In this document: positions 1-64,000 of the stretch, piece after piece | Position numbering within the stretch: the stretch's first letter is position 1 | How the letters are laid out: every line of letters begins with the position of its first letter | Assembly (NCBI GenBank): GCA_009729775.1 | Contig: GCA_009729775.1_4081.1 | Reading direction: 5' to 3' (one strand) | Origin: Escherichia coli | Lineage (GTDB): Bacteria; Pseudomonadota; Gammaproteobacteria; Enterobacterales; Enterobacteriaceae | DNA length: 64,000 nt | Program-made: the position numbers and the translations under genes | Notes under the pieces: model-generated | Seen by the model: only the letters and a program-made list of their open reading frames with translations | Databases searched by the model: none | What the model was told of the DNA's origin: nothing

Positions 1-2625
1 ATTAACGTTGATAATATCAACGAAACTGATGTATGGGTTCAAGAAATAAATGAAGATGGTATTGTTCGTACCAAATGGACAAAAGTTCCATCAATGGAAA
101 GTATTGCATATAACACTGTTAATCGTCAATTAAAAACAATTTTTGCTGTTACTACTCGTGATAAAGACCAAATAACAATTAAGTACCCAGACTCAAGAAG
201 TGGTGTTGTTCCCCGTGGGACGTTCCGTGTATGGTATCGTGTTAGTAATGGTAAAACATATAACATTAAAACTTCTGAAATTCAAAACAAAAGCGTAAAA
301 TATACATATCGTACAAAAACACAGTCAAGTTATGAATCTAGTACATTGGATATACGTTTTTCATTACAATATGAATCCGACCGTGCACAAAGTGCTGAAA
401 CTATTGAGCAGATTAAAGCACGTGCACCACAAATGTACTATACCCAAAACCGTTTTGTCAATGGTGAAGATTATAATATAGCACCACTTAGTTTAGGAAA
501 TACAGTACTTAAATCTAAAGCTATTAATAGAATTTATAGTGGTCAATCAAGGTTCATTGATATCAATGATCCTACTGGTAAGTATCAGAATACCGACGTT
601 TTTAGTGATGATGGTGCATTATATCAAGAAAACACGCAATTTAATAGATCGTTATTGCTCCCAACTACAAAAACAAATGCTAGTATTGTTATTGACAATA
701 TTCAACCATTGATTGGGGAAAATGCAGTAATACAACGTTACCAAGCGTATCCATCCAATACAATTGGTATTGAAATACAACAAGCATGGACTCCAGTGTA
801 CAATTCAAATTACACAACCAATACATATGGCAGAATTTTGGGTTCGTCTGGAACAGTGTATGGTTCGTATCAGGTAGGTACTCTTATTAAATTTTCTAAT
901 TCTGGTACTACGATATGGGCAAGTGTTGTAAGTGTGTTAGATAATGGTTTTTATGTACTAAGCACATCTGTTCCTAGTGGAATGCAAGCAATAGAGTACA
1001 TATTACCATATAGAACTAGATTTAACACAGTTGAAGTTCAGTCTATTTCTGCTATGTTGGATAAAAAAACCGATTTTGTAATTGTACATGATAAAGAAAC
1101 AACTTCATGGGTTCCAATCGAAGCAAGTACTAATGACGATACTATTGTGTATAATGGTAATGAAGTTTTAATTATAATAAATGTAAAATATACAGCAGAA
1201 ACTTGGGAATTTGATGCTAACGGTATTGAATATATTTTTGTGGGTGGGGAAAAAGTAAGATTTTACTTTGTATCATCTAAAAAAATTACTGATATAAGTA
1301 CTGGTACAGTTCAAAGTGATAAGATTGAAATTTTATCATCTAACACTACTAGTAGTAGTAATTCAGGATTGACAAGTAATATAGATTTTCAAATTTATGA
1401 CACAATTCAACAAGAGAATGGCTATCTAGATGGTTCTCGTGTTATTGTTACATCTAGGAAAGTAGATAGTAATGGTATACCATTGGAACCAAACCAATTT
1501 AAAGAAATTGTTCCTACTTGGACTGGAACCGATGCATTAAAATATGGTGGTATTTTGGTATTTCAGGAAAATAGTGATTTCACTATATCAGTACTGTCGT
1601 TACCAAATGATACCTTCACACTTCTTGATTCATCGTGGTCTTATACAATGGAACAAGCTTTGGCAGAGCCGAATGCATATAAAAGAACTGAATTTGTTAG
1701 AAATAACGCAATTCGTTCAACCACATTGAGTGGATTATATAGTAAAGGTTCTGGATTTTTAGTTGGTTTTAACTATGATGGTAAATATTATTTTATTGAA
1801 CAAACAGTTGGCAATAACAATGATCGTTTGGGACAACTAATTAGTAATTTAACTTATTCCGATGATACTGGCACTGTTAGTCCTGAATTGGCTTTTTATC
1901 GTGCAATTAATAACATGGGAACTAATGCTGACGAGAATCAGAAGCTAGATTATTATGGATACAAAGATGTTACTTCACAGTACACTGTTAAAACTAATGC
2001 ACGTACTAGTATAGACTTCCATTGGAAACACTATGCACCTGACGACAATCGCATTGATCCTAGTAGAACAAACTTAATTGATATGTATGTATTAACCAAT
2101 TCATATAAAACTGAAGTTGACGTTTGGTTGAAAAATAATGCTGTTGGTAGTATTCCTAAACCACCAACATCGGTTGAATTAAAAGATATGTTCAAAGATG
2201 TTGAACAAAAAATAGTCATTAGTGATAGTATCATTTGGCATAGTGCTGAGTACTTACCTTTATTTGGAAACAGTGCTGCTGAAGATTACAAAGCTGATTT
2301 TAAAGTAGTGAAATTACCAAACAGCACAATGAGTGATGATGAAATTCGTCAAAATGTCATAGCATTAACTAATGAATACTTCAATGTTGATAACTGGGAT
2401 TTCGGTGAAAGTTTCTATTATACTGATTTGTGTACTTACATACACTCACAGTTAGGTAGACATATTAGTACTATTGTTATAGTTGCACAAAATCCAAATT
2501 CAAAATTTGGTTCTCTATTTGAAATCCCTTCACGTTCAGACCAAATATTCTTGAGTACTGCATCTGTTGAAAATGTTCAAATTGTTAACTCACTAGCTAA
2601 AAGTAATATTAATATCGGTTCTTAA
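1..2625 (+). CDS. virion structural protein (baseplate/tail-associated?), 5'-partial
   Basis: Frame is open from nt 1 to the ATG at 94 with no stop, so the gene probably starts upstream of the window; 843+ aa; stop at 2623-2625 followed by a terminator hairpin. No recognisable catalytic motif. Confidence 0.65.
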   Translation: MNVDNINETDVWVQEINEDGIVRTKWTKVPSMESIAYNTVNRQLKTIFAVTTRDKDQITIKYPDSRSGVVPRGTFRVWYRVSNGKTYNIKTSEIQNKSVKYTYRTKTQSSYESSTLDIRFSLQYESDRAQSAETIEQIKARAPQMYYTQNRFVNGEDYNIAPLSLGNTVLKSKAINRIYSGQSRFIDINDPTGKYQNTDVFSDDGALYQENTQFNRSLLLPTTKTNASIVIDNIQPLIGENAVIQRYQAYPSNTIGIEIQQAWTPVYNSNYTTNTYGRILGSSGTVYGSYQVGTLIKFSNSGTTIWASVVSVLDNGFYVLSTSVPSGMQAIEYILPYRTRFNTVEVQSISAMLDKKTDFVIVHDKETTSWVPIEASTNDDTIVYNGNEVLIIINVKYTAETWEFDANGIEYIFVGGEKVRFYFVSSKKITDISTGTVQSDKIEILSSNTTSSSNSGLTSNIDFQIYDTIQQENGYLDGSRVIVTSRKVDSNGIPLEPNQFKEIVPTWTGTDALKYGGILVFQENSDFTISVLSLPNDTFTLLDSSWSYTMEQALAEPNAYKRTEFVRNNAIRSTTLSGLYSKGSGFLVGFNYDGKYYFIEQTVGNNNDRLGQLISNLTYSDDTGTVSPELAFYRAINNMGTNADENQKLDYYGYKDVTSQYTVKTNARTSIDFHWKHYAPDDNRIDPSRTNLIDMYVLTNSYKTEVDVWLKNNAVGSIPKPPTSVELKDMFKDVEQKIVISDSIIWHSAEYLPLFGNSAAEDYKADFKVVKLPNSTMSDDEIRQNVIALTNEYFNVDNWDFGESFYYTDLCTYIHSQLGRHISTIVIVAQNPNSKFGSLFEIPSRSDQIFLSTASVENVQIVNSLAKSNINIGS

Positions 2626-2632
2626 TATAACG

Positions 2633-2656
2633 GGCGTTCTTCGGAACGCCTTTTTT
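2633..2656 (+). terminator. intrinsic terminator (GGCGTTC-TTCG-GAACGCC + T6)
   Basis: Perfect 7-bp GC-rich stem, tetraloop, T-run directly after the stop of the first gene. Confidence 0.6.
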
Positions 2657-2674
2657 ATATCATAAATAAATCAA

Positions 2675-5600
2675 ATGAATGAACGAATTATATGGAGTCC
2701 AAAAATGACTAATAATTTTAAGTTTCAACCTACACAGATGGCTGAAGCAGTACAGAAGAAGCTTTTTATTAAAAGATTGCCTGAGTGGATGCAAGGCTTA
2801 GAAGATATTCAAAAAGTCAGTGATGATGTTATTCAACAATGGTTTAATCCGGCTGAAAACGAATTAGTTGACGGCTATATTGGTGATATGGGTTCTCCTG
2901 CCGCTGCTGGTAATATCTTCTTACATGAAAGTACTGTAGCACGTCAACTTTATCAGTTGTCCACTGCTTACGTCTCAAAAAATGATGATTCGACAATTCG
3001 TTCAATTCAATTTTATGATGATCTAGTTGGATACATGAATCATTATGGAGCACTAACCGATAATGAAAGCCGTTTGTTCAACGGTAAGTTTTATGCATGG
3101 ACTCCAGCTATTAACCCAAATAAAATGAACAATTTTAGCTCATATCTTTGGGATACTAAAAACTCTTATAATATTACTTCACCTGATTACATTGTAATGG
3201 AACGTGGAGCACTTAATGGTAATACATGGTCACTACAAAACTTTTGGTATACTTTAGGTGAAACATTAGAAGATGGCTCAATATTAACTGAAGAATTAAT
3301 GCAAGATTCACGTTTTATTCGTGCACGTGCACCAATTATTGAATATAATAAAAATATTGAGCTAATTAACTACGGTACAAAATTCCGTGGAACTGTTGAT
3401 CTGTTCTCTGATATTATTAAACCTGAAGATATCGTTCAAAAAGATATTAATAGTGGTATACGTATTGATGGTATTATTCCGCAAGATGGAATGCGTATTC
3501 TATTCACCAGTATTGGTAACAATGGTGAAAACAATAGAATTTATAATGTATATGTGAAAAAAATGCAAGATGGTACTCGTGTTTATGGTTTAGCACTAGA
3601 TCCAGAAGAAGAAACCGAATCACGCCCAAGTGGTGAACCTCAAGATGGTGATGTTGTTCTAATCACTAAAGGTAATGAGTATGGTAATAGTTCTATGTAC
3701 TGGAATGGTTCTTTGTGGGTTCGTGCACAATCAAAAACTAGTGTTAACGTATTCCCTAAATTCCAACTTTATGATCGTAATGGTATCAAACTTGACAACA
3801 GTACTACATATCCATCAAGTAACTTTAAAGGTTCAGAGTTGTTTGGTTTTAAAATAAATTACAACTATGCAACTGATAGTGTATATGGATATAACATTGA
3901 ACTTGGTGATTATAATTATTACATTTATGAAAACTTTTTACAATCACAACGTTATACCTATGACCATCTTGGAAAAGAAGTTGAAATTGATGGTTTATAC
4001 TATTATAACATTATTGATGAAAATAATGAAATGAATCTTCAAACCGATTGGGTTCGTTCAGAAGAGTACTCTAAACAATTTGTAAAACAAACTCCACAAG
4101 TCCAACGTACTGATATGTATCGTGTATTCAGTACTGTTTATGATATGGAAGTTTTTAAAGAACCAGTTGATGGTATGTATGCATATGTTATTGAAGTTGA
4201 TAGAACATATCAGTACTATAAAGCTGACCGTGAAACTTATCTAGATTGGCATCCAATTACTGGTGATGGTGTTCAGATTGTAAAATATGACCATACATTC
4301 GAATTGGCACAAAAAGTTTTAGATAATGATTCTGATATTATTGAAGTTGTGGTTGATGGTGTTGATGTGTCCAAATATACCAAAAATGTTTCAAAAGGTC
4401 AAGTACAAAGCATCACTCTAGATAGTACTGTAGAATTGGATGAAGATTCTGTTATTCAAATTAGAACTTATAGCAGTACTGTAACACCTGATAAAGAATT
4501 AGGTGCTTATGAAGTTCCAATCAACCTACAAAATAACCCATATAATTCTAATATTATATACATTAACCAAGGTGACTACACTTTACATTTTCAGGATATT
4601 ATTCAAAAGAACATTACACGTGGTTCTTCTGATGATTTCAATGACTATGAAGAACGTTTGGCTAAAGGATTGGTTAATAATGGCGTAGGTACTAAAATTA
4701 TCCAAAATGAAGCATCTATGCTTCCATTGATGGCACATACTGCAAATGAAGATATTGATTTGTTTGAAGCAACTATGTTTATGCAATCTGAATATTTTAG
4801 ATTCATTAATAAATTTAATACACAAATGCTTCGTATGTATGATGAAAATCCATCAGACTTTTTACAAAATAGTGCTGCAAACATTGTTGATGCAATTTTA
4901 ACTACTATTAATATGGGACGTGATAGTTCATTCCCATTCTATTATGATAATGTTGGAAGTACTTCTGGATTCATTCGTGCATTTATACCACCAACACCAC
5001 AGTTCTTAGGTATTCTTCAAGCATATGTACCAGAAAAAGCGACATTCCTCACTGCTGGTAGTAAACCAAGCTGTTATAACATCAGTCATACTGGTATTAT
5101 TTCCAAAGCATACCGTGTTATCAATGGTGTTGATAAAATGGATGATGTTGTATATGAATTAGAAAATAGAATTTTTAATAGTATTGATAATAAATTCAAA
5201 GATGTTGATTACGTACCAGTATTGAATAGTGATGACCTTTTCCCTACACCATATTTCACTAAAACTGAATATAGTGCTGAAGAGAAACAAACATTATTAC
5301 TACGTGGATACATTAACTTCACCGCAACTAATGGTATCAGTAATAGTACACATGATTATGATCCTAACAATTGGAGAACTTGGAACTATACTGGCACTTA
5401 TTATGTAGTTAATGGTCAAAGTACTGAAATTCCTGCACGTGGTTCATGGCGTGCCATTTACACTGACCAATATGGTACATATCGCCCAGCTACCCATCCG
5501 TGGGAAATGTTTGGCTTTACACAACGTCCAACTTGGTGGAACCAAGAATACGAACCAACGGCTGTTCAAGTTGGTGAACGTGATAGTGATGTTGTATATG

Positions 5601-8600
5601 TATATGAAGCACTTGTTATGAATGAGCAAGGTGATTTAGTTCCTAGTGGTCTTTGGGATATTGACGGAACTATTGGAGATAGCAGTACTGGAACTATTTT
5701 ATTTGGTGATCGTCGTGGTCAATATGACAAATATAAAAGATTTGGTGTACAGCCATTCAAAATTACAAAAACTGGAAATAAAACATCTTCTGGTATTGAT
5801 ATTTGTGTGGTTGAATATATTGCACCTGAAATTTTAGGTTTAGTGTCTGGTTCTTTAAATCATAGAGCAGAACCTTGGACATATGGTGATATGGGTGACA
5901 TGGAATTTACATACATGAACACTACATTGTTTGCATATGACCAAATGATGCTTTTGTATAAAGCTAAACCAGCACAATTTGCTAACTATTTCTGGGATAC
6001 CCGCAACGATAACTTAAAAGAAGTATTCACTGATGGTTCACAATTCCTTTATGGTGATACACGTAAGCGTATTAATTTTGATAAAAATACAGTAGTTCAT
6101 GGTGAAAATAGCACAAGAACAATTGGTTATCAAATGTTTGTAAGTGACCATTTGATGTATCAAAATAAAAATATTACCACCAAGTATGGGGATGTAGTTC
6201 GTTCTTCTTATATAAATGTTGGTCATAAAATTGGAGGATTTACTAAAGCAGATCAGCTAACATTCAATGCTAAATCTTTCGGTCTTATTTCACAAGAAAA
6301 CCAAACCATTGGTCTTGTTCGTTCTAATAATATCCGTGATGAGCAAATGAGTGCGATCAAAATTACTTGGAATGGTAGTGCATATCAGATTGATGGATAT
6401 GACCTAGTTGGTGCTAAATTTAAATATAAACTTCCAGTAAAAAATGGTAGAAAAGTAACTCTTAAATTGGAAAACCGTAATGTTGTTCATTATAATGAAT
6501 GGAAGTCTGAAGCTTCAATTGAATATGGTAAAGTTTTCAATAGTTACCAAGAAGTTTATACTTTTATTTGTGGATATGGTGAATATCTTAAAGAACATGG
6601 TTGGATTTTTGAAGATGTAAATGATAGTGGTGCTCAACAAGATTGGAACACTATTGCTAAAGATTTCGTGATCTGGAGTCAGAATTCTCTAGTAACTGGT
6701 GAATTTATTTCTTGTACCCCAAGTGCTGCAAACGCTAAATTTGGGGCAGACTTTGGTTCAGTACAATCTATTACGCAAAATAATGGTGGTGTATGGTCAT
6801 TACTTGATGATAATAACCAAGGTATTCGCCAATATGAAATTGAAACTTCTCGTATTGGAAATATCTTCACTGTTAGAACTTTAGAATCTAATAAACGCAT
6901 TGCATTGATTCGTTTAAGTTTGTGTTCATATGAACATGCTGTTATTTTTGATGATAAAACTATTTTTGGTGATTACATTTATCAGCCAACATATGGTTCT
7001 ATTCAAGAACTAATTAAAATGTATGGATATATTACTGGTTCATGGACTGGTCGCCTACAAGCTCCTGGATTTATTATATTGGAAGCTGGAACACTACCAT
7101 CATTTGAAAAATTAGTGTCGGATTTCCAACATTATTATGATAGTGAAACTCCAGTAAGTGATGTACAATTACAAGAGTTGTCAAACCATTTGATTGGTTA
7201 TCAATCTCGTGATTATCTACAGCGTATGATTAGTAGTGATGTTAGTCGTGTTGATTTCTATAAAGGATTCATTCACGATAAAGGTACTAACCAAGTTTTA
7301 GAACGTGTACTTCGTGTTTCTAAATCATATGACACTGATGAATATAAAGCATTACAAGAATGGGCATTTAAAATTGGTACATATGGTAATATTGATGGTA
7401 AGAAAAACCTTCAATTTAAACTAATCAATGACCAATTTAAACAACAACCTCAAATGGTTTCTTTTGATGTAAATGCAACTTCAAATGGTAATGGTAATCA
7501 TATTGTATACTTCGGTGAGCAGGGTAAAGATCCTCGTTGGATTACACGTCCAAATGGTAAGTTCTCATTCCCAATGCGTAGTGGAAGAAGTGAAAATATC
7601 CAACTTCCAGATATTGGTCCAGTAACATTGGATGAAGTATCGTACACAACAAAAGATTTCAGTACTGCATATAATGACCGCATAACTTATACTAATGGTA
7701 AAGGTGAAAATCCTGAATCTGTGTGGATGTTTAAAGACGGTAATGGTTTGTGGAACATTTTTGAATTGGTTGATACTAATGTGCAAATGGTTTCTATAAC
7801 ACCTATTGAAAATACCGATGTGTATGCTGAACAATTTTGTAAAGTAACTTTAACTGATAATGTGCCACTTGAAGATGGTGATTATTATTATTTTGTTGAT
7901 GAAACTAACTTTATGCCAGATACTTTAACAGTAGAAAGTCAATATTATACTGCTGGTTCTGATCCTAAAGTTATGGTAGTTCCATTTGACACTTCTATTG
8001 ATATTGAATTTACTGATCCAGATACACGTCCACGTTTGTATCGTTATGTATCACGTTTTGCCAGTACTGATGAACGTCAAGCTTACATTGACAAGAAATA
8101 TAGTTTTAAAGCACCACAAAGTACTTTATTTGATCGTCCAACGACATATGATGAACGTACTAACATTACTGAGCTATATCTAAACGTTTATGACCCAATT
8201 AATGGTGTTATTCCAGGTGCGGCTATGCAAAACGTAACATATACTTCACCAGTTGATCCTGCACAGTATAATAGTAATGGAGAGTTAATCCAGGCTTGGG
8301 GTGCTGATAAAGTTGGTCAAGTATGGTGGAACACTAGCACTGCATTTTATTTGGATTATACTCGTGCAATTTATGACGCAGACGGTAATGTTGACATTGA
8401 TGCAACCAATGAATACAAACGTTACAACTGGGGTCGTTTATTACCACATAGTACAATTGATGTGTTAGAGTGGGTTTGTTCACCAGTTGAGCCATATAAC
8501 TGGGACAAATACTGTAAAGATGTTGCTAAGAAAAACAAAAATAATACTATGTATCTACCAAGTGGAACTGCACTTGAAGATAATTATAGTACATTTTTGG

Positions 8601-11600
8601 AATATGATAGTTCAACTGATAGTTATGTGACAAAATACTATTTCTGGGTACGTGATACAATTTATGTACCACCACTACATACCAGAACAAAATCATGTAC
8701 TGACATTGCTCGTATTATTAAAGATCCAACACAGCTAAACATTCCTTGGTTCGCTCCAATCAATGAAAACTCGTTTATTCTTAGTAATATGCAATTTAAA
8801 GTGAATGATGATACCAGTATTTTAACTGTTTCTTATTACATGGATAGTACTGAAGTTGTTAAACATGACCAGTATCAACTATGTAAAGAAGGTGACAGCT
8901 ATAACTTTAACCCACTAATTTGGGATTCAATGTGGAACTCACTAATTGGTCAAGAAACAACTGAATCAGGTTCTGTGATTAATTTATTATATCCAGATGT
9001 TGATAACGGTTTAGGTTCAAACAAAACTTGGTTCCAAAATGTTATAGAAGCTCGTAGAAACTTTGTAGAAAGTGCTAATAATTATTATAGGTCACAAAAC
9101 ATAACCACTAATAGTGTTGTTATGGAAGATGTGTTTAATGTTAAAACCACTGAAGTTAACCCGAATGAAGTTTCTTTCCGTGTATTGTCTTACAATAATG
9201 AATTAGTTATTGCAGTTGAAAGTGATAAATTTAAAGAAAATGACGCTGTTATTTTAAGTACTAGTGGATATCTACCAAATCCATTAACTTCTAGTGCTGT
9301 TTATTTTATTCACTTCGACGAAAATGGATATATTCAGTTAATGAATAGTCCAGCAAACGCGGGTAGTGTTGTTACTATAACGTTAGAGAACAAAGGTGAG
9401 GGACAACATAAAATGATTAAACAATCTGATTATGTTGAATCACTAGGAACTTCATTGGACATGACTCAGTACTGGTCATATGCTGATTGGTATGATGTTG
9501 GGTATGATAGTAACACGACTTATACTCAAGAGTCAAGCTTAGAAGATGCTAATACTAAAAACTACCAAGTTGGCGATATTATCAGAGTTACCGATAGTGA
9601 AAACATTTGGACATTGTATATTAAATCACAATCACGCGATTCAATTTATTGGAAAGCGATTGGTCGTGAAAACAGTACAGTTGAACTCAATGATATGCTT
9701 TACGCAGATTATAGTGTTCATAATGATAATGGTTCACTAAGCAATCGTGAAATCAACGTTCGTAAAGCACTAGCTTTACTCAAAAATTCTTTCGATTTAC
9801 ATCAAAGCGAAATTGTTTTTGATATGGTCAAATATGTACATGTTGAACAAAGTGTTGTGGATTGGGTATTTAAAACATCATATATCTATATTGTTGGTTT
9901 GGAACAATCATTAGTTCAAAACTATTCAAACGATAATTTGATTAATCAAATTGTTGAATATTTTGAAGAAGTTAAACCTTATAGAACTAAAATTCGTTCA
10001 CAAATAGAGCAAAAGACATCTGATGATGATTTAATAAAAGGTCTATGTAATGATTTAGATCCTAATGGATATATTTTCGTTGACGGTTCTTGGATCAAAA
10101 CTGAAAAAGATATTTGGGATTATGAGTACGCTCAATTTAATGAAATTACCCAAAAATGGGAACAGGTAGGTTCACTACCAAGTGATTTCGTTACACCAAA
10201 TAGAAGATTCCAAGAAATTGATATTATTATGCATTATGATAATATTCAGTGTAAACCAAATGAAGATTTGGCAAGCATAAATGAATTAGTAAGTGTTAAT
10301 AACAAATATCAATCCAATGAAAAGGATGCTGTTAGTAACTATGAATTACAACGTTATATATATTCTTTCCCAGAATATAGTGAAGAAACTTTCGATCTTC
10401 TTATTGCTTATCAAATGCAAATCTACTATCCAGAATTGGATGTAACACTAGGAACAGCATATGGCGTTAACCAGTGGTATAAAGACCATGCGGAAGATTT
10501 AGAAGCAACTGATGAATTTACTGCTACATTGGAGCGTGTTTATAAAGAATCAACGCAGAACGATATGTTTACTGACCTTAGACAATATGTTCAGTATAAC
10601 ACATTGGCAAACCGTTTGAAACTTTATAAAGATATAAGTGATGAGAAAATTCACGATGAAGTTGGTTGTGGATTTAGTGGACTTACCTATAATGACAATC
10701 CTAGTACTAGACTTCCATTAGGCTTTTCTTCTAGTAATGATTATAACTATGGATATTTTGAAATAAGCAGTGAACTGTATCAAAAATATATTTCATTAAT
10801 TAAAGATAAAAATCCTGACGCATCAGACTATGAAGTAAAAGTTAAACTTGAAGTTGAGTATGGTGTATATGTTTATCGTTATGATGAAGTAGGTGGTGAT
10901 ACCCGTTTCTATACTGATGCTATTCACGTATTAGCAGGTATGAGAGGGTTATTCGACAAAGACGCTACTGATAAGTACGAAAAAGCTGAAGAGATTCTTA
11001 GTAAGACCCCAATTGATATCTATGCAATTACAATGATTCCACGAAAATATGTTTACTTAAATGTTAACGGTGTATATCAAAGTATACCTGATGAACAAAG
11101 TATTGATGATTTCATGGAAGATTATTTTATCACAAATGGTGAAATGATTGAACTAGCTGAAATAAATCTAGATGATTTACCACTAGATCAAAATAATCCA
11201 ATGTATTCTGATTATCAATATATACTTGATAGTATTACTGAAGCTAAGTACTTCAATGATATGAATGCATTTGATAACCTAGCATTGGAATCTCAAACTT
11301 CTTCAATAAAATGGGAAGTTAAAGATGATGAAGTTGATCCTTATATTGTGGATATATCTGACATAAACCCTTCTGGGCGTGATGTTGGTCAAATTAGATT
11401 TACAGTTGATGGATATGGGTTTGACAATGTATCTCTTGTACAATTACGTGATAACAGCAGATATCAAACTGAAGGTATGGCAATTATCAATCCATATAAA
11501 CATACAGAAGCAATTGTTAGTATTCCTTCATATGCTAAGATTGAAAATGATATTAATAAAACAACATCGAAGTTTGATGAAAAATATTTCTATCGTGTGA

Positions 11601-12676
11601 GATCTATTAATAGCTTAACTGAAGCAGAAATAGTTGACAATGACCTATCTGATGGTGATAAGGTGATGATTTTCACTCCTGATGGTGAAGATTTTGTGAG
11701 ATATCAAAATCACACATGGGAAACAATCTTGCGTGTATCTAACATCAAAAACAATACAACTCCGATCCTATTCACTGTAAGAAATACAGGTAAAGAAACG
11801 ATTGAATTGATTGATGAGAGTACTGGTGCAGTTCTCCGTTATGATAATATCACTCTTGCACAACAAAATGAGCCAGTACAGCCTCTTGCATTGAACATTG
11901 TTCGTGTTAGAACATTTGCTGACCCAGAATTTGTGAAGAATGGTATCAAATTGTACGAACAAAATAGAAATTACACAATTGATGTAATTAATTATGATGT
12001 TTTCTACGATACTACTTTAAATGGTGGTAAGTACAATGACGGAATAACACCAGATGACGTTGACGTTTGGATAATCTCTAACGAAATATTTGATGTTGAT
12101 GGAATTACTATCGACAACGGTTATAACCTACCAATTACTGGTGCGGGAGTTCTTAGTGAATTAGCAAGAACTAAAATGACTGATAGTTTAGAAATCAACG
12201 TTATTGAATATGATTCAAGTGTTATTCAACCGTTTAGAAATAATGAAGGTATATGGGTTTATGGATATCCAATGGTTGACGGTATGTACATCGGTGTTGT
12301 TGGTGGCACGGTTACTAACATCACAACCATTAGTGAAGAAAATACAACCTATGTTTCTCAACCTAAATCAATAAGTCCTTATAGTATTAGAAATAATGTT
12401 TTATCCGGTTCTGCCGCGAACATGAATGATATTATATCGATTGGATATGAAAAAGTTGAAGTTAGAAATGCAAATAATTTACTCCGTGGAGTAATGTATA
12501 GTGCAGAACATGATTTTAAACTTAATACTACATATTCATTCAATGGAATTAATTTAGGTAATTATGATATGTTAAAACGTTACACACAAAATAGTTACAC
12601 TATAGATCTTTCAGTATACACTGATAGTCTACAAGTTAGTGGTAATGATATTAAAAATATATTATTAGTTAAGTAA
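2675..12676 (+). CDS. giant virion-associated protein (3333 aa in ORF track)
   Basis: Uninterrupted 10-kb ORF. The likely true start is the ATG at 2705 (MTNNFKF...), 7 nt after a GGAG motif. Its position between structural genes suggests a tail/baseplate or fibre component; no motif recognised. Confidence 0.85.
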   Translation: MNERIIWSPKMTNNFKFQPTQMAEAVQKKLFIKRLPEWMQGLEDIQKVSDDVIQQWFNPAENELVDGYIGDMGSPAAAGNIFLHESTVARQLYQLSTAYVSKNDDSTIRSIQFYDDLVGYMNHYGALTDNESRLFNGKFYAWTPAINPNKMNNFSSYLWDTKNSYNITSPDYIVMERGALNGNTWSLQNFWYTLGETLEDGSILTEELMQDSRFIRARAPIIEYNKNIELINYGTKFRGTVDLFSDIIKPEDIVQKDINSGIRIDGIIPQDGMRILFTSIGNNGENNRIYNVYVKKMQDGTRVYGLALDPEEETESRPSGEPQDGDVVLITKGNEYGNSSMYWNGSLWVRAQSKTSVNVFPKFQLYDRNGIKLDNSTTYPSSNFKGSELFGFKINYNYATDSVYGYNIELGDYNYYIYENFLQSQRYTYDHLGKEVEIDGLYYYNIIDENNEMNLQTDWVRSEEYSKQFVKQTPQVQRTDMYRVFSTVYDMEVFKEPVDGMYAYVIEVDRTYQYYKADRETYLDWHPITGDGVQIVKYDHTFELAQKVLDNDSDIIEVVVDGVDVSKYTKNVSKGQVQSITLDSTVELDEDSVIQIRTYSSTVTPDKELGAYEVPINLQNNPYNSNIIYINQGDYTLHFQDIIQKNITRGSSDDFNDYEERLAKGLVNNGVGTKIIQNEASMLPLMAHTANEDIDLFEATMFMQSEYFRFINKFNTQMLRMYDENPSDFLQNSAANIVDAILTTINMGRDSSFPFYYDNVGSTSGFIRAFIPPTPQFLGILQAYVPEKATFLTAGSKPSCYNISHTGIISKAYRVINGVDKMDDVVYELENRIFNSIDNKFKDVDYVPVLNSDDLFPTPYFTKTEYSAEEKQTLLLRGYINFTATNGISNSTHDYDPNNWRTWNYTGTYYVVNGQSTEIPARGSWRAIYTDQYGTYRPATHPWEMFGFTQRPTWWNQEYEPTAVQVGERDSDVVYVYEALVMNEQGDLVPSGLWDIDGTIGDSSTGTILFGDRRGQYDKYKRFGVQPFKITKTGNKTSSGIDICVVEYIAPEILGLVSGSLNHRAEPWTYGDMGDMEFTYMNTTLFAYDQMMLLYKAKPAQFANYFWDTRNDNLKEVFTDGSQFLYGDTRKRINFDKNTVVHGENSTRTIGYQMFVSDHLMYQNKNITTKYGDVVRSSYINVGHKIGGFTKADQLTFNAKSFGLISQENQTIGLVRSNNIRDEQMSAIKITWNGSAYQIDGYDLVGAKFKYKLPVKNGRKVTLKLENRNVVHYNEWKSEASIEYGKVFNSYQEVYTFICGYGEYLKEHGWIFEDVNDSGAQQDWNTIAKDFVIWSQNSLVTGEFISCTPSAANAKFGADFGSVQSITQNNGGVWSLLDDNNQGIRQYEIETSRIGNIFTVRTLESNKRIALIRLSLCSYEHAVIFDDKTIFGDYIYQPTYGSIQELIKMYGYITGSWTGRLQAPGFIILEAGTLPSFEKLVSDFQHYYDSETPVSDVQLQELSNHLIGYQSRDYLQRMISSDVSRVDFYKGFIHDKGTNQVLERVLRVSKSYDTDEYKALQEWAFKIGTYGNIDGKKNLQFKLINDQFKQQPQMVSFDVNATSNGNGNHIVYFGEQGKDPRWITRPNGKFSFPMRSGRSENIQLPDIGPVTLDEVSYTTKDFSTAYNDRITYTNGKGENPESVWMFKDGNGLWNIFELVDTNVQMVSITPIENTDVYAEQFCKVTLTDNVPLEDGDYYYFVDETNFMPDTLTVESQYYTAGSDPKVMVVPFDTSIDIEFTDPDTRPRLYRYVSRFASTDERQAYIDKKYSFKAPQSTLFDRPTTYDERTNITELYLNVYDPINGVIPGAAMQNVTYTSPVDPAQYNSNGELIQAWGADKVGQVWWNTSTAFYLDYTRAIYDADGNVDIDATNEYKRYNWGRLLPHSTIDVLEWVCSPVEPYNWDKYCKDVAKKNKNNTMYLPSGTALEDNYSTFLEYDSSTDSYVTKYYFWVRDTIYVPPLHTRTKSCTDIARIIKDPTQLNIPWFAPINENSFILSNMQFKVNDDTSILTVSYYMDSTEVVKHDQYQLCKEGDSYNFNPLIWDSMWNSLIGQETTESGSVINLLYPDVDNGLGSNKTWFQNVIEARRNFVESANNYYRSQNITTNSVVMEDVFNVKTTEVNPNEVSFRVLSYNNELVIAVESDKFKENDAVILSTSGYLPNPLTSSAVYFIHFDENGYIQLMNSPANAGSVVTITLENKGEGQHKMIKQSDYVESLGTSLDMTQYWSYADWYDVGYDSNTTYTQESSLEDANTKNYQVGDIIRVTDSENIWTLYIKSQSRDSIYWKAIGRENSTVELNDMLYADYSVHNDNGSLSNREINVRKALALLKNSFDLHQSEIVFDMVKYVHVEQSVVDWVFKTSYIYIVGLEQSLVQNYSNDNLINQIVEYFEEVKPYRTKIRSQIEQKTSDDDLIKGLCNDLDPNGYIFVDGSWIKTEKDIWDYEYAQFNEITQKWEQVGSLPSDFVTPNRRFQEIDIIMHYDNIQCKPNEDLASINELVSVNNKYQSNEKDAVSNYELQRYIYSFPEYSEETFDLLIAYQMQIYYPELDVTLGTAYGVNQWYKDHAEDLEATDEFTATLERVYKESTQNDMFTDLRQYVQYNTLANRLKLYKDISDEKIHDEVGCGFSGLTYNDNPSTRLPLGFSSSNDYNYGYFEISSELYQKYISLIKDKNPDASDYEVKVKLEVEYGVYVYRYDEVGGDTRFYTDAIHVLAGMRGLFDKDATDKYEKAEEILSKTPIDIYAITMIPRKYVYLNVNGVYQSIPDEQSIDDFMEDYFITNGEMIELAEINLDDLPLDQNNPMYSDYQYILDSITEAKYFNDMNAFDNLALESQTSSIKWEVKDDEVDPYIVDISDINPSGRDVGQIRFTVDGYGFDNVSLVQLRDNSRYQTEGMAIINPYKHTEAIVSIPSYAKIENDINKTTSKFDEKYFYRVRSINSLTEAEIVDNDLSDGDKVMIFTPDGEDFVRYQNHTWETILRVSNIKNNTTPILFTVRNTGKETIELIDESTGAVLRYDNITLAQQNEPVQPLALNIVRVRTFADPEFVKNGIKLYEQNRNYTIDVINYDVFYDTTLNGGKYNDGITPDDVDVWIISNEIFDVDGITIDNGYNLPITGAGVLSELARTKMTDSLEINVIEYDSSVIQPFRNNEGIWVYGYPMVDGMYIGVVGGTVTNITTISEENTTYVSQPKSISPYSIRNNVLSGSAANMNDIISIGYEKVEVRNANNLLRGVMYSAEHDFKLNTTYSFNGINLGNYDMLKRYTQNSYTIDLSVYTDSLQVSGNDIKNILLVK

Positions 12677-12680
12677 TAAA

Positions 12681-12712
12681 AAAGGAGAGCAATATGCTCT
12701 CCTTTTCTTTTT
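12681..12712. terminator. bidirectional intrinsic terminator between convergent genes
   Basis: GGAGAGC-aatat-GCTCTCC hairpin flanked by an A-run upstream and a T-run downstream, between the giant ORF (+) and the clpA-like gene (-). Confidence 0.65.
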
Positions 12713-15000
12713 TATGCCAGTGCTTTATCTACAGCTTTGGAACGTTTCGGTTTAATACCGATTTTACCATCAATAACATCAAATGTAATGTTACCACCAT
12801 TCACAAGTGAACCACACAACATTTCTTTAGCTAGTGGTACACGAATGTTTTGTTCAATGGTACGTTTCATTGGACGTGCACCCATACCAACTTTTACCCC
12901 ATTTTTCGCAAGCCATTCACGTGCAGCTTTTGTCAATGTAACTTTAACATTACGGTCTTTGACTTGTTCATTCAAACCACCCATGAACTTATCAATGATG
13001 CTGTCAATAGCTTCACTGCTTAGGTCTTTAAACGTAACGATACTATCAATACGGTTAATAAACTCTGGTGGCAAGAATGCTTTAATTGCCTTGTCCTGTG
13101 CAGTGTCACTACCGCTCATACCAATGCTACGCTTTGTTGAATCAGCCGCACCAAGGTTTGTAGTCATAATAACAGTTACGTTATTAAAATATACAGTTTT
13201 ACCTTGAGAACCAGTCAGACGACCTTCATCCAAAACCTGTAGGAAGGTTAGTAGTACTTTACGATCTGCTTTTTCAATTTCATCAAGTAACAGTACTGCA
13301 TTAGGGAACTGCTCAATTTTATCCAACAGTAAACCGTTACCAGAATCATGACCAACATAACCTGGAGGTGAACCAATTAGTTTAGAAACAGTATGTTCTT
13401 GAGAAAATTCTGACATATCAAAGCGAATGAGTTCCGCACCAGTTGCGTCTGCTAATGCTTTGGTAATTTCTGTTTTACCAGTACCAGATGGTCCAACAAA
13501 CATAAATGCACCCTGAACACTAGATTTGTCACGCAGTCCTGCACGAGCTACCATCACGTTATCAACTAATTTTTGAATAGCTTCCTCTTGACCGTATACA
13601 CGTGAGCGTAGTGCATCTGGTAGATTACGCATACGATCACTTTCAGTACATGCAACCACGTTGATATCCAAATTGGCAATACCAGCAACAACTTCTTGAA
13701 TCAAATTGGCAGTAATAAGCTTACTATTGTTGTCACGTGAACGAACTTTTGCAGCAGCAGCGTCCATTAGATCAATTGCTTTATCTGGGAAGTGCTTATT
13801 CTTCAGGAATTTATCACTGAGAGAAATTACAGCATCCATTGCATCAGATGTGAACTCAACATTATGGAATTTTTCATACGTTGGTTTCAAACCATTAACA
13901 ATTGCACGAGTTTCATCAATTGACGGCTCAACTACATCAATTTTCATAAAACGACGAGTTAATGCACTATCTTTCTCGATATTTTTACGATATTCATCAT
14001 ATGTTGTTGCACCAATTACACGAATCTCACCACGTGAAAGTGCTGGCTTAAGCATATTGCTCATATCCATAGAACCATTACTTGCGGAACCAGCCCCAAC
14101 CATAATATGAATTTCATCAATGAAAACAATAGTATTTTCACGTTTCTTTAGTTCTTTTAGCAAATTGTCGATGCGTTCTTCAAATTCACCACGATACTTA
14201 GTACCAGCAGTCAATGCACCAACATTTAGTGAAAGAATTTCAACGTCTTTCAGGTGTTCAGGTACGTTACCATCAGCAATAGCTTGTGCAAGCCCGTCGA
14301 TGATTTGTGTTTTACCTACACCAGCTTCACCAGTGAGAATAGCATTCTTTTTGGTTTTGCGAGCAAGAGTCTCAATCAATGCAGACAATTCTTTCTGGCG
14401 ACCAATCATAGGATCTAGTTTGCCTTCTTTTGCAAGAGCAGTTAGATTCGTTGTATAGTCTTCCAAACCTTTTTGTTTAGATGATTGCTGCTGTTGAGCC
14501 ACTTTTTTATCTCCAATCGGTTCGTCATTAATACTTTGTAAGTTGATACCCTTATCAAGTGACTCAACGTGTTTTTGCAATGCACGTGCAGCTTCAGTAC
14601 AGCTAACACCTTCTTCTTTTAACGCAGCTTCTAGTGCTGTGTTAGGGAAAGACAGACATTCGAATAGAACAAAATATGCATCAATCGAAAAATCATCACT
14701 TTTTAGTTGTTCAATAACTGATTTTTTAGAAAGCTCATGTACAACGCGATTCACTAGAAGTGAAGTTCGATTCGCGTCTTCATCTTTAACACTTTTTGGT
14801 GCATGTGGAACTGTTGTATTTTTAAGATAGTTCATCAGGCGGTTGTGCAGTTTGTCTGCATCAATGTTCATATCTTCAAATACGTTCTTGATGCTATCAA
14901 TAGTCAGTACTGTGGCACTTACGTGGTCAATAGTCAAGAATGTATGACCTAGAGATGTTGCCAGTTCGTCGCTTTTTTTGAACAATTGAGTAAGATTCAT
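12712..15000 (-). CDS. clpA: ClpA-like two-ring AAA+ unfoldase (Clp ATPase)
   Basis: Clp N-domain, D1 Walker A GEAGVGKT and D2 Walker A GPSGTGKT, Walker [10 protein letters not shown], no ClpB middle domain. A loop KRSIGMSG sits where ClpA carries its ClpP-docking IGL tripeptide. ORF track begins at GTG 15021; probable start is the ATG at 15000, 5 nt after AGGAG. Confidence 0.85.
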
Positions 15001-15040
15001 GTATTCTCCTATGTGATTCACGTCACTCTAATTAATAAAC

Positions 15041-15068
15041 ATTATATCACATTCTTACGGTTTGTCTA
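15041..15068 (-). promoter_or_regulatory. sigma70-like promoter (TAGACA-N16-TGaTATAAT) for the clpA-like gene
   Basis: Minus-strand reading gives a -35 TAGACA, 16-nt spacer and extended -10 TGATATAAT about 35 nt upstream of the SD/ATG. Confidence 0.5.
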
Positions 15069-15110
15069 CAAGGTAAATAAAGATATACCCGATTTATTTT
15101 GGAGACAAAC

Positions 15111-16604
15111 ATGACATATAGAATGTGGAAAAAAGGGAGAACCAATGATTACAAGTTCATTGATTCTGCCATTGCTGAACAATACAACATTGGTGGAGTT
15201 GACATGTGGCTTTATGCATATGTCGGTCCAAAACAAGTTGCTGACAACACTGACTTATCCTATGGAGGTGATTATACATCTTCAGGATCAGTTGTGTCAA
15301 GTATTGGCGATTTAATTTTTGGTGACACACCAAACAGAAACTACAACCTTGAAGCTATCACACTTAGTTGTGTCTATCAAGTTCAAGAAGCAACTCCAGA
15401 CTTGAAAATCCCAGGATTGTTCTTTAATTTCAACACTATGGACATCACAATCCATTATAATACAATGATGCAGCGTTTAGGTAGAAAAATCATGCCAGGG
15501 GATGTGATAGAACTACCAAATTTACGTGATTTTGATGTATTGGGTAAAGATACAGGTCTAAACCGCTTCTATGTCGTCCAAGATGCATTTCGTACATCTG
15601 AGGGATACTCGGTTACGTGGCAACATCACATTTATAAACTTAGAGTTAAACCGCTAACCGACTCACCTGAGTACTCCGATTTACTCGGTAACAATAATTA
15701 TCCTGATAATCCAGATGACCCTAATAATGGTAATGGAAATACCGATGATGGTTCGTCGGAAAACAGTAACTATGGCAATGAAATGGATATCATGAACCGT
15801 ATCATCATGCAAGCTGATGATGAAGTACCCTATATTCATTATACAAATGAACATTTGTATGATGATCGACCTGATACAGTAGATTTATCAAAATATATGC
15901 TTAACGGTTATGATTTTCCAGAAGAACCTGCCGATGGAATGTATTTTTTGAAAAAAACATACCCAGTACTCAAAGAGTTTGTTAATGATACATGGATTTC
16001 TGTGGAAGTCAAGCGTGGAACCATCTTTCCCAGAAAACCAATGGATGGTGACTTCTTCTTTAAAGAAAATGACGCAGATGTGACAGGTTATACGTTGTAT
16101 CAATATGATAAAAGTGCTAAAAAATGGTTAAATTGTGATGTAGAATATACTACCAGTGATGTTCCACCAGAAGATGTGGAAGATTTTTGTATTTTTTATA
16201 AAGAACCACACATTTATCAGTATAATGATGACAAGTGGGGGGAACCAAAGGTAACTTATGTCAATGAACCATTCACGTCCAATTGTGTATATGGTAATAT
16301 TGATTCGCAACAAGATTATCGTCCTAAAATTCCACCAGCACGAGGTACAGTCCCTGAAGGAAATATGTTCCCAACTGATGCAGTAGATGGTGACTATTTC
16401 TATCGCACCGATTATACTCCAGTTACGTTATGGGAATTCAATGCAACTAAGAATTCATGGGTTATTTTTGATTATGGTGGAAGAAAACCGTGGGAAGGTG
16501 CAGACTTAGCACTTACACAGTTTGTAAATAGTGATAACAAAGTTCCATTACATGACGCAGTTAAACCTAATACTGTTTATCGCATACATAAGGACACAGA
16601 ATGA
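15111..16604 (+). CDS. virion structural protein (neck or baseplate-like?)
   Basis: ORF track starts at TTG 15099; the ATG at 15111 follows GGAGA by 5 nt. Weak by-eye resemblance to T4-type neck proteins; Asp/Asn-rich low-complexity stretch in the middle. Confidence 0.7.
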   Translation: MTYRMWKKGRTNDYKFIDSAIAEQYNIGGVDMWLYAYVGPKQVADNTDLSYGGDYTSSGSVVSSIGDLIFGDTPNRNYNLEAITLSCVYQVQEATPDLKIPGLFFNFNTMDITIHYNTMMQRLGRKIMPGDVIELPNLRDFDVLGKDTGLNRFYVVQDAFRTSEGYSVTWQHHIYKLRVKPLTDSPEYSDLLGNNNYPDNPDDPNNGNGNTDDGSSENSNYGNEMDIMNRIIMQADDEVPYIHYTNEHLYDDRPDTVDLSKYMLNGYDFPEEPADGMYFLKKTYPVLKEFVNDTWISVEVKRGTIFPRKPMDGDFFFKENDADVTGYTLYQYDKSAKKWLNCDVEYTTSDVPPEDVEDFCIFYKEPHIYQYNDDKWGEPKVTYVNEPFTSNCVYGNIDSQQDYRPKIPPARGTVPEGNMFPTDAVDGDYFYRTDYTPVTLWEFNATKNSWVIFDYGGRKPWEGADLALTQFVNSDNKVPLHDAVKPNTVYRIHKDTE

Positions 16605-17944
16605 AAATAGATTATTATTATGACGGTCAATTTCGCAGAGTACTGAAACATCTTATCAGAGTTTTTGGTGAATTTCAAGTACAAAATGGTATTGATGCTA
16701 ATGGAAACCCAAAATACAAAAAGGTTCCATGTCGCTATGCCGATATTTCAAGAATGGCAGCAGCAATTATAAATGGGAATAGTGAAAATGTTCTCCCATC
16801 AGCACCTATAATGACCATAAGTGTTAATCAACTAAAGTTGGATCGTAAAAATATTCGTTCTAATGCCAACGAAACTATAGTAATGGGGTCTAACAAGTCC
16901 CCTGCTATTAATGAGTACACAAAAGATCTTGACACACAATACAAAATTGTAAGACATAACCCAGTACCTTGGACTTTTACGTTTGATTTGAATATTTGGG
17001 TAACTCAAACTCAAACTAAAATGGAATTATTCGAACAAATCTCAACTTTGTTTGCACCTAGTATACAACTTCAATTATCTGATAACCCGTTAGATTGGAC
17101 ATCGCTTAGTGATGTTGAACTAATAGATTGTCAGTTTTCTACTCGTGGTTTTCCACAAGGAACTGACCCAGATTTGGATATAATGGTTTTAACATTTGAA
17201 ACGACAATATGGTTTTCTTTACCAGCTATTGTTGAAAAACCCAAATTAATCCAACAGATTACTACAAATATTAAAGGTGCTCGTGACGAATTTGATTTTG
17301 AAATGGGAAATTATTCAGATATAATAACAGATGTTTTTACACCCAAGAATTTATGCATTAAAGTTGAAGAAATTACTAATTCCAAGTATAATTTACCTGA
17401 TACATACCAACTTACCTTGGTTAGCCAATCGCTATCTGCGGTTTCTCCCAACGGTGGAATATATTCATGGGAAAAATATCTTAAATATCTAGAACCAAAT
17501 TTTGATGACAAAAAAGTAGGGATTAAATTTCAACAATCTATTGAAGAAGACAACCCACTAAAAGGTCATATAGCGTCGTATGGTGAAAATGAAGATGCCA
17601 ACAAAATTATAGTACAGCTTGATAATACCAATTATACTGTTGATTACACTATACATGGGTTTGTGCAGAAAGATTCAGTACTTTCAAGTGCATTACCTGA
17701 ACAATATTATGTAAATAACAGTATACATAACATCATTTATAAAGAAACCGAAATCCCATCAAATTATTTGTTTAAAATTACAAATGACGGTGCACAATTA
17801 ATTGATCCATCTACTGTACGAAATTACATTTATAATAAAGAAGACAATGGTTATTATAGATATAATGACAAATTTAAATGGCATAAAAGTATCATGCCTG
17901 TGTATCGTCAGGGATATTGGAAAATAACTTTCACTGACAAATAA
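16601..17944 (+). CDS. hypothetical virion structural protein
   Basis: ATGA start/stop overlap with the upstream gene (translational coupling), AAGGA SD; 447 aa. Confidence 0.7.
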   Translation: MKIDYYYDGQFRRVLKHLIRVFGEFQVQNGIDANGNPKYKKVPCRYADISRMAAAIINGNSENVLPSAPIMTISVNQLKLDRKNIRSNANETIVMGSNKSPAINEYTKDLDTQYKIVRHNPVPWTFTFDLNIWVTQTQTKMELFEQISTLFAPSIQLQLSDNPLDWTSLSDVELIDCQFSTRGFPQGTDPDLDIMVLTFETTIWFSLPAIVEKPKLIQQITTNIKGARDEFDFEMGNYSDIITDVFTPKNLCIKVEEITNSKYNLPDTYQLTLVSQSLSAVSPNGGIYSWEKYLKYLEPNFDDKKVGIKFQQSIEEDNPLKGHIASYGENEDANKIIVQLDNTNYTVDYTIHGFVQKDSVLSSALPEQYYVNNSIHNIIYKETEIPSNYLFKITNDGAQLIDPSTVRNYIYNKEDNGYYRYNDKFKWHKSIMPVYRQGYWKITFTDK

Positions 17945-17957
17945 AGGAGGTGTTGTT

Positions 17958-18422
17958 ATGAATGAAGCGGTTGGTGCTATATTTTTATCAAAAAGTACTG
18001 GACATATGATGTTAAACTTGCGTTCTGAAAGAAGTACCTATTCTAACAACTGGGCATTTGTTGGTGGAAAGCTTGAACATAACGAAACACCACTACAAGG
18101 TCTGATGCGAGAAATTAAAGAAGAGTTGGGCAACTCAATACCTAACATTATTGATATTATACCGTTTGATGTATTTTGTACAAAAAATGGTAAATTTAAA
18201 TATTATTCATTTGTTATTGTAGTTGAGAATGAATTTGTACCAACTTTAAATCATGAAAGCTCTGGTTATGCTTGGGTTAGAATTGGTTCTTGGCCTAAAC
18301 CATTACACCCTGGTGCTAAAAATACTTTACTTAACACAAACTTAATGAAAGATTTTTACTCACTATGGGAAAGTATACGTGAAGGTACACAGTTTGTCAA
18401 CAGTTTACCATATAGATATTAA
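17958..18422 (+). CDS. Nudix hydrolase
   Basis: Nudix box GGKLEHNETPLQGLMREIKEELG (Gx5Ex7REUxEExGU); AAGGAGG SD. Confidence 0.75.
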   Translation: MNEAVGAIFLSKSTGHMMLNLRSERSTYSNNWAFVGGKLEHNETPLQGLMREIKEELGNSIPNIIDIIPFDVFCTKNGKFKYYSFVIVVENEFVPTLNHESSGYAWVRIGSWPKPLHPGAKNTLLNTNLMKDFYSLWESIREGTQFVNSLPYRY

Positions 18423-18428
18423 AACAAA

Positions 18429-18454
18429 AAGGAGCCGTGTGGCTCCTTTTTTTA
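18429..18454. terminator. bidirectional intrinsic terminator
   Basis: GGAGCC-gtgt-GGCTCC hairpin with an A-run before and T7 after, between the convergent Nudix (+) and fibre-like (-) genes. Confidence 0.6.
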
Positions 18455-19552
18455 TACTCCAATAATCGGAATACCTGTAATATTTAACAACACGGATGCT
18501 TGTAGTTTAACGGATTCACCAGCAGTCAGATTACTAATGCTACCATCAACTCGAAAACCTAAATTTTTATTTGAGTTTAGTGAATTGATAACCCAATTTT
18601 CATAATCAGCTTTAGATGTTCCATTAGGATTTGGGATAGATGGATCTACACCATTAATAACAATATTTACGTCCCAGTTTGGGCGACTACTGGTAATAAC
18701 ATCTTTAATGGATTCTAATTGTGTAATCCTACGTGGGTCTGGCATTTGACTTGCCCCCACCGAACCAGGAACAAAAGTTCCTTGATTATCTACATAAAAT
18801 TGCCCTTTTATAAAAAAGGTTTTGGAATTGTATGGAAGAGAAACTATCTCACCAGAAGAATCATTTACTTCTCTAATCATAATTTTTAATTCATAGAAAT
18901 AGTTGCTACCAAATTCAAAGACACCAGTACCATTAGTTAATGTTGTCCAGTTATTTGTATCTACTTGTGAAGTACCACCTAAGTTAAAATACGCAATCGG
19001 TTTAGTACTATTACTTTGTGTGAACTCTATATATTTTTTACCATTATCATAGTTAATATCTAATAATGATGAATACTCTTTGTTTTCTGGTCTAGATGTT
19101 TGAATTTCACGCCATTCTTTGTTTTTCATTAACACACGAAGAGAATCACCGTTACTAGTTAATACCATACGACCCATAACACTATTTTCACCATCAGGTA
19201 CTGTGTTAAAAACAGTAATCATAGGGATAGACGCCCATTCAGCTTCACTTACCATATCAGCAGGTTGTCTAGCATTATCAACTAATGATATCAATAACTC
19301 ACCAGTACTACCAGTGTTTCTATACCAAAGTTGACCATTGACGTTGCCACGTGGTGCAGATGCTGAACTGAAATTTTCAACTAAATGTAAAAAGTTTTCA
19401 TTCCATGCTTGACCGTAACTTACTTTATTTCTACCAACTAAATTTAACGGAACTGGGTTACTTCCGGGCTGGTTTGGTCCTAAAATAACATTATTTGGAA
19501 TGGTAGCATAAACACTACCATTACTTCTATAAATTGTATAATTAACACTCAT
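18452..19552 (-). CDS. tail fibre-like protein
   Basis: 366 aa. The N-terminus (MSVNYTIYRSNGSVYATIPNNVILGPNQ...) resembles phage fibre N-terminal domains; glycine/asparagine-rich C-terminal part. Confidence 0.6.
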   Translation of the reverse strand: MSVNYTIYRSNGSVYATIPNNVILGPNQPGSNPVPLNLVGRNKVSYGQAWNENFLHLVENFSSASAPRGNVNGQLWYRNTGSTGELLISLVDNARQPADMVSEAEWASIPMITVFNTVPDGENSVMGRMVLTSNGDSLRVLMKNKEWREIQTSRPENKEYSSLLDINYDNGKKYIEFTQSNSTKPIAYFNLGGTSQVDTNNWTTLTNGTGVFEFGSNYFYELKIMIREVNDSSGEIVSLPYNSKTFFIKGQFYVDNQGTFVPGSVGASQMPDPRRITQLESIKDVITSSRPNWDVNIVINGVDPSIPNPNGTSKADYENWVINSLNSNKNLGFRVDGSISNLTAGESVKLQASVLLNITGIPIIGV

Positions 19553-19564
19553 TATATGTCCCCA

Positions 19565-20173
19565 TTATTGTAATTGTACACGAACTGTGTATTTAATTTG
19601 TAAGACACGGTTTGCACTTTTCTCAACTGGGTGAAAAATGATATGGGTTAAAGGAATACCACTATCGCCATCCGTGTACAATCCCAATTCATCAAATACA
19701 TAAGTTCCATCCATGCTTGTCCCTGAGCTTACACCTTGGTCGGATGGTTCACCTAACCCTAGAGTACAAATACATACAATATCAGTATAGGACTGTCCTG
19801 GTATATGTACAGTTGTAATATTATTGTATTGTGAATCAATACCTGCCGTAATTCGTGGGTTGATTTTTTTCAAATATGTTTGTGAATACAAACCACCAAA
19901 TGATGTAACACGTGGTTTTTTATAAGTAACACGACCAGTACTTAAAACTACTGTACCACCATTACCAAAACGCATCTCGCTAATAGAACCAATAGGAATA
20001 CCAGTACTGTCTTGATTATATGCTAACGCATTAGCAATGGCAGTACTCATATTTTCAGGGTGAATAGCGTTAGATTTATCTAAAACGATTTTTTGATTTG
20101 ATGGATCAGTAACGTCAGTAATTAGGACATGACCTTTAACAAATAGTTTTGGTTGTTCTGTTTCTAATTTCAT
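19565..20173 (-). CDS. hypothetical structural protein
   Basis: 202 aa, AAGGAT SD, tightly packed with the flanking fibre-like genes. Confidence 0.6.
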   Translation of the reverse strand: MKLETEQPKLFVKGHVLITDVTDPSNQKIVLDKSNAIHPENMSTAIANALAYNQDSTGIPIGSISEMRFGNGGTVVLSTGRVTYKKPRVTSFGGLYSQTYLKKINPRITAGIDSQYNNITTVHIPGQSYTDIVCICTLGLGEPSDQGVSSGTSMDGTYVFDELGLYTDGDSGIPLTHIIFHPVEKSANRVLQIKYTVRVQLQ

Positions 20174-20182
20174 TTCTAATCC

Positions 20183-20680
20183 TTAGTAGTTAATTAAAAT
20201 TTGTTCTAACTTACCAGCTAAACTTTTCTGGACATCTGATGGGTACTTACTAATATAATCACGGTCGATCCCAACTTTAAGGTATGTAAAGTTTCCAGTT
20301 ACTGTTTCAGCAAATGTTCCGGTAGTTCCTTGTTGTCTAATTAAATCCCCACCATTTGGATTTAAAATAACCATATCAGTAAATTCAAGATAATAATTAC
20401 AACTTTCAGTGAATTTAATTGGAAACCAATCATCATCAGTAGGATTACTAGCTAATGTAGCTAACACATAAATTCTACCAATAAAATTACGTAGTGTAAA
20501 TGAAATAGTATGTAAACCTGTAGTACAGCCATAGTAGCCACCACTTGCGAGTGGTAACGTTTGTTCATTCCAGTGATAATCCAAGTTAGCTGGATACCAG
20601 CTATCAGATTCAGGAAAATCTTGCCATGAACCATCTTTTGTTTTTCTTCTGAAGAGAAAGTCTTTTGATCTTAATGCCAT
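20183..20680 (-). CDS. hypothetical protein
   Basis: 165 aa, first gene of the 3-gene minus-strand unit divergent from the fibre operon. Confidence 0.6.
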   Translation of the reverse strand: MALRSKDFLFRRKTKDGSWQDFPESDSWYPANLDYHWNEQTLPLASGGYYGCTTGLHTISFTLRNFIGRIYVLATLASNPTDDDWFPIKFTESCNYYLEFTDMVILNPNGGDLIRQQGTTGTFAETVTGNFTYLKVGIDRDYISKYPSDVQKSLAGKLEQILINY

Positions 20681-20790
20681 TGTTTAAGCCCTTTTAGTAG
20701 TGAACTTTCATTTATTTATTAATGATAACGAAATGTATTTTGTACTGATAAATATTGGTATATGACATTAACTCATACAAGGGAAATATT

Positions 20791-21906
20791 ATGACAATTT
20801 CATTTAATGGTTCATGTAATAACTCCGGCATCAAAAGTCTAGTTATTAATGGTGCTGGGCATTTAATTGTAACCTATGCAGATAACACAATTCAAGATTT
20901 AGGTCTTGTTGTAGGACAGAATGGCGAGAATGGTAAAAACTTTTATCCTAATGAGATTGGTTTTGAAATTCCTTCCGAACAATTTAAAGTTGGTGAACCA
21001 CTTGGGTGGTGCTACTTAAGCTTGGCTAACAATACCAGTACTCTATACTTTAAATCAAATGATGCACAAGATCCGACAAGTACATGGATTAGTGTTGAGT
21101 TTGGTAAAGGTGATACGGGTGAAGCGGGTAAGCCGTTCCACATTGATAGTGCTGGAACCACTTTCCCAACAACTGGTCTTTTTAATAACTATACATTTTA
21201 TAATACTCAAGATGGTAAACTTTATTTCTATCAAAGTGTAACTGCTACTTGGAGTGATGGTATACCTTTCCGTGGTGAACAAGGTCCGCGTGGTCGTTTC
21301 CATATTGATAGCAGTGGTGATCAATTTCCAAGTATTGAAAATCTTCCAGTTGATTATTGTTTTTATAACAACACTGATGGAAAACTATATTATGTTGATG
21401 AAGTAACTACAACTACCCCTCCTTCAAAAGAGTGGAGTGATGGTATTCTATTCCGTGGTAAAGAAGGTCAGCAAGGTATTCAAGGTATACAAGGCGAACC
21501 AGGTGCACCAGGTAAAGATACAATTTCTATTAGAAATACCATAGATAGCTCATGGACTAACGCACTATTAGTTATTGGTACATGTCCTGCTGGATATGTA
21601 GTTTCTAATATTGATGTAAACGTTATACAACCTTATTCTCTTCCAGTAACTGATATGTTTGTACGTTTTGGTGGTGAAGCACAAGAAGATATTGGCGGGA
21701 CGGTAATTGCACCAACTTCCTACTTTGATATCAATCGTCAGATGCGTTTTATTGTTAATGAAACTAATCATGCAGCATCCGATGTTGATGAAATTATTTC
21801 ATGTGTATTCAACGATTCTGTTAACAACAGTCCTTATGGAAAAATGGAAATTATTTGTACTCTTTCATGGCAAGCTCCTATCCAACCGATTCAAGATAAT
21901 ATTTAA
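20791..21906 (+). CDS. tail fibre protein with short collagen-like Gly-X-Y stretches
   Basis: ORF track start 20755; the ATG at 20791 follows AAGGGA. Internal duplicated module (FHIDSAGTTFP... / FHIDSSGDQFP...) each ending in Gly-X-Y triplets (GEQGPRGR; GKEGQQGIQGIQGEPGAPGKD). Confidence 0.7.
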   Translation: MTISFNGSCNNSGIKSLVINGAGHLIVTYADNTIQDLGLVVGQNGENGKNFYPNEIGFEIPSEQFKVGEPLGWCYLSLANNTSTLYFKSNDAQDPTSTWISVEFGKGDTGEAGKPFHIDSAGTTFPTTGLFNNYTFYNTQDGKLYFYQSVTATWSDGIPFRGEQGPRGRFHIDSSGDQFPSIENLPVDYCFYNNTDGKLYYVDEVTTTTPPSKEWSDGILFRGKEGQQGIQGIQGEPGAPGKDTISIRNTIDSSWTNALLVIGTCPAGYVVSNIDVNVIQPYSLPVTDMFVRFGGEAQEDIGGTVIAPTSYFDINRQMRFIVNETNHAASDVDEIISCVFNDSVNNSPYGKMEIICTLSWQAPIQPIQDNI

Positions 21907-21920
21907 GGGAGGATGTCATA

Positions 21921-24062
21921 ATGGCAGTATTTTCTAATTTTGAAGGAACTATGCAGCCCAAATTCATATTGGGGAAAAAAGGTGCTTCAATAAATTTTAT
22001 CAATGATTCAGTTTCTATAAAAGATTATCTAGGAGAACAGTTCCTACCACTGAAGGTAGGAACTTCATCTGACCCTAATTCAGCAGTTAACGTAAAATAT
22101 CTTGAAGATAACCCTAATGCATTATTTGGTGTTGTACCCCCTACCGATGATGTAGGAAAGAACAATAATACGTATTTTCAAATTGATGAAGATGGTATTG
22201 TTGATATTTTTGCAAAAAGTAATGGTACATGGGTAAAATCATTATACATTAATAAAAAAGTTCTATCCAGTAAAAATGGTGGCGATTTCATCGGACTTAT
22301 TACTGGAGGTACAGTTCAACAGGCCCAGTTTTATATAACACCAGAAGAATTTGGTGCTAAAGGTGATGGCGAAACTGATGACACTGCTGCTGTAAATTTA
22401 TGTGCTGCTTATGCTAAAGAAAATAAAATCCAAATTCAGGCTGGTGGTAATTACCGTATCAAAACTGCAATATACCTAGAAGATGTAACTTGGTTTGGGG
22501 GAACTATTACTGGTAACGGTGGTACTATGGTATCTGTTATTAATTCCCAAATACAATTTGCAACACTTACTGGATGTTATTTAAAATTCTTCGGTGGCGA
22601 TGGTAAGTTTTATTTTAATAAATTTATAAACATCACAAGTACTGCTGCATTTTTAATGCAAGGTATGACACAACCAGGAACAATAGATTTTTGCTTTAAT
22701 GAAATGACCCAATGTAAGTATGGTGTTCTTCAACAAGGTACTGGTGAGAAAATGAAGGTTGGTAGATATTCATATAACCATATTCATGATATCTATGGTG
22801 ATGCAATTGAACTAAACGTAATTAACTCACATTATCCTGATGGTTTTGTGATTGAAGGAAACGTAATTGAAAACGTTGATGGTTCTAACGCTCCAATCCC
22901 ACTTTCAAACTGGGGCATTGGTATTGGCGTTGCTGGTTCTGGTCCTTATGGTTTAGATGCACCAGATACACAATATGTCAGAAACTTTGTTATTAAAAAT
23001 AACAGACTATATAATGTTAGACAATGTATACACGTTGAATTAGGAATGGACTTTAAAATACTTAATAATGAAGTTTATCCATCATCTTTAGTTTCTGTTG
23101 GTACTGGATTAACCACTGCTGGTGTTATAACTTATGGTTCGAAAGAATTCATTATTGATGGGTTGACTGGTCATTTGCTTAATGATCCTTCTATCACAAA
23201 TAGAATGGTTTCAATAAACTGGGGTGTAACTTCTGGTCGTTTTGCTGGACCACCTAGAAACTTTAAAATTTCTAATCTCTATATTCCAGAGTCTTCTATA
23301 CTTGTTTATACTTCCGGTTCTGATAATTGGTTAAATAATACAGAATTGAGCAATATCACTTGTTCTAAAATCCTTTGGCGTGGTTTGCCATCATCATCTA
23401 AATTTAGTGATATTAGAACTAAAGAATTAGATGTAATTGGTCAACACCTCTCTACCGAAGGCGAAGGTGGTGGTATCTATACTCGCTCTAAATATACTTA
23501 TACTAATTGGACTAACTGTGTTGTTCAAGATGATTGTAATGTTTCAAAATATAGTTTTTCTAAAATGTATGTAGACAGAATAGACCAATCATCTAATAAC
23601 TTTAAAGTTACAACTGCAATCGATGGTACAGGTCACCGTGGCCCAGTACTGATACCTGTAGTTGAGCAATATTATATTCCATACGATACTTTTCCTGGGG
23701 GACGCTATTTCTCTGAAGGCACGATTATTCATAAACAATCGGGTGGAAAATATATTGTAACTGTTGGTGGTTCTTTTTTCGGAAAATATGACACAATTAG
23801 ACAAACGGTAGCAGGACAAACATACATAGAAGCATTGGGTGTGTCATGGGGTGAAAACCAATATGCAAAAGCTGCTGGTACTGAGATCATTATATCCGGT
23901 GCTGGTGAAAATGGTGGTGATTTGAGAACGTATATAACTCGTGCAGTGTATGTTGTAAACAACGTATATAGAATTGATATTGCAGATCCTATCATAACAG
24001 CAACTGCCGCTGGTGCAGCATTAAAAGCTGCCCAACCCGTAACTTACATAACCCTACCATAA
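21921..24062 (+). CDS. tailspike with pectate-lyase-type beta-helix (putative polysaccharide depolymerase)
   Basis: Motif PEEFGAKGDGETDDTAAVNLCAAYA, typical of the pectate lyase 3 / tailspike beta-helix start; AAGGGAGG SD. The N-terminal ~45 aa are paralogous to the next gene. Confidence 0.75.
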   Translation: MAVFSNFEGTMQPKFILGKKGASINFINDSVSIKDYLGEQFLPLKVGTSSDPNSAVNVKYLEDNPNALFGVVPPTDDVGKNNNTYFQIDEDGIVDIFAKSNGTWVKSLYINKKVLSSKNGGDFIGLITGGTVQQAQFYITPEEFGAKGDGETDDTAAVNLCAAYAKENKIQIQAGGNYRIKTAIYLEDVTWFGGTITGNGGTMVSVINSQIQFATLTGCYLKFFGGDGKFYFNKFINITSTAAFLMQGMTQPGTIDFCFNEMTQCKYGVLQQGTGEKMKVGRYSYNHIHDIYGDAIELNVINSHYPDGFVIEGNVIENVDGSNAPIPLSNWGIGIGVAGSGPYGLDAPDTQYVRNFVIKNNRLYNVRQCIHVELGMDFKILNNEVYPSSLVSVGTGLTTAGVITYGSKEFIIDGLTGHLLNDPSITNRMVSINWGVTSGRFAGPPRNFKISNLYIPESSILVYTSGSDNWLNNTELSNITCSKILWRGLPSSSKFSDIRTKELDVIGQHLSTEGEGGGIYTRSKYTYTNWTNCVVQDDCNVSKYSFSKMYVDRIDQSSNNFKVTTAIDGTGHRGPVLIPVVEQYYIPYDTFPGGRYFSEGTIIHKQSGGKYIVTVGGSFFGKYDTIRQTVAGQTYIEALGVSWGENQYAKAAGTEIIISGAGENGGDLRTYITRAVYVVNNVYRIDIADPIITATAAGAALKAAQPVTYITLP

Positions 24063-24078
24063 AGGAGATTATATTAAA

Positions 24079-24975
24079 ATGGCAGTTTTTTCTAATTTAG
24101 AAGGAACCATGAAGAAGTCCTTCATTCTTGGGAAGAATGGTGCACAGATTACCACAAATGGTAGTGTTGTGCAAATTCAAAACTACTCAGGGACACAACT
24201 TCTTCCAATTTCAGCAGGTGAACCAACTGCAAACACACACTTGGTTACATTGGGATATTTAAACGCACACAGTGGTGGTGGTAGTTCTGGTATCTTACGT
24301 GGAACAACAGCACCATCCGATTCGATCGGTCTAGATGGTGACGTTTACTTTTTGGTTGATAGTACTAATGTTCTTCAAATTTATATTAAAGACCTTGGTA
24401 TTTGGAAACCATTTAAAGGTAGCTCACCTGGGACTGATAGCTCATATGTAACTACTGAAATAGTTCCTGTTTCTGCATTTACATTAGTACCAGATACTAC
24501 TGATCATTATACTTACACACTACCAGAATCAGTTCATGGTAGAGGTTCTGATATTATGATCCAACTACAAGGTGACCCAGGTAATGTTGCATTGGAATCA
24601 GTATTCCAAACCACAGTAACAGTTAGTGGTATTGGGGATATAACAATTGATGTGATTGGTCAAATCACAGATTATGCAAGTGTTAAAGTAAACATTATAG
24701 GAGCAACAACAATGACAGTACCTTATAGTAAATTGGTAAACCAAGCAGATTGGGTTTCTAGTGCTGGTGATTTTACAATCACTATTCCTGCATCTGAACA
24801 CAATCAAACACCAGATAATTTGTATATTTCAATTTATGCAAATAAAACACCTGGGAGTGTTGCGTCATCTCCATTTGAATTGGTAGTGACTGATACACAA
24901 ATTAGTAGTACTGGTGATGTAATCTTCACTTCTGATATTTCTTTCAGTGGTAAGATTGTCATCTCTGGTAAGTAA
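24079..24975 (+). CDS. tail fibre/spike protein sharing the N-terminal anchor domain with the depolymerase
   Basis: MAVFSNLEGTMKKSFILGKNG... is near-identical to the N-terminus of the 21921 gene; AAGGAGA SD. Confidence 0.7.
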   Translation: MAVFSNLEGTMKKSFILGKNGAQITTNGSVVQIQNYSGTQLLPISAGEPTANTHLVTLGYLNAHSGGGSSGILRGTTAPSDSIGLDGDVYFLVDSTNVLQIYIKDLGIWKPFKGSSPGTDSSYVTTEIVPVSAFTLVPDTTDHYTYTLPESVHGRGSDIMIQLQGDPGNVALESVFQTTVTVSGIGDITIDVIGQITDYASVKVNIIGATTMTVPYSKLVNQADWVSSAGDFTITIPASEHNQTPDNLYISIYANKTPGSVASSPFELVVTDTQISSTGDVIFTSDISFSGKIVISGK

Positions 24976-24982
24976 AAAATTA

Positions 24983-25016
24983 ACCAGACTTGTTCTAAAT
25001 AAGTCTGGTTTTTTAT
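24983..25016 (+). terminator. intrinsic terminator
   Basis: AACCAGACTT ... AAGTCTGGTT stem followed by T6. Confidence 0.55.
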
Positions 25017-25112
25017 TATATTTGCTTTTGTCAAATAACATATTAATTGTTGGATAACAGCATAATAAAACTAAATATATACATATTAACAAGGTTATAA
25101 TGGAGGGTATAA

Positions 25113-28100
25113 ATGTACTCAATAAAAACTGACTTAGATATTACTGGTGCTGGTACGGTTGGTAAGGATCTTTTAGTCAAAGGAAATGCTGTTTTCAACA
25201 ATAACCTAACTGTAAATGGTACTGTAACTTTTGCAAATGCAACTTTTACTGCCATTGAATCATCAACTGCCAATATTACATCTACTTTAGATGTAGGTGG
25301 CAAAGCAACACTTTCTGGTGGTCTTGGTGTTGAGGGTAATACTACAATCGGTAGTGCAGTGGTCGGGTCTGATACAGCAACAATTAATTCAAACGCTACC
25401 TTTAACGGTACTGTATCAGTTGGTTCTGATTTTACACAAACTGCTGGTACAACCACTCTACAAGCAACTAAAGTTAAAAACTTAGAAGTTGCTGAAACAA
25501 CAGCATTTAAAGGTAATATTACTGCTGATGTTGGGACTACTGCTGCATTTGATAAAGTTACTGCTAATACCGCAGAAATTACTAATGTAAGTACAACAGA
25601 TATTAGTAGTACTGGTACTGCTACATTTAAAGATGTGACAATTAGTGGTACACTTGGTGGTGAGTTTAATCTATCTGACTTAAATGCAGTAACATTGAAC
25701 GTTACTGGTGCATCTAACCAACAAGGTGCAGTAACTTTCGGTGCTAACGTAACTGGTATTAACAGTACTGCTACTTTTAAAGACATTCGTATTGGTTCTA
25801 ACTCTGAATCACAAACCTTCAGATTAAGCTTCCCTTACACTGCTCCTGGTAAACGCCCAACTGTTATTCTACAAAACGAAATTCAGTCCGAGCTAATGTC
25901 ACCTGCAAACTTGACAGTATTGACCTCTGCTTCTTTTGGTAATGCGTCATTATCTTCTTATGGTATTACTGGTAATGGTCTAAACAAATTAGATTATCTA
26001 ACAGTTTCTGGTAACAATACACAATCACCAGACACACCACTATTAGAAGTTCAAAAAGGCAAAACTAAAGTTGCGGACTTTGAAGTAACCGGAACTGCAA
26101 CTATTCCAAATATCGAAAGTACTGGTACTGCTAATTTTAATAACATTAATGTTTCTGGTCTTCTTGGTGGAACGTTCCAACTAGACGATATCAATGCAGT
26201 ATCTTTGAACGTTACTGGTGTAACTTCATTAGTTGGTGGTGTTACTCTTGGTTCTAATATTACTGGTTATAACAGTACTGCATCCTTTAAAGCTATCAGC
26301 TTAGGTCAAAATAGTCAAGATGCGGCAGTGAAACTAGGTTTTGGATATACTGCACCAGGTCAACGCCCAACAGTTATTCTACCTAACGAAGTTCAATCAG
26401 AAGTCGTTTCTCCTTCTACATTGAACGTTCTTAAAACAGCAACTTTCGGTAACGCTTCTCTTTCCACTTATGGTATTACTGGTAACGGTCTAAACAAACT
26501 AGATTACCTAACTATTACTGGTAACGAAACACAAGCTCCAGGTACACCATTCCTACAAGTTGGTGGTAAAGCAATTCTTAATGATGTTGAATTTACTGGA
26601 ACAGTAACTGGACTAACTGTTGATGTTAGTGGTCAGGATCTAACACCTAATTCTGTTGTCGCGGCAGCAAATATTAAAGGTGCAACACTTGAAAGTACTG
26701 GTAACACTACCGTGGGTGCTAAACTAACTGTTACTGGTGATATTGCTGGTACAACTGCAACTCTTTCTGGTGCATTATCCGCTGGTTCAGTAAGTTCTGG
26801 TTCTATTACTGGTACAACTTCTGTATCTGCACCAACAATTAGTGCATCTACTGAAGTAACGGCTCCTACTATCACTGCGAGTGGAACTGTAAGTGGACAA
26901 ACAATTAACGGTACTAATATTAGTGCAACAACTCTGACTGCACCAACTATTAGTGGTAATACTAACTTCACAGAAAATGTTGATATTACTGGAAATCTAA
27001 CAGTTACTGGTACAGTAACCCCAGGTACAATTGATTTGAGTACTACTGATGTTAGTGCGAAATCAATCACTACTACCGCTGGTGCAAATATTGGTGGAGA
27101 TCTTGTGGTTCAAGGTTCTTTTGATTTATCAGCAGCAGACATTAACGTTAAATCACTAACTTCTTCTGGTATTGTTAAAAGTAATGACCTTGTTAATGCT
27201 AACGTACTTCCTGTACTTAATAGTACTACCATAACGGCAACTACTGTTAATGCTGATGATATAACTGTTACCGGATCTGCTAATTTGGGTACAATTTACT
27301 CAAGCTCATCTGTTCTAGTTGGGTCAACTTTAACTGTAACTGGTGAAACTACAACTGCATCGTTGGTTACCCCAACCATTTCAAATGCAAGTGGTGTCAC
27401 TATTTCCAATAATACAAATGTAACTGGTGACCTAACCGTTACTGGTGCAGTTATTCCAGGCTCTATCGATCTAGCAACAACTGATGTTAATGCTAAATCC
27501 ATTACTACTACTTCTGGTGCAACTATTGGTGGTAACCTAACTGTTAATGGTACAGTAGATCTTACTACTGCTGATGTTACTGTCAAATCTTTAACTAGTT
27601 CTGGTGCAATTGTTAGTAATGAATCTACAATTAGTAGTGTTCTACCTAAACTTCAAAGTACTGATGCAACTATTGCAACCCTTGGTTCAACAACTGCAAA
27701 TATTACTAATTTGAATGTTACTGGTGCATCTACCGTAGCTGACGTAACTTCTTCAGGTAAAGTTAAAGCAGTTTCTGTAGAAACCCCAACAATTAGTAAC
27801 GTTGATGGTGTATCTATTTCCAATAATACATCTATTACTGGTGACCTAACAGTTTCTGGTACAGTAACACCAGGTGCAATTGATTTGAGCACAACTGATG
27901 TAAGTGCAAAATCCATTACTACTACCGCTGGAGCAAATATTGGTGGAGATCTTGTTGTTTCTGGTACAGTTGATTTAAGTGGTGCTGATGTATCTGTTAA
28001 ATCTCTAACAAGTACTGGTATTATTACAGTTAGTAGTGCAGAAGGTATCAACGTTCTACCTAAAGTTCAAAGTACTGAAGTTACAGTGTCTGCTCTAAAT

Positions 28101-30992
28101 GCAACAAATGCAGTAGTTTCTGGTGATGTTTCAGCAGCAACAGCTTCAATCTCAGGTGCAATTACTGGTGGGTCAGCAACACTATCTGGTGTTGGAACTG
28201 CTCTAAATGTAACTAATAACGCAACTGTTGGTGGTGTACTTACTGTTGGTTCTATTACTTCAGCGGCAGAAAATGTATCCATTACTAAAAATACCGCGAT
28301 TACTGGTAATTTAGCAGTATCTGGAACACTAACTGCGGGTGTTATTGATCTTAGCACAACTGATGTGTCTGTGAAGACATTAACTTCGCTAGGTGATGCA
28401 ACCGTTCAAGGTAACTTAACTGTTGATGGTTCTATTGACCTAAGTTCTGCAAACATCGTCGGTGTAACACTAGAAAGTACTGGCTCTACCACTGTAGGTA
28501 CTGATTTGATTCTAACTACAGGTAACATTACAGGTAGTCCATCTATTTCTGGTAACTTGGGTGTAACTGGAACCACAACGTTAACTGGTGCAACTACAGT
28601 TTCAAATACATTGAATACTGCTGGTAAACTAACAGTTAATACTGGTGGTATTCAAGTAGTTGGTGGTGGTATCCAAGTTGATGCAGGAACTATTACCGCA
28701 CCAAGTGCTAATATTTCTGGTGACTCTACCCTTAATAGTGCAACTGTAACTACTACCCTTGGTGTTACTGGTGCAGCTAGTATGAATGGTGGCCTTACTG
28801 CATCTACCCTAGATGTAACTGGTGACAGTACTGTACAAAAACTAACTGTTAAGGGTGCATTTATTCCTGAAGGTGGTTTGGACCTATCTGGTGCTGATCT
28901 TAACGTGAATAGCGTATCTGCTGCAACCACATTAAGTGTTACTGGTGCTAGTACTCTAACTGGTGGCGTTTCCACTTCAACTGTTACTGCATCCGGTAAG
29001 GTAACCGCACAAGAATTAAGTACTGGTACATTGGCAGTAACCACAAATGGAACAGTTGGTGGTACTTTAGATGTAACTGGAAAGGCAACAGTCGGTTCTC
29101 TTGATTCAGGTGCAATATCTGCAACTTCTGGTACATTTAGTACTACACTAGGTGTAACTGGTGTAGCAACATTTGGTAACAATGTTAATATTACTGGCAC
29201 GTTAACTCCAGGTGCATTGGATTTATCTAGTACTGATGTAGATGCTAACAGTCTTTCTGTTGCAACAACCCTACATTCAAACGGCAATGCAACAATTGGT
29301 GGTACACTAGGTGTAACAGGTGCAGCAACTGCTCCATCAATAGCTCTTAATGGTGAAGGAACTGCATTAGCAGTTACTAACAATGCAACAATTGGTGGCA
29401 CACTAGGTGTAACTGGAAAGGCAACAGTCGGTTCACTAGATTCAGGTGCGGTATCTGCAACTTCTGGTACATTTAGTACTACAATAGATGTAACAGGTGT
29501 AGCAACCTTTGGGAATAATGTTAACATTACTGGTACATTAACTCCAGGTGCATTGGATTTATCTAGTACTGATGTTGTTGCAAACAGTCTTTCTGTTGCA
29601 ACCACACTACATTCAGATGGTAATGCAACAATTGGTGGTACATTAGGTGTAACTGGTGCAGCAACTGCTCCATCAATCACTCTTAATGGTGAAGGAACTG
29701 CATTAGCAGTTACTAACAATGCAACAATTGGTGGTACACTAGGTGTAACTGGTGCAGCAACTTTAGGTTCACTAACAACTTCTGGTGCAGTGAAAACTGG
29801 TTCTAATGTTATTATTGGTACTAAGATCGGTGAACAACCAGAAACAGTTCAGATTTTCCCTAACACTTACATCGCAGGTTCCTTGCGTGTAGACGGTGGT
29901 ATCAACGCTGATATCGATGTTAGTGGTCAAACGATCGAACCATATGCGGTTGTTGCTGCTGATACTATTAGTGCAGCAGGTAATATCACATCTGGTGCAG
30001 AATTGATTTCTAAATCTGCAACTATTGGTGATGTTGGTTCACAAAACAACAACTTAACCATCAATGGTAACGTAGTTAACAATGGTAACTTTACAGTAAC
30101 GGGTGTTCTAAACGCAACGCTAAACCAAGCTAACTCTGATGTGGCTGTTAAATCTTTAACTGCAACTAACAGTGTTGCTGCTGGTACTAGTATTACCGCA
30201 GGAACAAGCATTACTGCAACTGGTTTACTAAAAGGTAACACTCTTGAAGTAACCACTACTGGTTCATTCGGTGGTGCAGTTACTATGTCAAGTGGTGCGA
30301 ATATCACAGGAACTGTTGGTATTACTTCTGGTAACCTAACTGTCGGTGGTGATATTTCTGCAACTGGTACTGCTACCCTTGCTGCTACTTCTGTGACTAC
30401 AATTACTACTTCTGGTGCTGCTACTCTTGCTAGTGCATCTGTAACTGGTGCAGCAACCGTAGGTGGTACTTTAACTGTTACTGGTTTAATGACTGCAAAT
30501 GGTAGTGTTGTTCTAGGTGACGCTGCTGCTGATACATTAACTGTCAATGCAACATCTTCTTTCAAAGAAAATGCAGTATTTGATAAAGATGTAACTGTAA
30601 CTGGTCAATTAACAACTACTAATGCTGACCTAACTACTACAACAGTAACTACTAAAAAATATGATGTTATTCCTAATCAAGTAACTTCTTCTGTTATCGC
30701 ACCAACTGGTACTTGGACCCCAGACGGTACTAGCAACGTATACTTTATCACTCTAGATCAAGATACAACTCTAGCACCAATCACTGGTCTAATCGGGGGT
30801 GGTAAAGCATCTTCAGTATACATTTATGTTAAACAAGATGCAACAGGTAATAGAAACTTTACTACTGATGGTACTTATGCGGTTGTTGATGGTACACTGA
30901 ACAAAACTGCAAACTCTGTAACTATCTACCAAGTCATTTATGACGGTGTGAGTCCAGTAACAGATATGTTTATTGCACAACGTACTGCTTAA
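25113..30992 (+). CDS. giant repetitive tail fibre protein (1959 aa, Thr/Gly/Val/Ser-rich beta-repeat)
   Basis: GGAGGG SD. Multiple internal repeat families, including four ~65-aa modules (xTGDLTVTG...IDLSTTDVSAKSITTT...) and a near-identical tandem 112-aa duplication. Confidence 0.85.
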   Translation: MYSIKTDLDITGAGTVGKDLLVKGNAVFNNNLTVNGTVTFANATFTAIESSTANITSTLDVGGKATLSGGLGVEGNTTIGSAVVGSDTATINSNATFNGTVSVGSDFTQTAGTTTLQATKVKNLEVAETTAFKGNITADVGTTAAFDKVTANTAEITNVSTTDISSTGTATFKDVTISGTLGGEFNLSDLNAVTLNVTGASNQQGAVTFGANVTGINSTATFKDIRIGSNSESQTFRLSFPYTAPGKRPTVILQNEIQSELMSPANLTVLTSASFGNASLSSYGITGNGLNKLDYLTVSGNNTQSPDTPLLEVQKGKTKVADFEVTGTATIPNIESTGTANFNNINVSGLLGGTFQLDDINAVSLNVTGVTSLVGGVTLGSNITGYNSTASFKAISLGQNSQDAAVKLGFGYTAPGQRPTVILPNEVQSEVVSPSTLNVLKTATFGNASLSTYGITGNGLNKLDYLTITGNETQAPGTPFLQVGGKAILNDVEFTGTVTGLTVDVSGQDLTPNSVVAAANIKGATLESTGNTTVGAKLTVTGDIAGTTATLSGALSAGSVSSGSITGTTSVSAPTISASTEVTAPTITASGTVSGQTINGTNISATTLTAPTISGNTNFTENVDITGNLTVTGTVTPGTIDLSTTDVSAKSITTTAGANIGGDLVVQGSFDLSAADINVKSLTSSGIVKSNDLVNANVLPVLNSTTITATTVNADDITVTGSANLGTIYSSSSVLVGSTLTVTGETTTASLVTPTISNASGVTISNNTNVTGDLTVTGAVIPGSIDLATTDVNAKSITTTSGATIGGNLTVNGTVDLTTADVTVKSLTSSGAIVSNESTISSVLPKLQSTDATIATLGSTTANITNLNVTGASTVADVTSSGKVKAVSVETPTISNVDGVSISNNTSITGDLTVSGTVTPGAIDLSTTDVSAKSITTTAGANIGGDLVVSGTVDLSGADVSVKSLTSTGIITVSSAEGINVLPKVQSTEVTVSALNATNAVVSGDVSAATASISGAITGGSATLSGVGTALNVTNNATVGGVLTVGSITSAAENVSITKNTAITGNLAVSGTLTAGVIDLSTTDVSVKTLTSLGDATVQGNLTVDGSIDLSSANIVGVTLESTGSTTVGTDLILTTGNITGSPSISGNLGVTGTTTLTGATTVSNTLNTAGKLTVNTGGIQVVGGGIQVDAGTITAPSANISGDSTLNSATVTTTLGVTGAASMNGGLTASTLDVTGDSTVQKLTVKGAFIPEGGLDLSGADLNVNSVSAATTLSVTGASTLTGGVSTSTVTASGKVTAQELSTGTLAVTTNGTVGGTLDVTGKATVGSLDSGAISATSGTFSTTLGVTGVATFGNNVNITGTLTPGALDLSSTDVDANSLSVATTLHSNGNATIGGTLGVTGAATAPSIALNGEGTALAVTNNATIGGTLGVTGKATVGSLDSGAVSATSGTFSTTIDVTGVATFGNNVNITGTLTPGALDLSSTDVVANSLSVATTLHSDGNATIGGTLGVTGAATAPSITLNGEGTALAVTNNATIGGTLGVTGAATLGSLTTSGAVKTGSNVIIGTKIGEQPETVQIFPNTYIAGSLRVDGGINADIDVSGQTIEPYAVVAADTISAAGNITSGAELISKSATIGDVGSQNNNLTINGNVVNNGNFTVTGVLNATLNQANSDVAVKSLTATNSVAAGTSITAGTSITATGLLKGNTLEVTTTGSFGGAVTMSSGANITGTVGITSGNLTVGGDISATGTATLAATSVTTITTSGAATLASASVTGAATVGGTLTVTGLMTANGSVVLGDAAADTLTVNATSSFKENAVFDKDVTVTGQLTTTNADLTTTTVTTKKYDVIPNQVTSSVIAPTGTWTPDGTSNVYFITLDQDTTLAPITGLIGGGKASSVYIYVKQDATGNRNFTTDGTYAVVDGTLNKTANSVTIYQVIYDGVSPVTDMFIAQRTA
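29076..29747 (+). repeat. near-identical tandem duplication (2 x 336 bp) inside the fibre gene
   Basis: Two consecutive in-frame 112-aa units (KATVGSLDSGA...NATIGGTLGVTG) differing at only a few positions; period 336 bp. Confidence 0.8.
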
Positions 30993-31055
30993 TAATTATA
31001 ATAATAAAGGTGTCACTCTTTTGGGTGACACCATCATAACAAGTGAGGTAGTTAT

Positions 31056-31835
31056 ATGTTCACATATGTGAAAGGAAATTCAAAAGAAAATTATGAATTG
31101 GGTAGCATTATTTCTAACCCAATTGGTGTAAAAGGATTGAAAGAACGTCCAGGTGCTACACCAGAAGATCCACAAACCTATCGTTATCTTTATAGTGATA
31201 TTAGAACTCTTTATGGTATTTCAAGTAAAGATGGTTCTCCAGTGGAACCTAATGATGCTGTTAGAAAAGAAGAAGGTTTTTGGTGGTTAGTGTATAAAAA
31301 TATTGGCAATGTTAATGCTATTGAACAACCATTGGAGTTTATTAAGTTAAAAGATGATAATCAACCAGTTGTTGAATTTATTGAAGAAGCTACATCAGAG
31401 TATAAAGCACTAACAGTACTGAAAACATACCATTACGTTGATATGAATATTACTGATGTGAAATATGATTTAAAATCCAGAACTGTAGCAGAACGTGGTG
31501 AACGTATTAATCGTGGTTATTTGTTTAAAGAACAACGTTATAGTACTGATCTAGCTGGTCGTCAAATGTTACTTAACTATTATACTCAAGTAACTTCTGG
31601 TGCTGAAACTGTATCTATATTTCTCGATGATGCAATAGTTAAACTATCTGCTGCTGAAATGACACAACTATATACTGAAGCATTTGCTATGGTAGAACAG
31701 TTGTTTGCTGAATGTGATCGTCAGTGTGCTGCAATTGATGCAGTTAATGATTTAGATCCTGATGCAATTTATAAAGCACAACAAGCTGCAACTTGGGTAT
31801 ATGAAGGTATTGATATTCCTGAACGTATACGTTAA
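31056..31835 (+). CDS. hypothetical protein (possible fibre assembly/chaperone by position)
   Basis: 259 aa immediately downstream of the giant fibre gene; GAGGT SD. No motif recognised. Confidence 0.65.
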   Translation: MFTYVKGNSKENYELGSIISNPIGVKGLKERPGATPEDPQTYRYLYSDIRTLYGISSKDGSPVEPNDAVRKEEGFWWLVYKNIGNVNAIEQPLEFIKLKDDNQPVVEFIEEATSEYKALTVLKTYHYVDMNITDVKYDLKSRTVAERGERINRGYLFKEQRYSTDLAGRQMLLNYYTQVTSGAETVSIFLDDAIVKLSAAEMTQLYTEAFAMVEQLFAECDRQCAAIDAVNDLDPDAIYKAQQAATWVYEGIDIPERIR

Positions 31836-31843
31836 ATAATAAA

Positions 31844-31867
31844 GGTCAACACTAGTTGGCCTTTTTT
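31844..31867 (+). terminator. intrinsic terminator
   Basis: GGTCAAC-acta-GTTGGCC (one G-U wobble) followed by T6. Confidence 0.5.
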
Positions 31868-31889
31868 GCTTCATTATAAGGAAAAATAT

Positions 31890-32765
31890 ATGTATAATAT
31901 AAGAACAGATATTATTGTAAATGGTGATATCAGTTATGACGGCGAACTAATAGGCAAAATACCAGTACCAGATATTAGTACAAAAAATAAAAATATTTTA
32001 ATTCATGAAAATGATGGTTTATATGTTCCAGATAACACTATTAATTATCAAGGTGGAACTGGTATATCAATAACCTCTAATTTAATATCAACAAAAATAA
32101 GCACAACTCCCGGCAATAGTTTAACATCTGATAGTACTGGATTATTTGTACCTAGTAGTTCATCTTCATATACTGCTGGTAATGGAATATCGATTAACAG
32201 TAATGTGATTTCATCTAAAATAAGTAATACATCTGGTAATATATTAACATCTGATAGTACTGGGCTGTTTGTTAATGGCACTAATACTACTAATTTAGTT
32301 CGTAGAAAAAGAGAACTATATTATTCAAACTTAAATATACAATTTACTGATGGTATTGAACAAAATTTAATTCAAATACTCAAGTCATTGACACCAACAA
32401 GCGGAACACTAGATACATTCTTTAACACTACTAGTAATAAACTAAATGTTTATAATTTTAACTCATCACTCAACTTTAAATTGAATATATATGGAACATG
32501 GACGACAAGTTCATCTAATATGAGTTTTGCTATAAATTTTACAAATACACAATTTAATAATATTAATCAAGTTAGAACACCAACTATTACTGTTGATACT
32601 ATATCATTTAATACATTTTTAAGTGTTGATGAAAATGGTAACCTAGTAACTAATGGAACACCTATTACGTTAATGTCACATGGTGGCAAGTTTACAGTTA
32701 CTAATTTATTATTAATTGCTGAGCAAATCGTTCCACCTTCAATGAGTGGGGTTTCTGTAGTTTAA
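31890..32765 (+). CDS. fibre-like protein with tandem internal repeats
   Basis: ORF track start is TTG 31866; the ATG at 31890 follows AAGGA. Repeated unit G(T/N)GISI(T/N)SN(L/V)IS(T/S)KIS(T/N)T(P/S)GN...LTSDSTGLFV occurs twice. Confidence 0.7.
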   Translation: MYNIRTDIIVNGDISYDGELIGKIPVPDISTKNKNILIHENDGLYVPDNTINYQGGTGISITSNLISTKISTTPGNSLTSDSTGLFVPSSSSSYTAGNGISINSNVISSKISNTSGNILTSDSTGLFVNGTNTTNLVRRKRELYYSNLNIQFTDGIEQNLIQILKSLTPTSGTLDTFFNTTSNKLNVYNFNSSLNFKLNIYGTWTTSSSNMSFAINFTNTQFNNINQVRTPTITVDTISFNTFLSVDENGNLVTNGTPITLMSHGGKFTVTNLLLIAEQIVPPSMSGVSVV

Positions 32766-32775
32766 TAACATATTA

Positions 32776-32806
32776 AGGTCAAGTCTATGCTTGGCCTTTT
32801 CTTTTA
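32776..32806 (+). terminator. intrinsic terminator
   Basis: AGGTCAAG-tctatg-CTTGGCCT hairpin then a T-rich tract. Confidence 0.5.
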
Positions 32807-32852
32807 ACTAAAATAAATACATCATATAAATCTATTCTGAGGAAATATTTAA

Positions 32853-34817
32853 ATGAGTATAAATCGAATTAGAGGTGATGGTGGTGTAATTATTGATAGT
32901 AAATCTTTTTTAGAGTTACCGAAAGCACCATCAAAAGAAACCGCTGATGTAATAAGATCAGGGATGATTAGATACAATAAGGAATGGAAATCATTTGAAG
33001 GTGTTCTGGATTTTGAAGATGGTACTATGGCATATCGCCGCTTTGCAAACTTAGATGCAAATGGTAAACTTCTTACTTCCCAATTACCAGATTCAGTAAC
33101 TAGTGGTTTGCAGTTTGTTGGTACATATAATCCTATTCCAGATGATATTGACCCACCTTTAGCACAAACGCCACTACCAGCACCATCAGCATCACTAAAT
33201 GGTGATTATTATGTTGTTCGTGGTATTATGGATGCAGCACAAGCACACTTTGAAGCAAATAACCCACAAACAAGTCCGGTTACATTTACACCTACGAACC
33301 CAACTGGTCAAGGTAATTGGATTGAAATTTTATATTATGTTGACTCCAATCCAAATATATCTGGTGCTAAACTTGTAACATACGCTTTTGCAAGAATTAT
33401 TACTGCATCTATTCCTAGTACTGGTCATGATGGTCTTAAAAATTTAGCAACAGATGCTGACTTAACCAAACCATTTGCTTCAGGCGTTCCAATGAACCAA
33501 ACCGCACTATCAGATGGTGATTGGATCATTATAACTGAAGATAAAAACATACGTCTACGCCAGTCAAGAACAAGCATTTCTGCTGCTTCTGTATTATATG
33601 ACAATACAGTAATGATTGCAAACCATCGTCAATTTAGAACGAACGCAGGAACCGTACAAACATCCATAGATAACGTTGTGATTGAATGTTTACGTAGAAC
33701 TGGTGATTCCATGTATAATGATGGAACAAGCGGCTCAGGGCGTTTTGGTGTGGTGTATGGTAGTGCAGCAGCACCAGCATTGACATTTAATAACAATCCA
33801 TTTGATCCAACCAATAACCCAGGTAATGACCCAGCTAAGTGGTCCGATGCTAATACTGGTATATTTCATCCAGCCGATGACGCAATTGGGTTCAGTACTG
33901 CTGGTACAGAACGTGTTCGAATTAATAATTCAACACTAACATTATATCAATCAACATCAACACCTGCATCAACACCAGTACTAAGATTTGATAATGCAAC
34001 TAATACTAATGTGGGATTAAGTGCTAGTAGTAATATTATTTCATTTAGTTCAATGAATAAAGTTCAAGTTGAATTTAAAAATGGCGAAAGTGCGTTTCAT
34101 GGTAATATTGTTGTTGATGGTACAAGTACATTAACTGGGGATACATCAGCTAGTAATATAACTGCTAGTGGTAATTTAAACATTCAAGGTAATACCACAT
34201 TAGGTGATGCTGCATCAGATACCATTACAGTTAATGGTGTTAGTACTTTTACAGCTAATACTAATTTTAATGGAACAACTAATAAATTTAAAAATATAAA
34301 TCTATTAGCTAATGGTATAATTACATTAGAAAGTACTACTAATCAAAGTACAATCCAATTAGTTAGTTCTGATTTAAAACTATCAATGGGTAATTATGCT
34401 GATGTAAGTATCTATGATAATGGAACTATAAGAACACGTTTTAATAGATATGGTATCCAATTACCAGTACTAGCTACTATTGATAACTCTGTTGGCGTTG
34501 ATGGTATGATTGCATACTCCAATACCGAGCGTACTTCAATGCAAAAAGTTCAAGGTCAATGGGTTCCAATTGGTTCAGGTTCAGTGAGAACCGATGCTTT
34601 TACCATTTCATCTTGGGTATTAAGTGGTGACTACTACACCCTTACTGTAACAGCCTCAAACATCGTCACAGCAGAGATACAGGAACAGGTTAGTCCTGGT
34701 GTCTATACTCGTGTTGAGGTCGATAGCGTGACGTTTAACGGCACTAACGTAGTGTTCAGTATACCTTCAACACCTGATGTACGTTTCGACGGAAGAACAT
34801 TGGTAACAATTAGATAA
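32853..34817 (+). CDS. tail fibre-like protein
   Basis: 654 aa, GAGGAAA SD, Thr/Asn/Gly-rich beta-type composition, last gene of the + strand fibre cluster. Confidence 0.7.
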   Translation: MSINRIRGDGGVIIDSKSFLELPKAPSKETADVIRSGMIRYNKEWKSFEGVLDFEDGTMAYRRFANLDANGKLLTSQLPDSVTSGLQFVGTYNPIPDDIDPPLAQTPLPAPSASLNGDYYVVRGIMDAAQAHFEANNPQTSPVTFTPTNPTGQGNWIEILYYVDSNPNISGAKLVTYAFARIITASIPSTGHDGLKNLATDADLTKPFASGVPMNQTALSDGDWIIITEDKNIRLRQSRTSISAASVLYDNTVMIANHRQFRTNAGTVQTSIDNVVIECLRRTGDSMYNDGTSGSGRFGVVYGSAAAPALTFNNNPFDPTNNPGNDPAKWSDANTGIFHPADDAIGFSTAGTERVRINNSTLTLYQSTSTPASTPVLRFDNATNTNVGLSASSNIISFSSMNKVQVEFKNGESAFHGNIVVDGTSTLTGDTSASNITASGNLNIQGNTTLGDAASDTITVNGVSTFTANTNFNGTTNKFKNINLLANGIITLESTTNQSTIQLVSSDLKLSMGNYADVSIYDNGTIRTRFNRYGIQLPVLATIDNSVGVDGMIAYSNTERTSMQKVQGQWVPIGSGSVRTDAFTISSWVLSGDYYTLTVTASNIVTAEIQEQVSPGVYTRVEVDSVTFNGTNVVFSIPSTPDVRFDGRTLVTIR

Positions 34818-34820
34818 TAA

Positions 34821-34851
34821 AAAAGGGAGAACTGATGTTCTCCCTTTTCTT
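34821..34851. terminator. bidirectional intrinsic terminator
   Basis: GGGAGAAC-tgat-GTTCTCCC hairpin with an A-run before and a T-run after, between the convergent fibre (+) and thyA (-) genes. Confidence 0.65.
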
Positions 34852-35781
34852 TTATACAGCCATCGGTGCTTTAATTGTTGGCATTGGATTGTAATTCACT
34901 AATTTGAAAGAATCCATTGTGAAATCTTCAATATTAGTAATTGTAGGATCAAGCCATAATTCAGGTAATTCACGAGGTTTTCTCTGTAGTTGTTCTTTTA
35001 CTTGTTCAACGTGGTTTTTATAAATGTGGCAATCACCACCATTCCAAATAAATTCTCCAACATCTAAACCAGTAATTTGTGCAATCATATGAGTTAGTAG
35101 TGAATAACTACTGATATTAAATGGAACTCCCAAAAATAGATCAGCGGATCTTTGATGTAGAATGCAGCTTAGTTTCCCTTGTACTACACAAAATTGTACA
35201 AAGCTATGACAAGGTGGCAACGTCATATCATCAAGCTCACCAACGTTCCATGCACTTAGAATATGGCGACGACCATATGGATCGGACTTTATACCATTGA
35301 TTAGTTCCTGTAATTGGTCAGTTGTACGTTTCATAACAACACCATGTGAACCAGTATAATCGATAACTTTGTATCCTTTATCTTTTAATTCTTGAATTTC
35401 TTCAGTACTGGAACTAAATTTATAATCTTCCCATTCACGCCATTGCTTACCATACACTGGACCTAACTCACCATCAGTATAACCAAGAGCAACGCCTTGA
35501 TTTAGGTAATTATCTGTCCAAATAGTTTTCTTTTCTGTATCACGAGTTCCATGCAAAATTTCACAAAGGCGACGCTCATCATGGGAACCTTCAATAAACC
35601 ATAGTAATTCTGAAGTCATTGCTTTCCAAGCTAGACGTTTTGTCGTCACTGCTGGGAAACCATCTTTAAGGTCAAAACGCATTTGTTGACCGATAAGTTT
35701 GATTGTTCCAACACCAGTACGGTCAACGCTTTCTACGCCTTCATCTAGAATTTTTTGATATAGTTCTTGTAGTTGTTTCAT
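34852..35781 (-). CDS. thyA: thymidylate synthase (ThyA family, T4 td-like with insertions)
   Basis: Aligns by eye along its whole length with E. coli ThyA: catalytic PCH, conserved HQRSADLFLGVPFNISSY with the uracil-specifying Asn retained, C-terminal IKAPMAV. Confidence 0.9.
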   Translation of the reverse strand: MKQLQELYQKILDEGVESVDRTGVGTIKLIGQQMRFDLKDGFPAVTTKRLAWKAMTSELLWFIEGSHDERRLCEILHGTRDTEKKTIWTDNYLNQGVALGYTDGELGPVYGKQWREWEDYKFSSSTEEIQELKDKGYKVIDYTGSHGVVMKRTTDQLQELINGIKSDPYGRRHILSAWNVGELDDMTLPPCHSFVQFCVVQGKLSCILHQRSADLFLGVPFNISSYSLLTHMIAQITGLDVGEFIWNGGDCHIYKNHVEQVKEQLQRKPRELPELWLDPTITNIEDFTMDSFKLVNYNPMPTIKAPMAV

Positions 35782-36374
35782 TATTCTTCCTTGAAAAATG
35801 TAATAAAATGTTCCATATGTTTTTCTGTGGCATTGCGTGAACCAATACCAGTCCAGTTACCATGTGGTGCTGGAACGACGAATGTTTGTGTGAACTCTTT
35901 CAGTACTGTATCGAAATAAAATACTGAACGTGAATTCATATCATAACAATAAATTTCAGGATTTTCAACTGAATCCATATACATCTGTACTGCCCATGCA
36001 GTACCACCACTTACCTTAGTTGGTGATGTGATATTTGCAATACAATATATTCTTTCTGTATTAAGTATCTGATAACTATTCCTTGCAAGTAAGTTGTAAA
36101 CATAAGAACCTGGCTTTGGTACTTTTCGCTGCAACGAGTAACATGCAATGTTTAGTTGATTTAATATAGAAATATCAGATAGAATATTGGATGGTATTTC
36201 TAATATAGTACTTTCATCTACACTATGCTCATGACCTTTGAATGAAAAATTAATAACTTCAAATCCATTATTTTTTGCATAGATAGAAAAAAGGCGGTCA
36301 GCACCTGCTGCCCCGCCACTAAAACATACATTAGATAAACCTTTAATTGCTTCATCTAATTCATTCTTTTTCAT
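35781..36374 (-). CDS. SLOG-like (LOG/DprA/YpsA-type Rossmann) nucleotide-processing protein
   Basis: Gly-rich motif FSGGAAGAD near the N-terminus and a second SGGTAWAV motif, as in SLOG-superfamily proteins; TAATG overlap with thyA. Confidence 0.45.
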   Translation of the reverse strand: MKKNELDEAIKGLSNVCFSGGAAGADRLFSIYAKNNGFEVINFSFKGHEHSVDESTILEIPSNILSDISILNQLNIACYSLQRKVPKPGSYVYNLLARNSYQILNTERIYCIANITSPTKVSGGTAWAVQMYMDSVENPEIYCYDMNSRSVFYFDTVLKEFTQTFVVPAPHGNWTGIGSRNATEKHMEHFITFFKEE

Positions 36375-36377
36375 ATT

Positions 36378-37034
36378 TTATTTTGCTTTACGTTCTGCAA
36401 ATAGTTGTTTTACTTTCTCAATAGCTTTAGTCTGTGAAATACCTTCTGGAATTTCTAGATAAATTGTTTTACTATCTTTCGGTTGTTCAACAACTTGTGT
36501 TTGCGGACGCAAGCTTGGCTCTAAATTGTATGCACGTTCATAATGTTCTTTAGCCAGTTTTTCATATTTTTGTGCATCAGTGAGAAGTTGTTCTACAATA
36601 GTAGCTTCTTCTACTTTAGTGTCTGCTTCTTGTGGATTGAATGGGTTAAAGTCTTTTACTTTACCATCTTCTTGTACTTTCGCTTGATTTTCATCTAATG
36701 CTTTGTTTAGAACATCAAGAGAAATTTTATTATTACCACCAGTGTGCATATCAATATCACAAGTACGAACGCGACGTAGATGCTGCATGTTGTGTAGAAC
36801 ATCTAGCATTTTGCGTCCATCGAGATAACCAATTTTATGCATTACTTCCCACAAATCAATATTAGATTGACCATGACCCATAACAATATCAGTTACTGCG
36901 TGTACATATGCTTCTGGTAGTGAATCACGATAAACGATAAGGCAGTGTTCAGGATCATCTGGTAGTGAACGCCAAACAACAAAAACACGAGAACCTGTAT
37001 TACGCATTACACCAACATGACGAATAGCTGCCAT
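36378..37034 (-). CDS. hypothetical protein
   Basis: 218 aa, AAAGGAGA SD, 3 nt from the next gene. Confidence 0.65.
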   Translation of the reverse strand: MAAIRHVGVMRNTGSRVFVVWRSLPDDPEHCLIVYRDSLPEAYVHAVTDIVMGHGQSNIDLWEVMHKIGYLDGRKMLDVLHNMQHLRRVRTCDIDMHTGGNNKISLDVLNKALDENQAKVQEDGKVKDFNPFNPQEADTKVEEATIVEQLLTDAQKYEKLAKEHYERAYNLEPSLRPQTQVVEQPKDSKTIYLEIPEGISQTKAIEKVKQLFAERKAK

Positions 37035-37036
37035 AA

Positions 37037-37297
37037 TTATTCTCCTTTATCTTCTTGAGTTTCACTATCTTGTGATTCAGCTTCTTCTTTAGCTGCATCT
37101 TCTTGTGCTTTAATATCTTCAAGAGCTACATTTGCAAAAGAAACAAATTTAGATACAACTGGAGCAACCTCAACAAGTTCTTCAACTTTAAAGGTGTTTC
37201 GTGCAACAGCAGCTTCCATGATTTTTGCAGCATTGATTAGGTCTAGAAGGGTTAGTTGAATTTGATTATTTTCTTGTTCCATTTTAATACTCTCCAT
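37037..37297 (-). CDS. small acidic hypothetical protein
   Basis: 86 aa, acidic C-terminal tail; preceded by an extended -10 element and a short leader without SD. Confidence 0.5.
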   Translation of the reverse strand: MESIKMEQENNQIQLTLLDLINAAKIMEAAVARNTFKVEELVEVAPVVSKFVSFANVALEDIKAQEDAAKEEAESQDSETQEDKGE

Positions 37298-37391
37298 GTA
37301 TATTGGTACATTAACTATTATATCATATTTTTATAAGTTGTCCCACTTATAAAAGAAGAGAACGGAAAATTCCGTTCTCATTATTTAGTAC

Positions 37392-38816
37392 TTAACTACG
37401 TTGACGCTTTTTATCAGCTTCATATTCGTAGTGTACAGTCTCACCAAATGGTGCAACTTTATTTGGGTTACTGTGAATCACGAACAGTGTTTTACAGTAG
37501 TTTGGATCACCCCATGACTGCCACGGTTCACCATCAGTAAACATTACAAGCTGTTTAGGCTTGTAGTTGTCGTTCTTCATATGAACCCATACTGCTTCAA
37601 AGTCAGTACCACCACCACCTTTTACTGGATATTCCAGAATCTTACGTTCTTCGCCAGTTTTGTAATCCTTTACAGTATAAACTTCAGTATCAAAAGTCAT
37701 GATACGAATCTTAAACTGTTTGAATTGTTTAGTGATGCCAAGAACTTCACTAATGAAATCACGAAGCATATCTTCAGAAATAGACCCAGAAGCATCTAGT
37801 GCAATCGCAATATCAATATCATCATCTGGTTTCATCCCTGGGTAAATTGGATTACCATAGAATGAACCATTAGAACCAAAACCTGCACCCCAAGAACGAC
37901 GATTAGGATTTTGATATGTTGCATCAGACTTCAACCAACTACGAAGTGTACGTTGAAGTTTTGAACGCCAGTCAATCTTTGGTTCTTTAAAGTTGTTAAT
38001 CATACGAGCGATTTCTGCTGGTGTACCACCTGCACGAGCAGCATTCATCATTGCTGTTTTGAAATCATCCATGTAATCACGTTTTTGCTGTTCACTTGAA
38101 CCACCCTCTTGACCTTCTTGTGGAACGTCATGCTGGTCAATGGTAGTACCTTTTGGTTTACCCTTACCATCTTTAATATCGCCAAAAGTACCGCGATTTT
38201 TACCTTCACCTTCGCCACCACCACTTTGTGGTTGACCTTCACCTTCACCATCTTCTTTTTGTTCTTCTTCTTCAAGAAGAATGTAAATCTCTTCTGCGGT
38301 CATACCTTCATATTTTTTATCATACAACCATGAACTTTGGATTTTTCCAATTTTCTCACGAACGATGATTTGGTTAATGGCATAATCCGCTGCACGGTTA
38401 TAACGTTGTGGATCACGCATACCACGACGAAGGAAGTGATCGTAAGCACAGTGTAGAATTTCATGACAAATTACAGCAATAAGGTTTTCATCAGTCAAAC
38501 CTTCAGTCATTTCTTTTAATTGTTCGTCTGTAACTTCAGGATGCTTTTCACGAATAGCTTCTTCATATTCTTTCTTTTTAGATGGGTCTTGAATACCCAT
38601 TACAAATTCTACGTTGTAGAATAGATGTTTACCATCAACTGCTAGAGTACGACACCATGTATTATTAGCAACTGGACGTAAACGTGAAGCGAGTACACCA
38701 AAGAATGGTGCAGTTAACATCAAAGATGTACGAGCCAGAACCAGACGATCTTGACATTCTTTCTGGAGTGCCGGAGATACTTCATTGAATCTGGAAGTAG
38801 ATTTGTTATCTGACAT
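37392..38816 (-). CDS. vWA-domain protein with N-terminal HExxH metallopeptidase-like domain (MoxR-partner type)
   Basis: HEILHCAYDH (HExxH) in the N-terminal half; C-terminal vWA with MIDAS DASGS (IAIALDASGSISE) and a downstream FTDGEP. Confidence 0.8.
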   Translation of the reverse strand: MSDNKSTSRFNEVSPALQKECQDRLVLARTSLMLTAPFFGVLASRLRPVANNTWCRTLAVDGKHLFYNVEFVMGIQDPSKKKEYEEAIREKHPEVTDEQLKEMTEGLTDENLIAVICHEILHCAYDHFLRRGMRDPQRYNRAADYAINQIIVREKIGKIQSSWLYDKKYEGMTAEEIYILLEEEEQKEDGEGEGQPQSGGGEGEGKNRGTFGDIKDGKGKPKGTTIDQHDVPQEGQEGGSSEQQKRDYMDDFKTAMMNAARAGGTPAEIARMINNFKEPKIDWRSKLQRTLRSWLKSDATYQNPNRRSWGAGFGSNGSFYGNPIYPGMKPDDDIDIAIALDASGSISEDMLRDFISEVLGITKQFKQFKIRIMTFDTEVYTVKDYKTGEERKILEYPVKGGGGTDFEAVWVHMKNDNYKPKQLVMFTDGEPWQSWGDPNYCKTLFVIHSNPNKVAPFGETVHYEYEADKKRQRS

Positions 38817-38837
38817 GTATATTTCCTCGTTTAGTTA

Positions 38838-38869
38838 AGATAAAAGAAGGATACCATTAGGCATCCTTC
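38838..38869 (-). terminator. hairpin/attenuator between the MoxR-like and vWA genes
   Basis: 10-bp stem with one mismatch, followed on the minus strand by CTTTTATCTT directly ahead of the vWA SD. Confidence 0.4.
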
Positions 38870-38890
38870 TTGTCAACAACTCTTTGTTAA

Positions 38891-40216
38891 TTAGCCAAGA
38901 GAGCGTGCTTTACGTACAAGTTCAGAGTACTTAGCGATGAAATCTTTAAACGCTGGTACATCTTTAATGGAAATCGCAACCTTATGAAGCGTGATGGTAC
39001 GAATTGCCAGTACTGCCAGTTCTGCTTGAGTTGCAGAGAAGTTATGGTCTAGGAAGGTGATGAAGTTGTTACACAGTTTACCCCATTCTTCCACTGGTAG
39101 ACGTTGTTCTTGCTTCTCATTGAACAGGTCGATAATTTTATAAACCAAGTTCAGAGTGATAAAGTAGTTCGCAGAAATATCCAGAGTTGCGTCGATTTCT
39201 TTGATTTCACCAGACAGAATAGACATAGTATCTGGTAGTTTAGCAACGTTCTCAACGTACTCAATGTATTCAGTTGCAACACCTTCACCAACACGACCAG
39301 CAATCATTGCACGGAACACTTCTTTATCAATTGTCTTAGTTTTCTTGAGATCTTCGTAGCGTGCTACTGCTTCCCATGAACGTGGAGAAGTACCACCGCT
39401 GTGAGAAGGATCTTGTGGACTAAGTGTGTTAAAGTACTTAGAACCAGTGTTGTTGATGAACGCAACAGTTGCTGGGTTCAAACGTTTTGCAATCGCATAA
39501 TCGTTAATCCAATCTTGATGGTAAGGAATCATCTCAATGTGAGTCATACGGTCACGCAGTGGTGTAGCAAGAGAGAAAGTTACACCGCCATCAGTTTCAC
39601 GGTTACCTGCTGCAAGAATCAGTGCAGTCTTAGGTAGCTTCATCTCACCAACACAACGGTCGAGGATTAGCTGATAAGACGCTGCCTGAACAATAGGCAT
39701 TGCAGAGTTAATTTCGTCAAACAGAATAACACCTTTCCAATCTTCGGACAATTTCAGAACTTTAGGTGCAGCCCATACTACCGCAGTTTCAGCTACATAA
39801 TCTTTTGCTTCGGCAAGCTCAGATTCTTTCAGAAGAGAACCGTCAGTTTTACGGAAAAGCTTCTCTGGTACTGGAATACCGCGAAGGTCACTTGGTTCGA
39901 TTTGAGACAAACGGAAATCGATAAAGTTAGTATCTTGGTCGATTAGTTTTGCTTCAAATGCAGCCAGTTCACGGCGTAGCTGATCAGCATTTTCAGGGTC
40001 AGCTTCGATTTGTTGTTTCATGAACTCGATTTTAGCTACGTTATCTTTACGCAGTGGGTAATTTTCATCAGCATATTGACGAGCGATAGCAGACTTACCG
40101 ATACCTGGGCTACCCCAAATCATCAGGCTATCTTGAATCATGTCAGCCAGTGCCATTGCTTCTTTAGCTTTCTTTGGAGTCAGTTTAACGTTCAGGATAT
40201 CGTTTTGAGTAGTCAT
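38891..40216 (-). CDS. MoxR-like AAA+ ATPase (AAA_5 / CobS-like)
   Basis: Walker A GSPGIGKS, Walker B ILFDEINSA, sensor region LILAAGNRETDGG; single AAA+ module plus C-terminal helical domain. Confidence 0.8.
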   Translation of the reverse strand: MTTQNDILNVKLTPKKAKEAMALADMIQDSLMIWGSPGIGKSAIARQYADENYPLRKDNVAKIEFMKQQIEADPENADQLRRELAAFEAKLIDQDTNFIDFRLSQIEPSDLRGIPVPEKLFRKTDGSLLKESELAEAKDYVAETAVVWAAPKVLKLSEDWKGVILFDEINSAMPIVQAASYQLILDRCVGEMKLPKTALILAAGNRETDGGVTFSLATPLRDRMTHIEMIPYHQDWINDYAIAKRLNPATVAFINNTGSKYFNTLSPQDPSHSGGTSPRSWEAVARYEDLKKTKTIDKEVFRAMIAGRVGEGVATEYIEYVENVAKLPDTMSILSGEIKEIDATLDISANYFITLNLVYKIIDLFNEKQEQRLPVEEWGKLCNNFITFLDHNFSATQAELAVLAIRTITLHKVAISIKDVPAFKDFIAKYSELVRKARSLG

Positions 40217-40385
40217 GTATATATTTCCTTTTGTTGGATAAAATCGTTTAAGTTTCTATTATAGCCAATCCGTGGGCAAAAGTAAAGGAACTGTGTTAAA
40301 ATAATTTAACTTATCAGTTCCTTTGTTACTTCATGAATCATCCGTGTGTTTAAAAGGTAAATCTCTTTGCTGTCTTGATGTGAAC

Positions 40386-40413
40386 ATTATATCACATCGT
40401 TTCAACTTGTCAA
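40386..40413 (-). promoter_or_regulatory. sigma70-like promoter P1 (TTGACA-N16-TGaTATAAT)
   Basis: Consensus -35 and extended -10 when read on the minus strand; about 170 nt upstream of the MoxR-like start. Confidence 0.55.
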
Positions 40414-40478
40414 TCACTTTTTTTCTTTTTTTTCAAACTCACATCTTGTGTCGCTTGAAAACTTTATGTCTGATGCTT

Positions 40479-40506
40479 ATTGTATCACATCATTCTATCT
40501 TGTCAA
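40479..40506 (-). promoter_or_regulatory. sigma70-like promoter P2 (TTGACA-N16-TGaTACAAT)
   Basis: Second copy of the same promoter architecture, about 90 bp upstream of P1. Confidence 0.5.
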
Positions 40507-40529
40507 CATTTATTTTTAATTCATTTTTC

Positions 40530-40910
40530 TTACATATGAATAGAAAATAACTGTTTAAAATCATCACAACACAATGTTAATTCAGTTATTATCATTGCAT
40601 CTGTCAGATATATGTACTGACCTTCAACATAATAAGGTGAAGTACATATTCTGTCAAGTGATGTAAACATTATAGAACTTTTAAATTCTCTTTGCAAGGG
40701 GATTTTTGTAAATTCATAAAGATTATTTTCTTTACAAATTCCATACCCAAACTTGCTAAGACGTAAACCACCGCCAGTTCTGAAATTTTCAAAAATTGAC
40801 ATCAGAAGCATACGGTCTGTTATTTCTGAATCTGATTCATGTACTTCCCTAACTTTGGAAAGTACATTATTTTGATATTCAGTACTGTTATGTGATGGTT
40901 CTGGAAACAT
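40530..40910 (-). CDS. hypothetical protein
   Basis: 126 aa ORF, 3 nt from the upstream gene. Confidence 0.6.
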   Translation of the reverse strand: MFPEPSHNSTEYQNNVLSKVREVHESDSEITDRMLLMSIFENFRTGGGLRLSKFGYGICKENNLYEFTKIPLQREFKSSIMFTSLDRICTSPYYVEGQYIYLTDAMIITELTLCCDDFKQLFSIHM

Positions 40911-40913
40911 ATA

Positions 40914-41309
40914 TTAGTCTCCAACAAAACCTTGACGTGCAGCATAAGATGGTGCACCAGGTTCATTATAGTGTTGTACACCTTCTTTGTCAATTGTTGG
41001 TCCCATACCTTCAGTACCAAAACAACCTGCAATGGCTTCCAACACTTCGTCATCAGCAACTTCAGTACTTTCATCATTATATCGAATATCAGACAAAATG
41101 TCACAGGCTTTTTGTAGTTTATCTACAATTTCTTTTTGGTCTTCACCAGATTTAATCTTATCAACAATGTTAATAAGACATTTGGTAATATCCTTAAGAA
41201 CATCAACTGCTACAACATCGGATTCAACTTCAACTGAAAAACTTTCGTCTTCATCTCTTCCGGTAATTTCGTCTAACGCTTCAACTAGTTCACGATAATT
41301 ATATTGCAT
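40914..41309 (-). CDS. acidic hypothetical protein
   Basis: 131 aa, Asp/Glu-rich. Confidence 0.6.
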   Translation of the reverse strand: MQYNYRELVEALDEITGRDEDESFSVEVESDVVAVDVLKDITKCLINIVDKIKSGEDQKEIVDKLQKACDILSDIRYNDESTEVADDEVLEAIAGCFGTEGMGPTIDKEGVQHYNEPGAPSYAARQGFVGD

Positions 41310-41310
41310 A

Positions 41311-42291
41311 TTATTTGTCTCCTAAAAATTTCTTGTATTTTTCTTGGAGACTTTCAAAAATATCTTCTACTTCTTCATCAGAATCATCTTCCAAGTCAAT
41401 GTTACCTTCAGGTGAATCATCTTCTTCACTTTCATTAACATTTAGTGGGTTATCTCCTAATGCAGTGCCTGGGAATTTTGGTTCAAATTTATGAACACGA
41501 TTTTCGTTCCCTTCATTATCATAATACTCAGGTTCTGGACGATTGTCAAGATCTTCATCTACAACACGTCTCCAATAAAACTGATTGCCTTTTGCAATTA
41601 CAACAAAATGGTCACCTTCAACACCATTAGTCTTTAGTTGACCATCACGAACTGCATCAGCTTCTGTTCCATATGGACCGTAATCAGTACTGTTAGATGG
41701 TTCTTCATCTTCAGAGATACTTAGATCTGGTAGAAATTGGGTATCTTTCATTTCTTTATCGGTGGCAGGATTACCCTCTACGGAAAAATCTTCGTCTTCT
41801 TCTTCGTTAATACCAGCAAGGGATAGCATACGACTAAAATCGAATTCTTCTTCAATAATTTCTTCTTCTTCCTCATCGTCTTCTTCAACTGATTCTAGTT
41901 GAGGTTGACCACTAAGGTCAAGAGAAAAATCTTCTTCACCTTCTACACCTGGTTCTGAAAATTCAGCATCCATACTAACTTCATCTGAGTCAGCACCAAA
42001 ATCACCAACATCAGCGGAAAGATCATCAACTGCCGCTGCTAGTGGGTCTTCAACTGAAGTTTCAATTCCACCAATTTCTTCTTCAGCACCAATAGAATCT
42101 AGATCTAGTGGAGCAATAGGTGGAAGAGATGGAGTCATAGACCCCATTGATGGTACTGGAGCAGCAACAACTGGGTCTTGACGTTCAGCTTGACCAGCAA
42201 GTGCTAACATACGTGATAGTGTTTCCAAATCATCAGATTCTAAACCTGCGATATCGATTTTAACTTGTGCTTCATTAATTTTTTTAGCCAT
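41311..42291 (-). CDS. hyper-acidic protein with Glu/Asp runs
   Basis: 326 aa with EEDDEEEEEIIEEE and many D/E clusters; duplicated SRML(A/S)LAG motif. Confidence 0.7.
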   Translation of the reverse strand: MAKKINEAQVKIDIAGLESDDLETLSRMLALAGQAERQDPVVAAPVPSMGSMTPSLPPIAPLDLDSIGAEEEIGGIETSVEDPLAAAVDDLSADVGDFGADSDEVSMDAEFSEPGVEGEEDFSLDLSGQPQLESVEEDDEEEEEIIEEEFDFSRMLSLAGINEEEDEDFSVEGNPATDKEMKDTQFLPDLSISEDEEPSNSTDYGPYGTEADAVRDGQLKTNGVEGDHFVVIAKGNQFYWRRVVDEDLDNRPEPEYYDNEGNENRVHKFEPKFPGTALGDNPLNVNESEEDDSPEGNIDLEDDSDEEVEDIFESLQEKYKKFLGDK

Positions 42292-42313
42292 TTTAAATAA
42301 ATCCTTTTAGTTA

Positions 42314-43831
42314 TCAATCATTATTATTTAATGATTTTAAAATTTGCACTGTTTCATCCTTTTTACCTGAAAGTAAAATGTCAGCAGCAAGTAGAGAAAC
42401 CTCATCACCACGAGTTAGTAGCACTGTGATTTTTTTAGCATAAGGTGACTCTTTAATTTTAGAAGCTAATGATTGTACGTCATCACCAGCAATTGTTTCA
42501 GATTTAGTTTCTGGTTCAGAAACTTCGTCTGGTTTTTGTTCAGATTCTGGTTCTTTCTTAGGTTCTTCTTTTGATTGAATTTGCTCAGTACCAGAGTCTA
42601 CTTCAGGTGTTTCATCACTTTTAACTTCTTTATCTTGTTCATATTTGGCAAGTAATTTAGCAGCAGTTGCTTTTGGTATAAACTTACCATCAGCACTAAT
42701 GAATCTGTCACCACCAACATACGAATATTCTTTGCCTTGTTTGGATTTAACTTTTGTACCGATTTTCATAGCACCGGAATTGTTATGACGGAAAATATCA
42801 CGCTGTGCTGCTCGTTCAACACTTTTAGAAGCACTTGTGTTAAGTTGCTTTTTACTTTCGATATCATACCACAAGTTATTTTTCTTAGCGTATGTTTTTC
42901 CTTTAGAAGAAGTCATTCTATAACCGTCAGGAACAGTAATGCTTTCAAATTCTTCAATTTCTTCATCTGCTTCATTAATTGATTCTTTAGTTGCAAATAC
43001 TGGCTGTTTAGCAGGTTGTGAAGCTTGTTGTGGCTTTTCACCTGAACCAAAACGTTGCTCACTATGTTCTTGTTCACCCGTTAATGTTGGAAAATCACTT
43101 GGGTTATTCTTAACAAATTGCTGATATGCATTAATAATTGCATGTGCATTTTGTTCTGGAATTACTACATTACCATCATTATCACAAAATTCTTTACCAT
43201 TCCACTCACAACGTGTATTGCCTTGTACTAAGGTTGATTTGATTGGAATTAGTTTATTTTTAGAAGCTAACTGACGAGCAATACGCATACCTTCATCTGA
43301 TAGTTTACGGGTCATTGCTGGATCAACTGCTCGGCCTGATTTCATATCAACAAAACGGTGATTCTTTGGAACAAATTTAAAACCACTTACTTCCATACCT
43401 GCTGGAATTGATATATCATCAGCATATGGTGGAAGAATGTAAAATTTTAATGCATTCCATTCTTTTTGTAGTGTTTCTTTAGAAACATTATATACTCGAT
43501 GATCATCTGCCATTAATTCAGTGATGAATTCACTTTCAGTTAATAGAATTCCATCTTTTGAATTGAAACGGTTTTCACCAATAAATGTACACTCTTTACC
43601 TTCAACAATATATTTGTTACCAATCTTATATTCATTTGAAGCTAGATTGTGCTCGACAATCTGTTGTCGAGCACTTGCGTACATGGATGGGTATTTTCTA
43701 GGGTCTACCATTAACATATTATTGTCATTGAACCAGAATCCTTCAAGAAATACATATTTTGCACCAGTATGTGACGTATATACATATCCATTAGGAACTG
43801 TGGTAGTTTCAGTACTGAAAAAATTATCCAT
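42314..43831 (-). CDS. hypothetical protein with internal domain duplication and Lys/Glu-rich linker
   Basis: 505 aa; the N-terminal module (PNGYVYTSHTGAKYVF...GNKYIVEGKECTFIGENRF) recurs in the C-terminal half (PDGYRMTSSKGKTYAK...GTKVKSKQGKEYSYVGGDRF). Confidence 0.7.
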   Translation of the reverse strand: MDNFFSTETTTVPNGYVYTSHTGAKYVFLEGFWFNDNNMLMVDPRKYPSMYASARQQIVEHNLASNEYKIGNKYIVEGKECTFIGENRFNSKDGILLTESEFITELMADDHRVYNVSKETLQKEWNALKFYILPPYADDISIPAGMEVSGFKFVPKNHRFVDMKSGRAVDPAMTRKLSDEGMRIARQLASKNKLIPIKSTLVQGNTRCEWNGKEFCDNDGNVVIPEQNAHAIINAYQQFVKNNPSDFPTLTGEQEHSEQRFGSGEKPQQASQPAKQPVFATKESINEADEEIEEFESITVPDGYRMTSSKGKTYAKKNNLWYDIESKKQLNTSASKSVERAAQRDIFRHNNSGAMKIGTKVKSKQGKEYSYVGGDRFISADGKFIPKATAAKLLAKYEQDKEVKSDETPEVDSGTEQIQSKEEPKKEPESEQKPDEVSEPETKSETIAGDDVQSLASKIKESPYAKKITVLLTRGDEVSLLAADILLSGKKDETVQILKSLNNND

Positions 43832-43844
43832 GTGTTGATTCTCC

Positions 43845-44387
43845 TTAAGAAAGCATACGTAACAGTTGGTCGCGTTGCTCTGGACTTAATTTTTGTAGAG
43901 CATCAGGGATACTGGAACCTTGTGCTTTTGGTTGTTCTTGTTGTGCTGGTTGCTCAGTTGAGGTCGATTGTGATGGTTGTGATTCTGAACTTTCTTCGCC
44001 ACCTTGTTGGTCACGGTAGTCATTCATTATATCACGAGCAGCATTTAATAGAGCAGTACCTACATCTTTTGGTGTAAAAGAACGACGAGGATTGTTCCCT
44101 AAATGTTTAATATCAAGATTGTTACCTTTAAAAAACTGTGCCACATCAGCGTAAGGTACTGATGGTTGAGCTTTACCATATTTACGTCCAACATAACGTT
44201 TAAACTCTGCCCATAAGCGGTTGGCTTCAGCACCAACTTCTTGTGCACCTTGTTCAATCTGTCCACTACCAAAAAAGCCTTTTACTTTTCCTTTTGCACT
44301 ATCAACTGCACTTTGTGAACGACTATAAGGACGAGCTTCATTTAACTCATTGTCTTCATAATCTAACATTTCATTAAGTATACTCAT
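43845..44387 (-). CDS. hypothetical protein
   Basis: 180 aa ORF with ATG start, packed 3 nt from the next gene. Confidence 0.65.
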   Translation of the reverse strand: MSILNEMLDYEDNELNEARPYSRSQSAVDSAKGKVKGFFGSGQIEQGAQEVGAEANRLWAEFKRYVGRKYGKAQPSVPYADVAQFFKGNNLDIKHLGNNPRRSFTPKDVGTALLNAARDIMNDYRDQQGGEESSESQPSQSTSTEQPAQQEQPKAQGSSIPDALQKLSPEQRDQLLRMLS

Positions 44388-44390
44388 GTG

Positions 44391-44927
44391 TTAATCCTTT
44401 TTACCAAAACCAGCACTCATATATTGAGAGTATTTATTGTCTTTTTTCGATGCTTCAATTGCATCATCAACGGCAGTGTCTGCACGTTGTTGTCCAGCTA
44501 AGTCATAACTGTCTTCTGGTTTGCCAAAATCCACTCCAATAACTGGTTCATCAACATCATCAAAATCGATATCATCTTCCAAATCAGTCATTTCAATTTG
44601 ACGAGGTTCATCTTTACTACGAACACGAATCAATGCTTCTGTCATGCTTAGTAAATTGCCAATTTCATACATTAGTACATTTGATTGAACGCCACGATGA
44701 CATTTAAAGTCAAACATCCAAATTTCACCACAATCTAATTCATAGAAATCTAATGGTTTTTCCATAAAAATTGTTTTCTTTAGTGCTCCAATTTCAAACG
44801 CATCATAGCGATCCATTAGTCGCTGTGTTACTTTACTAAGTTGTTCAGGTGTTGGTTCAACTGCAAACTTAACTCGGTATTCATAAACTGGTTTCTTTTC
44901 AGTTAGGATTTGTTGTAATCTATTCAT
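44391..44927 (-). CDS. hypothetical protein
   Basis: 178 aa ORF, acidic C-terminal half. Confidence 0.65.
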   Translation of the reverse strand: MNRLQQILTEKKPVYEYRVKFAVEPTPEQLSKVTQRLMDRYDAFEIGALKKTIFMEKPLDFYELDCGEIWMFDFKCHRGVQSNVLMYEIGNLLSMTEALIRVRSKDEPRQIEMTDLEDDIDFDDVDEPVIGVDFGKPEDSYDLAGQQRADTAVDDAIEASKKDNKYSQYMSAGFGKKD

Positions 44928-44954
44928 TTTAATAACTCCATAAGGTCGTTTAAG

Positions 44955-47062
<2,108 letters not shown>

Positions 47063-47073
47063 TCATTATCTCC

Positions 47074-47850
47074 TTAAAATCCTACACTACCAAAAACACG
47101 ATCAATGATATCTAAACCTTGATTGACATTTTCAGGTAAAAGTGAATTAATTCTGGTACTATACATTTCTTCAATGTTATCAAATTGTATACAATTATCT
47201 GGTTTGATAGTCACTACCATTTCAACTGGAGAACTTGAACTATAGTCTAATGAATCGTATGATATGTTTTGAATAACACATCCGGTTAAAACAAAGTATT
47301 CCATAACACCAGCACTGTTATAAGAAGAACCACCAATAAATTGATCTACTGCATTTACTAAGCCAGCATTATTTGTTGCAGCAGTTGCAGCATCTACTAG
47401 TGTATCTCTTCCTAGATTTTCTAGTGTATCATCTGAGTTACGACCACTCAACATCTGTATAACTAAACCAAATTTATAAGAACCATAATCTTGGTCATTT
47501 CTTGAAGTTATTCTGCGTTGAAAGTCAAGTTGTTTTTGTAGTTGGCGTGATAATGCTTTTGCTGATGCATTTCCAACTGAATCACGTATAGATATAGTAA
47601 TTGGTTCCCAATCATGACTACCTATATAGGAAGTATTAGTTGTAAATTGATATAGTTTATGAGTACTAAATGTTACAGTAGGTCTATCAATTTTATCAAC
47701 ATCTAATGCGATGTGATCACGTTCATCTATATCAGTACCGAAATTATACACAATAACACGAAACTTGTATTTTGCTTTCGGTTGTAGCATTGAACGATTA
47801 CGCCCCGATGGTAAAGGAACGCCATATTTATTAATCATGTTATTTGCCAT
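47074..47850 (-). CDS. tail tube protein paralogue 2 (gp19-like)
   Basis: Paralogous to the 47945 gene (MANNMINKYGVPLPSGRNRSMLQPKAKYKFRVI...), immediately downstream of the sheath gene as in T4 (gp18-gp19). Confidence 0.6.
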   Translation of the reverse strand: MANNMINKYGVPLPSGRNRSMLQPKAKYKFRVIVYNFGTDIDERDHIALDVDKIDRPTVTFSTHKLYQFTTNTSYIGSHDWEPITISIRDSVGNASAKALSRQLQKQLDFQRRITSRNDQDYGSYKFGLVIQMLSGRNSDDTLENLGRDTLVDAATAATNNAGLVNAVDQFIGGSSYNSAGVMEYFVLTGCVIQNISYDSLDYSSSSPVEMVVTIKPDNCIQFDNIEEMYSTRINSLLPENVNQGLDIIDRVFGSVGF

Positions 47851-47895
47851 AGCAACCTCTTTTTATTTTATAAGGCATTATACTTTATTTAGCAT

Positions 47896-47922
47896 AAAAA
47901 AAGCCCCGAATAGATTCGAGGC
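47896..47922 (-). terminator. intrinsic terminator between the two tube paralogues
   Basis: On the minus strand GCCUCGAA-ucua-UUCGGGGC followed by U7. Confidence 0.6.
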
Positions 47923-47944
47923 TATATATTAAGTTTAAATAAAA

Positions 47945-48631
47945 TTAATTTTCGTAGAAGTTACTATCTGGTAGAGTAGTACTACTAATATTAGTTTGTG
48001 CACCAGAAATAGAGGTAGCAGTTGATGGATTACCGAAACCACTAACTTCATCACCGAACGCTTCGCCATTTGGACCCAATTTAGCACAACCATCTGGTTG
48101 AACTGTCATTGAAATAACTTGTGCTTCACTTGAGGAATAATCCCAATCACCAAAGTTGCTGGATTCAATAAAGCAACCTTGACATACCCAAGTACTCAAT
48201 GTTCCTTCAAACAAGTTTGTTGTATTTTCACTATTAGAACCATCAAGCTCTTGAATCCACATTTCAAATTTAAATTGTGAATCTGTCATGCGAGATTCTT
48301 GACTGTAGTAGTTAAATTCTTTACGCATTTGGTTGTATAGTGCTTTAGCAGAAGCATTACCTACAGAGTCACGGAAAGCAACATCAATTGTATCCCAAGT
48401 GTATTTCCCTTTGTAGTGTGCAGAACTGTTGTAACTATGAACAGTGACGTTTTCATGTGATACAGATACTGCCCCAACTGTATTGGTGTCTAGTGTAATC
48501 ATATTACCATCATCATTAGTACCAAAACCAAAGAAAATAACACGAAATTTGTATTTTGCTTTTGGTTGTTTCATAGAGATACGACCACCGCCAGCGAGCG
48601 GTACGCCATATCGATCAAGCATTGTAGCCAT
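47945..48631 (-). CDS. tail tube protein paralogue 1 (gp19-like)
   Basis: MATMLDRYGVPLAGGGRISMKQPKAKYKFRVIFFGFG...; AGGAGA SD; position after the sheath. Confidence 0.6.
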   Translation of the reverse strand: MATMLDRYGVPLAGGGRISMKQPKAKYKFRVIFFGFGTNDDGNMITLDTNTVGAVSVSHENVTVHSYNSSAHYKGKYTWDTIDVAFRDSVGNASAKALYNQMRKEFNYYSQESRMTDSQFKFEMWIQELDGSNSENTTNLFEGTLSTWVCQGCFIESSNFGDWDYSSSEAQVISMTVQPDGCAKLGPNGEAFGDEVSGFGNPSTATSISGAQTNISSTTLPDSNFYEN

Positions 48632-48992
48632 TTATATTCTCCTATTATGGAATGACATCTTTATATTATTTATCTATCTGGAAGTATATTTTTAATTAAC
48701 TAAAGTGTCATCAACAGGGAACCAATTAATATTAACACAATATAAGTATCTTTTTCGTTTAGTGTGGTCAATATAGTTTACTGATATAGACCATTTTCCA
48801 TTTGTGTATACTTCGTATTTTTCAATTATACCGACAATCTTCTAAATTTTTTAAAAATATATTTAGTATGTGTATTGATTCTAACTGAGTTAAAACTATT
48901 TTACTGACATCTTGTATTGTTCTTTTTAGTATTTCTTCCATATCCATAATGTCCCTTTATAACATCAATATAAAGGTATTTAATTTTAAACA

Positions 48993-49020
48993 ATAAAAAA
49001 GGGAACCAAAAGGTTCCCTT
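48993..49020 (-). terminator. intrinsic terminator downstream of the sheath gene
   Basis: GGGAACC-aaaa-GGTTCCC hairpin flanked by A- and T-runs, starting a few nt after the sheath stop. Confidence 0.6.
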
Positions 49021-49026
49021 AGTGTT

Positions 49027-51690
49027 TTATTGAGTTTTTTCGATACGGATTGGTACGTAAATGAAGTTAATACTCTTAGTTGGTTGGATTGCAATATCCA
49101 TCCAAAGTTCATTACGGTCAATACGCTCTGCGGTATTGTTACTTTCATCACAAACTACTGCGAAGTTATAAAGACCCTGTTGTTGAACAATTTCAGCCAA
49201 GAAACTATTAACTACACCACTAAATTCCTGACGAGTACTTGGAGTATTCAAACGGAATAGGAATGGTTCGGAAATAATTTCTAGTTGACGACGAATATAA
49301 ACAACTAAACGAGCAACGTTAACACGACTTAGTGCAGAAGTTTGATTAGCAGATAGAGTTTTATCTCCATAAACAAGCAAACCACGGTTAGGACGCATTG
49401 CAATTGGGTTAATGTTGTTAGTATACATAACGTCACGTTGACCTTGGTTATATACTACTGGTTGATATTCACCTTCGCTGTTGATAAAACCAGTACTTGC
49501 AGCGTTTGTTACAACACCACGAGTTGTACCAGCAGGTGGATACCATACATAACTAACACTATCGCTATATGCATATGTACGCATTGCAATAGTACTACCA
49601 GGAACTGCAACCTCTTCACCATCAACGTTAGTACTTAGACACCAACCCATATACTGAGCAGCATAATCATAAGCAGTTGTACGACCAACTGAACCGTTAC
49701 TTGGTGCATTGTTAGCATTAGTAGCCCATTGTTGTACAGCACTACCGTTTCCGGTTGGATTCAAACGTGCTGGAACGTCAGTAACAATAAATGCAGTTTC
49801 TTTACGATCAGTGTTTAAAGTTACACATTCATCAAGTGTTTCAACATAACCAGGTACACAAATTAGGTTAAAATCAATAAATTCAGAACGAATGTCATCA
49901 TTACCAATAATAACAGCAGCTAGTGCTTCAACTACTAGTTGACGTTGTGCAGCACGACCAAATAGGCCAGCACCATCAAGACTTACACCACTAACAACTT
50001 CCCATTGACCATTAACCATTTTCTTAACAACACCTTCAGTGTTACCTAGGTCAACAGCAAGCATACCATTTTGATACAATGCCGCAGCAGGAACTTGGCT
50101 TGGGAAATTAAAGTCTTGGAAAATCATACCATTTAGTGTACTTTGGTCAGTACTGTCAAGTTTAACCCATTCACCATCAACGTTACGATAGAAATCATAA
50201 CCATCAATGCCTTGAGACAAAGGACAAACCCAAATTAAACGGTCAGCCGCTGGTTCATCAACTTGTACATATTTGTTTTCTTCTTGTACTAGATCCCATT
50301 CATCATTAGCAACATCAGCAACATACATAGTTACAGTTAGATTATCGGAGTTCCCGAAATCATACCAGAGAGTTCCTTCTTTTGCTACACTACGTGGTAC
50401 TGAATAACTAACACGGAAGTTATTAACGTTAATTAGAGAGTAGTTGTTACTATCTACTGTTAGTTTTTGTAGTTCAGATTCAGCAAAAATATCATCACCA
50501 CTTTGTGTGATTTTGAAACTGTAACCTTTTGTATTGGAAACAACTAAACCACCATTAGTTTCACGTTTAAATTTAAAACCATCGTTAATAATTTCAGCAT
50601 TTGCATTTAGATTATTGATGATAGTTTGGGTATTAATAACACCGCCTTGTGGAACTGCTAGTACTTTAACTGATTTATTCAAATAAACAAAAGTCATATA
50701 ACTATCAGCACCTGCTTGTTCAATAATAGTTTCACCAAGTGGCAAAGCAGGAGCACTAATTGTTGTTAGTTTTGCACTTTGAATATAGAAAGAGAAACTC
50801 TTACTATCTTCATCAAAACGAGATGCGATATAACTATTGTTTAGTACACCACTTTTCGCTTCAATTTCTTGGAATGAATTACCAGTATATGCTGGTACAA
50901 TATTCCAAACTTGAGTTAGGGATGCATAACGTTTAATAACAAAACGAGTACCAAAATAGTTTGAACCATTTTGGGTGTAACCATCACGAATCCAAATGTT
51001 ACCTTTTTCTACAGTTGAGCCAACTGGAACTTTGTTAATTGGTGATAGGTAAGTTTCCATTTGCACTAGCCCAGAAGCAGAACGTTTATACATTAGCATC
51101 TGACCATTGCTTGGTTTGTAACGTAGAACTAAATCATCAACATTTAAACCTACTAGACTTACATCTTCAACTTCTTCAGCACTTACAATAGTTACTGGCT
51201 TAAGTTGCCAATCATAAAAACTGCTTGGACTATCTTTCTTCGCTACATACGCTTCTACTTGTGATTGTGCGGTATCAAACCACAAAGTACCATTGGATAC
51301 TGGGCCAGTTGGTGCTTCAGCACTTGGTGCTAGTTGTGCTAGATCGATATCAGCACGAATTACATATGCACGGTTAGTAATGCCTAGATAAGAATATACT
51401 GCATGTAGGCCATATTCGTTTAGTTCATCACCTTGAACAACAGAACCGTTATTCATTTGAAAAATTGGTGTACCATAGGTATCAAGTGAACTTTTTTGTG
51501 ATGTTAGAAGCTGTAGTTTTCCAGCGTTTGCTTTAGTAGTTCCCGCAGCTATTGCACTGCTTCCTGGGACAAGTTTGTCTTCAGCAGTAGCGATTACAAA
51601 TAGTGGTACAGTGCCAGGAGCAGCAGCGGTACTCATACTTTCATCAGTTACTGAAATGGAAACGCCAGGTGAGAGTAGATCTCCTGCCAT
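49027..51690 (-). CDS. contractile tail sheath protein (T4 gp18 family)
   Basis: N-terminus MAGDLLSPGVSISVTDES parallels T4 gp18 MTLLSPGIELKETT; C-terminus ...VVCDESNNTAERIDRNELWMDIAIQPTKSINFIYV parallels gp18 ...VVCDTTNNTPSVIDRNEFVATFYIQPARSINYITL; GGAGGA SD. Confidence 0.92.
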   Translation of the reverse strand: MAGDLLSPGVSISVTDESMSTAAAPGTVPLFVIATAEDKLVPGSSAIAAGTTKANAGKLQLLTSQKSSLDTYGTPIFQMNNGSVVQGDELNEYGLHAVYSYLGITNRAYVIRADIDLAQLAPSAEAPTGPVSNGTLWFDTAQSQVEAYVAKKDSPSSFYDWQLKPVTIVSAEEVEDVSLVGLNVDDLVLRYKPSNGQMLMYKRSASGLVQMETYLSPINKVPVGSTVEKGNIWIRDGYTQNGSNYFGTRFVIKRYASLTQVWNIVPAYTGNSFQEIEAKSGVLNNSYIASRFDEDSKSFSFYIQSAKLTTISAPALPLGETIIEQAGADSYMTFVYLNKSVKVLAVPQGGVINTQTIINNLNANAEIINDGFKFKRETNGGLVVSNTKGYSFKITQSGDDIFAESELQKLTVDSNNYSLINVNNFRVSYSVPRSVAKEGTLWYDFGNSDNLTVTMYVADVANDEWDLVQEENKYVQVDEPAADRLIWVCPLSQGIDGYDFYRNVDGEWVKLDSTDQSTLNGMIFQDFNFPSQVPAAALYQNGMLAVDLGNTEGVVKKMVNGQWEVVSGVSLDGAGLFGRAAQRQLVVEALAAVIIGNDDIRSEFIDFNLICVPGYVETLDECVTLNTDRKETAFIVTDVPARLNPTGNGSAVQQWATNANNAPSNGSVGRTTAYDYAAQYMGWCLSTNVDGEEVAVPGSTIAMRTYAYSDSVSYVWYPPAGTTRGVVTNAASTGFINSEGEYQPVVYNQGQRDVMYTNNINPIAMRPNRGLLVYGDKTLSANQTSALSRVNVARLVVYIRRQLEIISEPFLFRLNTPSTRQEFSGVVNSFLAEIVQQQGLYNFAVVCDESNNTAERIDRNELWMDIAIQPTKSINFIYVPIRIEKTQ

Positions 51691-51784
51691 ATTAAATCCT
51701 CCAAAAATAATTGGTTATTCGAAATATATTCGTATAGTCTTATTTATTGAAGGATTTAATTGTCCAGTCCTTATTGTTTATAAT

Positions 51785-52411
51785 TTATGTATTAGAATAA
51801 ATAATGTCCATTGCTTTTTTATGTAAATCATCAATAGTACTGTTATTCTGTACAATTATATCAGGATTGTTTATTCCAATCCAAGCCCACTCAGATTCGT
51901 GTACTGATTCTAGTTCAACTGGTTTAATATTAATATCCCCTTTATTATAAGAGGCAGCCAAACCATACCAATGTGGTAGAACACGTTGAACTTCAATAAT
52001 AGTCCCATTATTCGATCTAATCATTTTTAATTCATTTGGAAAACGGCAATCAGTGATGATAATATTTCCATCTATGTCTTGCATTGATTTTTCTAAACTG
52101 AATACCCAAATATCATTATGAAAATACTTACGCAAAATATTAGTACCATAATTCTGCAATACCCATCGAGGGGATACATCATTACGACCTAACTTATCAC
52201 ACCAGTACTGATCCGGTTCTTCACGAATCTTACGACTTTCCTTAGTTGACCCCTCAAGCATTTCACGGTCCCATCCAAAGATGGCAGCAACTGAATCTTT
52301 TAGATTGGTTGCGAATGACATTCGTGTGTAACCATTATTAATAAAAGATTCACCAAATGTATCTTTACCACTTCCAATAGTTCCGTTAATTGCAATTATT
52401 TGTCTTCCCAT
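51785..52411 (-). CDS. deoxynucleoside monophosphate kinase (T4 gp1-like)
   Basis: P-loop GTIGSGKDT at the N-terminus; overall similarity to T4 gene 1 dNMP kinase (IITDCRFPNE region). Confidence 0.7.
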   Translation of the reverse strand: MGRQIIAINGTIGSGKDTFGESFINNGYTRMSFATNLKDSVAAIFGWDREMLEGSTKESRKIREEPDQYWCDKLGRNDVSPRWVLQNYGTNILRKYFHNDIWVFSLEKSMQDIDGNIIITDCRFPNELKMIRSNNGTIIEVQRVLPHWYGLAASYNKGDINIKPVELESVHESEWAWIGINNPDIIVQNNSTIDDLHKKAMDIIYSNT

Positions 52412-52429
52412 TATACTACTCCATGTATT

Positions 52430-52699
52430 TTATATAATTTCTATTAAATCCTTTCCTACTAAACTTTCAAGTAATCCAAGAATTGACTCATTACCATAAT
52501 ATATAGAAACATAAGTAATAAAAAATGTTTCCCCATCATCATCACGATATATACTCGCCCATGCATTTATTCGATCTCTACCGATAACATCAATGATTGA
52601 ATCTTTGATAAATTTCCAGTACTTTTCAGTTGATTCATAATCAAGCGTTGGTCTACCACAACGATATCTGTTATACGTTACATTTATGTTATTATTCAT
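52430..52699 (-). CDS. hypothetical protein
   Basis: 89 aa ORF with ATG start; preceded by an extended -10 (TGaTATAAT) at ~52727-52735 and a terminator hairpin at ~52745-52772. Confidence 0.55.
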   Translation of the reverse strand: MNNNINVTYNRYRCGRPTLDYESTEKYWKFIKDSIIDVIGRDRINAWASIYRDDDGETFFITYVSIYYGNESILGLLESLVGKDLIEII

Positions 52700-52744
52700 G
52701 ACAAGTTCCTTTAGATTAATATTATCATTATATCACATAATATG

Positions 52745-52772
52745 AAAAAAGACTCCATATAGGAGTCCTTTT
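52745..52772 (-). terminator. intrinsic terminator (GACTCC-atat-GGAGTC + T-run)
   Basis: Palindromic hairpin flanked by A6 and T-runs, directly after the stop of the neck-like gene. Confidence 0.5.
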
Positions 52773-52775
52773 AAT

Positions 52776-53567
52776 TTAACCAATAATCATACCGAGTGGT
52801 TCAGCACCATCTTGATAACGTTTCAAACGCTCTTTAAGCTGTTCTTGAAGCTGTAAACCTTCATTGCGTAAGGTATCACCATCCATAGAAAACGTTCCCT
52901 GTGGTCCAGGAAGCGATGCAAATTTAGCACGGTTACGACCCAACATAATCATTGCTTCGGATAAAGCCCAATCACGCAACCAAGGATAACTTTGCTGCCT
53001 TTGGAACAACAATGGTTCAGGAATATTATGATAGACGTGTAATAGTACTTCTTCAGTACCACGAATATCACGATCTATAATTAATTTTTTGGTCATTGGG
53101 TTAAATTGAAATATAATATCACGACCAAACATACGACCTACCAGTTCTTGGAACTGAAAACTAAAATCATATGTAGTTAGATCATATCCACCAGCATTTC
53201 GTGCTGAAGTCAATAAGTAAGTGTTGGTGAATGCTAGAGAGAACGGGTCTACTGAGTTCCCACTACCAGAACTTAAGTAACCATTACCATAACGATAAAT
53301 CTTTTTAACAATTTCAACTTCAGTTGGTAGCATATATACAGATTGTGAATCATAAAATTTCATATTTAAAAATGCTTCTTCTTTAGAAGCAGAACTCCAC
53401 GCTCTGTAATTCGATACCGCATTATCAATTGCAATTTCTAATTGACCATCAGTAATTTCTACCTCAACGGCCCCAGCACCCAACATTTGAGTGATAACAT
53501 CTTTCAGTTTTTCACGATGGTCAAAGTTAGGAGCAGCAGGGTTTCCACCCATATAATCGTAAGACAT
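52776..53567 (-). CDS. neck (head-tail joining) protein, T4 gp13-like
   Basis: N-terminal ...REKLKDVITQMLGAGAVEVEITDGQLEIAIDNAVSNY resembles the T4 gp13 N-terminus as recalled from memory. ORF track starts at ATG 53582; the ATG at 53567 follows GAGGTG by 7 nt. Confidence 0.5.
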   Translation of the reverse strand: MSYDYMGGNPAAPNFDHREKLKDVITQMLGAGAVEVEITDGQLEIAIDNAVSNYRAWSSASKEEAFLNMKFYDSQSVYMLPTEVEIVKKIYRYGNGYLSSGSGNSVDPFSLAFTNTYLLTSARNAGGYDLTTYDFSFQFQELVGRMFGRDIIFQFNPMTKKLIIDRDIRGTEEVLLHVYHNIPEPLLFQRQQSYPWLRDWALSEAMIMLGRNRAKFASLPGPQGTFSMDGDTLRNEGLQLQEQLKERLKRYQDGAEPLGMIIG

Positions 53568-53617
53568 AAAAAAGCACCTCATTAATGTTTATATACATTA
53601 TTTAGAGGTGCTAATAG

Positions 53618-53836
53618 TTATTTTGAATTATACAAGCAGTACAGGTATACCAATGGAGTAAAATGTTCGGAATCTATTATATATATTAACTGAGTAACAT
53701 ATATTCCATATAGATCTCGTGATTTATCTCTGTACATTAACAATGATTTATTTAAGTAAGGATCAACCCAGTACTTAATATCATTGTACTTCAACGTGTT
53801 GTTACGGTAACCTGATAGTTTTGAATTTTTATTCAA
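53618..53836 (-). CDS. hypothetical small protein
   Basis: 72 aa; 8-nt overlap with the upstream gene. Confidence 0.5.
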   Translation of the reverse strand: MNKNSKLSGYRNNTLKYNDIKYWVDPYLNKSLLMYRDKSRDLYGIYVTQLIYIIDSEHFTPLVYLYCLYNSK

Positions 53837-54206
53837 TTTTCTTACAATTACTCAGTAAGTGAATGATATCATCAGCAGTGAATGGTCCCAATACCAGAAC
53901 TTCTTCACCATTACCGAAAATGCTCAATGGCACTGATTGTTGACCAGCTAGATATTCAATTTGTTCCAGTTCGAAAATGTCATCAGCAGCATATACTACC
54001 TGCTCCATTTCATTATCTTTAATCCATGACTGCCAATGTTCTTTAAACTTCTTAGCTTCGTATTCTTGAACATAGTTAGGTGATTCAGGGTTGTATTGAT
54101 GTAACATAGTCATCCCAGCCATTACTAATTCTTTAGGGGATGGTGTAGAATCTTTCAGTACTACGATAGCTTGGATAGTTTTTACTTTAACGTCATTAGC
54201 AGCCAT
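53829..54206 (-). CDS. peptidyl-tRNA hydrolase PTH2-like protein
   Basis: N-terminal VKTIQAIVVLKDSTPSPKELVMAGMTMLHQY and C-terminal EEVLVLGPFTADDIIHLLSN resemble the Pth2 fold signature (VVVR.DL.M..GK.AAQ..HA / TVLA.GP...LID.VTGHLKL). Confidence 0.45.
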   Translation of the reverse strand: MAANDVKVKTIQAIVVLKDSTPSPKELVMAGMTMLHQYNPESPNYVQEYEAKKFKEHWQSWIKDNEMEQVVYAADDIFELEQIEYLAGQQSVPLSIFGNGEEVLVLGPFTADDIIHLLSNCKKIE

Positions 54207-54218
54207 TATATACCTCTA

Positions 54219-54536
54219 TTATAGAATGATTTTATTCTCAGGAACGAAAACTTTTGGAGTGTTTTCGATTGCTTTAATAGCATCAACATAAGCATCAACT
54301 AATGCAGGGTTTGCATCACTAACACTAATAATGTTGGATTTATAAAAAATAACATTTTTCTCCATACTAACAAACTCTAGATAATCACGAAGAATGATTT
54401 CACCATTTTCGTCAGTCCCTAGTTGTGCTGGGTAGTTAACTACAACAGCTTCAGCAGAATCGGTTTGAAGAACTGCTAGTACTGGGCCAATGTTATTGAT
54501 GTTTAGTAGTTTAACGGTCATAGTCATTTTTGTCAA
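54219..54536 (-). CDS. hypothetical protein
   Basis: 105 aa ORF packed between the macrodomain and Pth2-like genes. Confidence 0.6.
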   Translation of the reverse strand: MTKMTMTVKLLNINNIGPVLAVLQTDSAEAVVVNYPAQLGTDENGEIILRDYLEFVSMEKNVIFYKSNIISVSDANPALVDAYVDAIKAIENTPKVFVPENKIIL

Positions 54537-54546
54537 GTCCTTTTGT

Positions 54547-55023
54547 TTATTTTAGAATGTATAAGTGTTTTTCTGCATTGACCAGACGGTGATCAATGAT
54601 TTCTTTGATAACGTTCCAGTTACCGCCGCCCAAATCGGCTCCAATTTTCGGGAAATGTACATGAACATCTCGATCAACTTTACAAAAATAATTTAGATGT
54701 TTGAACACATCGTCAATTGCATCATAACTGACATATTTAGCACCGTCATTACCGTACATTTTTTGGGTAATACAGTTTGCAATAATCAAATTATCGTTAA
54801 TTGCTGAATATGCAATTTGTCCAATTCTAAGAAATCCCATTTCCTTTTCATATGCTTTATAATCATCATATGCCATTGGATAACGATTTCTTAGTTCTTT
54901 TGCAAAACCTGAACCCATTTTACCCTGTGCGTTACAACCATGAGCAATTATATGTAATGCATTTTGATCATCGGTAACAGTACTGAACAATTCAAACAGA
55001 TTACCTCTGTGTTCATGTATCAT
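54547..55023 (-). CDS. macrodomain protein (TARG1/OARD1-like ADP-ribosyl hydrolase)
   Basis: ALHIIAHGCNAQGKMGSGFAKELRNRYP and FPKIGADLGGGNW match the TARG1-type motifs (AHCISEDCRMGAGIA ... PRIGCGLDRLQW). Confidence 0.75.
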   Translation of the reverse strand: MIHEHRGNLFELFSTVTDDQNALHIIAHGCNAQGKMGSGFAKELRNRYPMAYDDYKAYEKEMGFLRIGQIAYSAINDNLIIANCITQKMYGNDGAKYVSYDAIDDVFKHLNYFCKVDRDVHVHFPKIGADLGGGNWNVIKEIIDHRLVNAEKHLYILK

Positions 55024-55033
55024 TATATTCTCC

Positions 55034-55063
55034 GAAAAGAAAGGACTCTTTTACAGAGTCCTT
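55034..55063 (-). terminator. terminator/attenuator hairpin upstream of the macrodomain gene
   Basis: AAGGACTCT-tttac-AGAGTCCTT stem followed on the minus strand by UCUUUUC, then GGAGAA SD and ATG. Confidence 0.45.
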
Positions 55064-55071
55064 ATTTTAAA

Positions 55072-55314
55072 TTATTCTTCTTCACCGAAACGGATTTTCT
55101 TTAATTCTTTTCGATGCTTTCTAGCTATTGTACTTTTGTGAAGTCTATTACTGCGTTTTGTGTCTTTTGTAATGTACCATGAATCTTCTGGTGCATCATA
55201 ATCACAAAATCCATCTTCCGTAATTGTTCCTAAAAATGCAGATTTTTTAGGAATATTAGTTTGAGCTTTAGCCTGAAATTGACCTTTTGCTAATTGTTCA
55301 CGAAAACTGAGCAT
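55072..55314 (-). CDS. hypothetical small basic protein
   Basis: ORF track start is TTG 55329; the ATG at 55314 (MLSFREQ...) follows GGGAGA by 7 nt. Confidence 0.5.
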   Translation of the reverse strand: MLSFREQLAKGQFQAKAQTNIPKKSAFLGTITEDGFCDYDAPEDSWYITKDTKRSNRLHKSTIARKHRKELKKIRFGEEE

Positions 55315-55360
55315 AATAGTATCTCCCAAATTGTTAAGAAGAACTTTTTGTTCTTCACAT

Positions 55361-55603
55361 TTATTTAGGGTTGCCAGAAACCTTCACATATTTGATAAAT
55401 GCCAAAATATCATCTTTACTAAAAGATTTTACAATAAATTCGACAGCCGAATCATACTGTTCTTGTTTAGATAGATATTCTTTCATTTTGTTAATTTTAA
55501 TCTGGGCTTTTTCTTTAGCTATTGAAATATCAGGAATTTTGAACTCTACTCCCAACGTATCAGCTAGTTGTTTTGCACGAGATGATACTTTTTCAATATC
55601 CAT
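55361..55603 (-). CDS. hypothetical small protein
   Basis: ORF track start is TTG 55612; the ATG at 55603 forms a TAATG stop/start overlap with the glutaredoxin gene. Confidence 0.55.
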   Translation of the reverse strand: MDIEKVSSRAKQLADTLGVEFKIPDISIAKEKAQIKINKMKEYLSKQEQYDSAVEFIVKSFSKDDILAFIKYVKVSGNPK

Positions 55604-55851
55604 TAGTTCCAACGACCTTCTTTAAGACCTTCAATAAATCCAGTACAACCACCTGGTACATAAATGTCATTTACGAAAATTTGAGGAACTTGACGAACTG
55701 GTTCACCACAAATTTCAGACAGTTTTGAACCATCGATACCTTCAGCAACAATATCTACAAACTCCATTTCAAATTTATTTTGTTCACATACAGCTTTTGC
55801 AGTGTCGCAAAATTTACAACCAGTCTTGCGACCATAAATTTTAACTTTCAT
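55603..55851 (-). CDS. glutaredoxin (T4 NrdC-like)
   Basis: 82 aa; CxxC active site in IYGRKTGCKFCDTAKAV; resembles T4 NrdC (CVYCDNAK). Confidence 0.75.
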   Translation of the reverse strand: MKVKIYGRKTGCKFCDTAKAVCEQNKFEMEFVDIVAEGIDGSKLSEICGEPVRQVPQIFVNDIYVPGGCTGFIEGLKEGRWN

Positions 55852-55852
55852 G

Positions 55853-56251
55853 TTATTTCCTTCTATTTCTTTGAAAAGCTTTAACAGCTTTAATAATACT
55901 GTTACACATTCGTTCAGTCAAATACTTTTGACATTCTCGTACATCAATGTACATGAACTTATCCAATTCTGGATGACTCTTACCATATCTATTAGTGTAA
56001 GTACTTTTACAAACTAATTCATCTGGTATTGGTTTGTCTTTGGCAGTATAAAAGAAAAGTACTAACCTTTTTCCCTTTCTATAGGATACATCACCAAGAA
56101 ACAGAAGATCATCTTCATCGATTTCGTATCCTGTCTCTTCGAAACATTCACGTACAGCAGCTTCTTTGAAAGTTTCATTACCCTCAGCTTTCCCTTTAGG
56201 TAAATCCCAATGATTCTGTCCGTGTTGTATGTCCGATAAGTATCTGACCAT
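55853..56251 (-). CDS. Nudix hydrolase
   Basis: Nudix box GKAEGNETFKEAAVRECFEETGYEI. ORF track begins with GTG 56254; ATG at 56251. An extended -10 (TGgTATAAT) lies ~12 nt upstream, suggesting a near-leaderless mRNA. Confidence 0.75.
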   Translation of the reverse strand: MVRYLSDIQHGQNHWDLPKGKAEGNETFKEAAVRECFEETGYEIDEDDLLFLGDVSYRKGKRLVLFFYTAKDKPIPDELVCKSTYTNRYGKSHPELDKFMYIDVRECQKYLTERMCNSIIKAVKAFQRNRRK

Positions 56252-56362
56252 CACGATAAAATATTATACCACAACTATAACGCATATCTTATCTCTTTGT
56301 CATCAATCGATGTTCAGATACTAATAATTATATCAGTTATTGGTTTTTTGTCCCACTATTTT

Positions 56363-57475
56363 TTAGAACATTTGTTTGATTGCTTCGTAACGAAGTTCAC
56401 AAACAAAATCACGAATTTCTGACGTTTCAAGTTCACCATCTTTGACCATTTGCTGAATATCAGGCAATTCAACATCAGTATAACGATCATAAACTTTAAT
56501 AATTAGATCTTCAAGTTCTAAATCAATTTCTTTTCGCAAAATGAAGTATTCCAAAACTTTATAAAGGAATTCTTCACCTCCGTTATTTTTAATATTCATA
56601 TCCAATAAAATATTACCCATTTCAATAGGGGTCTTTTTACGGAATGTTTTGATATCATCACGGAAACGTTTGATATAATTACTAAATTTAACATACTTAA
56701 CTGGAACTTTAATAGCACCGTTAAGTACTGAATCATTATTTACTTCTTCATTTTCAAGAAGAATAGACCACAGAAAATATGGTTTATATACATCCGTACA
56801 GTTCTCTGCAATATAATCAATAAGGTCTAAATTCTTTTTGGTCAAAGATGTATTAAACACCTTTTCGTAATAACCAAATTTACTTAGCGTCTTAAGGAAC
56901 TTTGCAGGCTTTTCTTCGGAAAATGCTTTTTCGAATTCCACAAAAACACGGTCAGGAACAAGATGATTTAGTTCACCACTATTGACCATTCCAATAGCGA
57001 GTTCCTCAGTGCTTTCATGGATAGTAAAGTCTGAATAACGAGTAGCAAATCGAGCAAGACGTAACACGCGTAATGGATCTTCTTTAAAATGGTCAGAAAC
57101 ATGACGTAGTATCTTGTTCTTGATATCAGCTTTACCACCGTATGGATCGATGTGAATTTGTAGTACTGGATCATACGCAATTGCATTAATTGTAAGGTCA
57201 CGGCGATACAAATCTTGTTCTAGTGTTACGCCTTTTGTATCCACTTCAAAGCCACCATATCCAGTACCAGTTTTACGCTCAGTACGGGCTAATGCGTGTT
57301 CATTACCTTCTGGACTTAGATATACTGGGAAATCCTTACCTACTTGCTTATAGCCAATACTTTGCAAGTACTTAAGATCAGATTCGGATGCACCAACAAT
57401 GACATAATCTTTGTCTTTTGCACGGATGCCCATTAAACGGTCACGGACGTAACCGCCAACCAAATACTTTTTCAT
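56363..57475 (-). CDS. cca: CCA-adding tRNA nucleotidyltransferase (class II head domain)
   Basis: MKKYLVGGYVRDRLMGIRAKDKDYVIVGAS parallels E. coli Cca MKIYLVGGAVRDALLG...DRDWVVVG; the RRDLTINA motif is present. At 370 aa it is shorter than E. coli Cca, so an HD domain is probably absent. Confidence 0.85.
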   Translation of the reverse strand: MKKYLVGGYVRDRLMGIRAKDKDYVIVGASESDLKYLQSIGYKQVGKDFPVYLSPEGNEHALARTERKTGTGYGGFEVDTKGVTLEQDLYRRDLTINAIAYDPVLQIHIDPYGGKADIKNKILRHVSDHFKEDPLRVLRLARFATRYSDFTIHESTEELAIGMVNSGELNHLVPDRVFVEFEKAFSEEKPAKFLKTLSKFGYYEKVFNTSLTKKNLDLIDYIAENCTDVYKPYFLWSILLENEEVNNDSVLNGAIKVPVKYVKFSNYIKRFRDDIKTFRKKTPIEMGNILLDMNIKNNGGEEFLYKVLEYFILRKEIDLELEDLIIKVYDRYTDVELPDIQQMVKDGELETSEIRDFVCELRYEAIKQMF

Positions 57476-57476
57476 G

Positions 57477-57599
57477 TTATTCCCCCATCAGCCAATCACG
57501 TAGACGTTCCCAGAAGCCTTTTGGTTGGTATTCTGGGTATTCATATTCATCTGTGCCTTGCTCGGAAACACCCCAATCTTCTTCTAACATAGCAATCAT
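57477..57599 (-). CDS. small ORF (40 aa, acidic, Trp-containing) not in ORF track
   Basis: MIAMLEEDWGVSEQGTDEYEYPEYQPKGFWERLRDWLMGE; GGAGG 4 nt upstream; exactly fills the gap between two genes, with TAACATG-type junction to the cca start. Confidence 0.3.
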   Translation of the reverse strand: MIAMLEEDWGVSEQGTDEYEYPEYQPKGFWERLRDWLMGE

Positions 57600-57610
57600 A
57601 ATGCCTCCAA

Positions 57611-58033
57611 TTAAATTAATCTATCACGTAGACGGTCGTAATATTTTTTGTGTATAGCTAGTATACACTGATATGCAGAATAGTCAATACCAAATGTATC
57701 ATCAATGAACATGTACTGATCAAGTGTTTCCGGTCCATTATCATCAACTGGTAATGTCCCTTCTTTTTTTGATAGTGTGTGCCACATCAACTCACTTTCA
57801 ATATGGTGAGTTGCGTATGTCAATTCTATCTTACTTTTTCGTAGTAAAATTAACAATTCATCATTGTCGTCGAGTGCATTACGAAATTTAATACGAACTG
57901 TACCCTGGAAATTATTAGTGTACATAACACGATGATGATTGTATGAAATCAAACCACGTCTTTCAGTACTGATTTCGTGTTCAGCAAAGTACTTTAACGT
58001 TTCATTAAATTTTGGAATTTTAGTAACGTCCAA
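57611..58033 (-). CDS. hypothetical protein, paralogue B
   Basis: C-terminal EGTLPVDDNGPETLDQYMFIDDTFGIDYSAYQ is paralogous to the upstream gene; apparent TTG start behind GAGGA, overlapping the upstream gene by 14 nt. Confidence 0.6.
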   Translation of the reverse strand: MDVTKIPKFNETLKYFAEHEISTERRGLISYNHHRVMYTNNFQGTVRIKFRNALDDNDELLILLRKSKIELTYATHHIESELMWHTLSKKEGTLPVDDNGPETLDQYMFIDDTFGIDYSAYQCILAIHKKYYDRLRDRLI

Positions 58034-58436
58034 TCACATAATCCTCATAAAGTTCGTATACCCTCATTATACTCTGATATGTATCAAAGTCAATACCAAA
58101 GGTATCCTCAATGAACTGATATTGCAAAAACTCTTCCTCTGTAGCAGCAATAGGAAGAGTCCCGTTTCGTTGTTCTGTGGATTGAACATCCTCAATATAC
58201 ATCAACACTATACCTTCATCCAGATTTATATCTATCATAAAAACATCTTCACTATAAAATATGTTATATGTACGGATGAAGAGATTTCCTGTTCTATCAT
58301 AACTTGACACGTGTGTTTCATAATACATTTTATCTAAACTAAAGAACAAACCTGTACTATCTGGCTTTTTAGTATTTTTTAATTTAATTTCGATAGCATC
58401 AATAATAGGTTTAATATCAAATTTTTTCATAGACAA
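58020..58436 (-). CDS. hypothetical protein, paralogue A
   Basis: NGTLPIAATEEEFLQYQFIEDTFGIDFDTYQ; 138 aa. Confidence 0.6.
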   Translation of the reverse strand: MSMKKFDIKPIIDAIEIKLKNTKKPDSTGLFFSLDKMYYETHVSSYDRTGNLFIRTYNIFYSEDVFMIDINLDEGIVLMYIEDVQSTEQRNGTLPIAATEEEFLQYQFIEDTFGIDFDTYQSIMRVYELYEDYVIGRY

Positions 58437-58612
58437 ATCTCATATCGATTAGTGTTTGGATCATAGCAATAATTATCATTAACTTTAACACCAGGTTTAA
58501 GTGTTATTGTTGTTCCTACTTCAGTACTGGATTCCGCATCACAGTAAATCATCACACCAACTCCTGCGAGTAAGGCTACGATACATACAATTACACCAAT
58601 GGTATATTCCAT
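58427..58612 (-). CDS. small single-pass membrane protein
   Basis: 61 aa; N-terminal hydrophobic helix IGVIVCIVALLAGVGVMIY; Cys-rich C-terminus. Confidence 0.5.
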   Translation of the reverse strand: MEYTIGVIVCIVALLAGVGVMIYCDAESSTEVGTTITLKPGVKVNDNYCYDPNTNRYEICL

Positions 58613-58625
58613 TTCAATTCCTCGG

Positions 58626-59021
58626 TTATAAAAAGTAATTATACAGTTTATTGTACAATATAAAAAGGTCTTTCACATTATCATAAGTAATATCAGATAC
58701 ATCATGAATTAATGATAACTGAAAAAATGAAGCTTCGTCTATTTCTGCTGGAATTATAACATCACCATCGTCTTCGTCCATTTTATTAGTGTAGTATTTT
58801 ATGTGATCTACATTCAACTCAATAGAGAACGCAATGTTGGTTTTTGTATAATCTTCAATTAATCCAATATATTGAGATTTTTCATTAATAAAAAATCCAA
58901 TCCCAACACAACGGTTATCTGGATATGGATAGTACCATCTATTAATAACTAGGTGTTCAGGTAAGTCCATATCATGTGTTGATATTATAGATTTTACAAT
59001 TTCCATCCAGGAATAATTCAT
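58626..59021 (-). CDS. hypothetical protein
   Basis: 131 aa; GGAG SD; downstream of the HPF terminator. Confidence 0.6.
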   Translation of the reverse strand: MNYSWMEIVKSIISTHDMDLPEHLVINRWYYPYPDNRCVGIGFFINEKSQYIGLIEDYTKTNIAFSIELNVDHIKYYTNKMDEDDGDVIIPAEIDEASFFQLSLIHDVSDITYDNVKDLFILYNKLYNYFL

Positions 59022-59033
59022 AATTAAAACTCC

Positions 59034-59065
59034 ATAAGAAAAGGGACAGAATTAATCTGTCCCTT
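59034..59065 (-). terminator. terminator hairpin downstream of hpf
   Basis: AAGGGACAG-aattaat-CTGTCCCTT followed by a U-rich tract on the minus strand. Confidence 0.45.
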
Positions 59066-59074
59066 TAGTATATA

Positions 59075-59407
59075 TTACTCTTCGTTTTCTGTCAAATCAT
59101 CAAGAACTGGGTGTTCTGGATGGTTTCGGCGGTGTAATTTAATGCTTTTGTCTTTACTGAATACAGTTTCCATTTTTTCAAATGAATCACCAATTGCTTT
59201 GTATAAATCTGCTGCATCGGCAGTAACTGATTTACTACCTGATGTTAGAGTCACAGAGTATTGAGACTTATGCTCTTTCTTCACATGAACTTCAATATCC
59301 ATTACAGTTGAAGTACGGAACTTTTCAAGACATTTAGCACCATCGTAAATTGCATCTTGAATTGCTGTAGTAAAATCAACATTACCTTGAATATTTAATT
59401 TTAGCAT
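59075..59407 (-). CDS. hpf: ribosome hibernation promoting factor (HPF/RaiA/YfiA family)
   Basis: MLKLNIQGNVDFTTAIQDAIYDGAKCLEKF... aligns with E. coli HPF MQLNITGNNVEITEALREFVTAKFAKLEQYF and the C-terminal LYKAIGDSFEKMETVFSKDK with DMYAAIDGLIDKLARQLTKHK; AAGGTAGG SD. Confidence 0.75.
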   Translation of the reverse strand: MLKLNIQGNVDFTTAIQDAIYDGAKCLEKFRTSTVMDIEVHVKKEHKSQYSVTLTSGSKSVTADAADLYKAIGDSFEKMETVFSKDKSIKLHRRNHPEHPVLDDLTENEE

Positions 59408-59423
59408 AATTTACCTACCTTTT

Positions 59424-60383
59424 TTAGAGTGAACTTAACAACAAATCTGCTCGGTTTGTAACTTGACGATACCATAAGGAATTCATTATTTCTTTTTTAA
59501 ATTTCTTAGGGTTATCATTTTTTACACTGTTCCAAAGTTTATTAAACGAAGCTAACTTATCTACTCCCATTGTATAGCACATTTCAAAAAGAATACGTTG
59601 TTGTTCTTTGGTCAGATTTACTGCTTGTTTTTTCTGCATCAATAATAAAAAGTCATCATATGTTCTTTTCATATCTTGCATTAAAAGTTTGTTGGCTTGA
59701 GCTTTGGTAATACCGTTTCTGTACTTGATAGCATCAGATTCTTTTCTTCCCAAATAATGCCCATAACCGATTGTATAATTACCTTTCATATCCTTGTAAG
59801 GATGAAATTTAGAATTGTGGAAAGGAACTCCGACTTTCCCACCAAGTAAACGGCGTTTGTTCTTGGACTGAAATTCAATTGAACCTTCAGCTTCTTTGAT
59901 GTGATTGACAATTTCTGGATCATTATAATCAAACTGTACAGTCACATCTGGTAACAATACGTTCTTCAAATCCTCTTTTGTTGGGATAAAGATACCCTGA
60001 GAAGTATGAAGAGTAGCATTTAAATTGATATTTTTCAACAAAATAACATACTCTTCAAGTTGTACATTTTTAGGTTTAAACTTTTTAGCAATAGAATAAT
60101 AACTATCACCAGGTTGAACCGTATAATGCTTCTCGCCGCGTGGAACATCCTTTGATATTTCTACCTTTGGTAATTCCTGCTTTTGAATTTGCGTAACTTG
60201 TGGTTTTAAATTGTGTACCTGACTTTCGTCCGATGATGATACACGATCATTTTGAGAAAAACCATAAAATCCAATCGCAGCGACAAGTACTGTGCAAACT
60301 AGAACACCATAAGTAGTCTTAGTTTTCAGTGCTTTTTTCGCTTGTTTCAAAACGCCTCCTTTGTTGATTGTTAAGATGGGCAA
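59424..60383 (-). CDS. membrane-anchored lysozyme: signal-anchor + LysM + GH24 (T4 lysozyme-like) domain
   Basis: GNYTIGYGHYLG and SLWYRQVTNRADLL parallel T4 lysozyme YTIGIGHLL and SRWYNQTPNRAKRV; LysM-like YTVQPGDSYYSIAKKF; N-terminal TM helix YGVLVCTVLVAAIGFYGF. No ATG before residue ~200; candidate starts are the TTG at 60383 or the TTG at 60350, which lies 4 nt after AAAGGAGG. Confidence 0.85.
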   Translation of the reverse strand: MPILTINKGGVLKQAKKALKTKTTYGVLVCTVLVAAIGFYGFSQNDRVSSSDESQVHNLKPQVTQIQKQELPKVEISKDVPRGEKHYTVQPGDSYYSIAKKFKPKNVQLEEYVILLKNINLNATLHTSQGIFIPTKEDLKNVLLPDVTVQFDYNDPEIVNHIKEAEGSIEFQSKNKRRLLGGKVGVPFHNSKFHPYKDMKGNYTIGYGHYLGRKESDAIKYRNGITKAQANKLLMQDMKRTYDDFLLLMQKKQAVNLTKEQQRILFEMCYTMGVDKLASFNKLWNSVKNDNPKKFKKEIMNSLWYRQVTNRADLLLSSL

Positions 60384-60466
60384 TCACAAAGATGGCAAAG
60401 AGGCCATTTGCAAAAGCCTCATCGGACTTTCTACAGTACAAAAACGTTCTTTTCAAATGTTTAAGT

Positions 60467-60494
60467 AGTATAGCATATTTTTATTTTATTACAA
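60467..60494 (-). promoter_or_regulatory. sigma70-like promoter (TTGTAA-N16-TGcTATACT) upstream of the lysozyme gene
   Basis: Minus-strand -35/-10 pair with extended -10 TG; ~115-nt leader containing a GAGGC...GCCTC hairpin. Confidence 0.4.
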
Positions 60495-60518
60495 GACATA
60501 TTTACTGTAAAAACCACA

Positions 60519-60929
60519 TTAATCGTAGTAGGTTCTACCTACAGTTATGTGATATTTAAAGTACTTGGTTGGTAGTCCTAGTTCATTTCTAATATGTGTG
60601 ATGAAATCATCTTCAAATTCAATGATAAAGAATGAACCTGGATTCTTTTTATCTTTTACTATCTCAATACAAGGATTGAACTTTATCTTTACTTTCATTC
60701 CATCGTATTTTTTCCAGAACTCTTCATGTGGTGGTACTTCACCACGCACTATACTAACATGTGCTCCCCATTGAGGATCTTTAACGTCAATATGTAAATC
60801 AGTTCTGATGAAGTACTGGTAGTATCTAACCAACTGTAATGGAAGTTGCAGTACTAACCAGAAGTCCTTCTTCTTTTTCATAGTGCCACGGTCTGGATCA
60901 TACACCAGAGTTCCTTCCATTTCAATCAT
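60519..60929 (-). CDS. 2H phosphoesterase (LigT/Acb1-like cyclic phosphodiesterase fold)
   Basis: Two H-x-[ST]-x motifs about 70 aa apart (GAHVSIVRG and KYHITVGR), the hallmark of the 2H superfamily; 136 aa. Confidence 0.5.
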   Translation of the reverse strand: MIEMEGTLVYDPDRGTMKKKKDFWLVLQLPLQLVRYYQYFIRTDLHIDVKDPQWGAHVSIVRGEVPPHEEFWKKYDGMKVKIKFNPCIEIVKDKKNPGSFFIIEFEDDFITHIRNELGLPTKYFKYHITVGRTYYD

Positions 60930-60936
60930 ATTTTAC

Positions 60937-61140
60937 CTATAAAATTACATATATGTTTTTATTTTCAATACGAACATATGTTTCCAAAACATCTTTCGGA
61001 ATTTTATTACTTGTTTTGAACCATGTAGTATTCTCTACTAAAACAAAAGTTTCACCTTCAGTTTCACCAAATGTACTTAGTGCATAAATGAAGTAATTTG
61101 GTGCTGCACTACAATAGATATCAGCATTAATTTCAATCAT
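60937..61140 (-). CDS. hypothetical small protein
   Basis: 67 aa ORF. Confidence 0.5.
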   Translation of the reverse strand: MIEINADIYCSAAPNYFIYALSTFGETEGETFVLVENTTWFKTSNKIPKDVLETYVRIENKNIYVIL

Positions 61141-61143
61141 ATG

Positions 61144-61275
61144 TTACACCACAATAAAGCTTAATACAACGAGTGTAATAAACACACCCACAATAGCAGT
61201 CATTTCTGGGTTTGCATCATATGTATAGCGTATACATTTTAGAAAATCTTTACCAAATTTCTTTAGTCCATTCAT
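61144..61275 (-). CDS. small membrane protein ORF (43 aa) not in ORF track
   Basis: MNGLKKFGKDFLKCIRYTYDANPEMTAIVGVFITLVVLSFIVV; AAGGA SD 6 nt upstream; C-terminal TM helix; stop abuts the next start. Confidence 0.3.
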   Translation of the reverse strand: MNGLKKFGKDFLKCIRYTYDANPEMTAIVGVFITLVVLSFIVV

Positions 61276-61286
61276 ATATTTTCCTT

Positions 61287-61643
61287 TTATTTCTTGTGTA
61301 AAGGTTCATCACTTTCATAATAAATTGTATCATTATTTCGCTCTATAGTAAAGCTCTTTTGACACAACTCTTCAGCTAAACCCTTTGCATAGTTTAATAC
61401 ATCTCGGTTGAGATATACTTCTTCTTTTGGAAAGCGTGGGTACTGAATAATACGAGCACACATCCCACTTTCAAGACCGCCAGTGTAGATATATTCACAG
61501 GGAATTAATTGTACACAAAAGCCATACTTAAACGCAAATTTTCTTGTGTACTCTCTTGCTGTTTGAATATCACCAGCAATATGGATATTCCAGTACTGTG
61601 TCTCCACTGTACCTTTATCGATGTATTTCATACTCATCTCCAA
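61287..61643 (-). CDS. hypothetical protein
   Basis: 118 aa ORF. Confidence 0.6.
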   Translation of the reverse strand: MEMSMKYIDKGTVETQYWNIHIAGDIQTAREYTRKFAFKYGFCVQLIPCEYIYTGGLESGMCARIIQYPRFPKEEVYLNRDVLNYAKGLAEELCQKSFTIERNNDTIYYESDEPLHKK

Positions 61644-61660
61644 TTATAGCACTAAAAATC

Positions 61661-62050
61661 TCACTTTCCCAACTCTTCTATGATTCTTTTTATTGAATCA
61701 TGATTTTCCAGACATAAAGTACTGTAATTTCTGCCAGTTTTTTCATTGAGGTCGTCGATTTCAATCATAAGATATCCATATGTAATATCTTGAACCCTAC
61801 TTCGTTTTACCCTTGAGTACAGCTTGATTGGTACTGATACACGAGTATTCAAAAACAATTCAGATAAATCATAACGATACACCTGGTATTCATTCTTGGA
61901 ACGCTTACGACTGTACGATTCTAAACACTGCGGATAACGTCTATCAAAAATACTGGTCCTTAGCTGAAGAATCATCGGATCTAACTTATGTGAGTAATAT
62001 TTTTTAATTATTTTCTCAAAACGCTTAATGTGACGTTTCTTCCATCTCAT
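61661..62050 (-). CDS. basic hypothetical protein (possible nucleic-acid binding)
   Basis: 129 aa, Lys/Arg-rich N-terminal half; 4-nt overlap with the upstream gene. Confidence 0.6.
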   Translation of the reverse strand: MRWKKRHIKRFEKIIKKYYSHKLDPMILQLRTSIFDRRYPQCLESYSRKRSKNEYQVYRYDLSELFLNTRVSVPIKLYSRVKRSRVQDITYGYLMIEIDDLNEKTGRNYSTLCLENHDSIKRIIEELGK

Positions 62051-62544
62051 GTTCTAACTCCTTTCAATAATACAATAGGAAAATACTGTGTATCTCTATC
62101 AGAAATACTATTACAGTACTCAATAATTTCTTGATGGAGTGTGTTTATATAAATGCTAGGATATGGAATTGGTGTTTGTATTAGTCCAGAACTATAAACA
62201 CAATCAGTTCTTTGACAATCAATATAGTGTGTTGTTGGTATACCTTTACCACGTTCCTCAACTACAATTGAGTACGTGTCAGCAATAAAGATGAACGCAT
62301 TGTTAATTGATACATATTGGAGGGAATACACATCATCATGAACTTCAATCAAAGGACCATCAAAATTCATCAATACCGAACGGCGATATCCTAACACATC
62401 ACTCATTGCATCGAACTGTTCTTGTGATGAAAGAAAACAAAAACACGTATCACGACATACGTCTATAAAACGCTTAAATGTTTCTGTTTCTATAAGCATA
62501 TAATTTTCCTTAAAAAAGACCCCACATAGTGAGGTCAAATACAT
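62047..62544 (-). CDS. hypothetical protein
   Basis: 165 aa ORF; stop abuts the upstream gene. Confidence 0.6.
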   Translation of the reverse strand: MYLTSLCGVFFKENYMLIETETFKRFIDVCRDTCFCFLSSQEQFDAMSDVLGYRRSVLMNFDGPLIEVHDDVYSLQYVSINNAFIFIADTYSIVVEERGKGIPTTHYIDCQRTDCVYSSGLIQTPIPYPSIYINTLHQEIIEYCNSISDRDTQYFPIVLLKGVRT

Positions 62545-62769
62545 TTAATCGTTATCATCATCCAATGCGTCACGGTAAACATAATAAACATGTGCACCTA
62601 GCAAAGCAATAAGTACAATAAAGACTAACCAGAATGGTACAAAATGCAGTACTAGAGAAAATGCCAGTACTGTAATAACCATTACAACTGAACTGAAAAT
62701 AAGACGGACTGCTTTTTCAAATCCAGATAGTAAATTTTTAAAGATTTTTTTCATAAATGAATCAACCAT
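62545..62769 (-). CDS. two-TM small membrane protein (holin-like)
   Basis: 74 aa; two hydrophobic helices (AVRLIFSSVVMVITVLAFSLVL, FWLVFIVLIALLGAHVYYVY) and a charged C-terminal tail RDALDDDND; GAGGAT SD. Confidence 0.5.
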   Translation of the reverse strand: MVDSFMKKIFKNLLSGFEKAVRLIFSSVVMVITVLAFSLVLHFVPFWLVFIVLIALLGAHVYYVYRDALDDDND

Positions 62770-63112
62770 TTTTAATCCTCAAGAAAGTATGCTTACATTT
62801 TAGTTTATTACCATAGAATGAAATAGGAACATTAAACATTTCAATCTTATCTTCTTTCAACAAACGTAGAATATCAGGATCATTTTTTGTTTGAATACAA
62901 TGAAGACCATTAACCTGAATTTCTAAACCTTTCTTTAGATATTCATAAATTTTTTGACGACGCATCCCGCCATAACTATCATTATGTACCACATCACGTA
63001 GTTCTTTATATTCTTCCTTTAATGTTCGGTCTACAAGTGTTCCATCTTTCTTCCTGATCTCTGCAATACATTTATATTGATTTGAACCTCTAAGAGCCAT
63101 GTTGTACCTCAT
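62762..63112 (-). CDS. hypothetical protein
   Basis: 116 aa ORF, basic. Confidence 0.6.
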   Translation of the reverse strand: MRYNMALRGSNQYKCIAEIRKKDGTLVDRTLKEEYKELRDVVHNDSYGGMRRQKIYEYLKKGLEIQVNGLHCIQTKNDPDILRLLKEDKIEMFNVPISFYGNKLKCKHTFLRIKNG

Positions 63113-63569
63113 TAGGGTATTTTTTCATCAATTCGTGTAAACGCTGAATCTCTTGTTCTTTTTTTCTATCACTCTCGTATTTTCGAGAAAGTTTCTTTTT
63201 TGTATTTGCTTCTTCTAATCTAATATCAGTACAGAATTTGTCATTTTTTAAAAAATTGATACGCAATGCATTGTAAACAGCATTGAAATCGTTTCCTAAT
63301 TCTTTAGACGTGTCAGTGTAATTATGAAAATACATGTTATTTGTCATATTTACATGTTCAATTACTGCACCATTATGAGTTACGATAAACATTATATCGC
63401 CATACTGTTCATGTGGTTTTGAACGATATAGATATATATGTTGACGTAAATAATCTTTTAATTCATGTTCAATGCCACTTTGTTCATAACTTTGATATAC
63501 TAAAACCTCACCATCAGTTGAACTGTTGTCAGATTCATATGGTTCGCGGATAATTATAAGATTATACAT
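63090..63569 (-). CDS. hypothetical protein
   Basis: 159 aa ORF, Lys/Glu-rich C-terminus. Confidence 0.6.
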   Translation of the reverse strand: MYNLIIIREPYESDNSSTDGEVLVYQSYEQSGIEHELKDYLRQHIYLYRSKPHEQYGDIMFIVTHNGAVIEHVNMTNNMYFHNYTDTSKELGNDFNAVYNALRINFLKNDKFCTDIRLEEANTKKKLSRKYESDRKKEQEIQRLHELMKKYPNEVQHGS

Positions 63570-63577
63570 ATTACTCC

Positions 63578-63859
63578 TTATACCGGAGATACGGTACTCA
63601 ACATTAGTAAAGCTGTATTTTCATCAATTTCATGATAGTTGTCGCATACAAGTGTTTCCAACAAATCAGGATGATAATAATAATGTTCATAATCAGTATC
63701 ATTAGGAATATGATGATATACAAATACAATATCAAAAACATCATCATCATTTTCACACTTGAAACGCTTTAATTCATCGACACTTTCAACAAAGCCATAT
63801 TCTTCAAAAGCAGTTGTACCATCTGGTAGTTTCATCCATGCACTTGCAACAATTTTCAT
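63578..63859 (-). CDS. hypothetical acidic protein
   Basis: 93 aa ORF. Confidence 0.55.
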   Translation of the reverse strand: MKIVASAWMKLPDGTTAFEEYGFVESVDELKRFKCENDDDVFDIVFVYHHIPNDTDYEHYYYHPDLLETLVCDNYHEIDENTALLMLSTVSPV

Positions 63860-63876
63860 AAATTTGTGAATCCTTA

Positions 63877-64000
63877 TTATTTTGTAATGTTTAGTTTAGA
63901 AACGAAGTATTCTTTGGCTTCTTCATATGTCATTGAAGTATACATAGGATTCCATTTATCGTCAATATCGATAAGTACTTTAACTTCCATTACATCTTCT
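63877..64000 (-). CDS. possible small ORF running off the window edge (partial)
   Basis: Minus-strand frame ...MEVKVLIDIDDKWNPMYTSMTYEEAKEYFVSKLNITK-stop is open to the window end; the start may lie beyond the window. Confidence 0.25.
   Translation of the reverse strand, partial: EDVMEVKVLIDIDDKWNPMYTSMTYEEAKEYFVSKLNITK

Follow-up and report, generated by a model that had tools for sequence, protein, structure and literature searches.

Several described systems join a MoxR-class AAA+ ATPase to a protein with a vWA domain. The mechanism reported for such pairs involves a 6:1 complex in which a 'finger' of the vWA protein occupies the pore and a linker is remodelled (PMC9976466, PMC13036017). 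Among viruses, Acidianus two-tailed virus (ATV) has virions in which the MoxR ATPase is present and its vWA partner went undetected. Phage N4 encodes an AAA ATPase (gp24) and a vWFA protein (gp25) that were listed in a 2014 comparison among the 14 core genes common to 25 N4-like phages. These two genes are reported as middle transcripts from a part of the genome that also holds nucleotide-metabolism genes, and their roseophage homologues adjoin a 'second structural module'. Furthermore, Iyer et al. 2021 (Viruses 13:63, PMC7824862) described, in jumbo phages of group 2.2, a MoxR-vWA pair that includes an N-terminal metallopeptidase (accessions cited for the pair, ASV44729.1 and ASV44728.2), and suggested a role in virion assembly with peptidolytic processing by analogy with the ATV tail chaperone pair p618/p892.

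The pair that we have analysed lies in a window (the whole 64,000-nucleotide stretch of DNA under study) that is 99.5% identical to the Asteriusvirus phages slurp01, 121Q and PBECO4, and its source is a 121Q-like jumbo coliphage. Both open reading frames of the original prediction are present at their predicted positions on the minus strand. We can confirm that they form a real two-gene unit, in which an AAA+ motor is followed by a partner with two linked parts, one resembling a zinc protease and the other a metal-dependent binding domain (Table 1). The cassette had been predicted to comprise an ATPase followed by a protein with an HExxH motif and a C-terminal vWA MIDAS domain, and this description is borne out by the reading frames, the Pfam matches and the motifs. 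Chance is ruled out for these features because thousands of homologues carry the invariant motifs. The pair is not a new observation, having already been published by Iyer et al. and labelled in GenBank, where records name the genes 'MoxR ATPase' and 'N4 gp25-like'. The original prediction also called such pairs functionally uncharacterised in phages, and this agrees with the literature: the function of N4 gp24 and gp25 has been published as 'unknown', a search for DUF2201 returned no phage paper (the term occurs in no title or abstract) and no experimental account of proteolysis by the family, and the pair goes unmentioned in the published RaK2, CBB and MIJ3 papers. Overall, our results support the view that the interpretation given in that prediction was largely right.

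Table 1. Features of the two-gene unit and its surroundings, with positions in the window.
Feature	Position	Strand	Details
126-aa protein	40530..40910	-	121Q gp562, phrog_15638; possible accessory gene
Upstream region, 313 bp	40217..40529	-	three tandem sigma70-like putative promoters
P1 putative promoter	40479-40506	-	sigma70-like
P2 putative promoter	40386-40413	-	perfect TTGACA-16-TATAAT with TG
P3 putative promoter	40258-40286	-	sigma70-like
MoxR-class AAA+ ATPase (predicted)	38891..40216	-	441 aa; 121Q gp563, phAPEC6 gp265c; predicted orthologue of N4 gp24
Walker A, GSPGIGKS	40091-40114	-	read from sequence
Helical-hairpin insert of ~40 aa after Walker A helix, ~aa 53-95	39932..40060	-	clade-specific
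Walker B, LFDE	39713-39724	-	read from sequence
Intergenic terminator-like hairpin, then T-rich tail	38844..38871	-	12-bp stem
Zincin-vWA protein	37392..38816	-	474 aa; 121Q gp564, phAPEC6 gp264c; predicted orthologue of N4 gp25
N-terminal zincin-like domain, ~aa 10-190	38247..38789	-	PF13203, invariant HExxH
HEILHCAYDH	38436-38465	-	HExxH at 38451-38465
Disordered Gly/Glu-rich linker, ~aa 185-240	38097..38264	-	from pLDDT and composition
C-terminal vWA domain	37422..37817	-	complete MIDAS: D341-x-S343-x-S345, T404, D428
MIDAS DASGS	37782-37796	-	
Intrinsic terminator-like hairpin closing the unit	37358..37379	-	scores on + strand too
218-aa protein	36378..37034	-	121Q gp566, phrog_15894; possible accessory gene

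The Walker A, Walker B, sensor-1, Arg finger and sensor-2 elements of the ATPase are all intact. No variation occurs at G35, G38, K41, S42, E168, N205, R223 or R279 across an alignment of 68 sequences, of which at least 90% retain D167. The protein matches phrog_1297 'ATPase' at 3e-107, and the sole Pfam family that it passes is the generic AAA (21.3 bits against a cutoff of 21.2), as it falls below the gathering scores of both AAA_5 (15.6 against 22) and AAA_3 (16.7 against 27). Relatives at approximately 31-36% identity do pass AAA_5, and one of them also passes AAA_3 (L014 scores 32.1 for AAA_3 and 30.4 for AAA_5, and L023 scores 42.6 for AAA_5), so MoxR-class membership rests on transitive homology. 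In the AF2 model, strands 114-123 and 140-149 lie between beta2 and Walker B and constitute the helix-2 beta-hairpin insert, and beta4 is preceded by a short hairpin (187-193) that constitutes the pre-sensor-1 beta-hairpin (both assigned with DSSP). Given the relatives, the fold and the gene partnership, we predict that this AAA+ protein belongs to the MoxR/dynein-midasin (helix-2-insert) class and is catalytically intact. Of the earlier AAA_5/MoxR designation, the class stands and the AAA_5 label, at that sub-threshold score, does not. The insert that follows the Walker A helix is modelled as helices 56-72 and 74-90, and the spacing from Walker A to DxRL is 54-77 aa in the RaK2-like clade versus 15-20 aa in the other relatives in which both motifs could be measured.

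The 474-aa partner (AF2 mean pLDDT 79.5) matches DUF2201_N (PF13203) at 2.4e-35, with 122.9 bits against a cutoff of 23.2, and the VWA-like DUF2201 (PF09967) at 7e-21. Both are well above the Pfam threshold, as anticipated by the suggestion of DUF2201-type domains and of an HEILHCAYDH segment and a vWA MIDAS combined in one protein. It also matches phrog_1314, which is mislabelled HNH, at 1.8e-127. The MIDAS residues D341, S343, S345, T404 and D428 are invariant in the partner alignment, and the modelled C-terminal domain has the Rossmann-like vWA fold. The linker has pLDDT values below 50 at residues 193-219 and a composition of G16, E8, Q6, K6 and D5 in 56 residues.

The N-terminal half of the partner calls for a more careful reading. 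In the AF2 model, three strands are followed by the HExxH helix (109-128) and then by a second helix (136-153), with pLDDT averaging 97 over residues 111-120 and 77 over residues 121-130. Comparison by hhalign with a bona fide M48 active-site helix gave a probability of 85%, limited to 25 columns, and the domain has a weak PDB match to 4qhf, a chain of MJ1213 that is known as selecase. Sequence and profile searches of the PDB with either protein returned marginal matches only, and two fold searches with the partner found vWA matches alone, the vWA signal having dominated the results. Family membership, motif invariance and the local M48 profile match nevertheless support a predicted zincin fold. 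The third zinc ligand could be H127, D144 or E175/E176, and this choice among several candidates would suit a pure chaperone pair whose HExxH domain is structural or regulatory (for example, auto-inhibitory or autoprocessing) and is no protease for other proteins. The same reading draws on the catalytic inactivity of most vWA-fused peptidase domains in VMAP-type systems and on the ATV pair, which works without any peptidase domain. However, H118, E119 and H122 are invariant, along with D144, in 67 sequences of 42-88% identity, and the N4-like, rV5-like, MIJ3 and bacterial members all retain HExxH. This is the pattern expected of an active site, and we judge the pure chaperone to be quite improbable.

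Upstream of the unit, P1 and P2 carry a common 24-nt near-repeat that is absent elsewhere in the window, and we infer promoter activity for P1-P3 from their sequences. The intergenic hairpin has a predicted RNA dG of -21.8 kcal/mol (z = -5.2; 0 of 200 shuffles as stable) and its conservation extends to RaK2, where a single compensatory change has turned G-C into U-A. A weak promoter-like site (TTGACA-17-TATCCT) overlaps this element. The hairpin had been described as an attenuator. A conserved terminator-like hairpin is indeed real, but since this is all that the data establish, the word 'attenuator' goes a step beyond them. Many bacterial loci have overlapping copies of the two genes and no hairpin, and thus attenuation would be at best lineage-specific.

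The timing of expression bears on what the pair might act upon. The putative promoters fit the sigma70 consensus typical of early or middle genes, and both this and the middle transcription of N4 gp24 and gp25 from a region with nucleotide-metabolism genes speak against a virion role. They would fit a host-directed protease for takeover or counter-defence, for which the MIDAS would capture a host protein or complex in early to mid infection and the ATPase-zincin pair would cleave and inactivate it. MoxR-vWA pairs with effector domains, rarely metallopeptidases, have been published as conflict systems. Moreover, some database names come from Synechocystis sll7028/sll7029, two genes of the CRISPR-rich plasmid pSYSA. 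Yet a host-directed effector should differ by host, whereas this pair is strictly conserved, its sites staying invariant in phages that infect very different hosts, and it belongs to the core genes of N4-like phages. PADLOC gave no matches, and no VMAP/iSTAND-type third component lies nearby. On balance, host takeover is an unlikely function.

The family is broad. The zincin-vWA protein is found in 686 phage records, and its family includes 18,903 cluster representatives at E <= 1e-10. Wherever enough upstream DNA is present to inform on linkage, the ATPase gene is upstream of the partner on the same strand (35/35 bacterial or MAG loci). An ATPase homologue is also paired with a zincin-vWA gene in G7C, MIJ3 and the rV5-like phage isim, although in rV5-like loci it lies 3.6 kb away on the other strand. 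The 'anti-sigma factor' gene that adjoins the rV5-like zincin-vWA gene was considered as the ATPase partner and rejected, as it is unrelated to the ATPase. A search across loci for a conserved third gene beside the pair yielded only two small uncharacterised proteins in a subset of loci. The 218-aa protein has no Pfam match. In 7 MAG contigs its homologues come after the pair and share its strand, and in Pseudomonas phage MIJ3 the homologue is encoded on the other strand. Homologues of the 126-aa protein lie upstream of the ATPase gene in 5 MAG contigs.

Wider neighbourhoods vary. In the window, the pair adjoins genes annotated as virion structural proteins, with ThyA and a DprA-like gene near by. 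The G7C pair is near dCTP deaminase and ThyX, and the Brucella pecoris pair occupies a region with DNA ligase and beta-clamp that we read as prophage-like. On a Chromatiaceae chromosome, the homologous pair sits beside M48-TPR, cytochromes and SoxA. Given such plainly cellular contexts, the module is not intrinsically virion-related. The recurrence of nucleotide and replication genes in the window, G7C and B. pecoris invites the idea of a chaperone that matures a phage complex for replication or nucleotide metabolism and possibly inserts a metal cofactor, as NorQD, CoxDE and CobST do. Among the MoxR-vWA pairs that have been characterised, most serve in metal insertion or enzyme activation, and ThyA was found together with the ATPase in the phAPEC6 preparation. 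Against this, known metal-insertion pairs have no peptidase domain, there is no CobS, CobT or CbbQ_C Pfam signal at E <= 1, and the neighbourhood is not kept in rV5-like phages or sulfur-oxidiser loci. Furthermore, ThyA is not known to have a metal cofactor. We hold this chaperone role to be very unlikely.

Several labels in circulation were considered and set aside, and the common names 'HNH endonuclease', 'T4 gp25-like' and 'DNA repair ATPase' need correction. The 474-aa protein has no HNH Pfam match, and the HNH label goes back to a record of a Roseovarius phage and to insertions of HNH genes beside this gene in other phages. The T4 gp25 baseplate wedge label, from a note in the 121Q record, finds no match to a gp25/GPW lysozyme-like domain in Pfam, and this note appears to confuse N4 gp25 with T4 gp25. 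A CobS/CobT or BchI/BchD chelatase was rejected when the family domains (CobS_N, CobT, CobT_C or Mg-chelatase) were not found, as was a MoxR-vWA ternary conflict system (VMAP, iSTAND, FtsH, beta-propeller; Kaur et al. 2020) when no conserved third component of such a type was found nearby. NCBIfam provided nothing useful for the pair.

Our preferred reading, to which we would give almost an even chance, is that the pair is a single transcription unit for a two-component, ATP-driven remodelling protease orthologous to N4 core gp24/gp25. By analogy with NorQ/NorD and CbbQ/CbbO, a hexamer of the ATPase would bind one vWA protein, the MIDAS metal would grip an acidic residue of a target protein, and ATP hydrolysis would pull or twist the linker and target. 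The fused zincin domain might then cut the segment so exposed. The intergenic hairpin may cause less vWA protein than ATPase to be made, as would suit a 6:1 complex. As to the target, a phage structural or assembly protein is our leading guess after Iyer et al., put forward tentatively and by analogy. The points that we count for a virion link are the structural-gene neighbours, the virion ATPases of phAPEC6 and ATV, and the roseophage structural module. Mass spectrometry of phAPEC6 virions recorded the ATPase gp265c with 6 peptides (19% coverage) and did not detect the zincin-vWA protein. Thymidylate synthase is on the same virion list, and the ATPase there may therefore be a contaminant.

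A bolder extension, which we consider possible but doubtful, is that these pairs represent a split ATP-dependent protease of a new class. In it, the force of a MoxR hexamer would act on a substrate captured by the MIDAS, and the adaptor-fused zincin would then cut that substrate, as an essential middle-phase function in N4-like, rV5-like, RaK2-like and PA5oct-like phages and some bacteria, with virion proteins or a host complex as the specific target. Several large virulent phages that are unrelated to one another carry this pair, as do bacteria, and finding its substrate would fill a gap in the core biology of phages. Demonstration of a substrate could place a MoxR-coupled protease beside FtsH, Lon and Clp.

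Comparison with known systems places the pair as follows. Its likeness to M48 and minimal gluzincins such as BepA-like M48 is local and confined to the active-site helix (HEIAHVTQQH versus HEILHCAYDH), where one Brucella family member passes the M48 threshold. NorQ/NorD and CbbQ/CbbO differ in that their vWA partners have no peptidase domain and that they insert metal or release inhibitors from defined enzymes, whereas in the window ATPase CbbQ_C is absent and ~190 aa at the C terminus form a helical extension. The p618 (MoxR)/p892 (vWA) proteins of ATV are likewise a viral pair, and phAPEC6 shows the same pattern of an ATPase found in virions with no vWA partner detected. This likeness is one of domain pairing and virion pattern. 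ATV is an archaeal virus and its pair has no zincin domain. The pair of PMC7824862 agrees in architecture and in the kind of phage, and that paper draws no link to N4 gp24/gp25, rV5-like phages or cellular homologues. Among N4-like phages (Schitoviridae), G7C gp24 is 30% identical to the window ATPase (E 8e-25), and G7C gp25 has DUF2201_N, DUF2201, HExxH and DxSGS, with the same gene order. In the jumbo phages both proteins have additional helical inserts and the Gly/Glu linker is longer, and the window unit differs by its sigma70-like promoters and intergenic hairpin, whereas G7C has a homing HNH gene between the two genes. Across these differences, sequence comparison identifies N4 gp24/gp25 as the predicted orthologues of the window pair.

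The window is DNA of a 121Q-like jumbo coliphage of the genus Asteriusvirus, and the 2.8-kb region carrying the two genes is 99.5% identical to slurp01 and 99.2-99.4% identical to G17, 121Q, phAPEC6 and PBECO4. The original prediction had described a cassette in which a MoxR-like AAA+ ATPase is paired with a protein combining an HExxH motif and a vWA domain, and both minus-strand ORFs lie exactly where it placed them, 74 bp apart and each with a good Shine-Dalgarno sequence. As a whole, the feature is real, well formed and was correctly interpreted. It is nevertheless already described and annotated, and is therefore not new: Iyer et al. [quoted passage not shown] The orthologous pair gp24/gp25 of N4 belongs to the 14-gene core of N4-like phages, and both genes are reported as middle transcripts with their function listed as unknown (PMC4193335; PMC2784036).

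The ATPase matches phrog_1297 (3e-107), but its own sequence does not support the AAA_5 label it had been given, because Pfam returns only a borderline generic AAA match, with AAA_5 and AAA_3 both below threshold. Assignment to the MoxR class instead comes from relatives, motifs and a structural model. Relatives at 31-36% identity pass the AAA_5 threshold, and one also passes that of AAA_3. An alignment of 68 sequences shows no variation in the Walker A residues, Walker B E168, sensor-1 N205, R223 or the sensor-2 arginine of SPRSW; D167 is retained in at least 90%. The AF2 model (pLDDT 88.3) contains two features characteristic of the MoxR/dynein/midasin clade, a helix-2 beta-hairpin insert and a pre-sensor-1 hairpin, and beyond them the C-terminal ~190 aa are helical. 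On these grounds we conclude that the protein is a MoxR-class AAA+ ATPase with predicted activity. Its divergence results mainly from a clade-specific helical insert after the Walker A helix.

The partner matches DUF2201_N ('putative metallopeptidase', 2.4e-35) and DUF2201 ('VWA-like', 7e-21); our literature search found no paper on DUF2201 function. Across 67 aligned sequences (42-88% identity), H118, E119 and H122 of HEILHCAYDH, D144 and the complete MIDAS set (D341, S343, S345, T404, D428) are invariant. In the AF2 model (pLDDT 79.5), three short strands lead into the HExxH helix and a second conserved helix; a disordered Gly/Glu-rich linker and a helical middle segment then connect these to the vWA domain, which is compact. 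Four results lend indirect support to reading the N-terminal domain as a putative zincin. Besides the DUF2201_N match, the HExxH helix draws sub-threshold hits from M48 and PhageMetallopep, hhalign aligns this helix with a bona fide M48 peptidase (85% probability, 25 columns), and the PDB gives a weak match to MJ1213 (chain 4qhf), the minimal gluzincin selecase.

The zincin-vWA protein is widespread. It occurs by tblastn in 686 phage records, including RaK2-like jumbo phages, rV5-like Vequintavirinae, N4-like Schitoviridae, Pseudomonas phage MIJ3 and Bacillus phage G, and an exhaustive profile search gave 18,903 cluster representatives (E <= 1e-10). In N4-like G7C, gp24 is a clear ATPase homologue (30% identity, E 8e-25) and gp25 has both Pfam domains and the motifs of the partner. 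In MIJ3 the ATPase homologue precedes the partner gene in the same orientation, and in rV5-like isim it is on the opposite strand, 3.6 kb away. In rV5-like phages the gene beside that for the zincin-vWA protein is annotated 'anti-sigma factor' (L003, the isim locus, 3921-4961); no similarity to the ATPase was found. A prokaryote scan using one genome per species recovered 38 loci; 35 of them extend far enough upstream to be informative, and every one of these has an ATPase homologue there, on the strand of the partner gene. Some of these loci resemble phage contigs and share two further small genes with the window. The Brucella pecoris locus, with DNA ligase and beta-clamp genes amid unannotated ORFs, is read as prophage-like, and a Chromatiaceae chromosomal locus, with M48-TPR, cytochromes and SoxA nearby, is plainly cellular. 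The widespread mislabelling of the zincin-vWA protein, and of PHROG 1314, as HNH endonuclease probably stems from homing HNH genes that have inserted within the pair in the unrelated phages G7C and MIJ3, together with a RaK2 record note that cites a Roseovarius phage 'putative HNH endonuclease'.

Features of the pair and its surroundings (window coordinates unless a locus is named)
Feature	Position	Strand	Remarks
ThyA (thymidylate synthase) gene	34852-35781		
Small protein, phrog_15894	36378-37034	minus	flanks pair
Terminator-like hairpin	37358-37379		strong; end of two-gene unit
Zincin-vWA partner ORF	37392-38816	minus	474 aa
Partner helical-hairpin insert	about 38496-38594	minus	~32 aa, just before HExxH helix; RaK2-like clade only
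Intergenic stem-loop	38844-38871	minus	12 bp, terminator-type; dG -21.8 kcal/mol, z = -5.2
ATPase ORF	38891-40216	minus	441 aa
ATPase helical-hairpin insert	39932-40060	minus	~40 aa; RaK2-like clade only
Non-coding stretch	40217-40529	minus	313 bp, upstream of ATPase gene; three tandem sigma70-like promoters
Promoter P1	40479-40506	minus	sigma70-like
Promoter P2	40386-40413	minus	sigma70-like
Small protein, phrog_15638	40530-40910	minus	flanks pair
HNH gene, G7C gp24.1	L002 (G7C locus) 3967-4443		homing; between ATPase and zincin-vWA genes
HNH gene, MIJ3_00181	L043 (MIJ3 locus) 2440-3936		homing; between ATPase and zincin-vWA genes

The two genes have 42% and 39% GC (neighbours 30-38%, window average 35%). 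One of the three promoters matches TTGACA-16-TATAAT perfectly and also has the extended TG, and P1 and P2 share a 24-nt near-repeat, TTGACAAGnTnGAAnGATGTGATA, absent elsewhere in the window. Further strong promoter-like sites occur within upstream coding sequence, such as a perfect one at 40965-40993. The predicted attenuator hairpin proved to be a conserved stem-loop followed by a T-rich tail. It is kept across Asteriusvirus, and in RaK2 (genus Alcyoneusvirus) the stem survives with one G-C pair replaced by U-A and with several G-U wobbles; such stability and conservation mark it as a real, selected element of terminator type. It may lower expression of the second gene, although the genes overlap in many of the bacterial relatives.

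Homologues of the flanking phrog_15894 and phrog_15638 proteins lie beside the pair in 5-8 metagenomic or phage loci, MIJ3 included, so these proteins may be accessory components. Both helical inserts are absent from every non-jumbo locus with both distances measurable; they could form a co-evolved contact surface, but in phylogenetic terms they count as one event only. An extremely acidic, low-complexity 326-aa protein annotated as virion structural is encoded on the minus strand at 41311-42291, ~1.1 kb before the ATPase gene. MIDAS sites bind acidic residues.

A virion role would fit the adjoining genes annotated as virion structural proteins, the roseophage 'second structural module' adjoining gp24/gp25 homologues (PMC4193335), and the presence of the ATPase in phAPEC6 virions (6 peptides, 19% coverage), where, as in ATV, the vWA partner was not detected. 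However, the published phAPEC6 list also contains thymidylate synthase (3 peptides), which suggests contamination, and a homologue of gp566, the 121Q name of the phrog_15894 protein (1 peptide); the three could have been contaminants or else parts of a large non-virion complex that co-sedimented. Both the promoter type and the timing reported for N4 suggest expression in the middle phase, nucleotide-metabolism genes recur near the pair, and the Chromatiaceae homologues are cellular, all of which count against a virion role. Within the general mechanism that we propose, the virion is the target that we favour, at somewhat less than even odds.

The general mechanism is drawn from NorQ/NorD, in which a MoxR hexamer is plugged by one vWA protein and ATP hydrolysis remodels a linker (PMC9976466; PMC13036017). 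By analogy to that system, the phage pair would act as a MIDAS-targeted, ATP-driven remodelling protease, a proposal to which we give slightly less than an even chance.

Follow-up and report, generated by a model that had tools for sequence, protein, structure and literature searches.

A conserved leader with promoters, a terminator-type hairpin and a GGA-loop hairpin precedes an AAA+ ATPase gene in giant phages

The closest phage precedent for the locus described here is the PR'-tR' segment of lambda, in which a strong sigma-70 promoter, a short untranslated leader and a stable hairpin with a U-tract stand before the genes, the short terminated transcript is 6S RNA, and read-through is achieved only by Q-modified polymerase. 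Tandem strong early promoters are likewise familiar from lytic coliphages, as in T7 A1/A2/A3 and the T5 early promoters, and the rrn P1-P2 promoters are similarly arranged in tandem. Among short hairpins acting in promoter-proximal leaders, the boxB element of lambda nut is bound by N. A further class of leader hairpin is that recognized by CsrA/RsmA, for example in glgC, flhDC and CsrB, where a hairpin of at most 4 bp carries a GGA in its loop and SELEX gives the consensus RUACARGGAUGU (PMC7652899).

The locus in question lies in a 64,000-nucleotide stretch of DNA (the window) that belongs to a PBECO4/121Q-like Asteriusvirus jumbo phage, and all elements of the leader are on the minus strand (Table 1). 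An earlier note, made from the letters of this DNA, had described a 313-bp leader upstream of a MoxR-like gene. The 313-bp stretch is real, though the figure is the intergenic length, the predicted 5' UTRs being ~256 nt for P1 transcripts and ~163 nt for P2 transcripts; the gene, whose ATG is at 40216-40214, is better described as that of a MoxR-type AAA+ ATPase homologous to N4 gp24 (tblastn), with weak Pfam matches to AAA and AAA_3 and a match to phrog_1297. Next after it comes a gene for a DUF2201_N/DUF2201 VWA-like protein, and between the two is a terminator that keeps its position across genera with differing stems. The ATPase/VWA-like pair is conserved and is also present in N4-like and rV5-like phages. 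The best explanation of the 313-bp gap, to which we would give a probability of about 0.55 as a whole, is that it is the transcription-control region of this two-gene unit: early promoters would produce a leader RNA with an intrinsic terminator that attenuates and insulates the operon, and the GGA motifs would serve as protein sites.

Table 1. Coordinates of the leader elements and neighboring features in the window.
Feature	Sequence or composition	Position	Strand	Basis
A/T-rich UP-like tract 5' of P1	AGAAAAATGAATTAAAAATAAATG	40507..40529	-	sequence
P1, predicted promoter, extended -10	TTGACA (40506-40501), 16 nt, TACAAT (40484-40479), TG 40487-40486; 11/12	40479..40506	-	promoter scan
UP-like A-tract 5' of P2, within duplicated unit	GAAAAAAAAGAAAAAAAGTGA	40414..40436	-	sequence
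P2, predicted promoter, extended -10	TTGACA (40413-40408), 16 nt, TATAAT (40391-40386), TG 40394-40393; 12/12	40386..40413	-	promoter scan
BS1, upstream A-N-GGA motif	CACACGGATGA	40338..40348	-	comparison of leaders
hp1, two-tier terminator-type hairpin	outer arms 40324-40315/40293-40284, inner 40310-40305/40300-40295	40284..40324	-	folding, covariation
U-rich tail of hp1	TTTACTTTT	40278..40286	-	sequence; T columns invariant across 19 sequences
P3-like site	TTTACT, 17 nt, TATAAT; 10/12	40258..40286	-	promoter scan
hp2, short stem with A-N-GGA loop	GCCCACGGATTGGC	40264..40277	-	invariant GGA, covarying stem
Shine-Dalgarno (SD) region of ATPase gene	AAAAGGAAA	40224..40232	-	sequence and relatives' leaders
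AAA+ ATPase gene (N4 gp24-like, MoxR-type), putatively served by the leader		38891..40216	-	ORF, tblastn, Pfam, phrog_1297
Terminator between ATPase gene and DUF2201 VWA-like gene		38844..38871	-	terminator scan; fold energy -18.6 kcal/mol

The two candidate promoters nearest the upstream end, P1 and P2, start 93 bp apart, which agrees with the earlier observation of two near-perfect minus-strand promoters about 90 bp from one another. Both lie within a 48-nt direct repeat whose copies are 71% identical, both combine a 16-bp spacer with the extended motif TGnTAYAAT, and both are intergenic and oriented toward the ATPase gene. The entire window has just three sites that match at least 11 of 12 hexamer positions and carry the TG extension (40506, 40413 and 15068), all of them intergenic, on the minus strand and facing a gene; dinucleotide-shuffled sequences yield 0.39 such sites per window, or ~0.001 expected in 313 nt. 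The pair is far beyond chance and it is conserved, P1 in all Asteriusvirus genomes as well as in RaK2/Muenster (Alcyoneusvirus) and P2 in all Asteriusvirus genomes. With P2 absent from RaK2 and one further duplicate present in SP27, the number of copies is one in RaK2, two in the window phage and three in SP27. The region had been called unusually elaborate, and its promoter sequences are indeed there, yet much of that elaborateness is a lineage-specific tandem promoter duplication.

In their near-consensus boxes, TG extensions, upstream A-tracts and same-direction tandem copies, P1 and P2 resemble T7 A1/A2/A3, the T5 early promoters and rrn P1-P2. They differ from these in lying in the middle of a virion-gene region, before one two-gene unit rather than at an end of the genome, and in varying from one to three copies among close relatives. 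The motif itself is that of a generic strong promoter and not a phage-specific one, an IMG/VR scan with TTGACA-N11-13-TGTGATAYAAT having returned more than 120 unrelated contigs. The P3-like site downstream is kept in Asteriusvirus and reads TATCAT in RaK2; its conservation stops at Asteriusvirus and Alcyoneusvirus, the Munch-like and GAP32-like leaders lacking it, and we have not retained it as a conserved promoter.

Between P2 and the start codon, the transcript is predicted to fold into the two-tier hairpin hp1. Its outer arms, AAAGGAACTG (40324-40315) and CAGTTCCTTT (40293-40284), pair perfectly over 10 bp, four of them G-C, and are separated by 21 nt that hold an A/U inner stem of 6 bp (GTTAAA/TTTAAC) closed by a 4-nt loop. 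The fold energy of -15.2 kcal/mol (z = -4.3) is on a par with that of the window's other terminators, and orthologues fall between -13 and -15 kcal/mol in all lineages. A hairpin had been placed at about 40284-40322 with a 9-bp stem, and one is indeed there, with the stem and span corrected to 10 bp and 40324-40284; the T-rich tract said to precede it is only modest, the relevant U-rich tract being the one 3' of the hairpin (40286-40278). Read as RNA this tail is UUUACUUUU, in which seven of 9 nt are U and the run is broken once. When 22 distinct leaders representing four phage lineages are compared, 91% of cells pair and double changes occur at 7 of 14 pairs, giving a covariation score of 0.314 as compared with 0.101 in shuffles (none of 500 reaching 0.314) and at most 0.149 in slid controls. 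The hairpin is, then, conserved in related phages through compensatory changes.

In GAP32/CBB-like phages the orthologous hairpin has the canonical terminator form, AAAGCACUG, a loop of 4-8 nt and CAGUGCUUU, followed by CUUUUUU (the tail in GAP32-like leaders being TTTCTTTTTT / UUUCUUUUUU). ARNold annotates hp1 in G17 as a Rho-independent terminator, and the CBB paper lists the ortholog as terminator 'Torf215' in its Table S8 (PMC5259590). Because of this canonical form, the U-rich tail and the annotations in G17 and CBB, an intrinsic terminator or attenuator is the best reading of hp1, in preference to a processing site or riboswitch. In the window phage it may terminate weakly, given its 21-nt apical part and interrupted U-tract, and a simple terminator scan of the window did not call it.

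The likeness to lambda PR'-tR' lies in the arrangement: here, too, a strong, constitutive-looking sigma-70-type promoter, a short untranslated leader and a stable hairpin with a U-tract come before the genes, the hairpin in this case showing compensatory changes, and short terminated RNAs analogous to 6S RNA are predicted. The difference is that no antiterminator was identified at this locus. The upstream neighbor, an ORF of 126 aa belonging to phrog_15638 (unknown function; AlphaFold model pLDDT 79), was considered as a regulator or antiterminator and set aside, as it has no Pfam match and no PDB fold match (best E = 2.3). Nor was a leader peptide or an alternative antiterminator helix, as in known attenuators, found in the leader. 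An 11-codon ATG frame at 40340 has no SD and in A4 and RaK2 is only 3 codons long; it belongs to frames broken by indels, and we rejected it as a leader-peptide attenuator.

A distinctly unlikely alternative, in our estimation, is that the locus is a plain operon boundary, with hp1 terminating the upstream late virion-gene cluster and being too weak to stop P1/P2 transcripts, with P1 and P2 as ordinary promoters, and with hp2 and the GGA motifs without a role. The annotation of hp1 in G17 and CBB as the terminator of the upstream gene is in keeping with this, as is the frequency of terminator-plus-promoter modules in the other intergenic regions of the window; in GAP32-like phages, moreover, a -35-like box overlaps the upstream stop codon, leaving no space for a terminator before the promoter, and hairpins with an A-N-GGA loop are frequent by chance. 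The order of parts argues in the other direction. In those other modules the terminator comes first and the promoter second, whereas here the order is reversed, and the sequence promoter, hp1, ATPase gene is kept in every hp1-bearing lineage even though the promoter class changes, from TTGACA here to TGGGACA in Munch-like and TGAAACG in GAP32/CBB-like phages. The hp1-hp2 segment, furthermore, is 92-97% identical among Asteriusvirus genomes as compared with 80-94% in the flanking coding DNA, the GAP32-like hp1 has the look of a strong terminator, one that transcripts begun at the promoter would meet, and it is difficult to account for an invariant GGA loop on a covarying stem in four lineages if it has no function. 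The promoter before hp1 was missed in CBB because the search there covered only 100 nt upstream of each gene.

Downstream of hp1, Munch-like and GAP32-like leaders have no consensus sigma-70 promoter before the ATG, only a weak TATAAC-type -10 or late-like motif, which leaves expression of the ATPase gene in these phages needing read-through unless that motif is itself a promoter. The 10/12 P3-like site located 3' of hp1 in Asteriusvirus and the TATAAC-type motif of the other lineages may mean, for their part, that the gene can do without read-through.

The earlier note overlooked both this conserved order and a second, smaller hairpin, hp2. In 19 aligned leaders the GGA of its loop is invariant and the N position variable, and its stem covaries across lineages (AU/CG/UA and AU/GC/UA), reaching 4-5 bp in most of them. 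The window phage has a weak version, with just GCC/GGC and a C.U mismatch, and in L055 and L058 the terminator is at the same place and hp2 is missing. Nearly all lineages also have an A-N-GGA motif 10-25 nt 5' of hp1, and two such sites flank hp1; in the window phage BS1 supplies ACACACGGAUGA and hp2 contains CCCACGGAUUGG, with CACGGAU occurring twice in the window. Variable arms around an invariant center point to an RNA hairpin with a recognized loop and not to a DNA operator, and the GGA motifs are probably candidate sites for a sequence-specific RNA-binding protein.

This pattern is relevant to a stand-alone small RNA gene, an explanation that we consider possible if rather unlikely. Here P1/P2 and hp1 would produce abundant noncoding RNAs of ~100 and ~195 nt (~55 nt in GAP32-like phages) that act in trans, their single-stranded 5' part with its A-N-GGA base-pairing or titrating a protein, while the ATPase gene would be transcribed separately from P3 or a late-type promoter. 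In every lineage 30-155 nt separate a strong promoter from the terminator that follows it, and this interval contains no ORF, small ORFs not being conserved and frames being broken by indels; the product would have the canonical shape of a single-stranded 5' region, a terminator hairpin and a U-tail. The position of P3 (10/12) 3' of hp1, and in other lineages that of a TATAAC-like motif 20-25 nt upstream of the ATG, fits separate transcription as well. Yet hp2 lies 3' of the U-tail, outside the terminated RNA, and still shows RNA-type covariation, which implies a role for read-through transcripts; the 5' region, A-N-GGA excepted, shows little conservation from genus to genus, and P3 is conserved in Asteriusvirus and Alcyoneusvirus only. 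A small RNA is compatible with an attenuating leader, as partial termination would give both products.

Host CsrA is the best candidate for binding the GGA motifs, the A-N-GGA of both BS1 and hp2 fitting its consensus as a sequence match. Like the sites in glgC, flhDC and CsrB, the loop of hp2 would present its GGA on a stem of at most 4 bp (PMC7652899), and, as in CsrB, an A-N-GGA site is found directly 5' of an intrinsic terminator, the leader having two sites. The differences are that two or three sites are too few for a classical CsrA sponge and that overlap with the SD, as in CsrA-repressed leaders, occurs in some lineages only: the SD is AAGGA in the window phage, RaK2 and Munch-like phages, and GAP32-like SDs have no GGA. 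Hairpins with an A-N-GGA loop are, besides, common by chance in this AT-rich genome, 37 being present in the window as compared with 30 +/- 5.6 in shuffles, which is no enrichment. Searching by tblastn with E. coli CsrA for a phage-encoded homologue matched Pseudomonas, Vibrio and Xanthomonas phages and none of the Escherichia, Klebsiella or Cronobacter jumbo phages. We thus describe hp2 as resembling a CsrA site and have not classed it as one, because such hairpins are not above chance in the window. That the leader and the short hp1-terminated RNAs form a phage-encoded CsrA-binding RNA module, its two conserved A-N-GGA sites lying at the foot of the terminator hairpin and one of them being displayed by the hp2 loop, placing the ATPase/VWA-like operon under CsrA or titrating CsrA early in infection, seems to us doubtful.

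A comparison may also be drawn with lambda boxB. Both are short hairpins with a conserved purine-rich loop (hp2 having a 4-5-bp stem and a loop of 4-6 nt), and both are located in a promoter-proximal leader upstream of an operon with internal terminators. In contrast to lambda nut, no boxA-like element or N-like protein was identified here, and hp2, which sits after hp1, could not aid passage through it.

The hp2 pattern weighs, too, against a DNA-level function, for which transcription-primed replication origins such as the T7 primary origin and T4 ori(uvsY) are the models. On such an account, tandem promoters and A-rich tracts, both present here, would form an origin, or palindromes would be operators: an inverted repeat, GATGTGA-N8-TCACATC, flanks the P2 -10 on both sides, and hp1 and hp2 are palindromic as DNA. 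However, variable arms and an invariant asymmetric center are the signature of an RNA hairpin and the opposite of an operator's, the promoter duplication is lineage-specific, and GC skew tracks the coding strand with no switch at 40.3 kb, which led us to reject an origin at this locus. We regard the DNA-level explanation as highly improbable.

In T4, genes e, soc and 49 are the model for translational discrimination between long and short transcripts, and an analogous arrangement can be imagined here, improbable as we judge it. An upstream anti-SD (CCUUUU at 40357-40352, or UUCCUUU in the 3' arm of hp1) would mask the ribosome-binding site in P1, P2 and read-through RNAs, so that only P3 RNAs are translated. 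P3 does lie between anti-SD and SD, the leader as a whole is more stably folded than its shuffled versions (z = -3.3), and RNAalifold pairs CCUUUU with the SD AAAAGG, and GGAUGA with UUAUCC, in seven of seven Asteriusvirus/RaK2 leaders. The paired columns are, however, invariant and without covariation, the partners are 120 nt apart, the minimum-energy fold of the single sequence pairs CCUUUU locally, and Munch-like and GAP32-like leaders have no anti-SD. The long-range pairing, predicted and devoid of covariation, was accordingly rejected.

Known RNA families do not account for the leader. When 39500-41500 was scanned permissively against Rfam, nothing rose above sub-threshold noise (the best hit scored 23 bits, the gathering score being 60), Rfam on the orthologous leaders gave nothing at the gathering score, and ARAGORN found no tRNA or tmRNA. 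With filters off, a covariance model of hp1 plus hp2 (R1) found no second copy of the module in the window, its next matches (59017-59089 and 55018-55085) being ordinary terminators followed by an SD, and an IMG/VR pattern scan for hp1, tail and GGAT returned essentially the same ATPase leaders only, together with a small number of unrelated terminators. Conservation and covariation give good support to a regulatory element acting as RNA in the leader, as the earlier note had supposed; of the forms it might take, a processing site or riboswitch fits less well than a terminator or attenuator.

The literature we searched contained no transcriptome or 5'-end data for this phage group, Asteriusvirus RNA-seq included, and ncRNA003 of the sequenced relative PA5oct, considered as transcript evidence, was set aside because it does not adjoin an ATPase gene. 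The analysis demonstrates the sequence elements, their excess over chance, their conservation and their covariation; promoter use, start sites, termination efficiency, timing and protein binding are what we infer from them, as follows. P1 and P2, each with a consensus -35, an extended -10 and, upstream of them, an UP-like A-tract, would have arisen via duplication of a 93-bp unit and would be read by host sigma-70 RNA polymerase; they fit the early class proposed for this phage group, RpoD-like promoters with a preceding UP-like element (PMC5259590). Folding ~55 nt 3' of where P2 transcripts are predicted to begin, hp1 would act, together with its U-rich tail, as an intrinsic terminator, blocking read-through from the upstream virion-gene cluster and ending part of the P1/P2 transcripts as short RNAs of ~100 and ~195 nt. 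The ATPase gene would be reached only by the read-through fraction, with a possible contribution from transcripts of the weak P3, and the read-through RNAs would also carry hp2, where a protein bound to the A-N-GGA sites could tune mRNA stability or translation. Taken in this way, the locus looks like a transcription-attenuating control leader, assembled from familiar parts and common to a whole clade of giant phages.

Gene regulation in the Rak2-like jumbo phages (Asteriusvirus, Alcyoneusvirus, Mimasvirus and relatives) has been almost wholly inferred from motif searches. What this locus adds is a compact and conserved control module, consisting of promoter, leader terminator and GGA-loop hairpin before a conserved ATPase/VWA-like pair, and a correction to existing annotation, in which the hairpin is listed solely as the terminator of the upstream gene. 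P1 and P2, as compact near-consensus strong promoters, are of practical value as well. If the terminator attenuates or is regulated, it would be a first case, among these phages, of control through a leader, and if the GGA sites bind CsrA, early expression of the phage would be tied to host physiology, connecting a jumbo phage directly with the Csr system of its host.

In sequence terms, the element in front of the AAA+ ATPase gene is a predicted promoter-proximal intrinsic terminator that follows duplicated early promoters and is accompanied by a conserved GGA-loop hairpin. It occupies a 313-bp gap between two minus-strand ORFs, the 126-aa ORF upstream and the ATPase gene downstream, in a region (40100-40700) with 99-100% identity to PBECO4, SHEFM2K, 121Q, G17 and other Asteriusvirus jumbo coliphages. 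The earlier note had described tandem consensus promoters and a structured 5' UTR here, possibly a regulatory RNA element. That observation is confirmed, both promoters being present as it described them. Its broader proposal of a regulatory RNA leader also finds support, the hairpin being conserved with covariation.

Features of the ATPase locus, with positions in the window
Feature	Position	Strand	Description
126-aa ORF	40530-40910	minus	phrog_15638, function unknown; closes a run of virion-protein genes
P1	40506-40479	minus	TTGACA-16-TACAAT; TG extension and A/T tract upstream
P2	40413-40386	minus	TTGACA-16-TATAAT; TG extension and A/T tract upstream
Upstream A-N-GGA	40348-40338	minus	CACACGGATGA
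P3	40286-40258	minus	10/12 promoter-like site; limited to Asteriusvirus and Alcyoneusvirus
hp2	40277-40264	minus	GCCCACGGATTGGC; short helix directly 3' of the U-tail
AAA+ ATPase gene	38891-40216	minus	441 aa; N4 gp24-like, phrog_1297
ATPase/VWA-like terminator	38871-38844	minus	position kept in all genera (L014-L031 compared)
VWA-like protein gene	37392-38816	minus	DUF2201_N/DUF2201; next after the ATPase gene

The starts of P1 and P2 are spaced 93 bp apart and both promoters lie inside a 48-nt direct repeat (71% identical), so they are duplicates. Sites matching at least 11/12 with the TG extension number three in the 64 kb, all of them on the minus strand, intergenic and gene-facing, as against 0.39 per shuffled window and ~0.001 expected in the 313-bp gap. 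The 11-mer TGTGATAYAAT occurs four times (52737, 40489, 40396 and 15051), always on the minus strand and intergenic, and not once on the plus strand of the window. The P1/P2 pattern is also present in >120 unrelated viral contigs, and is thus that of a generic strong bacterial-type promoter. An inverted repeat, GATGTGA-N8-TCACATC (40398-40377, minus), flanks the P2 -10 box, with TGTGA/TCACA half-sites at an 8-bp rather than a 6-bp spacing, and a comparable repeat, ATATTAT-N11-ATAATAT, flanks the -10 at 52737; such repeats could be chance products of AT-rich DNA, or an operator.

When the gap was aligned for 11 genomes of Asteriusvirus and near relatives, P1 was present in all, including the Klebsiella phages RaK2 and Muenster, and P2 was confined to Asteriusvirus. 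RaK2 has one promoter only, while in SP27 (L002, 417-856, aligned to window 40544-40202) a tandem duplication of 97 bp, covering P2 and ~50 nt of leader with the CACACGGA motif, has added a third copy, so that promoter copy number ranges from one to three between close relatives. The orthologous locus of a distant relative, Vibrio phage 2.275.O (L013), has two copies of TTGTGTTATAACAATATGTAAGCAGTTAAGCGCA, which combines an extended -10-like box with the start of a hairpin (~639-673 and ~773-807, ~135 nt apart); the promoter before the same ATPase gene has thus been tandemly duplicated independently.

Orthologous loci fetched with the ATPase protein from GenBank phages, IMG/VR and metagenomes share one layout in all lineages with ≥54% ATPase identity, namely Asteriusvirus, Alcyoneusvirus, the Salmonella phage Munch-like and GAP32/CBB (Mimasvirus)-like phages and several uncultured lineages: the 126-aa stop codon, an extended -10 promoter, a 30-155 nt leader, a U-tailed hairpin, 45-75 nt, the Shine-Dalgarno sequence (SD) and the ATG. 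The class of promoter differs by lineage, being TTGACA in the window phage, TGGGACA-N15-TGTGATATAAT in the Munch-like phages and TGAAACG-N13-TGGTATAAT in the GAP32/CBB-like ones. Sites of the Munch class, GTGGGACAA-N12-TGATATAAT, occur twice in the window (37346-37317 and 56356-56327, minus); one of these lies directly 3' of a terminator at 37379-37358. The TGAAACG type is the "divergent RpoD-like" class tied to DNA-synthesis genes in the CBB paper (PMC5259590). In CBB, a Pectobacterium phage, such a promoter-like site overlaps the CBB_215 stop codon (L023 ~1050-1090; CBB ~124,553-124,581); it is absent from the published promoter table (PMC5259590), presumably because the search went no further than 100 nt upstream of a gene and the site lies >100 nt from the ATG.

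The large hairpin of the leader, hp1, combines perfect 10-bp arms (40324-40315/40293-40284) with an inner 6-bp stem, at -15.2 kcal/mol (z = -4.3), and the entire P2-to-ATG leader folds better than its shuffles (z = -3.3). Within Asteriusvirus the hp1-hp2 segment is 92-97% identical, compared with 80-94% for flanking coding DNA and 78-82% for the promoter region; the leader is selected at least as strongly as the genes. Lack of hairpin conservation in relatives would have refuted the earlier note's proposal; instead, hp1 covaries across lineages. In a MAFFT alignment of 19 distinct leaders, scored for two specified helices, these were 89% paired, six pairs changed on both sides, and the covariation score was 0.292 against 0.108 in shuffles (0/500 reached it; slid controls were far lower). 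A model-based alignment of 22 distinct leaders, which is tilted towards structure and hence not independent evidence, gave 91% paired, double changes in 7/14 pairs and 0.314 against 0.101. Three hp1 pairs are G-C or C-G in some leaders and A-U in others, and in RaK2 both arms are one base shorter (GGAACUG/CAGUUCC becoming GGACUG/CAGUCC). By these comparative measures, the hp1 hairpin is real.

Several observations point to hp1 as a terminator. In form and stability it resembles the other terminators predicted in the window, none of its U columns varies, the G17 record annotates it as a putative terminator (ARNold, -9.2), and its CBB orthologue is named "Torf215" (PMC5259590). The GAP32-like version (AAAGCACUG, a 4-8 nt loop, CAGUGCUUU, then CUUUUUU; -13 to -14 kcal/mol) has the predicted form of a textbook terminator. 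The window's hp1 looks weaker than this: its apical part is larger and two-tiered, its U-tract is interrupted, and a simple scan does not call it. Among more distant lineages, L055 and L058 carry another terminator stem at this position; where ATPase identity is 40-47%, as in a Vibrio phage among others, the hairpin is promoter-proximal but lacks a U-tract. Elsewhere in the window a terminator followed by a promoter is the usual order, whereas at the ATPase locus of all lineages the promoter precedes hp1, so that promoter-initiated transcripts must meet it. Between hp1 and the ATG of the Munch-like and GAP32-like leaders no consensus sigma-70 promoter was found, only a TATAAC-type motif akin to the late promoter proposed for the group. 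Read most economically, hp1 would be a leader terminator, insulating the unit from upstream late transcription and attenuating transcripts from P1 and P2.

The second, shorter hairpin, hp2, covaries in its stem across lineages (AU/CG/UA and AU/GC/UA), while its loop keeps A-N-GGA with GGA invariant. This combination of varying arms and a fixed asymmetric centre is characteristic of an RNA hairpin recognised through its loop and not of a DNA operator. Nearly all lineages have a second A-N-GGA, 10-25 nt 5' of hp1, and both sites read CACGGAT in the window. CsrA sites have the consensus RUACARGGAUGU, show GGA in hairpin loops on stems of ≤4 bp and come two per target, and CsrB carries one just 5' of its terminator (PMC7652899); the phage leader matches this description in its motif, its GGA hairpin loop, its two sites and the placement of one 5' of the terminator. 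The resemblance is kept as a lead only, because A-N-GGA-loop hairpins are no commoner in the window than chance allows (37 against 30 ± 5.6 in shuffles), the window's own hp2 stem is weak, L055 and L058 are without hp2, GGA falls within the SD in some lineages only, and no CsrA homologue was found encoded by these phages, so that the ligand would have to be the host's own CsrA. Being transcribed after the U-tract, hp2 cannot determine whether hp1 terminates; any action would be on read-through transcripts, via stability, translation or downstream elongation.

Neither an Rfam family, a tRNA nor a conserved small ORF was found at the locus, a scan of the window with a covariance model of hp1 and hp2 gave no second copy of the module, and GC skew at the locus gave no origin-like switch. 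The ncRNAs of PA5oct bear no relation to the locus. RNAalifold on Asteriusvirus and RaK2 leaders paired CCUUUU (40357-40352) long-range with the SD; the columns concerned are invariant, and the pairing is missing in other genera. In every case the 126-aa ORF is found ahead of the promoter/terminator/ATPase module, even where ATPase identity is only 40%; its product has no Pfam match, and its fair AlphaFold model (pLDDT 79, pTM 0.70) has no similar fold in the PDB. The ATPase gene region (38001-40000) has a G+C of 0.41 versus 0.33-0.36 around it, only 28001-30000 being similar. An 830-bp "gap" between ORFs of at least 100 aa (55023-55853, minus) contains several short ORFs and is therefore not non-coding; the first starts MKVKIYGRKTGCKFCDTAKAVCEQ, with a CxxC motif, and is glutaredoxin/NrdH-like in look.

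Each part of this element belongs to a known kind, and in two relatives the hairpin already carries a terminator annotation; three aspects appear to be previously undescribed: the conserved order of promoter and then terminator, the multiplication of the promoter, and the hp2/GGA motifs. A parallel lies at the 3' end of the ATPase gene, where the terminator stem is rebuilt between genera (GGATGCC, GGATACC, GAGGATGAC or GGGGC) and is overlapped, in the window and RaK2, by a TTGACA/TTTACA-17-TATCCT promoter-like site with a TG extension; no clear promoter was seen before the VWA-like gene. Given this position-conserved terminator ahead of a gene with no clear promoter, leaky terminators within operons seem to be a design feature of this phage group.

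Follow-up and report, generated by a model that had tools for sequence, protein, structure and literature searches.

Identity and organization of the block

The window is a 64,000-nucleotide stretch of DNA from an Escherichia coli assembly (contig GCA_009729775.1_4081.1). Positions 52430-63859 carry 29 co-oriented minus-strand ORFs with intergenic gaps of at most 168 nt (Table 1), in agreement with a preliminary description, made from the sequence, of about 11 kb of tightly packed small genes. The whole interval is 99.3% identical in nucleotides to Escherichia phage 121Q, whose genes 522-549 (NC_025447) follow the identical order; 42 phage records match the interval, and orthologous blocks are present in PBECO4, phAPEC6, Sharanji and fEgEco12. 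The comparison with 121Q revealed no substantive difference, and the window is a close variant from the same phage species group. The interval is a block that has already been sequenced and largely annotated, the genome and most annotations being public, with macro domain, glutaredoxin, nudix hydrolase, tRNA nucleotidyltransferase, HPF/RaiA, LysM protein and head-tail adaptor named in the RefSeq annotation of 121Q.

In 121Q-type jumbo coliphages, this block of small non-virion genes adjoins the neck and tail-sheath genes. EJP2, Hallingskeid, Munch, a Klebsiella phage and a RaK2-like contig all share, at 35-80% amino acid identity, the gene succession dNMP kinase, neck, Pth2-like, g545, macro, g543, g542, glutaredoxin, Nudix and CCA; the 2H, lysozyme, g528 and HPF genes are mostly retained as well. 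Because this backbone is conserved across genera, the block as a whole is not accessory, nor is it a discrete island of fast turnover. The dNMP kinase gene adjoins the block, a thymidine kinase gene is inserted in relatives of about 85% identity, Munch and Hallingskeid carry an RNA ligase gene inside the same block, and an HNH endonuclease gene lies near it in 121Q. In phAPEC6 particles, the neck protein was the only product of gp279c-gp301c detected.

Table 1. Genes and sequence features of the block in the window.
Feature	Position	Strand	Remarks
g549, 89 aa	52430..52699	-	phrog_34967; close relatives only
Extended -10 promoter-like site TGTGATATAAT	52727-52735	-	upstream of g549
Hairpin + T-run, terminator-like	52751..52767	-	after neck gene
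Neck protein/head-tail adaptor Ad2 (T4 gp13-like), virion protein	52776..53582	-	phrog_211 2.4e-41; gp280c in phAPEC6 virion
Late-type motif CTAAATAA	53598-53605	-	upstream of neck gene
g547, 72 aa, basic	53618..53836	-	close relatives only
Pth2-like protein, 125 aa	53829..54206	-	remote homologue of archaeo-eukaryotic peptidyl-tRNA hydrolase 2
g545, 102 aa, acidic	54219..54527	-	phrog_527; kept in all relatives
Macrodomain, DarG/AdfM(Tk.4)-like, 158 aa	54547..55023	-	Pfam, PHROG, PADLOC, PDB, BLASTP
Strong hairpin + T-run, terminator-like	55041..55063	-	between g543 and macro gene
g543, 85 aa, basic	55072..55329	-	67-68% conserved across genera
g542, 80 aa	55361..55603	-	
Glutaredoxin (CKFC motif), NrdC-like	55603..55851	-	E 2.1e-8
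Nudix hydrolase	55853..56285	-	E 1.1e-12
Promoter-like site GGGACA-N16-(TG)ATATAAT	56327..56354	-	CCA-Nudix gap
Class II tRNA nucleotidyltransferase (CCA-adding type), 370 aa	56363..57475	-	
g538, 40 aa, acidic	57477..57599	-	
Paralogue array copy 1, 140 aa	57611..58033	-	
Paralogue array copy 2, 136-138 aa	58020..58436	-	
g535, 61-aa single-pass membrane peptide	58427..58612	-	
Paralogue array copy 3, 126-131 aa	58626..59021	-	more divergent
11-bp-stem hairpin + T-run, terminator-like	59040..59066	-	after HPF
TTGACA-17-TATACT site	59067-59095	-	overlaps post-HPF hairpin
Short HPF/RaiA-family ribosome-binding protein, 110 aa	59075..59407	-	HPF/S30AE 4.2e-9
LysM + GH24 lysozyme, N-terminal membrane anchor	59424..60350	-	not found in virions
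Sigma-70-like site TTGTAA-16-(TG)CTATACT	60467..60494	-	168-nt gap upstream of lysozyme-HPF pair
2H-SAK phosphoesterase, 136 aa	60519..60929	-	H57-x-S59, H127-x-T129
g530, 67 aa	60937..61140	-	
g529, 43-aa membrane peptide	61144..61275	-	
g528, 116 aa, SAM lyase/SAM-AMP lyase-like fold (PII-like)	61287..61637	-	
g527, 129 aa, basic	61661..62050	-	
g526, 150 aa	62047..62499	-	fast-diverging
g525, 69-74 aa, acidic C-terminal tail	62545..62754	-	hydrophobic stretch long enough for two membrane spans
g524, 112 aa, basic	62762..63100	-	
g523, 159 aa	63090..63569	-	
g522, 93 aa, acidic	63578..63859	-	close relatives only

Structural, lysis and variable genes

The neck gene, whose true start is probably near position 53567, and the lysozyme gene both lie inside the interval, and both were missing from the preliminary description. 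The lysozyme is probably the endolysin. The several membrane peptides noticed earlier number three, g535, g529 and g525; g535 diverges fast (70-87% between near-identical phages), g525 has a shape that is possibly holin-like, and some of these peptides may be lysis proteins. Between the CCA and HPF genes lies a paralogue array with one to five tandem copies across relatives: the pair reported earlier (both phrog_20693; BLASTP between them 9e-12) is joined by a third copy. Among the other small proteins, g545 has no invariant residues of catalytic look, and g543 was left unannotated in phAPEC6. The macrodomain and Nudix proteins excepted, none of the ten island proteins tested matched defense-related profiles. 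For about 15 ORFs of the block the analysis yielded no assignment.

Candidate counter-defense genes

The macrodomain recognized earlier is matched by Pfam (E 0.009), PHROG 335 (1e-45), PADLOC DarG (1.2e-10) and PDB 2fg1 (1.3e-15), belongs to a family with more than 2,100 phage records, and is 30% identical to T4 Tk.4 (BLASTP, E 2e-12). T4 Tk.4/AdfM protects T4 from DarTG2 and is dispensable on a plain host, while a chimallivirus AdfM strips the ADP-ribose added by DarT2 off DNA; both are stand-alone macrodomains of about 155 aa, as in the window. The nearest solved relatives of the window protein are BT1257 and SCO6735, not DarG, its PDB matches include the ADP-ribose-1''-phosphate phosphatase Poa1p, and no confident alignment placed the catalytic Asn/Lys of DarG2 on it. 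Homology to Tk.4/AdfM makes it a credible counter-defense gene.

The g528 protein is a credible counter-defense candidate as well, judging by its lyase-like predicted fold. Its invariant residues are E56 and Q93-x-S95, a Glu that ends the beta2-beta3 loop and a Gln-x-Ser that follows helix 2, which are the substrate-binding places in SAM lyases (T3 SAMase and Svi3-3, PDB 6ZM9) and SAM-AMP lyases (C. botulinum and AcrIIIB4, PDB 9GAB). Similarity of g528 to these known lyases is not detectable at the sequence level, and its T-loop has 2-4 residues versus 10-12 in solved SAM lyases. The only roles described for the SAM lyase fold in the literature consulted are counter-defense and CRISPR signaling. 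121Q-type phages also encode SAM-dependent DNA methyltransferases, with which destruction of SAM by g528 fits oddly.

The 2H protein itself scores 26.0 bits, below the cutoff of 27, yet 25 of the 28 listed homologues contain PF22547, and the two HxS/T motifs do not vary. Its fold matches are Acb1, Usb1 and LigT, and the model resembles PDB 2H folds weakly (best E 0.01, TM 0.44). The top Foldseek PDB match is T4 Acb1 (57B; 7T26, E 0.01), an anti-CBASS nuclease that is likewise a small stand-alone 2H fold of similar size; however, Acb1 belongs to PF23474, and the profile comparison between the two was not significant (probability 0.5%). The glutaredoxin and Nudix assignments were also borne out, and the two proteins are fused in EJP2 and Hallingskeid. 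The ancestral start of the Nudix gene is the ATG at 56285. Owing to a conserved additional C at 56222 (ACA ACA C GGA), the Nudix box lies in frame +1, and the annotated ORF spans 55853-56251/56254.

Genes predicted to act on tRNA and ribosomes

Three genes of the block would act on tRNA or ribosomes, and the families first suggested for them stand. The CCA-adding-type enzyme matches PolyA_pol (7.3e-19) and the PHROG tRNA nucleotidyltransferase (2.5e-116), with no HD domain detected in it; since four of the seven Sharanji tRNA genes lack an encoded CCA, it has an ordinary explanation. On its own, the Pth2-like protein gives no significant match (E 0.18), yet 9 of 11 family members match PF01981 (best 5.6e-7), and orthologues are annotated as peptidyl-/aminoacyl-tRNA hydrolase in relatives. 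At what we take to be the catalytic Asp position of Pth2 the family apparently has Asn, in a weak alignment. The HPF gene is absent from RaK2-like phages and only 84% identical between genomes that are otherwise 97-100% identical; it may be no more than a passenger gene acquired from the host.

Promoter-like sites and timing

Promoter-like sites of the sigma-70 type with an extended -10 lie upstream of g549, of g528, of the Nudix unit and of the lysozyme-HPF pair, and the late-type motif before the neck gene recurs 32 nt upstream of g543. The pattern in the CCA-Nudix gap has two matches in the window versus 0.11 expected, whereas sigma-70-like matches overall are not enriched (78 versus 77.8 in shuffled sequence). 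From the terminator-like and promoter-like sites, we infer that the block is not one operon but is split into several short units. These mixed motifs and the co-orientation of the block with the neck, sheath and tube genes weaken the case for the early expression that had been supposed.

Interpretation

We regard it as reasonably probable that the interval is a conserved host-interface block of a 121Q-type (Asteriusvirus, RaK2-like) jumbo myovirus, set within the neck/tail late-gene cluster and made of four content groups. Enzymes of the first would forestall host attacks on nucleic acids and signaling molecules, or reverse their effects: the AdfM/DarG-like macrodomain may take the ADP-ribose attached by DarT2 off DNA or may serve as an ADP-ribose-1''-phosphate phosphatase, g528 would be a trimeric SAM- or SAM-AMP-lyase-like enzyme countering restriction-modification, BREX or type III CRISPR, and the 2H-SAK phosphoesterase with the Nudix(-glutaredoxin) unit could clear ADP-ribose derivatives and open cyclic phosphates of the 2',3' or 1'',2'' kind. 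The second would maintain translation, the CCA enzyme finishing the four phage tRNAs whose genes do not encode CCA and possibly mending clipped tRNA tails, the Pth2-like protein releasing tRNA from stalled peptidyl-tRNA, and the short HPF binding the 30S decoding region. Ordinary late functions (neck protein, membrane-anchored endolysin, possibly holin-like peptides) would form the third, and variable cassettes, including the paralogue array, the fourth.

A block that merely supplements the host's metabolism to suit a very large phage, aimed at no defense system, seems to us rather unlikely, although the incomplete tRNA genes, the neighboring kinases, the NrdC-like glutaredoxin, the Poa1p match and the non-mobile synteny typical of core auxiliary genes all suit it. 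The CCA enzyme would then mature phage tRNAs, glutaredoxin would feed ribonucleotide reductase, Nudix would sanitize nucleotide pools, the dNMP kinase (with thymidine kinase in relatives) would make precursors, HPF and Pth2 would tune ribosome use, and the macro and 2H proteins would remove by-products left by RNA ligase or tRNA processing of the phage itself. Against this speak the T4 macrodomain homologue, needed against DarTG2 rather than on a plain host, the roles described for the SAM lyase fold, and the variable paralogue number and hyper-divergent HPF and g535 genes, which look conflict-driven. The original proposal of a discrete early island, whose small ORFs are mostly undescribed anti-defense or takeover proteins, is improbable: the extended -10 sites, the absence of products from virions and the rapid divergence of g549, g547, g522, g526, g535 and g529, found in close relatives only, agree with it, but the conserved backbone, the neck and probable endolysin genes, the late-type motifs, the unenriched sigma-70-like matches and the scarcity of defense-related profile matches do not. 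Still less do we favor a hyperplastic, permissive site flanked by essential late genes, in which recombination gathers unrelated morons into functionally incoherent neighborhoods; gain and loss of cassettes (thymidine kinase, RNA ligase, extra small genes, HPF, paralogue number) and the nearby HNH gene would be expected there, unlike the ten-gene order, the Nudix-glutaredoxin fusion in two lineages and the known biochemical chain of macro, 2H and Nudix.

Under the host-interface reading, the block likely holds counter-defense and tRNA/ribosome-maintenance enzymes. That part of the preliminary description is upheld by the macrodomain, g528, the three tRNA/ribosome genes and the mostly non-virion products, and is qualified by the structural gene and probable endolysin among them; the block is conserved and mixed, rather than a new early anti-defense island.

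Comparison with known systems

A functional framework for Macro, 2H, Nudix, KptA, CCA and PTH2 in jumbo phages was published by Iyer, Burroughs, Aravind et al. in 2021 and 2022 (PMC7824862, PMC9503650), who regard these domains as a response of "group 2.2" jumbo phages to tRNA-cleaving and ADPr-based immunity. Neither paper names the block of the window; 121Q is cited solely for its hairy fibres, 121Q, PBECO4 and RaK2 are all absent from the 2022 paper, and the 2021 paper does not contain the word "hibernation" or discuss HPF. The jumbo-phage RNA-repair/NAD-ADPr network shares 2H, Macro, Nudix, CCA-type nucleotidyltransferase and PTH2 with the block, and RNA ligase with its relatives. T4 offers a parallel in layout, as its non-structural genes tk-tk.4, 57B and gene 1 lie near lysis-control and virion genes, like the block within its late cluster.

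Phage identity and gene content

The block of small genes at 52430-63859, on the minus strand, matches Escherichia phage 121Q, a jumbo myovirus (348.5 kb) in the genus Asteriusvirus, over its full length at 99.3% nucleotide identity (record positions 250682-262111), and most of it is matched at 80-98% identity by 30-odd further coliphage and Salmonella phage genomes. The remainder of the 64-kb window is the phage tail, baseplate and fibre module; read on the minus strand from 63859, the block leads into the neck gene, the dNMP kinase gene, the tail sheath gene and three tail-tube genes. When the 121Q gene coordinates are mapped linearly, 21 genes fail below about window position 40,200, and the window thus differs from 121Q by indels between 1 and about 40200. 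A second Nudix gene (MutT-like, 121Q gene 578) is found among the tail genes. The 121Q RefSeq genes 522-549 cover the interval and are numbered here accordingly (g522 to g549); the names macro-domain protein, glutaredoxin, nudix hydrolase, tRNA nucleotidyltransferase, HPF/RaiA, LysM protein and head-tail adaptor Ad2 are already in that record, and both the genome and most of the family names are therefore public.

The preliminary description took this interval for an early island of anti-defence genes. Its observation is confirmed, and its interpretation is partly supported. A total of 29 co-oriented ORFs take up the interval, separated by short gaps or overlapping slightly, and the calls of a glutaredoxin, a Nudix hydrolase, a CCA-adding enzyme, an HPF and a macrodomain are borne out by profile searches. 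The several membrane peptides that had been claimed correspond to three ORFs. The preliminary description was silent on two genes within the interval, those encoding the neck protein and a LysM-lysozyme. About 15 ORFs of the block have no family assignment. No tRNA genes were detected within the window, and an Rfam search of 48000-64000 returned no RNA family. The PADLOC scan of ten island proteins gave matches solely for the macrodomain (DarG) and the Nudix protein. For g545, an exhaustive HMMER search found only 15 representative relatives, with no invariant catalytic-looking residues in their alignment.

Positions of the features discussed in the text (window coordinates)
Feature	Position	Strand	Assignment or remark
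Second Nudix gene	~19.2-19.7 kb		approximate mapping
GGGACA-N16-(TG)ATATAAT, copy 1	37317-37344	minus	candidate promoter
Tail sheath gene	49027-51690	minus	
g549	52430-52699	minus	cassette
Neck gene	52776-53582	minus	T4 gp13-like
g547	53618-53836	minus	cassette
Pth2-like gene	53829-54206	minus	backbone
g545	54219-54527	minus	backbone
Macrodomain gene	54547-55023	minus	backbone
g543	55072-55329	minus	backbone
g542	55361-55603	minus	backbone
Glutaredoxin gene	55603-55851	minus	backbone
Nudix gene, from ancestral ATG	55853-56285	minus	backbone
Extra C in Nudix gene	56222		
TGTGGTATAAT	56263-56271		rejected promoter
GGGACA-N16-(TG)ATATAAT, copy 2	56327-56354	minus	candidate promoter
CCA enzyme gene	56363-57475	minus	backbone
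Paralogue array, first member	57611-58033	minus	cassette
Paralogue array, second member	58020-58436	minus	cassette
g535	58427-58612	minus	membrane peptide, cassette
Paralogue array, third member	58626-59021	minus	cassette
HPF gene	59075-59407	minus	
Lysozyme gene	59424-60350	minus	LysM + GH24, N-terminal membrane anchor
Sigma-70-like site	60467-60494		
2H gene	60519-60929	minus	
g530	60937-61140	minus	
g529	61144-61275	minus	membrane peptide, cassette
g528	61287-61637	minus	116 aa
g527	61661-62050	minus	
g526	62047-62499	minus	cassette
g525	62545-62754	minus	
g522	63578-63859	minus	cassette

Conserved backbone and variable cassettes

The 29 window proteins were compared with the corresponding regions of relatives at increasing distance. 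The order dNMP kinase, neck, Pth2-like, g545, macrodomain, g543, g542, glutaredoxin, Nudix and CCA enzyme is kept in five of these relatives (Escherichia phage EJP2, Erwinia phage Hallingskeid, Salmonella phage Munch, Klebsiella phage OU509535 and a RaK2-like contig), at backbone amino-acid identities of about 35-80% and with nucleotide similarity almost gone. The lysozyme is found in all five, and the 2H protein and g528 in most of them; HPF is present in EJP2 and Hallingskeid, annotated in Munch, and absent from the two Klebsiella-type genomes. The genes g549, g547, g522 and g526 and the membrane peptides g535 and g529 are restricted to close relatives. Other genes come and go within the equivalent block: a thymidine kinase is inserted in coliphages of ~85% identity (compared loci L004 12820-13401 and L005 11820-12404) and an RNA ligase gene in Munch (L006 24469-25677) and Hallingskeid (L009 7958-9211), neither of which the window carries, and fEgEco12 and Turkey5 have extra small genes. 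The block is thus a conserved backbone with variable cassettes, and not the island, accessory as a whole, that had been proposed. Rapid gene turnover is seen in g549, g547, g526, g522, g535, g529 and the paralogue array, the cassettes of the block, but not in the ten-gene backbone. A scan of viral contigs with the CCA protein recovered four loci only.

The tandem paralogue pair noticed earlier is real: both copies belong to phrog_20693 and share 41% identity over their C-terminal 54 residues (E 9e-12). An iterative profile search of the ORFs of all compared loci added a third, more divergent member. The array always occupies the same site, between the CCA gene and the HPF and lysozyme genes, with one to five tandem copies in every relative: one in the RaK2-like contig and in Klebsiella phage OU509535, two in Munch and Turkey5, three in this window, four in fEgEco12 and EJP2, and five in Hallingskeid. 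No Pfam, PDB or PADLOC match was found for the family. Variation of copy number at a fixed site is, we infer, the pattern expected of a conflict-driven family. Additionally, HPF, g535, g549 and g527 reach only 70-88% identity in phages that keep 97-100% in the genes on either side, which suggests that alleles were replaced locally or that these genes diverge fast.

Candidate promoters, late genes and lysis-like genes

The literature search found no Asteriusvirus transcriptomics, and the timing of the block is therefore read from motifs. The T4-type late promoter TATAAATA was discarded, having no match in the window against 10.9 ± 2.9 expected, and the empirically enriched [AC]TAAATA[AT] took the place of the T4 late octamer. 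Given that gene mapping onto the window failed for 21 genes, the 121Q record, at 244682-314600 (L001 and L003), served as the basis of the promoter statistics. In these ~70 kb the motif occurs 21 times, 12 of them 5-80 nt before a start codon on the same strand, a zone that makes up only about 4% of positions; the 12 sites lie 16-59 nt upstream of genes that are nearly all structural or lysis genes and include the sheath, two tube, the long tail fibre, several virion protein, the spanin and the neck genes. Judging from this enrichment, [AC]TAAATA[AT] is likely the late promoter of this phage group, and it is treated here as a candidate.

Within the block, this motif precedes only the neck gene, at 53598-53605, and g543, at 55361-55368. 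The latter, the sole non-structural block gene with a late-type motif, encodes a basic protein of 85 aa that is 67-68% conserved across genera and is flanked by hairpins on both sides, perhaps a small protein of the late set or of the virion. Among gp279c-gp301c, only gp280c (the neck protein) was detected in purified virions of phAPEC6, a proteome in which the g543 orthologue is undetectable because it is unannotated in that genome.

The extended -10 element (TGnTATAAT) falls in upstream zones in 6 of 18 occurrences, all ahead of non-structural genes, and the genes that follow are g549 (site at 52727-52735), g528, the Nudix unit, a ClpA-like gene and gene 565. The window has two copies of the composite GGGACA-N16-(TG)ATATAAT where 0.11 would be expected; both are intergenic and ahead of non-structural genes, and they may mark an early or middle class of promoter specific to the phage. 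Sigma-70-like sites stand ahead of four block units, a good one falling within the 168 nt that precede the lysozyme-HPF pair, and a further promoter-like site is at 59067-59095; generic sigma-70 matches as a whole are not above chance (78 vs 77.8). Strong hairpins with a T-run follow HPF, g543 and the neck gene, and terminator-like sites number 18, compared with 6.5 ± 2.6 in shuffles. The 'extended -10 promoter' TGTGGTATAAT was rejected, as it sits in conserved ancestral Nudix coding sequence and is synonymously altered in phage A4. From these elements we infer that the block would be a mosaic of short units, mostly with host-type promoters, interleaved with late genes.

Some of the membrane peptides may be lysis genes, because g525 has a holin-like shape, with a hydrophobic stretch long enough for two spans and an acidic tail, and the lysozyme is anchored, its N-terminal segment resembling those of SAR or anchored endolysins.

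Nudix and glutaredoxin genes

The glutaredoxin matches PF00462 (2.1e-8) and has the active site C-K-F-C at residues 12-15, and the Nudix protein matches PF00293 (1.1e-12), its Nudix box GKAEGNETFKEAAVRECFEETGY, read from the translation, fitting G-x5-E-x7-R-E-U-x-E-E-x-G-U. The two are separate in the window (55603-56285), where a stop codon plus one base divides them, and are fused into a single ORF in EJP2 (L008 15849-16526, 226 aa) and Hallingskeid (L009 16064-16747, 228 aa), a fusion that argues for cooperation of the two putative enzymes.

The Nudix reading frame is interrupted by an extra C in comparison with four outgroup phages. This base is common to all eight Asteriusvirus genomes examined, which are 86-100% identical to the window in nucleotides over the segment, and its context, CAT ACA ACA C GGA CAG, is invariant. 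Counting from the ancestral ATG, the first 21 codons lie in one frame and the Nudix box lies in the +1 frame. Upstream of the extra C there are seven variable sites, at which the ancestral frame shows six synonymous changes and one Ile/Val exchange and the annotated frame one synonymous change and six that are not. Downstream, 16 of the 26 variable sites are synonymous and 10 are not in the +1 frame, as opposed to 2 and 24, respectively, in the ancestral frame. Because the synonymous pattern switches frame at the extra C, the substitutions provide good evidence for translation of both Nudix pieces. A conserved AAGAG is found upstream of the ancestral ATG, and the annotated internal start has no Shine-Dalgarno sequence.

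One reading is that the Nudix(-glutaredoxin) enzyme of all 121Q-type phages may result from programmed +1 ribosomal frameshifting at CAT-ACA-ACA-C-GGA, a proposal that we put forward tentatively and judge somewhat improbable as it stands. A split gene of which the two products, of 29 and 133 aa, are both kept would explain the pattern as well. At the shift site the in-frame codon is CGG, a rare codon in E. coli, and the +1 codon is GGA; the phage tRNA set includes Thr(UGU) and Gly(UCC) and none reading CGG, so that GGA and the preceding ACA are read by phage-supplied Gly-UCC and Thr-UGU. Simple slippage is counted against, as no slippery re-pairing site is evident at the shift. A quadruplet-decoding tRNA was rejected as the cause, ARAGORN giving three-base anticodons and ordinary loops for all seven tRNAs of phage Sharanji. 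If the programmed +1 shift is true, it predicts the junction peptide ...GHTTGQNHWDLPK, and the Nudix yield would vary with the condition of the tRNA pool, linking an enzyme that clears ADP-ribose or nucleotides to the translation stress addressed by its CCA, Pth2-like and HPF neighbours. Such a programmed frameshift would be an unusual regulatory device for a phage accessory gene.

Macrodomain and 2H proteins

The Pfam match of the macrodomain is weak (E 0.009), and further matches are to PHROG 335 (1e-45), PDB 2fg1 (1.3e-15) and the PADLOC DarG model (1.2e-10). Its closest solved relatives are BT1257 and SCO6735, then Poa1p, and then 5m31 (E 0.0045) and 5m3i (E 0.023), the last of which we take to be the M. 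tuberculosis DarG macrodomain. These BT1257, SCO6735, Poa1p and DarG-type matches presumably share their macrodomain class with TARG1, and the earlier label 'TARG1-like' is acceptable in this broad class sense only: the macrodomain itself is real, but no TARG1 (OARD1) chain is named among its PDB matches at E <= 1. Yeast Poa1p is an ADP-ribose-1''-phosphate phosphatase, and the T. aquaticus DarG2 macrodomain has the entry 5M3E, which is listed alongside 5m31. The residues N31 (HGCN) and K88 (ITQK) are candidates for the catalytic N22 and K80 of T. aquaticus DarG2 by position, as opposed to a residue-level DarG alignment, and in the alignment with T4 Tk.4 K88 pairs with Tyr.

The macro family is very common in phages, turning up in 2,131 records, the T4-type gene tk.4 included, and T4 Tk.4 itself is 30% identical to the window protein over 123 residues (BLASTP, E 2e-12). 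According to a 2025 preprint, tk.4 is the single T4 gene needed for growth on a DarTG2 host and was named adfM (anti-DarT factor), and a 2026 paper describes a chimallivirus AdfM that strips DarT2-added ADP-ribose from DNA. Owing to its homology with Tk.4 and DarG and to this published work, the window gene appears to be best described as encoding an AdfM-family macrodomain.

The 2H call of the preliminary description holds. The window protein scores 26.0 bits on PF22547 (2H-SAK), against a cutoff of 27, and 25 of the 28 listed homologues carry this domain. Both H-x-S/T motifs, H57-V-S59 and H127-I-T129, are conserved, with H57, H127 and T129 invariant and S59 present in at least 90% of the 28 sequences. 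The credible PDB matches of its AF2 model (pLDDT 89) all have the 2H fold (Acb1, Usb1, LigT) and are weak, with TM 0.41-0.48. The anti-CBASS nuclease Acb1 is the top Foldseek match, likewise weak (E 0.01, TM 0.44); T4 57B matches PF23474 at 2.7e-60 and the window protein does not, and hhalign against the T4 57B profile gives a probability of 0.5% (E 0.12). With a separate Pfam family and no profile similarity, the protein is filed as 2H-SAK and not as Acb1. Degradation of signalling nucleotides by the 2H protein is possible. In the comparative work of Iyer and colleagues (PMC7824862, PMC9503650), phage 2H proteins of this sort are assigned the opening of 2',3'-cyclic phosphate RNA ends and ADP-ribose-1'',2''-cyclic phosphate, with Macro and Nudix domains then processing the products; the RNA ligase in the Munch and Hallingskeid blocks fits this chain.

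A protein with a predicted SAM-lyase fold

The g528 protein is kept in RaK2, Munch and Hallingskeid, and sequence searches found no Pfam or PDB match and no sequence-level link to solved lyases. Its alignment has the invariant residues H19, D23, Y51-T-G-G-x-E56-x-G58, R62, Q93-x-S95 and E99. The AlphaFold model, computed as a monomer, has a pLDDT of 92 and matches the SAM lyase/SAM-AMP lyase (PII-like) fold by Foldseek with E 1.2e-4 and TM 0.65. In this topology E56 is at the start of beta3, and Q93, together with S95, is between helix 2 and beta4. In solved lyases the T-loop ends, on its C-terminal side, in an essential Glu, and the B-loop contains a conserved Gln (PMC7877911, PMC12255297); E56 and Q93 take the same positions in the model, as compared by topology without coordinate superposition; on the other hand, the T-loop of the solved SAM and SAM-AMP lyases is far longer. 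Assignment of g528 as a SAM-lyase-fold protein is thus well supported at the level of the predicted structure. SAM lyases of the T3 type overcome both BREX and type I restriction, and phage SAM-AMP lyases are proposed anti-CRISPRs (PMC12255297). The idea is not entirely new, since the fEgEco12 GenBank record labels the orthologue 'SAM hydrolase'. A caveat to g528 as a SAM lyase is that this phage group also encodes SAM-dependent methyltransferases.

Translation-related genes

The predicted CCA-adding enzyme, a class II nucleotidyltransferase, matches PF01743 in its head domain (7.3e-19), PF12627 in its RNA-binding region (4.4e-8) and PHROG 2244, tRNA nucleotidyltransferase (2.5e-116). No HD-domain Pfam match was found, and the label 'multifunctional CCA protein' in some records is therefore unsupported. 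In Sharanji, which is 97.9% identical over the block, four of the seven tRNA genes at L023 9712-13954 (Thr, Asn, Ser-ACU and Gly) have no encoded 3' CCA, and the Met, Arg and Ser-UGA genes do, so the enzyme would have an ordinary maturation role. Since cleavage of tRNA tails is a known immune mechanism, repair of clipped tails would be a plausible second role.

The Pth2-like call draws on the family: PF01981 is matched by 9 of its 11 members (best 5.6e-7), whereas the window protein alone gives a non-significant E of 0.18. The top PDB match of the family profile is the archaeal Pth2 2zv3, at a weak E of 0.37, and the GenBank records of two relatives name the orthologue a peptidyl- or aminoacyl-tRNA hydrolase. 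Archaeal Pth2 uses a catalytic Lys and Asp. In the phage family K25 is near-invariant, and an invariant Asn99 (FGNGEE) aligns, at low confidence, to the Asp of ...SIIRD in 2zv3; the protein may be a modified or non-catalytic relative.

The HPF protein is of the short single-domain form (PF02482, S30AE, 4.2e-9). Its best PDB match is 4v8h_AX ('Probable sigma(54) modulation protein', 7.9e-4), which we take to be E. coli HPF on the 70S ribosome, and the chains named as HPF, 6gzx and 6gzq, score 0.0026. Two alleles are seen, one 99-100% identical in 121Q, PBECO4 and phAPEC6. In Sharanji, G17, SP27 and other phages the second allele is down to 84%, between neighbouring genes of 97-100% identity. 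A literature search found no characterised phage HPF.

Relation to known defence and counter-defence systems

The view that every small ORF here serves anti-defence is too broad, as some are structural or lysis genes, but an AdfM homologue and a predicted SAM-lyase-fold protein are indeed present. These two, the 2H-SAK protein and a trio for tRNA and ribosome maintenance adjoin the sheath gene, and the defences predicted to limit 121Q-type phages are DarTG2, SAM-dependent restriction or BREX, and nucleases that attack tRNA tails or anticodons. To the public annotation this analysis adds the link between the macrodomain and AdfM, whose role has been validated by experiment, a probable SAM-lyase fold for one ORF and the exclusion of the 2H protein from Acb1, as well as the picture of backbone and cassettes with an array of one to five copies, the plain role of the CCA enzyme, a candidate late-promoter motif and a conserved frameshift in the Nudix gene. 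RaK2/121Q-type jumbo phages are under development for therapy, and about 83% of the predicted proteins of phAPEC6 have no assigned function.

Iyer and colleagues proposed that jumbo phages of this group use Macro, 2H, Nudix, CCA-type and PTH2 proteins for RNA repair, and that the same genes also counter ADP-ribose or nucleotide signalling. In T4, the region 57000-78000 (L019-L021) holds tk, tk.4/adfM, the starvation-inducible regulator rI.-1, 57B/acb1 and the gene 1 dNMP kinase near virion and lysis-control genes; in 121Q, gene 518, just outside the interval, encodes an rI.-1-like protein. By analogy, the block looks like a distant counterpart of the T4 tk-rI and 57B-1 regions.
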